Origin: Perkinsus chesapeaki ATCC PRA-425
Lineage: Eukaryota > Protista > Perkinsozoa
Assembly (NCBI GenBank): GCA_013115145.1
Contig: JAAPAO010000325.1
Coordinates: 1 to 39,659 of the forward strand
Direction: 5' to 3'
Length of the DNA stretch: 39,659 bases
Below, one piece after another: positions 1-39,659 of the stretch. Numbering within the stretch: position 1 is the stretch's first letter; every line of letters starts with the position of its first letter. The notes under the pieces were generated by a model. It was not told the DNA's origin, ran no database searches, and saw only the letters and a program-made list of their open reading frames with translations. The position numbers and the translations under genes were made by a program.

Positions 1-245
1 TGATATCATTGATACCCTTACTGACCAGCTATTGTCATGCCCTCTGTGATATCATTGATACCCTTACTGACCAAGTATTGTCATGCCCTCTGTGATATCA
101 TTGATACCCTTACTGACCAGCTATTGTCATGTCCTCTGTGATATCATTGATACCCTTACTGACCAGCTATTGTCATGTCCTCTGTGATATCATTGATACC
201 CTTACTGACCAAGTATTGTCATGCCCTCCGTGATATCATTGATAC
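1..245. repeat. 46-bp tandem minisatellite, 5 full units plus 15 bp; may continue upstream of the window
   Basis: Unit TGATATCATTGATACCCTTACTGACC(AGC/AAG)TATTGTCATG(C/T)CCTC(T/C)G starts at 1, 47, 93, 139, 185 and 231. There are no unique spacers. Confidence 0.97.
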
Positions 246-488
246 TTACGCTATCAGACAGTGTGTTTAGTTTCTAGTATAAACCAAATCAGATCAAAGT
301 TTTAATGGAATCTCAGTTACACACTCAACAGTATAAACACGCGCACGCCATAGATTATTACGAGACGAGACAGCAAAGCCTTAGCTGTCTCTATGCAATT
401 ATCGCTCAACCTTGAGCAAGGGAATGATCAAAACCGGTAGCAATGTACAGTATATAAACCTGCCGGCTTCAAATGACTTACATCATTT

Positions 489-509
489 ATTGTGTAACAC
501 AATTGTGTT
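489..509. mobile_element. hAT-type excision footprint, near-canonical (1 nt short), inferred target ATTGTGTT
   Basis: ATTGTGT-A-ACACAA-T-TGTGTT. Confidence 0.6.
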
Positions 510-590
510 TGACTCGCAGTCCGCATGCTATCATGTCCCTTGATGCATGTATCTTTCCTAATCATAACAGTTAACACTTTCATCGAATCA

Positions 591-1422
591 ATGAGAGCGT
601 CTTTCATTATCTGTCTTATCGAAATTACTTACCAGATATCGATAAAATCTAACAATCCAATAACCGAGCTTTCTGCTGATGATCTCGAATACAGAGCGTT
701 GACCGCAAAGGAAGTTGGTTGCATTATCCCCAAAGGCTTACACTTTTTTGGAGGGGTTATGAATGGGAGTGGAAACTCGACGGTGGGCATAGCTGCATGT
801 CTATGTATAGGTCTGGTTGAGTTCAGATTGTAAAAGCGAAAGTGCATTCGAGATTGGGAGGAGAAGTACCCAAAATTGTGCTAGATAATCTGTAATGGAG
901 CCTTTGTTGTTCGGTCGGCCTACAGAAGCTTTCCTTCAACTATTTCAGTCCGAAAAAGACGAAGAATGATGATGTTGTGTATATATCATGGGTGTGGGTG
1001 GTTGGTGAGCTCTGGAATAGAAGGATAGCATCTAAGATGTTACCATTGGCCCTAGAGGATGTACGTCATTATTATCATTATAACGAATTAACTCCTTTTA
1101 TAAGATACGACGTAAATGGCCTAATGTGGTAGCAGCCTACTTAACTGTGAGTGAGAGTGCCGAGTATGCTACTAGGCTGTACAAGAATAACAACTTCACT
1201 ATCATACCGGAGCCAGGTAAGCCAGGTTACATAAAGCACATGGAGGTGCCATATTTCTGTAATATCTTGCTATTTGCTCGTTATCAGGCAATGATCCTAT
1301 CAAACTATACATCTATAAATTCCCCCTATGTAGTAAGAACAAGAGAGAGAGCCCTCTCTCGCGGTTATTCAAGGGAAAAAGTCTCAGAGGCGATAAGGAG
1401 TGATGAAGGTGTGACTGTATGA
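591..1422 (+). CDS. Putative secreted GNAT-fold acetyltransferase-like protein, paralog 1 (multi-exon)
   Basis: Manual splicing with introns 783-826, 892-948 and 1061-1104 gives an open frame. N-terminus MRASFIICLIEITY is hydrophobic. Motif A-like VVYISWVWVVGELWNRRIASKML and motif B-like AYLTVSESAEYATRLYKNNNF are present. The 3' end is uncertain. Confidence 0.8.
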
Positions 1423-1528
1423 ACACGGTCTACGGGCCATGATCTTCGATCAGATGTAGACCATACGAAAGGATGCCATCCAACTCCTGCATTCTATCAT
1501 ATTTCTATGATGTCTACTTCTTAGCTTA

Positions 1529-1566
1529 TGCCGGGTGTTGCCGGGTGTTGCCGGGTGTTGCCGGGT
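1529..1566. repeat. 10-bp tandem repeat (TGCCGGGTGT) x3.8
   Basis: Read directly from the sequence. Confidence 0.95.
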
Positions 1567-1733
1567 TCTATCCTCACTAGCACCCTCCCCAATATGGTAT
1601 TGGCGATATATCCGTTGTGACTGTAGACTTCACTGTTAATAATGTAACTCTATGCTCCATCCGTTACATGCAACATATTGTCTATCTCCCCGTCATCTTG
1701 CGTATAATTATTATCTAATAAGGAAGTGTACGG

Positions 1734-1769
1734 TATATTCATCTCAGATGAATATAGATGAATCATCTG
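1734..1769. mobile_element. hAT-type excision footprint with extended left arm, target TTCATCTG
   Basis: TATATTCATCT-C-AGATGAATATA (11-bp arms) joined to AGATGA-A-TCATCTG. Both central bases are complements of the target's end bases. Confidence 0.75.
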
Positions 1770-3005
1770 TGTTCCAATTAATAAATGACGCATATAGCAT
1801 GGGTTTGTGGTACCGCCCCACATAACAGCTCTTACATACTACACATTAACGACACAACTGTTAAATGACCTGCGACTCTCAGGCTCTACCAGCTCACCTT
1901 GTAACCCCAAGTGAAATCTTCCAGAATGTTGAAACTTTGAGGATGAGCCTGCGACGTATCCAATCCTGATACTTCGGATTCCGAACTATCAGAACAAGAG
2001 GGCTTCAATTCTTGCACACAGAGAACGAAGTATATGTATTAGATATCATGTAAGTCTCCTACTATGGCGACTTGAAACCACACATTTTAGTCATGTTATA
2101 CTGTTTGGCATATAGTGTTTAATAGTTTCGAGTACTCAATTGCGAAATTTCACCGTCAAGCTACGACAGCAACATACTATCCCGAAAGTGTACTCAAACT
2201 AAGCGTCTGAATTTATAAAACCGGGGCATCTGAAATGAGCTACAGCTCCTTGACGCGCAAGATCCCACAAGAGCTTTTTAATTGTATGAATGAAAACCGT
2301 GCCTCGTTACAATGGGTAACCCGAAGATACATTGCACTACTGGTTAATAAAGTTACGGTATTCGAATATTATGTTTATTGGGGCTAGGGTCACTAATACC
2401 GCAGTACTTGATTTTTTCTCACAGTTATTCTGAGGATTTTGGTATGGTTACGCTACGTTAGAGAGGATCCCTCTCATATTCATGGAATAACTCATATAGG
2501 AGCTCAATACGAATCGTTACATTGCTGAAAAGTCTCGGAAGATTTCTAAGCTCCATGAGATGCCGTTTAACCCTAATTAATCCTACGTTTACGCGTCTAG
2601 CTAAGTGACAAATCAATAGATATTGCTGATTAGAAGACTCCAGTATGTTTCACCTATATAGTAGAGTTTTACTAGGTTGCTCCATCGCCTAGAGCGTCGC
2701 TACTTAGAGTTCCTGCCATCCAGGACTATTCTCTTTTGTTGCAGACATGGAGCAACGCGCAGATCGGTCCATGCGCCGCGCTCCTCCTAGGATTATCGAC
2801 TGGCGCCTGGCACCGTGAATCTTTACAGTTGGGAGGATTCGCTGCTATCAACTATTTTCCTTGAGATGCTTTCTATAGTATCATCTCTCAGTGGAAAAGG
2901 GTGGCTTCGCACACGATATTGGGGAACGTCTTGTATATGCGGCCAAGCATTCTAGACTGTCATTCACAGAATCTTTAGTTTTACATCTATCTTACGATCT
3001 GCCCA

Positions 3006-3212
3006 ATGATCAACTATATCTTCTTAATCGTATGCTTCTTGCTGCTGGCTTCGCTCAGAGCTCCTGAGGGTGCTTCGTTGACCTGCCAGGTCTGCCTAAA
3101 CTGCATCCTCCACGAGAAAGAAGAAAGGAGTGAGTTTTGCGACAATACAATAAAAAAGTGTGGTAGAGGTCCCCATTACCAACCCTGCACATGCTGTGAT
3201 CTCCGCACATAA
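3006..3212 (+). CDS. Small secreted cysteine-rich peptide (68 aa, 8 Cys after the signal peptide)
   Basis: Single-exon ORF with signal-like MINYIFLIVCFLLLASLRAPEGA, followed by C-x2-C-x2-C-x11-C-x6-C-x8-C-x-C-C. Confidence 0.7.
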   Translation: MINYIFLIVCFLLLASLRAPEGASLTCQVCLNCILHEKEERSEFCDNTIKKCGRGPHYQPCTCCDLRT

Positions 3213-4251
3213 AAGATATTATCACTATAGGTCTGGTATCATGATATGAGAGTCTAGTAAAGCTTCTAGTAATCAGTCTAGAAGTTATAGTAGACTCAAC
3301 GATCATCAGGCACGTGAACAAGCTAGTGATGTTTATGTTGTGCCTTGCGGCACGCCGCATCCTACAGTCCTATGTGTTAATCAATGACCGTAGGATATCC
3401 TATTCCCGTATCATTTACGATAGTAATAATACGGTGTCAGCAGTACTGTTTCGTTTCATTTCCTCTCTCGTGTTTTAATCGTGGATAACCACAGGCTAGA
3501 GCTAGTTTCGTCAAACTAGACAATGTGTGTGTCCCCGCTCAAATAACACCAGCACTAGCACTTGGAGTTGCTGCTTTACGGTACATAGAATAGCCTGTAC
3601 TACGCTCGGTTGTTATTATCAATGTTATGTATAGCCAATGTTTGCCGCTCTAGGGCTTATCGAACGAAAGTGTAACCCGTGCAGAACAAGACCAATCGAA
3701 ATGCAGAATGTAACATCCACTTGGATGCAGTGAGTCAGACTTCTCCGAACCTCGGAGGCCGAAGCGAGCAGTGTGATAATGGAAAGTCGCAACTTGTGAT
3801 CAGCGCCATCAGCCTGTTAACGCTAGTTACATTCTATCTCAGTGAGCCATACAGTGACAATCGCACTACAGTATTTAGCCTTTCTCGGAAGTTCCACCTA
3901 GAATTGATAGACTAACCGAACCGTTTTCGGTGTTAGAGTAGGTTCAGTTTTTGCGCTGCATTCAGAGATATAATCCGTCTGATCCCAAGATCACGAAAGA
4001 GGTGACGGCCGACGTGTGTTCTCATAGCCTTGTGCGAATTACGCTAGGGAAGTGGACCGAGGCTTCGTTCAGCTCAACGCTAGATCTGCTCGATGCTTTG
4101 GATGAAGGCTCATCTGCTGAGAGCATAAAAGTAAGGAAGAAGGATAACAACAAGGTGAGGTAACGTCAGAAAACGTCGATCGAGGTTACCTCAATAGCAA
4201 TGTGATCTTATGACCCAAATAATGTAACCAGTATAACACTAATACAACGAT

Positions 4252-4503
4252 ATACCCTTACTGAGTATTGTCATGCCCTCCGTGATATTATTGATACTTA
4301 TGCTTCATTATCAGACAGTGTGTTTAGTTTCTAGTATAAACCAAATCAGATCAAAGTGTTAATTGAATCTCAGTTACACACTCAACAGTATAAACACGAG
4401 CACGCCATAGATTATTACGAGACGAGACAGCAAAGCCTTAGCTGTCTCTATACAAATATCGCTCAACTTCGAGCGAAGGAATGGTCAAAGCCAGCAGTAG
4501 TGT
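4252..4503 (+). repeat. Diverged duplicate of about 196-445 (upstream region of GNAT paralog 1), with roughly one minisatellite monomer
   Basis: Colinear match including the GAGACAGC-9nt-GCTGTCTC hairpin. Both copies lie upstream of a GNAT paralog. Confidence 0.9.
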
Positions 4504-4641
4504 ATAAGAGAGTGGATGATATTCACGAGCATGGTATTAAACCCTAAAATGAAGTTGACACCGTTAAACGAGGATGAATGTGAGTCCAGCTGTGCTTACA
4601 CAATGCGACTTGTTCTGGAGCCCGTTCAAGTGCTCAACTGT

Positions 4642-4703
4642 TCCGAGTTCCGAGTCTGAGTAACTAGCTCCGAGTTCCGAGTCCGAGTTCTCCTAATCCG
4701 AGT
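4642..4703. repeat. Cluster of about 7 CCGAGT-like motifs
   Basis: TCCGAGTTCCGAGTCTGAGT...TCCGAGTTCCGAGTCCGAGTT...TCCGAGT. Confidence 0.8.
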
Positions 4704-5328
4704 ACTTCTGTGTTCAAGTGCAAGTTGCACTGTGCAACAGCTCGGAAAGGAGGGTCTTCCGAGATGTTTGGCTGAGTACTCGAACTGGGTTTCTCTGAAC
4801 TACGCTTCAGTAGCTACACGACTTTTCGGTCGGTTTTGTCACTTACGTAGTTGATTTACATTCTGTTAGGGCTTCTTCTTAGTTACCGAATATACCGTTA
4901 CAAGTATAAGATCTCGGCCTAGAGTCAGACTCTGAAGTACATGCCGGACTTGAATAATCATAACGGATCGTGGACTCTTCATTCTAGTGTCTGCTCGTGA
5001 ATGAGGGAGTATGTTTCGCAATTATATGTTAAATCAGATGTTTTTTCTCTTCAGTTTTGGGTTGGTCTTCGTCTCTTGTCTACGGCATTAATGCATTACT
5101 ATACTACTACCATTTTGCCTTTTTTCAAACATCGGATGAATGCTACGACTCCCATGTATAGTTTATTTGAGAATGAAAACCATAACACTACAGAAGACGC
5201 GTCACATGCAGAGGCTTATCTTGCATCATTGACAGATTACTTATCGTACACCTTTATTTATTTGTCTCATCGTGTTCTGGATTGCGTGCATTTTGCTCAT
5301 CAGGACAGTTCCCATTCTTCCATTATCA

Positions 5329-6195
5329 ATGCGAGTTTTCCTCCTTATCGCCTGTCTTATCAACACTTCTCATCCATCGTCAGTAAACTCAGTCAAAAAG
5401 TCAGGATTTCGGCAATGGCTGAGGAAGCATTTTCGGCAATCGTCTCCATCCAGCGCCGAACCCCAGCACTTAGCTGAGGAATTTGTCTCAGCTGAGGATC
5501 TTGAGTACAGACCATTGAAGTTTAATGACGTTGATTGGAAGATAGGTGAAAATGATCGTTTTTTTGGAGGGGTGATCAATGGAGGCGGTCAACCAAAGGT
5601 TGGTGTATTCCCAAGTGAAATATTTTAACAACTGATACATTTTAGAATCTAAAAGCAGAAGTTCGGTCAAAACTCTCGGAACGTATCCCTCCAGCGGTGT
5701 TAGATAAGCTGTGATGATGCCCTTGTTATTCGATGGAGTCATGGAAGATCATGTTCACCTTCTTTTAGCCCGGAGAAGACAGAAGAAGATGATGTTGTTT
5801 GTATAACGTGGGTAGAGGTGATGACAGGTTGGAAGAATAAAAAAGTGGGGACTAAGATGTTACCACTTGCATTAAAAGATGTATGTCATCGTCGTCATTA
5901 CCCAGTAACACTATAATGCTACCATTGAGTGTTTCCTACAAGATACGCGTAAAGTGGCCCAAAGCGATAGCAGTGTATTTGAAAGTGAATCCCGAGAACA
6001 AGTATGCTATTAAACTATACGAGAATAACAATTTCACTCGTATATCGGAGCCAAGTAAGAATCTACAAGTCCTAGTAGGGACACATCAGTTTGAAAGTTA
6101 TGGATTGTTAACATATCCTTGCTCGGCTTATCGTATTTCCCCTTCTCTTAGATACAAATGAATTACTCACATATCTCTATAAATATCCAACATGA
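5329..6195 (+). CDS. Putative secreted GNAT-fold protein, paralog 2 (multi-exon)
   Basis: MRVFLLIACLINT... The first three introns are in the same positions and phases as in paralog 1. Motifs DDVVCITWVEVMTGWKNKKVGTKMLPLALKD and IRVKWPKAIAVYLKVNPENKYAIKLYENNNF. Stop is at 6161 (last intron unspliced) or 6195. Confidence 0.8.
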
Positions 6196-6820
6196 AAAGA
6201 TAACCAAAACTTCCCAAGTTACACCGATCACAGTCTGGCTATGAGCGCTAGCACAACTTCGCCATCGGAACAAACCCTCACCAATACACCGTCAGCTTAA
6301 TATAATTACAGATGTCATCATAGGATTTGTCTATGATTCATTTTCAGGTTGTTCTTATAACCCTAGTATCTTCCCAAACAGTCTCATTGACTATAATCCC
6401 GGGACATTATCCTTTTGTCATTTATCACGCACTGTGTATGTTATGCTGTGACTTGTCCATTTATACAACAGTTTTGAGTAACAAGACTGGCACCGTGTGT
6501 TACTCCAGTCGATTTGAGTTTCGAGCGGGTCGGATAACTCTACGATGCTCAAGGCATCATTCTGATCCATGAAGCCCGAGACGCTCATTGCTTGATTGAG
6601 ATAGGTGTTCGGTAAGATTGTTGATGTAGAGAGTTTACAATGTTACCACGAGTGGCGAAATGCATTCCAATAGATGGTATTTCATTTCAAGTTATCGTAC
6701 TCAAGAGATGCTCATAACGTACTTATCTACTGCCACAAAACTCTCACTAATTGTGGGACGTTAGGTATGATTCTTGTTACTAGATCCATCATAACAGCTG
6801 TCATCCTACTATCATTATTA

Positions 6821-7569
6821 ATGAAGACGTTCCCTCTTCTCATCATCTGTCTCATCGACATTACTTATGAATTATCGATGAAAGCAATGAAACACCCCAA
6901 GCCGTTGCCTAGGCCCAGGGGGGAGATTGAATACAGAGCAGTAGAAAAGAGTGAAGTACCTTCAACTTGGAACTCCAGGCAACATTATATTATGGCTATA
7001 CCCAAGGGGGGGGGAAGTTCTACAGAGGTATTTGACTTGTATGAAACATGATGACATTGATGATGCAATATTCAGAATGGAGTCGGATTTGTGACATCAA
7101 GCAGGATAAATGTTACATCAGAAATGACAAAGGCGATGTAAGTGTAATGGATCTATAGGGATAATGAACTTATTTTTTTAAGCCCTGACATGAAGGAAGA
7201 CGATACCGTTGTGCTCGTGGATTTGTTAACTTTTCCTGATTGGAGGGATATCGGAGAAGAGCTTTTCTCAGAGGCATTGAAAGATGTATGATAGAGGCAC
7301 CTTTGGTTAGTCTTGATTTATTATTTAGATAAGAAAGGAATGGCCAGAGGTTAGGGCAGTGTTTGTAATGGTTGTTGATGATGAAACTAAAGGAGGCGAA
7401 GAGAGGGAAGTTTATAATCGATATGATTTCAAAGAGATCACTCCTCCAACAAGAAGTAACAGGTGTCTTATTATGCAAGGTTCAGAGCAGTTGATCATTT
7501 TCAGATGATCACCACCGCTGGTATATTCTAGACTTATCTAGTAACAACCCTGCATCCAACACCAATTAA
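6821..7569 (+). CDS. Putative secreted GNAT-fold protein, paralog 3 (more diverged, multi-exon)
   Basis: MKTFPLLIICLIDITY...EIEYRAV. Same intron positions. Motifs DDTVVLVDLLTFPDWRDIGEELFSEALKD and IRKEWPEVRAVFVMV...EVYNRYDF. Confidence 0.72.
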
Positions 7570-8013
7570 CGATGAAGATGTCCAACAATAACTACAGTTG
7601 TTTACATGTGCTTACAAGGTGTGTTTTGAGTTACTCACTTCATAATGTCAACTCATGAGTAAAATGCCTCAAAAAGGCTACTTTCATGGCAGTCTGACCA
7701 ATAGGTAATGGTCGAACTCACGAAGAGTCCCCTCCACACTGCAGCTTTCAGATTTCTCGTTAGGTTGGAAGGGGGTTACCGTTAGCTATCTACCAGGTCT
7801 TGGGTCAACTTTCCAACGCCAAATACAATCTATTCCGCATTTTAATTATGCATTTTCCGGGCACCGGAAAGCATATCCCCATTCTTTTTAGGTTGGCATA
7901 GTGCGCAGTGTGATTAGCGCTCGCCTATGTGATCGATTATTGTAGAGTACTAGTTATTAGTGTTGGCATATCTCTATTATTGTTGCGAGCGTTGTTGTTG
8001 TTATTATAGTGGT

Positions 8014-10312
8014 ATGTCTAATATTGAGGATCGTATAGCTGCCCGTCGGAAGAATTATAAAAAGGTAGTACGGCCCTGACTGTTGTTGTTAGTTGTATAT
8101 ATTATTATAGACTGGTGATACTGATGATATTAGACGTAGAAGGGAGGATGAAACAGTACAGATTAGGAAAGCTGAAAAGGAAAAACAATTAGCTCAAAGG
8201 AGAAGGATGAGTATTGGTGGTGATACTAGTGCTGGTCCTAGTAATAATCAATATATATATATATATATTATTAAACACATATTATAATAGGTGGATCCAC
8301 TACTACACCAGTACCTAATCTACAAGAACTTAGTGAGGCTGTTGCTGGATGCAACTCTAATGATCCAGTAGTACAATTTAAAGCTACACAGTATGTTAGA
8401 AAACTATTATCAATAGAAAAGAACCCACCAATTGAATATGTAATATTAATATATATAATATGTATATAACCATAAGTATTAGGTTATAGAGGCCGGCCTT
8501 ATACCGAGAATGGTTGATTTCCTAAAAGATATTAATCGTCCCGATTTACAGTTTGAAGCTGCTTGGGTATTGACTAATATAGCTAGTGGTACTAGAGCAC
8601 AAACTGAGGCAGTTGTATCTGCTGGTAATAATAGTATCTATCATTAAGTACATATTATTATTAAGGTACTATACCTGTCTTTATTGCATTATTATCATCC
8701 CCTAGCCTTGATGTTAAGGAGCAGGCAGTATGGGCTCTTGGTAATATTGCTGGTGATTCCCCACCATTACGTGATACAGTAATAATATATAGCATTGCTG
8801 TATTATTAAGGTAGAAGTTGATAGGTCCTTCAAGCTGGTGTTATGCAACCACTCCTTGCTTTATTAAGGGAGAATGATAAGTTTTCATTATTACGCAATG
8901 CTACCTGGGCATTATCTAACCTATGCCGTGGTAAACCTCAACCACCACTTGAAATGATAGTACATGCTTTACCAACATTGAGTAATCTACTATATAGTAG
9001 TGATGTAATAATAATAATTAGTGTTATAAGGAGTATATTAACCTATTAATAGGTTGAGGTATTAACTGATGCTTGTTGGGCATTATCTTATATATCTGAT
9101 GGTCCTAATGAACGTATTGAAGCTGTTATAGAGAATGGTGTATGTCGTAGATTAGTTGAATTACTTAATCATGATAGTACACTAGTACAGACACCAGCGT
9201 TACGTAATATCAATTATTAATATCATTTAATGATAAAGTGAATAATACTAGGTACTGTTGGTAATATAGTAACAGGAGATGATAGACAGACTCAGGTTAT
9301 AATACAATGTGGTGTGGCTGAGAAACTACATCAGCTTTTATATAGCCCTAAAAAGGTAAGGAATATCATCTACATCATGTGGGGCGGGGGATCGAGTGGT
9401 TGTTCTGATAGAATATACGTAAAGAGGCTTGTTGGACTATATCTAACATTACTGCTGGTAATCGTGAACAAATACAGGAGATAATCAATGCTGGAGTAAT
9501 AATAATAAGTGGAGTAGTAGTAAGGTGATGATGATGATGGTTGTGGTTAGATACCTAGTAAGATAGTTGAGTTAATGGCTACTGCTGAATTTGATATTAA
9601 AAAGGAGGCAGCATGGTAATAGTGTTACAAAAGGGTTGTTGTTGTTTTATAGTGGATATGCTATTATTATATTAGGGCATTATCTAATGCAACTACGGGT
9701 GGATCACCAGAACAAGTGGATTACTTTGTACAAGCAGGATGCATTAAACCATTATGTGCATTACTAGATGTTAATGATACACGTATAGTTGGTGTATGTC
9801 TGGAAGCATTAGAGAATATACTAAGGGTAATAACAATAATAATAATATAATGGGAATTACAATCTAGGTTGGTCTACAAGCAATGGAAGCTAATCCTAAT
9901 CTTACTGAGAATCCGTAAGATTATAAGGCATATTAGTAGCAGTAGTGGTTATATAGGTACCTACAGTTGGTGGAGGAGGCTGATGGTTTAACTAAGATAG
10001 AGAACTTACAATCAGATAGTAGTGATGAGATATATTTAAAGGTAAAAGGAGTGTTATAGATAGGTAAATAGTATTAGTGTTATTAGGCGGTGAGAATATT
10101 GGAAAACTATTTCCCGTTAGAAGGGGACGATGATGAAGTTGAAGATATGGAAGCTTCTGGGAGTGATTCGGCAACTGCACCACCTACTGGTGGTAAAAAT
10201 AATTATATAATATTGTTCCTATACTAGTGCTGTATTATTAGGCTTTAACTTCGGCGGCCCAAGTCCATCTGGCCCACCACCTGGGGGCTTCCAATTTGGT
10301 GGTGGAAACTAG
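8014..10312 (+). CDS. KPNA: Importin subunit alpha (karyopherin alpha), multi-exon
   Basis: IBB motif [16 protein letters not shown] repeats [56 protein letters not shown] and [14 protein letters not shown]-terminus FNFGG...GGFQFGGGN*. Confidence 0.97.
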
Positions 10313-10797
10313 AAATATAGGTATGGTGGATGATAGGATATTGTTGTATGCCACTACTACGTATCAGCTCTTTTCATAGCTTATTATTAATATATACCAA
10401 TAATATCGTCCTCGTTATCATTATCGTTATGCCATAATAACAAACATCGAGTCTTATGCTGATCTAATTGGTTGAACTGGAAGATAGAATTATTATCAAA
10501 CTGCCGTCGCTGTATGTTGTTATATTTCACTGCACTACTGCTACTCCACACTCACTCACTACATCATCATTATCCATTCTACCTTACTACTACATGTAGG
10601 GTATCTAATGGTTATATAGGGTGTTGGTGATGCTATTGTTGCTAGTGTTAGAATAACAGAGAAGGAGGATTGTCGTAGTAGTAGTAGTTAACATAGCCAT
10701 AATCGTTTCCGTCGACTTCCTTCCCCCTTCAGTATTGTGTTCTAGTATAAGATATAATAATGAGGTAGTGTCAGTTAAAGGGCGGCGACGGTGGTTG

Positions 10798-13683
10798 ATG
10801 TCGGATAATAATAATATTAGCAAGAATAAGGCAGATAAAAGGATAGAGGAGTCTAAGCATGAACAGCAGCGGACTAAGGATAAACAACGGAAAAGGAAAT
10901 CACGTTGGGGAGCAGCAGCAGAAGGTAACAGCAGCTGCAGTAAGTTGGTGGTGGGTTAATGGTAGTGTATGGTAGGATCTGATGATAAGGGGCATAGATC
11001 TGGCAGTGAGGAGAGGGGAAGTAAAACTAAAGCTGCACGGAAGTCTAGATTCGATACCGCTCCCTCCGCTATGGTCGTTGGTCCAGGTAGTAGTGTTATT
11101 GGGGTATTACTAGTATATTACTGTTATAATAGGTGGTACTGCACCAGCAATACGACTGGATGCAGCACAGATAGCTGCAGCTGCAGCAGCTGCTAGGCTA
11201 GCTAAAGAGAGAGCTCAGGTAGCTACTGAGTTGAAGGGGAGATAGTATAGAGGATATTATTACTGTTATTAGGCTGTAGCACAACAACAGAAGTCAGCAT
11301 TACAACTACAAAGTGAACAACTTAATGCATTACGGTATTAGGGTTATGGTTATATATAACAAGTATTGTTATTGTTAGTCATGGTCGTATAGCAGCTGAA
11401 GCAGCAGCAAGGGCTGTAGCACAGGCAGAGGCAATGCAGTTAAAAGGGTTCAGTAGTGGTAATAATAATATAGGGAAGGTGGATAGATACTAGTAGCATA
11501 ATAATAATGTATAATAGGACCTGTTGGTGGTATATCTGCACCAGTGGCATTAAGGTTGGATCAATATGGTAGAGAGATTGATGCTGATGGCAAACTAGTA
11601 AGATATACTTAAGTATTCTACTAGGGAATGCTGTCTCTACCTAGATACCAATGTCACAATTACGTCGACCAGCATCATTATCAACATTAAAGATTAATCA
11701 GTAAAGAATTGGTATGTTAGTTGTTAAGTATTATTATTATAGGAATCGTGCTGCATTGGATAATATGCGTAAACATAAACATAAAGTAGAGGAGACTGCA
11801 GCAGCCGCAGCAGCTGCAGCTGGGGGAGCGAAACTGGGTAGTATTGCTGCTGCTGCCGGTGGTGGCTGGTAACGGTGGTGGTTAGATTGTTCGATTGTTA
11901 TTAGGGAAGACTAGATCTGGTGCAACTCGTGATCGGTTCTTTGATCCATCTGTTCATGTAGCTGGAGCTGTTAGGCGACCACGTATGGGGTTCAATTTCG
12001 TAATAAGTGGAGTAATTGAAGTAGTATTATTGGGGTTGTGGTTAGAATGATAGCGGTACATGGACTAAAAAAGAGATAGAAATGCAGAAGCAACAAGGGG
12101 TAAAAGTGGCTAGTAGTATGGTAGAAAGTAAAGAAGAGGATAATAATAAAACAGAAGGTATTATAGAATGTTATTATTATAACGGTCATTATTACTATAT
12201 TAATTAGATGGTATTGTTGGTAATAATAATAAAGCCGCTATATCGCTAGGGGTAACAGTCAAGATACATCCAAGAGATGCACCACCAGTTACAGTAATAA
12301 TAATATGTAGTAGTAAGGTATTAGTGGTGGTGTTAGGAATGGTGGGATCAAATAGTAGTTGATGCTGGTGGACCTGATAGGGTTATATCGTCCTATGTAG
12401 AGCATCCACCGCCGGCTAAGTCAGCAGCACAACCACATAAACAGGAGGTAATAAAGGGAAGGGTATTGGGGGAGGGGATATGGTAATAATAATAGGGTAT
12501 GGCAGCATTGACACCAGCTGAACGTAAAAAGCTGAGGAGGTTGAAGAGGAAGGAGAAGGCGACAACAATGCAAGATAAAATAAGAATGGTATAATATTGT
12601 CTAGTGATAGTTGTGGTGGTATTACCGTATTAGGGTCTCCTACCGCCTCCACCACCGAAGGTTAGAATGAAGAATTTAATGATGGTTTTGGGTGATGAGG
12701 CGGTACAAGATCCAACTGCTGTAGAGAAACGTGTTAGAGCTGAGGTATGGTGGTTTATAATGGTTTCGGGTTTAAGAGGTAATATGATAATATAGGTAGC
12801 AGCAAGAAGGGATGCACATGATAAAAGAAATGAGGAAAGGAAGCTACCACCTGAGGAGAAGAAGCTTAAGAAGGCCGGCAAATGGATTAATGCACCTGAG
12901 ACTGAAACACAGGTAAGGAGAGTTAGCAGCAGCAGCAGTGGTAGTAGTTATTATTGTGTATTATGATCGTATAAGGTACATGTATCGGTATATAAAGTAA
13001 AGGATCTTACATCTAAAAGGCATCAATTCAAGGTGGTGGTATAATGGATGGTAATCTGAGGGTTAGTAGTATATTAGGTATCGAAGAATGCTGAACAATT
13101 ACATGTATCTGGTATGGGTATAATAGCTGGTCCTGAAGTTGGTAATGTTATTATAGTGGAGGGTAGTAGGAAGGCAGTGTAAGTGATGATAATAATAACA
13201 GGAATGGTAGTAGTATTATTATATTGATGTAGTCGACGATATGATAAACTAATGCTGAGACGTATCAATTGGAACGAGCGTATTGGTAATCGTAGAAGAC
13301 CTGGTGAAGAGGAAGAGGAGGATCAAACAGCAGCAGCTGCTGCAGTTGAAGAGGAATGTAATATATTATTATGGTAGTGCTACAGTGGATAGTTATGTAG
13401 ATTCTGATTACGATTCTGATACTGAGGATGTAACGTCACGTCACAGTGATGGGTGTGTACGTATGTGGCATGGTGTCATACCTAAAAGATTATTCCCTAT
13501 GGAAAGGAGTGGTCAGCCATCATGGAAGATAGTACAGGTAATAATAATATTAATAGTATTAGTAATAGTATTATTATTTAGGTACCTGGTGAAAGCTTTG
13601 CACGGCGTACCCTACGAGAATACCATGCTGAACATTATTGGGATATGTTAGCACGTTTTAGAGATAAGAGTATTGATGTATAA
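10798..13683 (+). CDS. PRPF3: U4/U6 snRNP protein Prp3, multi-exon
   Basis: ERKKLRRL...[40 protein letters not shown]; NEERKL. C-terminal domain [23 protein letters not shown]...[11 protein letters not shown]...KLMLRRINW...HYWDML. Confidence 0.95.
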
Positions 13684-14268
13684 CAACACAAACAGCATCC
13701 ATTTGGTTATCGTAGTTATTAATAATAATCATCACGTTACACTTTTCAATATAAGCATTAGTTTAGCGTTTACAAGTTCAACTGCTGCTGCTGCTCTATT
13801 ATTATTGAAGTATGTTCCTCTTTAGCGCCCATCGTCAGTTCCCTGGTGTGGGATAGGTAATAAAAAGGTTACAAAAAGGTATTAATGGTAGAGTAAGTAA
13901 ACATTGGTAGTAATAATAGTACAAAGCATCATCAAGTAAGACATTATTATTAGGATTATTATGCCAGCTCATCTTTTCATCCGCTGCTATTATTGGTAAT
14001 ACTAAGTTCCACTGCTGCTGCGTTATTACGTTATTAATATCCTACCTGTGGTGTGAGACAAGTTTACTATTCCGTACCGACGCTGAACCTGATGCCTGCA
14101 TCACTACAACATTAAGGCATGTATTCATCGCTGTTGTGACCTAGTCATTATTATCATAATATTGTTCATATTGTGTTAACCACCATCACGTATGAGTATA
14201 TAAGGTATTCTTGTCATCATCATCATCCCTCCTGCTCCTCATATTCTTCTACCCTATCATCTGTTTCT

Positions 14269-14916
14269 ATGTCACCTTCTTCTTCTACTACTGCTACTAG
14301 TAAATCCCCTGGTGCATGGTCATATCTATTTTGCCTAAATACTATGCTATTAGAAGCTGTATTATTCGTATATATGGCAGTGACCATTCTATCTAGGTCT
14401 AAGACAGATGAAGAAATGGATATTAATGGGTAATAGGCAGGTGATGCTTTATTATAATGTTAAGGCAACCATTCAGGTCATTAGCACTAAGTTGGTTGGT
14501 TATAGCATTTGTTATAGCTAGAGGAGCATTAAGCCCTTCAGATATAGTTAAACGTGAAAGTACATTAGTAATGACTATATTCCATGCACTTAATACAATA
14601 TTAATAATTTACCAATACTTTACTACTACCAACAGTAGTAGCAGCAGCAGTAATAATGATAATATAGGGTAATATGTATGTTAATATCTCATTAGGTAGT
14701 GGAGGTGCCAATATGAATGCATTCCTGGTGGATTTAGGAGTATCTATTGCTTTATTCTGTGCCAGTTTATATTGTTATAAAGTATATAGGCTCACAATAA
14801 AGTTATCAAATAAGGCAGATAAGCAGCAGAATGAGCAGCAGGATAATAAAACAGCAGATAAGAAGAGTAGGAATAAGATTAAAATAACTAATAAAAAGGA
14901 GAACACCACAGCTTAA
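14269..14916 (+). CDS. Hypothetical membrane protein, about 4 TM segments with a Lys-rich C-tail (3 exons)
   Basis: Three adjacent ORF pieces join across GT-AG introns: WSYLFCLNTMLLEAVLFVYMAVTIL, SLALSWLVIAFVIA, LVMTIFHALNTILIIYQY, FLVDLGVSIALFCASLYCY. Confidence 0.7.
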
Positions 14917-15062
14917 TAGTTTCTCACTGACTAGTTGCATTATGCGCTTTTTGTTTAGCGCACGCCTTTGTAATCGATAACGATGATGATGGAGGCGGTG
15001 GCGCCGCGGTGGTGGTGTCTCGTAGTGGTATTGTTTATTAGTAATTGTATTTTAACTGTTCC

Positions 15063-17558
15063 ATGTCCGGCGGTAGTGATCGTCGTTTATCATCTAATAA
15101 TTTTATACAGGATGATGTTGATGATAGGATGATGAGGAATAAAGAAGAATATAGACGTAATAATGATAATAGAGATGTTATATGTTATAAAGGGGGTATT
15201 AGGGCCATTTGATACGCCAATAACAACGGTACCTGAGAGTGAAGATTTAAGACAGATATGGACTGAAGAAGACTATAAGGCGTTTGGTGATGCATTAGCT
15301 AATGCTTTGGTATGGATAATTATAAATAATATAGATATATTGTAAATAATAGGTATCAATATCTGCACCTAGCTCACCAGTTAACCGTTATCAAAGATAT
15401 AACACACGACGACATAAGGAAGAAGAATGTTCGAAACTATTCAGTACGAGTAGCAGCAGCAGTAATGGATTCCGAACTGATGCTGTTACTAATGCTGCAC
15501 GGCGATATATGCAAGAAAAAGAACAGAGAAGTGATGATAATAATATAGGGCAACAGCAACAGCAGCAGTCAATAGGAGGAGGAGGGACAGCTTCAGATTT
15601 ATTTGATATACCACTTGATTTGCAGTGGATGCCATCATCAAAGCATGTTGATGATGATTATAATGTAATATTGGTATATGCCTATATAAGGGTTGAGGAG
15701 GGTACGGGTTTAGGTACGTATGGTAGCAGCATCAGCACCGGTATCACCAACACATGGTGGTGGCAGCGATAGAGCACGTTATCTGAATCATCATAGGCGT
15801 GGTGGTGGTGGAGGAGGCAGGAAACATCACCAGCAGCAGTTAAGGCAACATTTATCAACAGCAGCAGCAGTTGATGGTGATGGTTTATTCTGTGAAGGAA
15901 GTAGTAATAAGGTGGTTTAATATATGGGATAATAAGCTGGTGGTGTGTTGTTGTTGTTAGCTAAAGTGGATGTTAGTAAACAACTACTTAAAACTAGAGT
16001 ATGTAAACTGTATTTAGAAGGGAAGTGTAAATATGGTAAAAAGTAATATATGATGATGTGTATCATGGCTAAAAGTAGACAATTACCTATATAGGTGTTT
16101 CTTTGCACATGATGTAGGAGAACTACGGGAAGTACCTGATTTAAGGAAGACAACACTGTGTAAGCTACATGCCCAGGGAAAATGTAATAATATTATTATA
16201 ATAATATATTATATTTGTAATATAGGTACACGTGGTGATGAATGTAACTATGCACATGGATCAAAGGAGCTTAGAGCCACTGAAGGAGTATATAAAACTG
16301 TTATATGCAATTGGTGGAAACAAGGTCATTGCCAATATGGATCAAGATGCCGGTAGATAGCTAATAATAGTATATTTGTAGCATAATTATTATTATAGCT
16401 TTGCTCATGGAGAAGATGAGTTAGCACCACCATCACAGTGTAATAGTCCAAAGACATCGTTAACAAGCAGCTCACCTAGAAAGGTCGCTAGTAGTGGTAA
16501 TATATGTATTAATAGTGTATTGATGGTGTATTGATGGTGTCCATTTAAGGTGGCAATGCTTTATTAGCGAGTGTAGCTCCTTCTCATCATCATCATCAAT
16601 CTGTCGTGGTTGTTGGTACTAATGATAATGTATCATCATCATCATCATCTTGTAGAAGAGTACCAGGAAATAATGTAAAAGTAATTATACTTGTATTACC
16701 GATATTATTATTACTACTATTCTTAGCCTTTATTATCTCCTACATTGAATATCCCACTAGTAGTATCTAGTTCATTATCATCATCATTCAATGAATGTGA
16801 CAGCAGCAGCAGCAGCAGTATGAGTAGTAATCATCCTCCTTATAGCCGTTCCTCTAGCCCAGATCATTGTAGTAGTCAAGGAGGAGGAGGAGGAGGTGGT
16901 TTAGTTGATTTAGGTAAGTACATGATAATAATACTACTACTATGGTCTATATTACTGAATTATAGGTGCTATGTTCCTAGCTGCTGCTGATAATAATAAC
17001 ACTATTAATGAAAATGATGATGATAGTGAGGATACTGATCTTATGAAAGGAAGGCGGTTTAAAAGCAGCAGTAGTAGATCACCCAAGAAAGTTGTTAGTG
17101 GTGGAATGTGGCACGCAGAAGCAGCAGCTTCTAAGAGGAATGTTGATAATATTACAAGTCATATTTTAAAACAGTCCAGTAATACAACACAAGGTTCATC
17201 TACTGACTTTGGTACTAGTGGTGGTGGTGGGAATAATACTGATAAGGTAATGGATAATAATAATGGGCACTACTTATGTGATATATGCCACAATGCTTTA
17301 CAAATGGCAGCTGATATAAATAATAGAAAGGTATTAGTATGATAATTATAATAATTATTAATGATGATATCTTATGTGTATTATTATTAGGTATTCTATC
17401 CATGTGGTCATGGTACTGTATGCTCCGTATGTGCTGATAATATTATATCTAATCATATGTCATGCCCTAAATGCTCATCAAGTGTTATACACACTTTGCC
17501 AGTTTATATACCAATAGCATCATCAACATCATCAACAACAAAGCATAGTGGTCTATAA
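15063..17558 (+). CDS. Three CCCH zinc fingers plus a C-terminal C3HC4 RING, multi-exon
   Basis: Fingers KTRVCKLYLEGKCKYG.CFFAH, RKTTLCKLHAQGKC..RGDECNYAH and YKTVICNWWKQGHCQYGSRCRFAH. RING CDIC...YPCGHGTVCSVCA...CPKC. Confidence 0.88.
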
Positions 17559-18764
17559 TAGTAACAATATACCGTTTGTTGTTCTTATTCTTTTTGTTGT
17601 CTTTGTTTTCATTCTCGTGGTTGACAGCATCTGTCCTCGTCGTCATCACAATAATAATAAGCATCCTCTACCACTTTTTGTTGTTAACTATGTCTCATTA
17701 TACTATAGAGGATATAGTAATTGATAATAGTCTTTTGTTGTTGTACATAATCGTCATCATCATTTCGCTACATGATGATACATTATTACTAATACTACGT
17801 ACTACTTTCACCACCGGTTATCAGTGCTACTACTACTACTACTTATGACGAGAATATGTTTATGATGTTAATGCATAGTACATACGGGTTTAATAACATT
17901 GATGATGCTTATTAATATTTTTATGCAGTATAGACTGCTGATGCTGATTTGCAACAGCAGCAGCAGCTGCAGCAACAAATATGTTATCATCTTTATTCTT
18001 ACTCATTCTACTCTCTATCCTTACCATTATTTTCTTTCTATCATATAGAGATGGATATGAAATGGGCTATAATGCTTCTAATACCGGTATTTTCATTATT
18101 ATCTAACTGCATATTCGTTCCGAACATAGATAACAACAACAGTGATGTAGTGTCACATTTTCTGTTGGTGATAATCCATATTCATCTTTTCTTCATTCCC
18201 GTTATCATCATCATCCTCTCATATATCATCGTAAACGCTTAATACGTCTTATGAGAATGACGGGAGTTTGATATAAATAATAGTAATAATAACCCATATC
18301 ATTTTACTATTTATGATGATTATAGTAATAATCCTATTGTCATCATTATCTTCCCCTGATTGAATCGGGGATATAACTATTTTCCACAGGCAGAATGATG
18401 TTGATGATATATAATAAAGAGTACTTTGGTGCTGCTAGTATCGTTTACTTTGGTAAGCATTATCATTCTAATCATCATTATCATCATAATCGTAGTAGTA
18501 GTAGTCTGTAGTAATGTATCTTCCTTTCTGTACAGCAGGCCTTGGCTCGTAGTCATCATCATCGTTTAGGCTCAATATTGATATTTGTATTCCTTGAAGC
18601 ATTGAACAATTCTTTACATATATCACATTGTGTTGTGTATATAGTTCAATAATAATATACACACCCGCCCCTGCCCCCGCCCCCGCCGCATACACCCACT
18701 ACCACCATTACCACTAGTAGTATTATTTTTTCCGTTATTCCTATATTGGTATATAAGTACTACT

Positions 18765-20888
18765 ATGATACGTCGTGATTTACCAAAAGGAGCAGCATCA
18801 TCATTATGGCGAAGGCTACCATGGCCTAAATCAACGTTATATACTGCAGTAGACTATTTAGGTGTACCTGGTTTAAGGAAACCTAAAGACTTCCCAACAT
18901 TGGCAACAGATGCTGTTAATGATGCTAAGAATATATTAGGAGCATGGAAAAAGGATGATTCACCTCATAAAGTGGTTAAGATGATTGATGGGGTATCCAA
19001 CTCATTATGTAGAATTGCTGATGCTGCTGAATTAACACGTAATGTACATTCTGATGACAAATGGGTTAAAGAAGCTAGTGAAGCTGTTAATATAGTTGCA
19101 CAGTACATGAGCGAGGCTAATGTTGATAGTGCATTATATGAGAAATGTGTACCTGCTGCTGATAGGGCTGATGATAATGATAGTGGATGCAGTAAAGAGG
19201 AAAAGGACGTAATTAAAGCAATGAGGGAAGCTATGGAGAATGAAGGAGTACATTTAGATGATGATAAGAAAAAGGAATTAATATCACTACAAGAGCAGGA
19301 TGCTGTTAAAAGTTATGAGATAGTTAGCTTTGATGATAGTAATGATCCATTGGATGATGGGCAATGGTTAAGTGTACCACAAGAATGGATGAGTATATTA
19401 AGATTGTTACCTAAGAGGACTATTCATAAAGATGTTACAGAAGTATTCCTACCAAAAGAGCATGCAGCTGTTGGTTACTTATTAAAGGCATGTGAAGATA
19501 CGAGTGTTAGACATAAAGTGTGGAAGTTAACACATAAAGGGGAGCCTAAGAAGGAGAAGGCCTTGAAGGATTTAGTGGCTATTAGACAGAATCTGGCTAA
19601 GATAAGAGGATATGATACATGGAATGAATATGTTATGAGAGAATCTATATTATCTGGTAGTAGTGCAGTTAAAGATTTCCTATCGGAGCTTTGGATTGCA
19701 TTATTACCGGGATTAGAGAGAGAGCTTAGGCTACTTGAAGCTTTAAAGAGGGTACATACTAGTGATCCTAATGCTACCCTAGAACCATGGGATATTGATT
19801 TCTATGTATCTGTATGGAAGCAGACTAATCAACCAGCTGCACTTCAGGAGCTTGGTAGTAATCTATCTATTAATTCACTTATTGAGGGCTCTCAAAGGGT
19901 ATCATCATCAGTATTAAGGGTTAATATGAAAGAGAATATTATTAAAGGTGAAGCATGGAGTTATGATGTTAGAAGGTTTGAATTTAGTGATGCTAAGAAT
20001 AATGACCCTTATGGTATATTATACCTAGACCCTTGTGAGAGGGCATGGAAGAAGGTACAATCAGCACAGTTTACTATAGCAGGTAGTTGTATATTACCTG
20101 ATGGTAGTAGGCAATTACCACGTACTGCTATGGTACTATCTTTACCAGAATTACCAGGAGCATTAGGTCAAGGTGCTGCTACTACATATATGCATGAGTT
20201 TGGTCATGCGGCTCATTCTATATTATCGAGGACTACTTTACAACATTTCAGTGGTTCACGTGGTTGTATTGACTTTGTTGAATTCCCCAGCCATCTGTTT
20301 GAATACTTCGTACTTGACCCTAATGCACTAAGTACGTACATGTTACCGAAACTATCAACCCAAGCTGTAAAAGACTATGGTGATTTCCGTATGGCATTTG
20401 GTCACATAGAGGCAGCTCAACAACTAATATATGCTTTAGTTGATCAAGTCTTCTATGCTCATGGTTATGTTGCTGATGATCTATCACAGTTCTTACCAAA
20501 GTCATCTCATCAGACTACAGTAAGTAATGAACGTTTTATTGAATTGCTAAGTCCACCTGGACAAGCTCAATTCTCTCATCTGGTTCATTATGGTGGTAAT
20601 TATTATTGTTATTTACTATGTAAAGCTGTTGCAGCTGATGTATGGTCACGTGGTGGTTTTGCTGGTAGTAATGATGGTGCTGCTGATCCTATGGCCGGTG
20701 AGAGATTAAGGCATTTCCTGGAAGCTGGTAGTGTTACACAAACTATGGATAAGATATATGAATTAGTTCCTGAGGGACGTATTAAATCATCTAGTACAGC
20801 ATCATCATTAACAGCTGGTCATGTACCATTAGGACCTCTAATGGGGTTATTAAATAGTTGTACTGCAATACATGGTATTAGTAGGTAA
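18765..20888 (+). CDS. MIPEP: Mitochondrial intermediate peptidase (peptidase M3A), single exon, 707 aa
   Basis: HEFGH zinc motif, GSRGCIDFVEFPSHLFEYF, FSHLVHYGGNYYCYL, and a basic presequence-like N-terminus. Confidence 0.93.
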   Translation: MIRRDLPKGAASSLWRRLPWPKSTLYTAVDYLGVPGLRKPKDFPTLATDAVNDAKNILGAWKKDDSPHKVVKMIDGVSNSLCRIADAAELTRNVHSDDKWVKEASEAVNIVAQYMSEANVDSALYEKCVPAADRADDNDSGCSKEEKDVIKAMREAMENEGVHLDDDKKKELISLQEQDAVKSYEIVSFDDSNDPLDDGQWLSVPQEWMSILRLLPKRTIHKDVTEVFLPKEHAAVGYLLKACEDTSVRHKVWKLTHKGEPKKEKALKDLVAIRQNLAKIRGYDTWNEYVMRESILSGSSAVKDFLSELWIALLPGLERELRLLEALKRVHTSDPNATLEPWDIDFYVSVWKQTNQPAALQELGSNLSINSLIEGSQRVSSSVLRVNMKENIIKGEAWSYDVRRFEFSDAKNNDPYGILYLDPCERAWKKVQSAQFTIAGSCILPDGSRQLPRTAMVLSLPELPGALGQGAATTYMHEFGHAAHSILSRTTLQHFSGSRGCIDFVEFPSHLFEYFVLDPNALSTYMLPKLSTQAVKDYGDFRMAFGHIEAAQQLIYALVDQVFYAHGYVADDLSQFLPKSSHQTTVSNERFIELLSPPGQAQFSHLVHYGGNYYCYLLCKAVAADVWSRGGFAGSNDGAADPMAGERLRHFLEAGSVTQTMDKIYELVPEGRIKSSSTASSLTAGHVPLGPLMGLLNSCTAIHGISR

Positions 20889-21057
20889 CGACAAGGAGGA
20901 GGATGAGGAGGACAGTATTGACCACATTGCGTTTCTGTGGTGACTATTGTTAGTGTTGTTATTATTATTTACCATTTACCATTAACTTATCTATGTTAAG
21001 TAGTAAATATATAATGAGAAGGGTGTATAATAATATCACAGTGTTTTATCATCCTAT

Positions 21058-21708
21058 ATGGGCGTGGCTGCTAGTAGCCCTCAAGTAATACCACCAACTA
21101 CTAGCAATGGTGATGCACAGCAGCAGCAGCAACCATTAACTGAATCTATATCGAAAGGTAGTATATAGAGGGGGAAGGTCGAGGCGATAGGGTCGATGTA
21201 GGTAATACTGTGGGTTTAAAAGAAGGTGAGGATGATGGTAGGGCGATGGAGAGGAGGAGGATACACTTTTGTGAGAATACCAATGATACTAATAATATAT
21301 GTAATGCACAATGGATGATGGTAATAATAGTAATTATTATAATACTGTGTTGTATTATTAACCCTTTTATAGCTATATACAGCAGCGGCATATGCACCAG
21401 ATAGACTGACATCATCACAACAGAAGGTTTATAGTAACTTCTTTAATGGTTTTATTGATAGATGTGAAGATCCTATTATTGGTGGAATGATAGAGGATGA
21501 GATACAATCTGGTAGATCAGCACCTAGAGCTGGATCTAATAGGGAGATGTTGATATGGCTATGTACTATAGAGAATAGATGCAGGTAATAAATAGTATTA
21601 TTATAATCGATAGATCACTTTATTAGGCAACGTCTGGGCATGCCAATGGTACAATGTAGATCTAGTAGGTTATTACAACGATGGCGGTATCCTGATGGAT
21701 ACCTTTAA
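21058..21708 (+). CDS. ERV/ALR sulfhydryl-oxidase-fold protein lacking the redox CxxC (4 exons)
   Basis: Spliced product ...AQWMMLYTAAAYAPDRLTSSQQKVYSNFFNGFIDRCEDPIIGGMIEDEI...MLIWLCTIENRCRQRLGMPMVQCRSSRLLQRWRYPDGYL* aligns by eye to Erv1/ALR. The Cx16C motif is kept. Confidence 0.75.
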
Positions 21709-22018
21709 GGTGGTGGTGGTGAAATACTAGTGTTTGAGTGGGTTTGAGTTAAAGAATTGATATAAACTGTTACTATTGCTTACTAAGGTTCAAGCTTCCT
21801 ATACTGTTTAATACAATTAATCTACTCTTTGTATCATTACTACTATTATTGTGTTAGTAAGTAAATGATTGTATCCTAGAGGATGTGACTGCTTTAAGGT
21901 TAATATGCAATAAAGCTTATCTGGATATATAAAACATGTATAGTTGTAGATTAGGAGGCTACTCTCAACTATAATGCATCTACTACAATATTAGTTTTAT
22001 TTATTTATTATTATTCCA

Positions 22019-22225
22019 ATGTCTCCCATAGTAGATAATAATATGGCTGCTGCTGCTGATGTTAATAGTAGTGAAGTAAATACCATCAATCCTACTGGTG
22101 AACCAGCTCATTATATATGGGAGGTAACACCACCACCACCTACGACAGTACTACTACTGCAAGTACTACGAGTAGTACGATACTCTATATTCCTCTCATT
22201 ACCCACCCTTATCTTCGTATGGTAG
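22019..22225 (+). CDS. Small single-TM protein, weakly Pet100-like; exon structure and 3' end uncertain
   Basis: RVVRYSIFLSLPTLIFVW resembles the Pet100 pattern E-x-x-R/K-x-x-x-Y-L-x-F-P. The ORF sits between two housekeeping genes. Confidence 0.35.
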   Translation: MSPIVDNNMAAAADVNSSEVNTINPTGEPAHYIWEVTPPPPTTVLLLQVLRVVRYSIFLSLPTLIFVW

Positions 22226-22478
22226 TAGCTAGTGGGCCGCCCACATGACAGAAGGTATTCAAATTTCGTGAAATGATTCTAGTTTACCCCATGATGATAG
22301 GAGTTAGTGGTAGGGCGTCGTTTTATTATTTGAGAATTGCTCTATAGTAAATATACTACTAGATAACTTATCCAAGATGGTGGGTAGAAATGTCACACTA
22401 CAAATTTATACAACAACAACAACAAGACTGTAATCTTTATGGTAGGGAGTAACTACTAGCGCTTCAAAACTGGGAAGC

Positions 22479-25400
22479 ATGAGTATTATCGTGTGATGGT
22501 GAAGCTGTTATTGAACTTCTTAGGTACCAGAATATCCACGGGTTGATAGAAACGACGGTATTAAACGATGTTATGTTACCGAAATTGAAATAAATAATTT
22601 CAAGTCATATCATGGGGAACATATGTAGGAAGTAGTATATTATAATATTATATAACCTTTAGAGTACCACTAACAGTACCAGTTAATCCAACAACACAAA
22701 GTGGAGAAGAGCTACCAGTTGATAGTACAGCTGAGGAGGAGGAGGATAGGGTACCATTGGTGCTTACGGGTGTTATTGGTCCTAATGGAAGCGGGAAGAG
22801 TACTATAGAAGTTAGTAGATGATAGGGCTGGACCTAAGTTTAGGTAACCTTCTTGATGCTGTATGCTTTTGTTTATGTGTTGGAGCTAAAAGGCTTAGAA
22901 ATGATAGATTAAAGAGTTTGGTGAATAGTAATCATGTTATGGAATCTGAAGGGGGTAGATGTACAGCGACAGCATCATTAACAGTTAGAATAGAGGAGGA
23001 GCAGGAGAACGATACAGGAAGGTAGGGAGAGTGTTATACCATTAAACGGTAATGTTACTATCAGGATACATACAGTTGATACTACCTTTACTAGATGTGT
23101 TACTACTAATGCTCAACAACATCAACAACACAATAATGAAGATGATGATGGTGGGGTGGTAAGAGGTTCATCATCCTCAACTTACAGAGTTAATGGTAGA
23201 GTATGTACCCAGGGGGAATATAAAGAGGAATTATTAAGGTAAAAGGAGTAGTATTGAAACAGTACTGTTATTATCGGTATTAGGCATCACCTCGATGCTG
23301 ATGCGCCGTTCTTTCTGGTACTACAAGGTCAAATAGATAAGCTACTCTCTAAAGATGATGTAATAAAATGATATAATGTGTTCTTATTATATATAGTATT
23401 TCTATTTTATAGGCTATGTCTATTACTAAAGCAATTGAGTCAGCATCTGGCTCATGGAGATATAAGAAGGATTATGATATAGTATCAAGAAAGAAGTATA
23501 ATGCAGAGGAGAATGTTAATAGATTAATAGGGAAGAGGAAACAGGGTAGGCTGCGGGCTTGGGACTGATCCCTCACTTTAAGAAATAATAGTACACCAGA
23601 GTTTAGCGGGGTAAGTTATACAGTATGATGATGTTGTTGTTAGTTAATCAAGAATTACAAGCACTTACTGCACAAGTACAGGAAGCTGATAGATATAAAG
23701 AAAAGAAGGCTGAATTAGATAAGAAGCAAATTGATAAAATAACATATAGTTTATATGAGATAGAAAAGGTGATACTATAAATAAAGGGGGTGTCGTTATA
23801 GTAGTGTAAAATGTTAGGAAGTTGATGGGTTACTAGAGTCTAGTGAGGGACTATTAGAGGATTATGAAGATGTAAAAGCATCTGTACAGGAGGCTAAGAT
23901 ACGACAGGCGAATGCGGGCAGTGAAAGAAAGAAGATTAATCAGGAATATCAAAGACTGGAGAAAAAGTAAACCGTTCTGTTGTTGTTGTTGTTGTTGGTG
24001 GTGGTGGTTGGAGATGTTGATAGGTTGGATAAAGTACGGAGGAAGAAGGATGAAGTGGAGATTACATTAGCGGAGACCCGAGGGAAGAGGAAAGAACTGG
24101 TAGGTGGTTGTAATAATGATATTGAACAAGACATAGTAGGTTAATAGTGAGGAGAAGGTAAATAGGAATATTGATATTAGTCGGGGTAAAGTGGAGGCAT
24201 TAGAGAATACAATAAATGGTATAGTTATTAAAGTGGGCGAGGTAGGAGTAGTAGTAGGTATCATTGGTACTAAATTGAATTATATTAATATAGCTTGATG
24301 AAGCCATGGAGGAGGTTAATACGCGACGTAGTAATGTGGATAATGATATCGGAGGAGGAGGGATATTGACGGATGATATCATACAAGAATGTCAAGTTGT
24401 GAATGAGAAGGCTGAAGAGGTTGCTGGTAGGTTGGGGTGGTGGTGATTGGTGATGAGGGGATTGGTTATTGTTCAGCATCTATTGAAAGCTCCTTGAAAG
24501 TATGTAAAGAACAGAAGGCTTTACTTAGCCAATCGATTAAGGATGGTAAAGCTAATATAAGGCGATTGGAGGAGGCTAAGGGTGTTAGACAACAAGAGTT
24601 AGAGGATGTGGAGGATAAACTTAATAACCTACAAGAGCAACTACATGATAGAGAGGGCAATCTGGCGGAGGAAAGGAGACAGTATAAGGAAAGGACCGAT
24701 GCAAGAGCGATTGTGGTGGGTGAAATCGAGGAGGCTAAAAGTGAACGGAGAAAGGTTGCGGAGGAGTTATCATCAATGAGGGCTGCTAATAGGGAATATG
24801 ATAGAGCAGCTAAACTAAGGGGAAATGTATTAAGTGATGGTTATGTATGGAATAAATTGTAGTTTAGGTTGAGCAGCTTATAAAGGAGACCTCCGCTAGG
24901 CGGCATGATATATCTACTCATCGATCGTTGAATGATGGTGGTATGAGAGATGGTATGATTATTGGTTTAGTATCAGATTTGGTACAGCCATCGAATAAGA
25001 AATATACATCAGCTATAAAGGCAGCTATTGGCAGACAACATTTAGAGGCAGTAGTAGTTGGTAATAAAGATGATGCTATAAGATGTATTAAATGGTTAAA
25101 GGATAAGAGGATACCACCAATGACATTCTTACCTATACAAGTGAGTAGTAATATTAACTACATTATACACAATAATATCTATTTTTACTATGAGTTGCTA
25201 AGGCGTTGTTTTGCGCTTCTATTATTCTCATTGAGGGAATAATAATTTTATTACTATTATCATGTCTAAGTTCATTTCATCAGGATATGGAGTTACCAGG
25301 ATTGTTATTAAGTAAGGATGACATACCGGCTAATTCAGGATTACATCGGGCATTGGATTGTGTTAAGGCTGTTAATCAAAGTCATGTAATAAACTAATGT

Positions 25401-28226
25401 CAATACTATTCATTAGTAGTAGTATAGATACCAACCCATCTTGATGTATCATATATATCTAATAATACAGTTATACAACTTATACAGAAAGTACATGATT
25501 GGTTATTAGGAAAGACAGTAGTAGCAGATACCTTATCACAGGTAGTAAAAGGTGCTATCATTCAAAAGCTATGTCTGTATCCTACCAGGCTAGATCTGTA
25601 CTATATCGTAGTGGTAGGAGAAAGTCTCCTGTTATGTTATCGGGTATTAAAGCTGTTACATTAGATGGTGATAAGATAGCTAAGAATGGTAATATGAGTA
25701 ATGGTAGTCAGGGAGGAGTGGGGCGGGGGCGGGATGGAGATATATGGGATGCGCAAAGAGAAGTAGGAGGCAGCGGTAGATCAGCTCTTTTATGTTGATA
25801 TATAACAACTCATAGGTTGCTATGCTAGAAGGGAATGTAAAGCAAAAGGATAATGATATTATACTACTTGAAAGGAGACTTGAGGAGTTTAGAGACATAA
25901 TAGAAAGAGGAGGAGGAGGGGATGATGTCAATGAGGGAGTGGATCCTGAAACGGAGGTAGTACGGTAGTTGGATAATATTGGTAGTCTTATTAGATGCTT
26001 AAATCGGATATAGGATGTTTAAAGGAGGAAAAGGAGGCTATTGAGAAAGAGTAAGGTTAGAAGGGTTAATGATGATGTGGTATACTTGTATGATGATCGT
26101 AGGATCAATCGTATAATAGATATGATAGAAGCTGGTCGTAAGAACTTGGATGAAATAGAAATACAACATGACGAGGCTACCAATCGTATAAAGGAGTTGG
26201 AAGTAGAGCTTAGTGATAGGACTAGAAGCTTCTTTGAGGATATTAATAAAAGAATATTCGGTGATAACAATGATGTTAATGAGAAGGATGTGGTAGGTTT
26301 GGCATTCATTCGGTGAGATATGTAATTGTGTTTAACAGATGTCATTAATAAGGCAACGTAATGAGACAATGGATAAGATAGAGAGGGATGAACGTTTACT
26401 TAAACAACAAAAGGCTGTGATTGATGGAGAGCGACAGGCCTTATTTGGAGATGTACACTTGTTATTAATTGTTGTTGTTATTCTTGGTTTTATTCAGCTC
26501 GAACGTTTGAAGGAGACTTTGAGTGGATATGAATCACATATTGAGAAGATACAAGAAGCTATTGGAGAGCTGAACAATAAAGAGCAGAAGTTGATGTCTG
26601 AGATAGCTGAAGGAGAGACGATAGAGGAGCTTGAAGAGGCTGTAGCTCAGGCAGCTGCAAAGAAGGAAACATCAACAAGAGAATGTACAGCAACGTCATA
26701 GATAAACAGTGGTAAACAGTGTATAGGTGATGAGGCTAATAATGTGTTAAAGGAAAGGCTTGATCGATGTAATGCAACAAAGACTGCAGTTTCTAAGGAA
26801 GAGCATAGATTACAGCAACTGCGGTATCATCATATGCAACTAGTAGTGTGCTGATATTGCTGACACATTGTGCTGATCAATATACTCATCCATTTTAGGT
26901 GAGGTCACTTTTATCGAGGCAAAGAGAACAACAAGATATATTGAACACACAAGATGAAGAGCTACAAAGGCTACCGTTCGAGAATGCCGAGGATGCCCTT
27001 CCTGACCTCAAAAGAATCTTATTTGAAGAGGATGATACAGATGAAGGCACACAAGATACTTTGGATAAATATGATGCTCTGGAATTGAGGGTTGATGAAG
27101 GACTTATTGGAAGGATATTATCGGAGAGTTCATCTAGGAGGGGTACACGAGCAGGAGCGAAGGAAGTTATTGCTATACTGGATGTTGAAATAGAAAGACT
27201 ACAGGAATCACTAAGCCATTTAAAGCCTAACCTCAGAGCATATCAGCGACATGAGGAGATGAAATTGGTAACGATGTACTTATACGTGACTGGTCAACAG
27301 AGTTTTACAATGTAGGTTTTGAATGATGTTATTCGTAGGATAGAGAGTGCCAAGTTGGAGGCAACTGAGATTGGACAACATTTTGAAGCATTAAAGAATG
27401 CTAGAAAGGCCAGGTATGTATGTGTAGCTATCGACGAGGTATATGTATCATAGATTCAATGAATGTTATCATTTCGTGCGAGAGTCTGTCATGTCCTACT
27501 ATCGAGAGTTAACCTTACGAAATGCTGATGGTGGTGGCTCACAAATATCTGATGATGGACCATTTACTCCTGATGCAGCAGCAGGAGGTGGTAGACGACG
27601 ACGGAGAGAAGGACAAGAGAGTCATGAAACAAGTGGATCTGTGTATTTAGATGCTGAGAATGTGGATGAACCGTGAGAATAATAATAACAACAGAATCGT
27701 GTTCTCTGAAAGGGATCATCTCTTAGGTATCTTGGTGTTATACAATTCTCTGCTCATCCAGAGAGTGATCGATTTGTTGATAGCAATTTACTATCCGGTG
27801 GAGAGAAGACCATAGCTGCAACAGCTCTCTTGTTCGCCCTGTTCGCCTGGCAGAGGCCAGCACTTGTACGTATTTAAGTGCCGTTGCAAGCTTATATTTC
27901 GATGCTCAGTAGAATGTACCACACTTCCTGGTTTAGGTACTACTCGATGAAATTGATGCCGCCTTGGATCGGCGTAATTTGGCCACATTGTGTAGATTCG
28001 TTCAAAGACGAACTTCCCGATCTGGTACGGTAACTAACTTGCTCCAGGTGAGCTCAACGCTAGTACCTTCGCAGTAACGTTGTACCCAATATCTCTAATA
28101 CTATTTTAGATCCTTCTAGTTAGTTTAAAAGAGAGCTTCTATAGTACAACACAAGCCCTCATTGGAGTTTATAAGGATCCCACTGCGGACGCATCTCATC
28201 TGCTATCCTTGGACTTACGACCGTAA
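22479..28226 (+). CDS. SMC1: Structural maintenance of chromosomes protein 1 (cohesin), multi-exon
   Basis: EIEINNFKSY; Walker A GPNGSGKS; Q-loop FLVLQGQI; hinge KKYTSAIKAAIG...CIKWLKDKRIPPMTFLP; signature LSGGEKTIAATALLFA; Walker B VLLDEIDAALD; C-terminus SLDLRP*. The start codon is inferred through a short first intron. Confidence 0.95.
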
Positions 28227-29769
28227 TCAATAACGAAGAGATGTGCCTCCTGGTATTTGTAGTAAGTCTTTAGATACAAAGAAGGAAACCCGATCGATAA
28301 GCCACAGTCGGAACAAAGTTTTGCATCCAGCATTGTCGGAGCATTCGGTGGCTAGAGGAGACCGCATTGGAATTCAATTAATTAAGCAAGTTTCCTGGGC
28401 AGCTACTTCGGCACTTGTGTAACACAAGTTCGCCTATTGGGGGCACACGTTGTACATCTGAACTGGCCAAGTCTATACTATACACGGCAAACACATCCTG
28501 CTCTTACCGACTGATAACGCGCAATGTTGTACTTCGAAACCGGCGAACATGAGGGGATGCTAAGTAGTTTTAGATGAGCTTGGAATTTAAAGATAAACTC
28601 AGAGATTGAACTTATAGATGAGCTTCAAGACTATTGGCCTATTTGACGGTTCCGGTAAAATTATCACCTAGGTCATACGATTTTACAGAGCATCAGACAG
28701 AATCAGCAAGTTCCTCACCAAGAGGCTGGACTAAGGCTCTTGGAGCATGAGGCGGGCCATGCCTCTGCTCAACAGGTGCAACAAGGGCTTTATCATGCCC
28801 ATCTGCAGCTCCCTGTTGTCCTGACCAGACTGAAGTCAACCAAACAGACAAAGATGCAGTTAAGAGATTAGTCAATATGCATAAAGGCTCACAGGTCGTG
28901 AGTCACAACCGTAATATATTATAATACGCATAATTTTGATGTGCCATACAGTACAATGCAGTATACATGTGGCGAATCCCTGTTGGACTCAACGATCATC
29001 GTATTAAGAACACCTGATTCAGGCTCCACGTTTGGATCTCAATGGAGTTCCTCTGAATATCGGAGAGAAGTCCTCTGAACTTACCAACAAAATCGTGCCT
29101 TATATAGGTCGATTCTTCAGAGTGTTAGTATATGTATAAATAACGGTGGTGGACCATCGAAATCTACAGAAGCTCCTTCAAAGAAGAATGAACCGAGAGC
29201 TTCGTATGACCTTGTCTAGCGTTCGAGAGGATATTATTAGATGATACCACTTCCACAGATAACAACATTCACTTATGAGCTATCCTTGAAAATGTATACT
29301 GTATGAAGAACTATTAGACGTATACAAAACATCAGTGGATACATTAGACAACGAAGTTGCAATTCCTTGCAACTTTCAGGTTTTCCAAACCAGCTTCCTT
29401 GGATTGCCACAGATCTGAATAATGATGCGTCTTATACCAATCCATAAAGGCTATAGTCAGTATTTTACAGATATCTATACTATCTATACCTAAGGACTAA
29501 TCATAATAATGACTCATAACTAACGATCAACGGAACCAATCAAACTTGGTGAGGACTTTGCCGATAAAGCTTTGCGCTCTGTCCAACAACGTCAGACTCG
29601 ATTGTTGACCCGTCAAGGTTTGACCGATGCGTACCCATAATTGACAACACTTCACTGTTAGAGCATAGATGTTAAATTCCCGACGCTAGTAGCTTGAACT
29701 ACTGCGATTGTATAGAAATATGCTCTGATAAAAAGGATGCTGCAACAAAGGCTTGGTTTTATCTTGGAT

Positions 29770-30373
29770 TCACTTGGCATACCAAACGCAGTCAATGGTG
29801 AGGCTCCCATCAAGAACGCAACGCATGCCTATTGGACACTTCTTGAAATACTGAAAAATGACATGCTTTCGAAATGATTACACTATGGAAAATCCTACCG
29901 CACAGCCTAAACGACAGAGACCATCGTTACCACAATATTGGTTGGCATTCCCATTGGGCGGGCCCGGACAATCAGAATTGCGTGAACATGCTTCACTGCA
30001 GAAGCATACGAGTGTATCGTATCCTACCACGTCCAATACTGGATACCAGCCGGGCTGACAACTACAACCGCTTCCGTCACAGTGACCAACTGGCTCCGCA
30101 TAAGGAACTGATTAAGAAAACTGGCTTACATAAATTCGCTGAATACAGGATACTTGCGATTTTCAGAGGCAGTTCTCCATACCTGTGGGCGGCTGGGTCA
30201 TGGTGGTCATATTGGTACCTCCGGGCCCCTCTTCGGAGTTCATCCTGATCGAGAAGATACTTCAAGTCCATCAAAGAGGCATACTACTTTTGCATACTAC
30301 TTATTTCCTCTAAACTACTGCCGAAGCTTCCTAGAATGCTGATGATGAGAATGATTCTCATAGTATACGTCAT
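29770..30373 (-). CDS. Secreted cysteine-rich protein, copy A (5 exons including a probable 9-nt micro-exon)
   Basis: MTYTMRIILIISILGSFGSSL...MNSEEGPGGTNMTTMTQPPTANLFGHCDGSGCSCQPGWYPVLDVVGYDTLVCFCSEACSRNSDCPGPPNGNANQYCGNDGLCRLGCAYFKKCPIGMRCVLDGSLTIDCVWYAK*. All introns are GT-AG. Confidence 0.88.
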
Positions 30374-30433
30374 ACTACTATAGCAGCCGACATGAATGTA
30401 TACGACCGAGCAAGATAATTAGATAATAGTTAA

Positions 30434-30820
30434 TTATCGTCTATTACTGGCAGTCAGTTCCTGACTAGAACGAGGCAAATGGTCACAAGGTTGCACACTG
30501 CCGCTTACACAGCAGGTGCCTGAATAACAGCGTGATGCTGCAATGACAATCCAAGATTGGAGATGCTTAATTTGGATTAACTTGCAAGTGAGTACACGGA
30601 AAGAATGCAGAAGGGGCTTTAGCTCACCGATCGCCTTTGTGACTTCGGAGATGTCACAGACTGAAGCGTGCACATCGTGCAGCACATTTAGTGGTGGCGT
30701 TGTCGTGGGTCCAGAGTGCCTACAAACTTACCAGGTCAGTTATAAACAATAAAGCCTGCAAGTTTACCCAGCATGGTGATCTTCGAACATCGGTCCTGGG
30801 TGAAGTCAATGAAAGAGTTT
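30434..30820 (-). pseudogene. Possible degenerate spliced gene upstream of the Cys-rich gene; paralog at about 32670-33075 has a stop and a frameshift
   Basis: A GTRAG donor and AG acceptors are shared by both duplicate units. Copy A exon reads SRCYSGTCCVSGSVQPC. No start codon was resolved. Confidence 0.3.
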
Positions 30821-30835
30821 GCACCTGGTGACACA

Positions 30836-30857
30836 GTATTGAGTCAATACTATTGAC
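30836..30857. mobile_element. Perfect +14 hAT-type excision footprint, target GTATTGAC
   Basis: GTATTGA-G-TCAATA-C-TATTGAC. Confidence 0.85.
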
Positions 30858-31835
30858 TTAATACTATCAAGTGAGTCAGGCCGTGACTGTTGCGGCTAGA
30901 GCACCTGATGCCAAGGTGGGGTTCCCAGCAGTTGGGCCAAAACTTGACCGCTAGTCACGAATCAACTTAACAACAATAAGACATACGAAAACGCGTAAGT
31001 GGCCTTCTACCAGCGAGTTCCAGGATTATCGACGCCAAACACTTAATTAACACCCCTCCTATTATTATTCTATAGCGACTCCGGACGCCCAAGGGACAAT
31101 CCTGGCCGGGCGCACATGCTCTTTTCAACGCGGTCGAAAACACTCTTGAGACAGCCCTCACGAACACCTCTGGGAGTATACTGTCTTGCAGATTTCTCTT
31201 TTGGGAAGGCTATTGTCAATAGGCTGTTGAGCTTCAGGTGAGGACCGTTGCATAGCCTGAATCCTATCTTGTCTATATTGGAGTAGTCTCTTTGATCTGG
31301 ATTGGCCATTCTGGGCACCACCGATATTTGCTGTGGAAACGCACCCGCGTGTTGCGTGACAGTCTTCCCCGTTGCTGATACTATCAGAGCCATATTCTCT
31401 GATGATTATTATCGGCGCATCATCGCGTGTTGCTCTCACACGAAGCAACTGCACAAACCGCACCACGGTGCTCAGACCGAGGAACACGTGTTTATCAGTA
31501 GATTATGATCCTGCCCGTGTGAGTGGGTCCCCGAGCTCTGTGGAGTTTGGAAAGCTGCTCTGCGCGCAGAGTGCACTGCTCACAGTTATAAGGTGAGCGA
31601 GACCGAGGAGAATGCGCTCGGTCTTGGTGCCACCAAGTTCTACCAACTTGGTGGTTACGAGAAGGAGGGAAACACATCCGCTAACCCCGTTAAGTAATCC
31701 CAACCAGCTTCAGAGGCTGAGCTTTTCAGGCAGTCCGCAAAGACAACAGGTAGCGAATAGCTACTAGCTATAGATGAGGGTTATAATGAGAGTCATCATG
31801 AAGGTCCTGGTGCACTTGTTCCCATAAATTGCGCA

Positions 31836-31975
31836 CCCATAAATTATGGCTCATAATTGACAACGCATTACTGTCGGAGCAATGCTCCGGGAGCATGGAT
31901 GTCAGAATCTAACAGTTTGATTCCTGACGCTAGTAGCTTGAACTACTGCGATTGTATACTATATACAATGTATAG
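31836..31975. mobile_element. Four consecutive excision footprints (31836, 31875, 31900, 31952)
   Basis: 31875 is perfect: CGGAGCA-A-TGCTCC-G-GGAGCAT. All four are absent from the paralogous segment 29634-29715. Confidence 0.88.
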
Positions 31976-32032
31976 AAATATCCTCTCATAAAAAGGCTTC
32001 CATTGCAACAAAGGCTTGATTTTATCTTGGAT

Positions 32033-32631
32033 TCACTTGCCGTACCAAATGCAGTCAATGGTGAAGCTCCAATCAAGAACGCAGTGCATGCCTATTGGAC
32101 ATGTCTTGAAATGCTGAGAAGTGGCATGCTTTCGGAATGATTACACTTTCGAGAAACTTACTGCACAGCCTAAACGACAGTAACCATCGTTATCACAATA
32201 TTGGTTGGCGTTGCCGTTGGGTGGTCCCGGACAATCAGAATTGCGTGAACATGTTACACTGCAGAAGCATACGAGTGTATCGGACCCTACCACGTCGCAT
32301 ACTGGATACCAGCCGGGCGAACAAAAGCAACCGCTTGTTCTACAGTGACCAACTGGCTCCGCATAAGGAACTGATTAAGAACACTGGCTTACATAAATTC
32401 GCTGAATACAGGATACTTGCGATTTTCAGAGGCAGTTCTCCATACCTGTGGGCGGCTGAGTCATGGTGGTCATATTGGTACCTCCGGGCCCCTCTTCGGA
32501 GTTCATCCTGAAAAAAGATACTTCAAGTCCTTCAGAGAGGCGTACTACTTTCGCGTATGGTTTCCCTCCAAACTAATACCGAAGCTTCCTAGGATGTTGA
32601 TGATGAGAATGAATCTCCAAGTGTACGTCAT
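32033..32631 (-). CDS. Secreted cysteine-rich protein, copy B
   Basis: MTYTWRFILIINILGSFGISL...FGHCRTSGCFCSPGWYPVCDVVGSDTLVCFCSVTCSRNSDCPGPPNGNANQYCDNDGYCRLGCAHFKTCPIGMHCVLDWSFTIDCIWYGK*. Same introns as copy A. Confidence 0.88.
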
Positions 32632-33050
32632 ACTACTATAGCAGCCGACATGAATGTATACGACCGAGAAAGATAATTAGTAATTGCCAGTTACGGTATT
32701 TTTCTGACTAGAGGGAGGCAAAATTTCACTCGTTAGCACAGTGCCACTTGCACCGAAGGTGAATGACAGCGAGATCCTAACATAACAATCGTAGGATGGA
32801 CGTGCCGGAGTTCGAATAAATTGCCATGGACACGCGGATACAGTACAGTGGTGGCTTTAGCTTACCGACCACCCCCGTGACTCAAGTGATGTCACAGACT
32901 AACACGTAGACATTGTGCAATGCAGATCAATGATCTGCATGACATGCAGTGCAGTTGCTGGTGGCATCGTCGTTTGTCCACCCTGCCTACAAGCCTACCA
33001 ACGGTAGACAAAAACCTGCGAGTGTATCAAGCATGGTGATCTTCGACCGC

Positions 33051-33072
33051 CGGTTCTCAGGACCGAGTCCTG
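33051..33072. mobile_element. Aged +14 footprint (2 transitions), target CGGTCCTG
   Basis: CGGTTCT-C-AGGACC-G-AGTCCTG. The empty site CGGTCCTG is at paralogous 30791-30798. Confidence 0.75.
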
Positions 33073-33613
33073 GAGTCCAGTGGTGGTCCACGACCTGGAC
33101 CACCACGCCGATCCAAGATGGAATCAGTAACTCGGTGATACAATAAAAATTGATTCACGTGAATTTCACGCTGAGTGCATATGATTGCTAGCTTTTGACC
33201 GCTAGTGTAGACCCAGCTAGAGAACCTACTACAGTGCGACAGCGCCTGACTCAGTGGATTACTGAGGAACCCTCAGTGAGGGTGTCGAATTAACACTGTT
33301 AATCAAGAGAAAATCCGGCACTCAAGGGGCGCGCCTGATCGAGCGCTGGGGTTCTCTTTAACGCGGTCGAAAGCACCCGAAGAGACAGGTTACAGGAACA
33401 CTCCTGAGAGTATTCTATCTAAAACGATCTTCGGATGCCTCCCTTCGGTGCGCTATTGTCAAACGCCAATTGAGCCTCAGGAGAAATCCGTCACACAGCC
33501 TGATTCACTCGTTGTGTGTCCACATTGTGTCTCTGACATTCGGAATGTCGGGAATGTCCACATTCCCGTCGAGCGTCGTGACCGATAACACTATGATGGT
33601 GTGTCAGTCGAGA

Positions 33614-33635
33614 GTCAAGGGCCTTGACTCAAGGC
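33614..33635. mobile_element. Perfect +14 footprint, target GTCAAGGC
   Basis: GTCAAGG-G-CCTTGA-C-TCAAGGC. Confidence 0.85.
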
Positions 33636-33798
33636 GATCGCGAACAGGATGGTTCGAGATACGAATCGTATCATACGAAGACTATAGTGCGACACGTTAA
33701 CCGACAAAATAGCCATAAACTTGAATGACAAAACTGGGCATGCTCATTCGCCGCATGCTCCTTTGCTAAATACCTTCTGAATTTAGGGCTCAAGGAAG

Positions 33799-33846
33799 GC
33801 TTTCTCACGATGATCGTGAGAAAGCTTTCCTGATCGTGACACGATC
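33799..33846. mobile_element. Long-arm footprint, target TCACGATC
   Basis: GCTTTCTCACGAT-G-ATCGTGAGAAAGC (13-bp arms), followed by GATCGTG-A-CACGATC. Confidence 0.8.
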
Positions 33847-34148
33847 GAGATCCCACAGTTAAGCGCACGCTTCTGACCATCCTGCATGTACGACAATATA
33901 AAGTCATTTTCGAGCAGTCAAAAGGTCATGTTTCACGTGTTGGCCATGCTAAGCCACCAGCGGTGGAGCCCAAGGATCGCGGAGTGCTTGAGCTAGCCAT
34001 ACTAGCTCTTCTTGCAGGCAAAAGCGCGTCTCAGCAATCAGTAGCGGAGAAATCCGCAAGGCGTCATAGATAGCACTATTGCCCCTCCCGAAGGGGCAAT
34101 ATTGCTTACGAAGTAGCTCTAAGCGCTGGTATCTCCTTAGTATCTAGC

Positions 34149-34170
34149 ACTGTGAGTCACAGTCTGTGAC
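34149..34170. mobile_element. Perfect +14 footprint, target ACTGTGAC
   Basis: ACTGTGA-G-TCACAG-T-CTGTGAC. Confidence 0.85.
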
Positions 34171-34373
34171 AGTGCCGCTGCCCCACAAAAACTCCAAGTG
34201 AAATTCGTGGCATAGCCAGGACCAGCTAGTGCCTTTCCGGTCAGCGCGATCCGCTGTTGATGCATAGAATCCTTAGGTGGTCTTCGCTCGAGACCACCTC
34301 GGGTAAATAGAGATGTAGAGTAAGATGAAGATTAGGAGGGGCTAAGTATTACTAATTTTTGTGTACTCATATG

Positions 34374-34454
34374 ATATGAGTGTCGTACATTAAGATTTGG
34401 TTCAGTTGATTTCGTACTCCTCGAACTCGTACACCCGATGGCTCGTACACTTAT
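34374..34454. repeat. About 81-bp inverted copy of 38967-39048 (GTGTACGA motif array)
   Basis: Reverse-complement match with 1 substitution and 1 indel. Confidence 0.92.
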
Positions 34455-35067
34455 ATGAGGTTATTTAGCACCCAGTGGAAAACTATATAAAAAACTTTTT
34501 CTAAAAAATGCCGCATGTTTTCAATGCGTGAAAACCGTCTAAAGTAGATACTCCAATAAAAACTAACATTAATAAGTCGTGTTTTGCATTGTGTCCCTCC
34601 ATTTGATCATTTATAAATATAAAATAGTAGTGGGTTATTGAGTATGCATTCCTAATGACGAGCATCATCCACACATTTTATGAGGAAAATTGTCTCTTCT
34701 CATTAGGCGCTGCGAATGGTAATACAAACAATGACCGTGAAGAGGATCACTACAATGATCACGAAAGTCATTCGTCTCACTCAAGCCGTGGAGGTAAGTT
34801 AGCGCTACGAATGCTTCACTCTTGGAACAACGACTTGCAACTTTCTTCTTTTTCGTACTTTCAAACGAATCCATTCCTTGCTATTTTCATACACCACGTC
34901 TACTGTTGGCTCGACAACCATGTTTGTATTATATAATGTTCTTTACTATTATAAAATACAAGTAATCCAAAGTAGTGGCAGTAAGTTGATGAACTGGTCA
35001 TGACTCAATCAATTAGAAATGAAGAATTAAGTTAGAATGGTTATCAAGTTAAGTTATCAAGTTAGAA

Positions 35068-35110
35068 TGGGTCTATTAGAAACCCTCATACCAGGTTTCT
35101 AATAGACCCA
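35068..35110. repeat. Perfect 17-bp inverted repeat with a 9-nt spacer
   Basis: TGGGTCTATTAGAAACC-CTCATACCA-GGTTTCTAATAGACCCA. Confidence 0.95.
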
Positions 35111-35135
35111 GCATGTTCTGTGGATGTAACGAGCG

Positions 35136-35330
35136 TGGACGAATTGCTATTGGACGAAAAGATCATGTACGGAACGCGCATTGTCAGCATATCTTTGCAT
35201 GAAGCAAGCATGAACGAAACAATCGTGGACGAAACCCTAAATGGACGAAACAAATGTGTACGAAACGAGCACATGGATAAACTGCGATCTGGGCGAAACA
35301 ATCCTGGACGGAACATGCCATGGACGAATG
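35136..35330 (+). repeat. TGGACGAAAC motif array, about 11 copies, 15-17 bp period
   Basis: Motif starts at 35211, 35226, 35242, 35257, 35274, 35290, 35305 and 35321, plus earlier copies. Confidence 0.85.
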
Positions 35331-35562
35331 GCGGTACACCCGTCTATCAGGTTCTCTATGACTTTCCTATGATTTGTCTTAAAAAAATTGTGTTTTGAGT
35401 TGAGTAGATTCGGATACATGGTAACCACATAAAGCTCTAATGTTGCTACGGGCCGTTGCCTACGTCACACAGTCTTCTCAACTCGGCTCACTGTCTTGCA
35501 ATACCGGTTCATAGTGATTCACAGATTGTGTTATGCTCACTCTGGTAGGTGACCGCCTGCTA

Positions 35563-35768
35563 GGTGGATATCAGTAGGGAACTGAAAAGTACGAGCGACT
35601 TTCGGGTACTCCGTTGGATCCAGTTGAAGTTTCGTCAGTTCTAAATCTTATGTCGAATCCACCAACGTGAAGCTATATTCATTGAAGCACCGCATGGGTG
35701 GTGCAGAGCTCGCGTACATTGAAGCACTCAAATATGCGTTAGAAGGTCTGCTTGCTCTGTTTTTTATT
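35563..35768 (+). repeat. Dispersed repeat R1, copy 1 (copy 2 at 38482-38738)
   Basis: Near-identical apart from a 51-bp palindromic insertion in copy 2. Confidence 0.95.
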
Positions 35769-36228
35769 GCCATTATGAAGTTTGCAGTTGACGTTTAGTG
35801 GCGGTCTAGGAATGTCTGGTAATTCGAGTTCTACTCGGCGTACCCGGCCGTATGCTGCTCTTCACAACTTGAGACCTCATGAGTTGTCCCAACATTTCAG
35901 GGAGAAGGAGAAGCACCAGAAAGGGTGGTGGAACATGTGTTCCGGATACTAGGTTGGAATATGTCTTTCATACAATATGAGTATTTGCTGAGAGGGTTTT
36001 GCAGGATGCTCCTGGAGGTACCAAGGTTGTTAGTTTTCGACAATGATGTAGTTATAGCGGGAACGGAAAGGGACGACTCGCTGTAGGTATGAGTATACGC
36101 CTCACGTTTCCGTTTTTGTTCAGATATCTCGATAATGTACTCATTCTGGGAAAAGTTCTCTGCGGGCACTATCAGTTTCACGCACTCGTCTTGTTTTACT
36201 CGTACTTCAGCAACTCCTCCTTCCACGG

Positions 36229-36250
36229 TTATGTCCGACATAATATGTCG
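36229..36250. mobile_element. Perfect +14 footprint, target TTATGTCG
   Basis: TTATGTC-C-GACATA-A-TATGTCG. The empty site is at 39464-39471. Confidence 0.92.
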
Positions 36251-36378
36251 AGTCCGTCTACAACTGCGGGCACTCAGTTAAGTCTGAGGTGGTTTCACTC
36301 CAGCGTTACCGCGGAGTACTATTTCGTAGGTATAAATGATGATATTGAAGTTACCCTATGGGCATTCTTAACTGTTTG

Positions 36379-36400
36379 ATGAAGAATCTTCATTGAAGAT
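36379..36400. mobile_element. Perfect +14 footprint, target ATGAAGAT
   Basis: ATGAAGA-A-TCTTCA-T-TGAAGAT. The empty site is at 39600-39607. Confidence 0.92.
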
Positions 36401-36978
36401 GCATCGGTTGACGGAGGTAGCTCAGAGACAGATGATGAAGATCTTCGTTACTACTATTTACAAGGTTCAAGTGATGGCGAAGAATTGGTAATTACCGGGG
36501 AAAACTCATGCCCGTTAACTGGCGAGAAGAGAAGATTATGCCGAGTGTTGTAAATAGCGTGATCGATAAAACTTTTATCATAAAAGGCGACCGCGAAAAA
36601 TGAAATAGACACGCATACACAAGTTATTTCATCTTTAACTCATGTCAAACCATGTATTTGCTTACAGAGTCTGCGAGGAGGTCCGATACGACCTAGTCAA
36701 AGGGAGACCTTTACAGTTACCCAGGTATTTCATATTCTCGACTTATTAGTTTATTACTTTTGACGGCTAATCCAGTCTCTTCCATTAGTGCTTTTGGAGG
36801 TGAGACCCTGTTTTTGCGTCGAAGTTCTCTTTTTGTGTCCTCAGGTCTAACTAGACTATCGGACGTCTTGGCTTTTTCTCGTCATTGTAACGAGTTGGGT
36901 ATTGAAAAGACGAGAGAACTCGTGGAGTTGGTGAGGAGACTCGGGTTCACCCAGGTTCTTCACATATTGAATACGGAG

Positions 36979-37000
36979 GAGGGGAGTCCCCTCAGGGGAC
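36979..37000. mobile_element. Perfect +14 footprint, target GAGGGGAC
   Basis: GAGGGGA-G-TCCCCT-C-AGGGGAC. Confidence 0.85.
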
Positions 37001-37170
37001 CCCTGTTCGTACAGTTATTGTACTGTCCCTTCCACTGTTCTACGGGACAGTATTTGCATTCTCGCTCGCCCTATAACATAAGTATCTCGCTCGCCCGAGC
37101 TAGTTCGTGCACACTATTATAAATACATATAAATAAACTCTCCATATCTCTACCTTCTGTTGTGTCACTC

Positions 37171-38330
37171 ATGTCCGACAACGAGTATATGTTTGACTGT
37201 GGACGTAAGTGCGACTGTGTAGTGATATTGTTTAAAGTATTCTTGATTTAGCGAAAACGGGAGGGGAAACCCTAGTTGACGAGGCTGTCGCGGACCATCC
37301 TCTTGTGCAATCGCTGGGATCCCGGGCGAGAAGGCGTGTTAAGTTAACTTCTGGCCGATCTAAAGTGAATATTCTTTAGGCATGTAAAGTAAGATTCGTG
37401 AGAATTTAGGTTCTCTCCCCTCTCTCCTCTTCTGCTGCTCCTAGTAAGTTACCGGAGGTGAAATTAAAACAGGTAGTGAAGTGTTTGTGCACCATCTGGG
37501 TATATCGAGTAGGTATCTCGTAATCCGGGAGTAAAGGCCACGAGGGGTATAACTCAAGTGGATGACGACAGTATCGCTGTCGAGGAAGGGGGCAACTCGT
37601 GTCGGAGTGGTAAGGTACAAGTTCTTGGTTCCTCCTAGTATTGAGATCTCTGTATGGCAGTTGCCTGAGGACGGAGTTGTGCCAACCCATGCCGTCTACG
37701 ACGGGATTCCATTGGTACGCTTTATGGTTGACGATTGTAGGAAGTTTGTTGTTAGCCTAAGCGGAGGTATGGAAGCTCTACTGGGATGTATGGCACGATA
37801 GCATCGGTAAGACTCGGGTAGCCTGGTTTACTGTTAGCTTGTTGTGAAAGGGTCAAGATTGAAGCTGAGATGTTGGAGATGTCATGCTGTGTACTATGTT
37901 GGTTCTGTGTTTCGAGATGATAAACGTGATTTTTAGTTGGACTTTGTGTGAGGGAATAAGTGACACTACGGTACTGGTATTAGTAATAAAATACATCGCC
38001 AATTGGGTGTTTGGGGGTAAGTGTAAAACAAGAAACCTGGAGACTTCCGAAAATGGAATGCTCAGACTGAGCAGCTCAGTATGGGAACACAAAACAAGCA
38101 CTGCTCCAGAAATACTGATATATCTAGCTCAATTGGAATCCTCACCTTAACGGAGAGCTTGGGTGTGCGTTCGTTAAAAGTTATACTTACCGTAGTATAT
38201 ATTGACTTGAACATTCCGGATTACTCTATTACTTTTGACGGTCAAAGACACCTAAGGTACACAAGTAGCTTTGGGAGGTCTTACAAAGTGTACATCCAAC
38301 TTGCCTGGTTATTTTTCTCCACAACGGATG
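37171..38330 (+). pseudogene. Degenerate spliced gene with a CxxC/Tyr cluster; possibly a CxC-domain (KDZ/Zisupton-associated) relic
   Basis: ATG at 37171 and about 6 clean GT-AG introns give MSDNEYMFDCG...LKLRCWRCHAVYYVG. After that come stops and frameshifts, and YIQLAWLFF. The family assignment is a resemblance by eye only. Confidence 0.4.
38059..38080. mobile_element. Perfect +14 footprint, target TGCTCAGT
   Basis: TGCTCAG-A-CTGAGC-A-GCTCAGT. Confidence 0.85.
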
Positions 38331-38598
38331 ATGACGCATCCAGGTTCCTTCGGTTACTCGGTTTTACCGGTATCGTGCCATTGCTGTTGTCGTTGATGTC
38401 GTTGGGGTTGCTTTCGTTGTCGTTATTGTAGTCCACGGTGGCGGTGTCCGTGGTTGAGCCGCGGTTAGTTGGTTGACGCTGGGTGGACATCAGTAGGGAA
38501 CTGAAAAGTACGAGCGACTTTCGGGTACTCCGCCGGATCCAGTTGAAGTTTCGTCAGTTCTAAATCTTATGTTGAATCCACCGACGTGAAGCTATATT

Positions 38599-38697
38599 CA
38601 TTGAAGCACCGCATGGGTGGTGCACTGCACCACCCATGCGGTGCTTCAATGTACGCGAGCTCTGCACCAGGTGCAGAGCTCGCGTACATTGAAGCAC
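38599..38697. mobile_element. Long-arm footprint (double palindrome, 26-bp and 28-bp arms), target TGGTGCAG
   Basis: The empty site TGGTGCAG is at paralogous 35699-35706. Net gain is 51 bp. Confidence 0.9.
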
Positions 38698-38747
38698 TCA
38701 AATATGCGTTAGAAGATCTGCTTGCTCTGTTTTTTATTTCCTCATAC

Positions 38748-38769
38748 CACTAGACTCTAGTGACTAGAG
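38748..38769. mobile_element. Perfect +14 footprint, target CACTAGAG
   Basis: CACTAGA-C-TCTAGT-G-ACTAGAG. Confidence 0.85.
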
Positions 38770-38869
38770 CAATGCGACTACACAATTCAATGTCGCATTG
38801 ACTCAACATTGATCCCCCAAAAGTGCTAATTGCTCCGCCGGACAGACAAAGCTTGCCAGTTATGTCGCC

Positions 38870-38910
38870 TCTGGGGATTGAAGTTCAATCCCCAGAATCA
38901 ATCATTGAAC
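38870..38910. mobile_element. Long-arm footprint, target GATTGAAC
   Basis: TCTGGGGATTGAA-G-TTCAATCCCCAGA (13-bp arms), followed by ATCAAT-C-ATTGAAC. Confidence 0.8.
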
Positions 38911-38966
38911 GCTCAGCCTTTGGATTAACAAACTAGTGATCTCCCTACTGAACTGAAAAAATTCGC

Positions 38967-39190
38967 ATAAGTGTACGAGCCATCGGGTGTACGAGTTCGA
39001 GGAGTACGAAATCAAACTGAACCAAATCTTAGTGTACGACACTCATATGAACGGAATTTTAGTGTACTACTTGGCCCTGAACCTATTTTTGGTGTATCAC
39101 ATTTTGTCGACAGAGATTTGAGTGTACGGGAATTTGGTGTACCAGTTAAGAGTCAAAAATTCCATGTACGAGTTTGAAGTGTACGTAATT
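38967..39190 (+). repeat. GTGTAC(GA) motif array, about 10 copies with variable spacing
   Basis: AGTGTACGAG, GGTGTACGAG, GAGTACGA, AGTGTACGAC, AGTGTACTAC, GGTGTATCAC, AGTGTACGG, GGTGTACC, ATGTACGAG, AGTGTACG. Confidence 0.85.
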
Positions 39191-39659
39191 TATGTGCACC
39201 AATCGTTATACACCCGTATTTGCTAGGGGGGGTTTTGCAGGATGCTCCTGGAGGTACCAAGGTTGTAGTTTTCGACAATGATGTAGTTATAGCGGGAACG
39301 GAAAGGGACGACTCGCTGTAGGTATGAGTATACGCCTCACGTTTCCGTTTTTGTTCAGATATCTCGATAATGTACTCATTCTGGAAAAAGTTCTCTGCGG
39401 GCACTAGTAGTTTCACGCACTCGTCTTGTTTTACTCGTACTTCAGAAACTCCTCCTTCCACGGTTATGTCGAGTCCGTCTACAACTGCGGACATTCAGTT
39501 AAGTCTGAGGTGGTTCTACTCCAGCGTTACCGCGGAGTACTATTTCGTAGGTATAAATGATGATATTGACGTTACCCTATGGGCATTCTTAACTGTTTGA
39601 TGAAGATGCATCGGTTGACGGAGATAGCTCAGAGACAGATGATGAAGATCTTCGTTACT

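Follow-up and report, generated by a model that had tools for sequence, protein, structure and literature searches.

The stretch of DNA analysed here, a contig of 39,659 nucleotides from Perkinsus chesapeaki ATCC PRA-425 (JAAPAO010000325.1; hereafter the window), is nuclear DNA of Perkinsus, an oyster parasite, and it raises the question of which process has repeatedly turned single 8-mers into 22-bp double palindromes. Each such scar follows the rule W[1-7]+revcomp(W)+W[2-8], where W is an 8-bp target, for a net gain of 14 bp. The initial annotation had attributed these structures to hairpin excision of hAT-type transposons followed by annealing of the opened ends.

The rule recurs far beyond chance. 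We found 11 perfect 22-mers in the window against none in 300 region-wise shuffles, and 20 dinucleotide shuffles gave a mean of 0.0. Against the region-wise shuffles, imperfect scars were also in excess (3 observed versus 0.013 expected with one mismatch, 8 versus 0.30 with two, and 19 versus 2.4 with three), and the scars form a decay series with rising numbers of point mutations. A target length of k=8 with one base trimmed per junction (d=1) was the sole enriched class: the window scan gave no excess at other target lengths (k=4-13) or other trimming, k=8 with d=0 or d=2 gave nothing, and the neighbouring lengths in the strict scan gave one match (k=7) and none (k=9). In the generalised two-palindrome (long-arm) scan, k=8 was again the only peak. 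The geometry of an 8-bp target site duplication (TSD), as expected of a hAT footprint, is thus present in both scans, with the peak at length 8 that had been proposed as a check. Apparent excesses at other combinations of k and d consisted of (AT)n microsatellite.

The centres of the palindromes obey a rule of their own. Among the 13 triplets of the form X-b-X'-c-X with a 6-bp core, 11 had both centre bases complementary to the outer target bases (chance, 1/16), as the initial annotation had described. The palindromes are odd, and at their centres stands the complement of the base bordering the element. No sequence is common to the scars, and the local 8-mer serves as template for all inserted bases.

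All nine perfect scars listed previously fit the rule exactly: 30836..30857 (W=GTATTGAC), 31875..31896 (CGGAGCAT), 33614..33635 (GTCAAGGC), 34149..34170 (ACTGTGAC), 36229..36250 (TTATGTCG), 36379..36400 (ATGAAGAT), 36979..37000 (GAGGGGAC), 38059..38080 (TGCTCAGT) and 38748..38769 (CACTAGAG). The two at 4717..4738 (AGTGCAAC) and 36565..36586 (GATAAAAG) were absent from that list. Ten of the 11 lie within 28-39.7 kb (11.7 kb) and one within 0-7.6 kb; the gene-dense core of the window contains none.

Imperfect scars have mostly held up as well. One mismatch separates 31750..31771, 33262..33283 and 33658..33679 from the rule, and two mismatches separate 31836..31857, 31900..31921 (decayed), 33051..33072 (W=CGGTCCTG) and 33282..33303. 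Among the remaining sites previously called near-perfect, 35445 is weak, with three mismatches, 489..509 is one T short (left tail 7, right tail 0 class), and 31952..31975 carries an extra TA (+16).

Longer-armed variants follow the rule as well. Three of those proposed earlier pass the generalised two-palindrome test. The variant at 1734..1769 (W=TTCATCTG) combines a left tail of 12 nt with a right tail of 6 nt and keeps the centre rule, and that at 33799..33846 (TCACGATC) has a 13-nt arm and snap-back filler, GAAAGC|TTTC, between the tails. The third, 38599..38697 (TGGTGCAG), gains 51 bp and has arms of 26 and 28 nt, its tails having annealed on CATTGAAG, which is found in both flanks. At 33535..33566 both 8-10-nt tails are retained and joined without annealing, with one extra C, while 31623 fits the rule in its first palindrome only. 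The candidate at 38870 was rejected as a local scar, being a single hairpin with 13-nt arms inside a high-copy repeat.

Comparison with other copies revealed empty sites. At about seven of the scar positions the 8-mer stands unaltered in other copies, and the single-W empty site expected of a hAT excision footprint is present. Scars 36229 and 36379 are exactly +14 relative to their paralogs, which carry a single TTATGTCG at 39464..39471 and a single ATGAAGAT at 39600..39607, and the +51 variant (exact +51 at 38619) has its counterpart in a single TGGTGCAG at 35699..35706. The tandem paralog is empty at 30791..30798 (single CGGTCCTG, counterpart of scar 33051), lacks the decayed scar at 31900 and carries a single TTGTATAG in place of 31952, and the paralog of scar 31875 has one diverged 8-mer near 29659-29666 without insertion. 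Scar 38748 lies close to the end of a high-copy repeat, and repeat copies in sequencing runs X2-X4 read ...TTATACC|ACTAGAG there, consistent with the unscarred form; the run comparison at this scar has loose ends at 38763. The reverse case occurs at 37692..37699, where the window is empty (CCGTCTAC) and another contig, from run X1, carries a perfect +14 scar, CCGTCTA GTAGACGG CGTCTAC; the 14-letter insertion completes the rule exactly as predicted blind.

These comparisons leave an assembly or sequencing artefact hardly credible. Run X1, which reproduces the scars (its contig at 33614 is identical, with 0 differences), may be the window's own source sample, a circumstance that would suit an artefact. 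However, scars occur in three assemblies of different projects, two of them not of this genome, paralogs differ by exactly +14, scars decay through point mutations, and the control loci have none. In P. olseni (L001) we found one perfect and one one-mismatch scar in 21 kb, and in a third Perkinsus lineage (L002) two perfect scars in 8.9 kb, both assemblies coming from other projects; seven control loci of other eukaryotes (~128 kb) contained no scar with two or fewer mismatches.

Target choice provides a further signature. T at position 2 and A at position 7 were enriched (27/56 positions versus a background of 0.27; p=6e-4, n=28 sites), and 23 of the 28 sites carry one or both. This bias matches the Ac/Hermes-type nTnnnnAn preference, Hermes having that target preference and an 8-bp TSD (PMC10368747). 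The two positions contribute unequally (T2 in 9/28, A7 in 18/28), which counts against the excision model, since that model predicts symmetry.

Geometry and target bias count against two alternative origins. Template switching during replication or repair, by quasi-palindrome or fold-back synthesis and with no nuclease of 8-bp stagger, is able to make inverted copies of adjacent sequence, and snap-back filler does occur in some variants, such as 33799. Yet it predicts no fixed length, one-base offset, complement centre or T2/A7 bias, and the scan shows just one sharp peak, at k=8 and d=1, in place of the variable length without fixed stagger that marks a quasi-palindrome; we regard it as very improbable. 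Somewhat less remote, though still unlikely, is that another hairpin-forming superfamily with 8-bp TSDs, Mutator-like or undescribed, left these footprints through the same repair steps, as the MULE Muta1 makes flank hairpins and has a TSD of 8-9 bp (PMC5499845). In the Muta1 hairpin, however, the two strands of the flank are complete (43+43 nt; PMC5499845), which predicts even palindromes (d=0), and these number zero at k=8-10. There are also no matches at k=9-13 with any trimming, where the usual MULE TSD is 9-10 bp (8-11), Muta1 excises precisely in over 90% of cases, and the T2/A7 bias fits a Hermes-type hAT preference. Neither a 9-10-bp TSD nor a full-strand hairpin, the marks of a Mutator-like footprint, is seen among the scars.

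Two further footprint types were considered and rejected. Matches to a Transib/RAG-type footprint (5-bp TSD, even palindromes; d=0, k=5) consisted of (AT)n and one AT-rich string. P-element excision also involves an 8-bp TSD and leaves element-terminus remnants at the donor site; the scars have no shared sequence, and all their inserted bases come from the local 8-mer.

We consider it probable that a hAT transposon of the Ac/Hermes type, moving by cut and paste in the nuclear genome of Perkinsus, left the scars as footprints of its excision. The hairpin-excision interpretation put forward earlier is partly supported, and its core is consistent with every test that we ran, since 8-bp geometry, odd palindromes, single-copy 8-mers in paralogs and other copies, and target bias all fit. 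Assignment to the hAT family is a reading of the geometry and the target bias.

The proposed mechanism would begin with an insertion that duplicates the 8-bp target W. At excision, the transposase would nick one base into each flank, the nicked-off base departing with the element, and each flank would close into a hairpin with the complement of the missing base at its tip, steps published for Ac/Ds and Hermes alike. In Perkinsus, we infer, the hairpins may then be opened well away from the tip, at a distance of 8 to about 28 nt, yielding two 3' tails, a top-strand one reading revcomp(W)... and a bottom-strand one reading W.... These tails would be perfectly complementary over exactly 8 nt, and annealing, flap trimming and nick sealing would give W[1-7]+revcomp(W)+W[2-8], the +14 product. 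Rejoining on the duplicated target, as suggested previously, agrees with this scheme, with the complementarity extending over 8 nt (revcomp(W) versus W) and not just the 6-bp core that had been invoked. Tails joined elsewhere, directly or at other microhomology, would produce the longer-armed variants, and neutral scars, located in pseudogene or non-coding DNA, would persist and then decay through point mutation.

As in the initial annotation, no hAT transposase was recognised in the window, and none turned up in the other loci compared: the 51 ORFs of the scar-bearing flanks contain none (DDE/hATC, BED), nor any Pfam domain at all. A convincing element with terminal inverted repeats next to an 8-bp TSD is missing from the window, no element with such a TSD was found in the other loci, and neither the window nor those loci showed a filled allele, where an element would separate two W copies; non-coding orthologous DNA of other species is too diverged for such a comparison. 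The literature searched documents neither hAT elements in Perkinsus nor this scar.

That neither an element nor a transposase turned up close to a scar, and that scars are locally dense (10 perfect ones in 11.7 kb), would suit a transposon-independent origin, in which ordinary DNA is cut by a domesticated hAT- or RAG-like nuclease, or by some other endogenous enzyme, that acts as a mutator through hairpin repair. Domesticated hAT transposases that make hairpins do exist, Kat1 being one (cited in PMC10368747). The scar product nevertheless needs W on both broken ends, which prior insertion with target duplication supplies and a simple cut does not, and the target bias of the scars is the same as that of transposon integration. 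The density, moreover, makes neither a mutator nuclease nor the very high turnover inferred earlier necessary: paralog pairs show about 6-7 scars per 211 substitutions, roughly one per 30, a ratio within reach of ordinary transposition. We therefore judge an endogenous nuclease improbable. By our estimate, the observed density would need, in each genome, only about one transposition becoming fixed every tens to hundreds of cell generations, and the decay series together with lineage-specific gains in paralogs indicates events spread over time.

Several systems with hairpin ends bear comparison with the Perkinsus scars. To our knowledge, no published hAT system yields one nearly uniform full-length product, which counts against the hAT reading. 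In Hermes, the initial nick reportedly falls one base inside the flank (Zhou et al., 2004), which agrees with the odd palindromes. RAG nicks at the exact border and gives even palindromes, unlike the odd ones of Perkinsus, and Artemis opens hairpins within a few nucleotides of the tip, with joining by the classical pathway of non-homologous end joining (NHEJ). V(D)J coding ends resemble the Perkinsus scars in that the hairpin forms on retained DNA and off-tip opening generates palindromic additions; these measure 1-4 nt as against 8-28 nt in Perkinsus because of near-tip opening by Artemis and classical NHEJ. Ac/Ds, in plants, Saccharomyces cerevisiae and Candida albicans, shares 8-bp TSDs, complement-centred P-nucleotide palindromes and joint microhomology with Perkinsus, its odd palindromes likewise centred on the complement of the element-adjacent base (PMC5873905). 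Published Ac/Ds footprints are heterogeneous and mostly short (in Candida, 28 types in 128 events, with arms of at most 3 nt), whereas in Perkinsus a single product, in which the unfolded tails pair over all 8 complementary nt, makes up nearly all detectable events; footprints in yeast reach arms of up to 20 nt and usually involve microhomology (PMC5873905, citing Lazarow 2012 and Yu 2004). Ac/Ds footprints come from assays, while the Perkinsus scars are a standing feature of a wild genome. Hermes agrees in its 8-bp TSD, nTnnnnAn targets (PMC10368747) and flank hairpins. Muta1 also shares flank hairpins and an 8-9 bp TSD (PMC5499845), but it excises mostly precisely through a hairpin with both strands in full, and Perkinsus shows no k=9 or even-palindrome signal.

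Dominance of the +14 form, asserted earlier without qualification, holds among detectable products, since footprints with two or fewer P-nucleotides are indistinguishable from background; in four paralog pairs, all six indels of at least 10 bp are scars. We tentatively propose, at a little under even confidence, that in Perkinsus, at least genus-wide, hairpin ends are opened far from the tip and joined by annealing, so that one and the same +14 scar results from each hAT excision. Opening would be by an Mre11/CtIP-type rather than an Artemis-type cut, classical end joining may be weak or absent, and the scars would form a complete, datable and countable record of transposition and the main source of insertions of at least 10 bp in non-coding DNA. 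We know of no genome in which every hAT excision leaves one identical annealed scar. Excision footprints of hAT elements elsewhere are heterogeneous (PMC3499496, PMC4423477).

Footprints of DNA transposon excision are normally too small or too varied to recognise, and past cut-and-paste activity is therefore uncountable. In Perkinsus a 22-bp mark seems to remain after each event, and such marks can be located by rule, dated by their decay and polarised against empty sites, so that past jumps seem to stay on record in the genome in countable form. Because each scar adds 14 bp, scars break reading frames in relic genes, which matters for annotation. The one-base-offset hairpin chemistry of hAT transposases would be confirmed outside the laboratory, and the scars suggest an unusual preference in double-strand-break repair in a non-model alveolate. 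That preference bears on genome editing in P. marinus, for which CRISPR and transfection now exist (PMC8062965; bioRxiv 10.1101/2021.06.11.447996). Read as a whole, the scar record would yield the rate of transposition through time, target choice and local hopping from sequence.

The window holds few long ORFs; the sole long one (18765-20888) encodes an M3 peptidase with 82% identity to a Perkinsus olseni protein, and the P. olseni contig JABANP010000398.1 is collinear with window positions 11.5-21.6 kb. This identity and collinearity indicate that the window is nuclear DNA of a Perkinsus species. Comparison of the window with phage records gave no similarity match, and tRNA and Rfam scans of it returned no tRNA genes and no matches, respectively. 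Its layout comprises a conserved gene core (~7.6-28 kb) and two flanks without synteny. A P. olseni gene model in the 21-kb locus L001 (10001-14872, 950 aa) fuses the M3 peptidase to an Erv1/Alr domain; the window counterparts are separate stretches, at 18765-20888 (M3 peptidase) and ~21245-21589 (Erv1/Alr).

We defined a scar as a 22-mer composed of bases 1-7 of an 8-bp target W, the reverse complement of W and bases 2-8 of W, a gain of 14 bp over a single W that creates two overlapping odd palindromes of 15 bp each. All nine sites called perfect in the initial annotation match this rule, and two further perfect scars were identified at 4717 and 36565. Scanning target lengths k = 4-13 with 0, 1 or 2 bases trimmed per junction revealed a unique peak at 8: k = 8 with one base trimmed was the only enriched class (11 observed versus 0 in shuffles), with one match at k = 7 and none at k = 9. 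Against 300 region-wise dinucleotide shuffles, observed/expected counts were 11/0, 3/0.013, 8/0.30 and 19/2.4 for 0-3 mismatches; given the excess of 1-3-mismatch matches, decayed scar copies are therefore also present. Both centres complement the outer bases in 11 of 13 X-b-X'-c-X triplets (6-bp core), where chance is 1/16. The non-random occurrence, 8-bp target and complementary centres proposed initially are thus all borne out.

A generalised test (two odd palindromes, any spacing, common target logic) again peaked at k = 8 only, and recovered three of the previously proposed long-arm cases (1734, 33799 and 38599). Within the full tail-length matrix, the anti-diagonal a+b=8 alone stands out; few joins carry 3-7 P-nucleotides (489, 1491 and 33153), and those with at most 2 are inseparable from background. 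Apparent excesses at k = 4-7 without trimming and at k = 5-7 with two bases trimmed trace to an (AT)n tract (8251-8270) and to AT-rich strings and were rejected as other footprint classes. Direct joins of short tails did not exceed background, save for triplet repeats in coding DNA. The zigzag runs on past the scar at 36979 (36979-37005: TCCCCT CAGGGGA CCCCTG, a k = 7 pattern), and 30843-30871 likewise extends the pattern after the scar at 30836. These continuations may represent second events within existing scars.

Comparison of paralogous segments supplied the corresponding empty sites. Paralogs 35981-36452 and 39216-39659 differ by 12 substitutions and two gaps, each exactly 14 bp, and the latter copy carries the plain 8-mer at both positions (39464 and 39600). 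The segment 38478-38741 is 51 bp longer than its paralog 35559-35771. The insert repeats 26 nt of the left flank and about 22-28 nt of the right in reverse-complemented form, joined on CATTGAAG, which is common to both; the centres of this variant follow the scar rule for W = TGGTGCAG, present singly at 35699. An older tandem pair (29.6-30.9 kb and 31.8-33.2 kb, 16% divergence) has its own palindromic insertions in each copy and retains the exact empty 8-mer CGGTCCTG at 30791. Across four paralog pairs, all six indels of at least 10 bp were scars. In a blind test, one contig assembled from the short-read run X1 had 14 extra letters after 37692; adding them to CCGTCTAC of the window yields a perfect scar. 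The window's copy of a high-copy repeat carries a scar at 38748, and copies in contigs from three further runs (X2-X4, same organism label but a different sample) appear without it. The scars are insertions into a single 8-mer.

Two tandem 124-aa ORFs (29874-30248 and 32137-32511), 83% identical to each other and without a Pfam domain, sit in a 79%-identical duplicated segment bearing several lineage-specific scars. The unique sequence of 33400-38900 is missing from X2-X4 at an identity of at least 88%, repeats alone being present there, and this region seems strain-variable.

Contigs from X1, possibly the source sample of the window, match the window scars with 0 differences. The P. olseni locus contains a perfect scar at 14120 and a one-mismatch scar at 15193, and an 8.9-kb contig of a third Perkinsus lineage (L002, 81% protein identity) contains two perfect scars. 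Seven control loci around the same gene from Amoebophrya and environmental eukaryotes (~128 kb) yielded no scars with up to 2 mismatches. The scars are a genuine and sharply delimited feature, neither an artefact nor specific to the window. The scar at 14120 falls within the P. olseni M3-Erv1/Alr gene model, where it presumably occupies an intron or a wrongly joined spacer.

Target composition bears on the responsible transposon. At 28 independent sites, T2 or A7 occurs in 27 of 56 cases versus 27% expected (p = 6e-4), and 23 of the 28 have T2 and/or A7. The Buster-type preference is for TA at target positions 4-5, which showed no enrichment at these 28 sites. The T2/A7 bias is a Hermes-type preference, Hermes producing 8-bp target-site duplications (TSDs) with the target preference nTnnnnAn (PMC10368747). 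Mutator-like elements (MULEs), which also generate flank hairpins (PMC5499845), fit the scars less well: with their usual TSDs of 9-10 bp and full-length hairpins, they should produce classes of which the window has none, and Muta1 excision is precise in >90% of events (PMC5499845). Neither a Transib/RAG origin, which predicts 5 bp and even palindromes, nor a P-element origin, which predicts element remnants at the donor site, fits. Of the 28 target sites (from the window, L001, L002 and the X1 contig), a single one has A at position 8, and after symmetrising T occupies position 1 in 8 of 56, a skew that may reflect a further target or cleavage preference adjoining the element end.

The scars are therefore probably hAT-type hairpin-excision footprints, as initially proposed, and this is the best-supported reading. 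Its weak point is that neither a transposase, nor an element with an 8-bp TSD, nor a filled allele came to light. As in the initial annotation, no hAT transposase was found in the window, and a Pfam search of 51 flank ORFs gave nothing, transposase relics included. TIR and TSD scans of the window returned only low-complexity matches and one weak candidate, hence no convincing 8-bp-TSD element; filled alleles were likewise not seen. That candidate (3265-7544; TSD TCTAGTAA, 12-nt TIR with 2 mismatches) was rejected because a local TCTAG-rich repeat contains its ends and ~0.14 such matches are expected by chance. Literature searches on hAT elements or scars in Perkinsus, and on Perkinsus end-joining genes, found nothing relevant.

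High-copy repeats occupy 35137-35330, 34374-34454 and 38736-39100 (minus strand), at 20-60x base depth in Logan contigs; neither their ends nor a TSD could be delimited, and no copies occur in the P. olseni loci. The stretch 35137-35330 holds 8-9 copies of G[GT]ACGAA(AC) and 34374-34454 holds four of TCGTAC, arrays that resemble the subterminal motifs to which transposases of DNA transposons bind. The repeat 34374-34454 / 39048-38967 (about 81-82 bp) was rejected as a MITE: it lacks an 8-bp TSD and is an inner piece of a longer high-copy family. At 34374-34454 this fragment has ATATGAG at either border (34374-34380 and 34453-34459) and resembles filler DNA that entered a break by microhomology-mediated copying. 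An inverted repeat lies at 35068-35110 (16-nt arms, 9-nt loop CTCATACCA), and CCTCATACCA recurs at 38739-38748, on the border of the high-copy repeat and directly upstream of the scar at 38748.

Under hAT-type excision, the left flank would be left as a hairpin N1..N7-c8-c7..c1 (c, complement of N) and the right flank as c8..c2-N1-N2..N8. A cut on the 3' side of each hairpin, 8 nt or more from its tip, would then leave c8..c1 as the end of the top strand and N1..N8 as that of the bottom strand. The two tails would be complementary over exactly 8 nt, superseding the annealing over a 6-bp core suggested initially, and their annealing, flap removal and ligation would yield the 22-mer. The long-arm variants fit the same hairpin start with other endings: the tails may have been joined directly (1734 and 33535), via another microhomology (38599) or with snap-back filler (33799). 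Tails of 8-28 nt point to hairpin opening well away from the tip. We infer both the opening step and the joining pathway; a Mre11/CtIP-type cut would be expected rather than an Artemis-type one. Footprint arms of Ac/Ds reach 20 nt in yeast, joint microhomology being usual (PMC5873905).

In the four paralog pairs, 6-7 scars accompany 211 substitutions, a ratio of about 1:30. If the genome spans tens of megabases and the mutation rate is taken as ~1e-9 to 1e-8 per site, this corresponds to roughly one fixed transposition per 50-500 cell generations per genome. Such a rate is ordinary for an active family, and the very high turnover or mutator nuclease initially invoked is therefore unneeded. The gene core is without scars, as selection against +14 frameshifts would give. 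Scar density differs tenfold between the left and right flanks, which may, conjecturally, reflect left-flank genes or local hopping. What is new here is that the product is so uniform and so abundant as a standing feature of the genome; we found no paper describing this.
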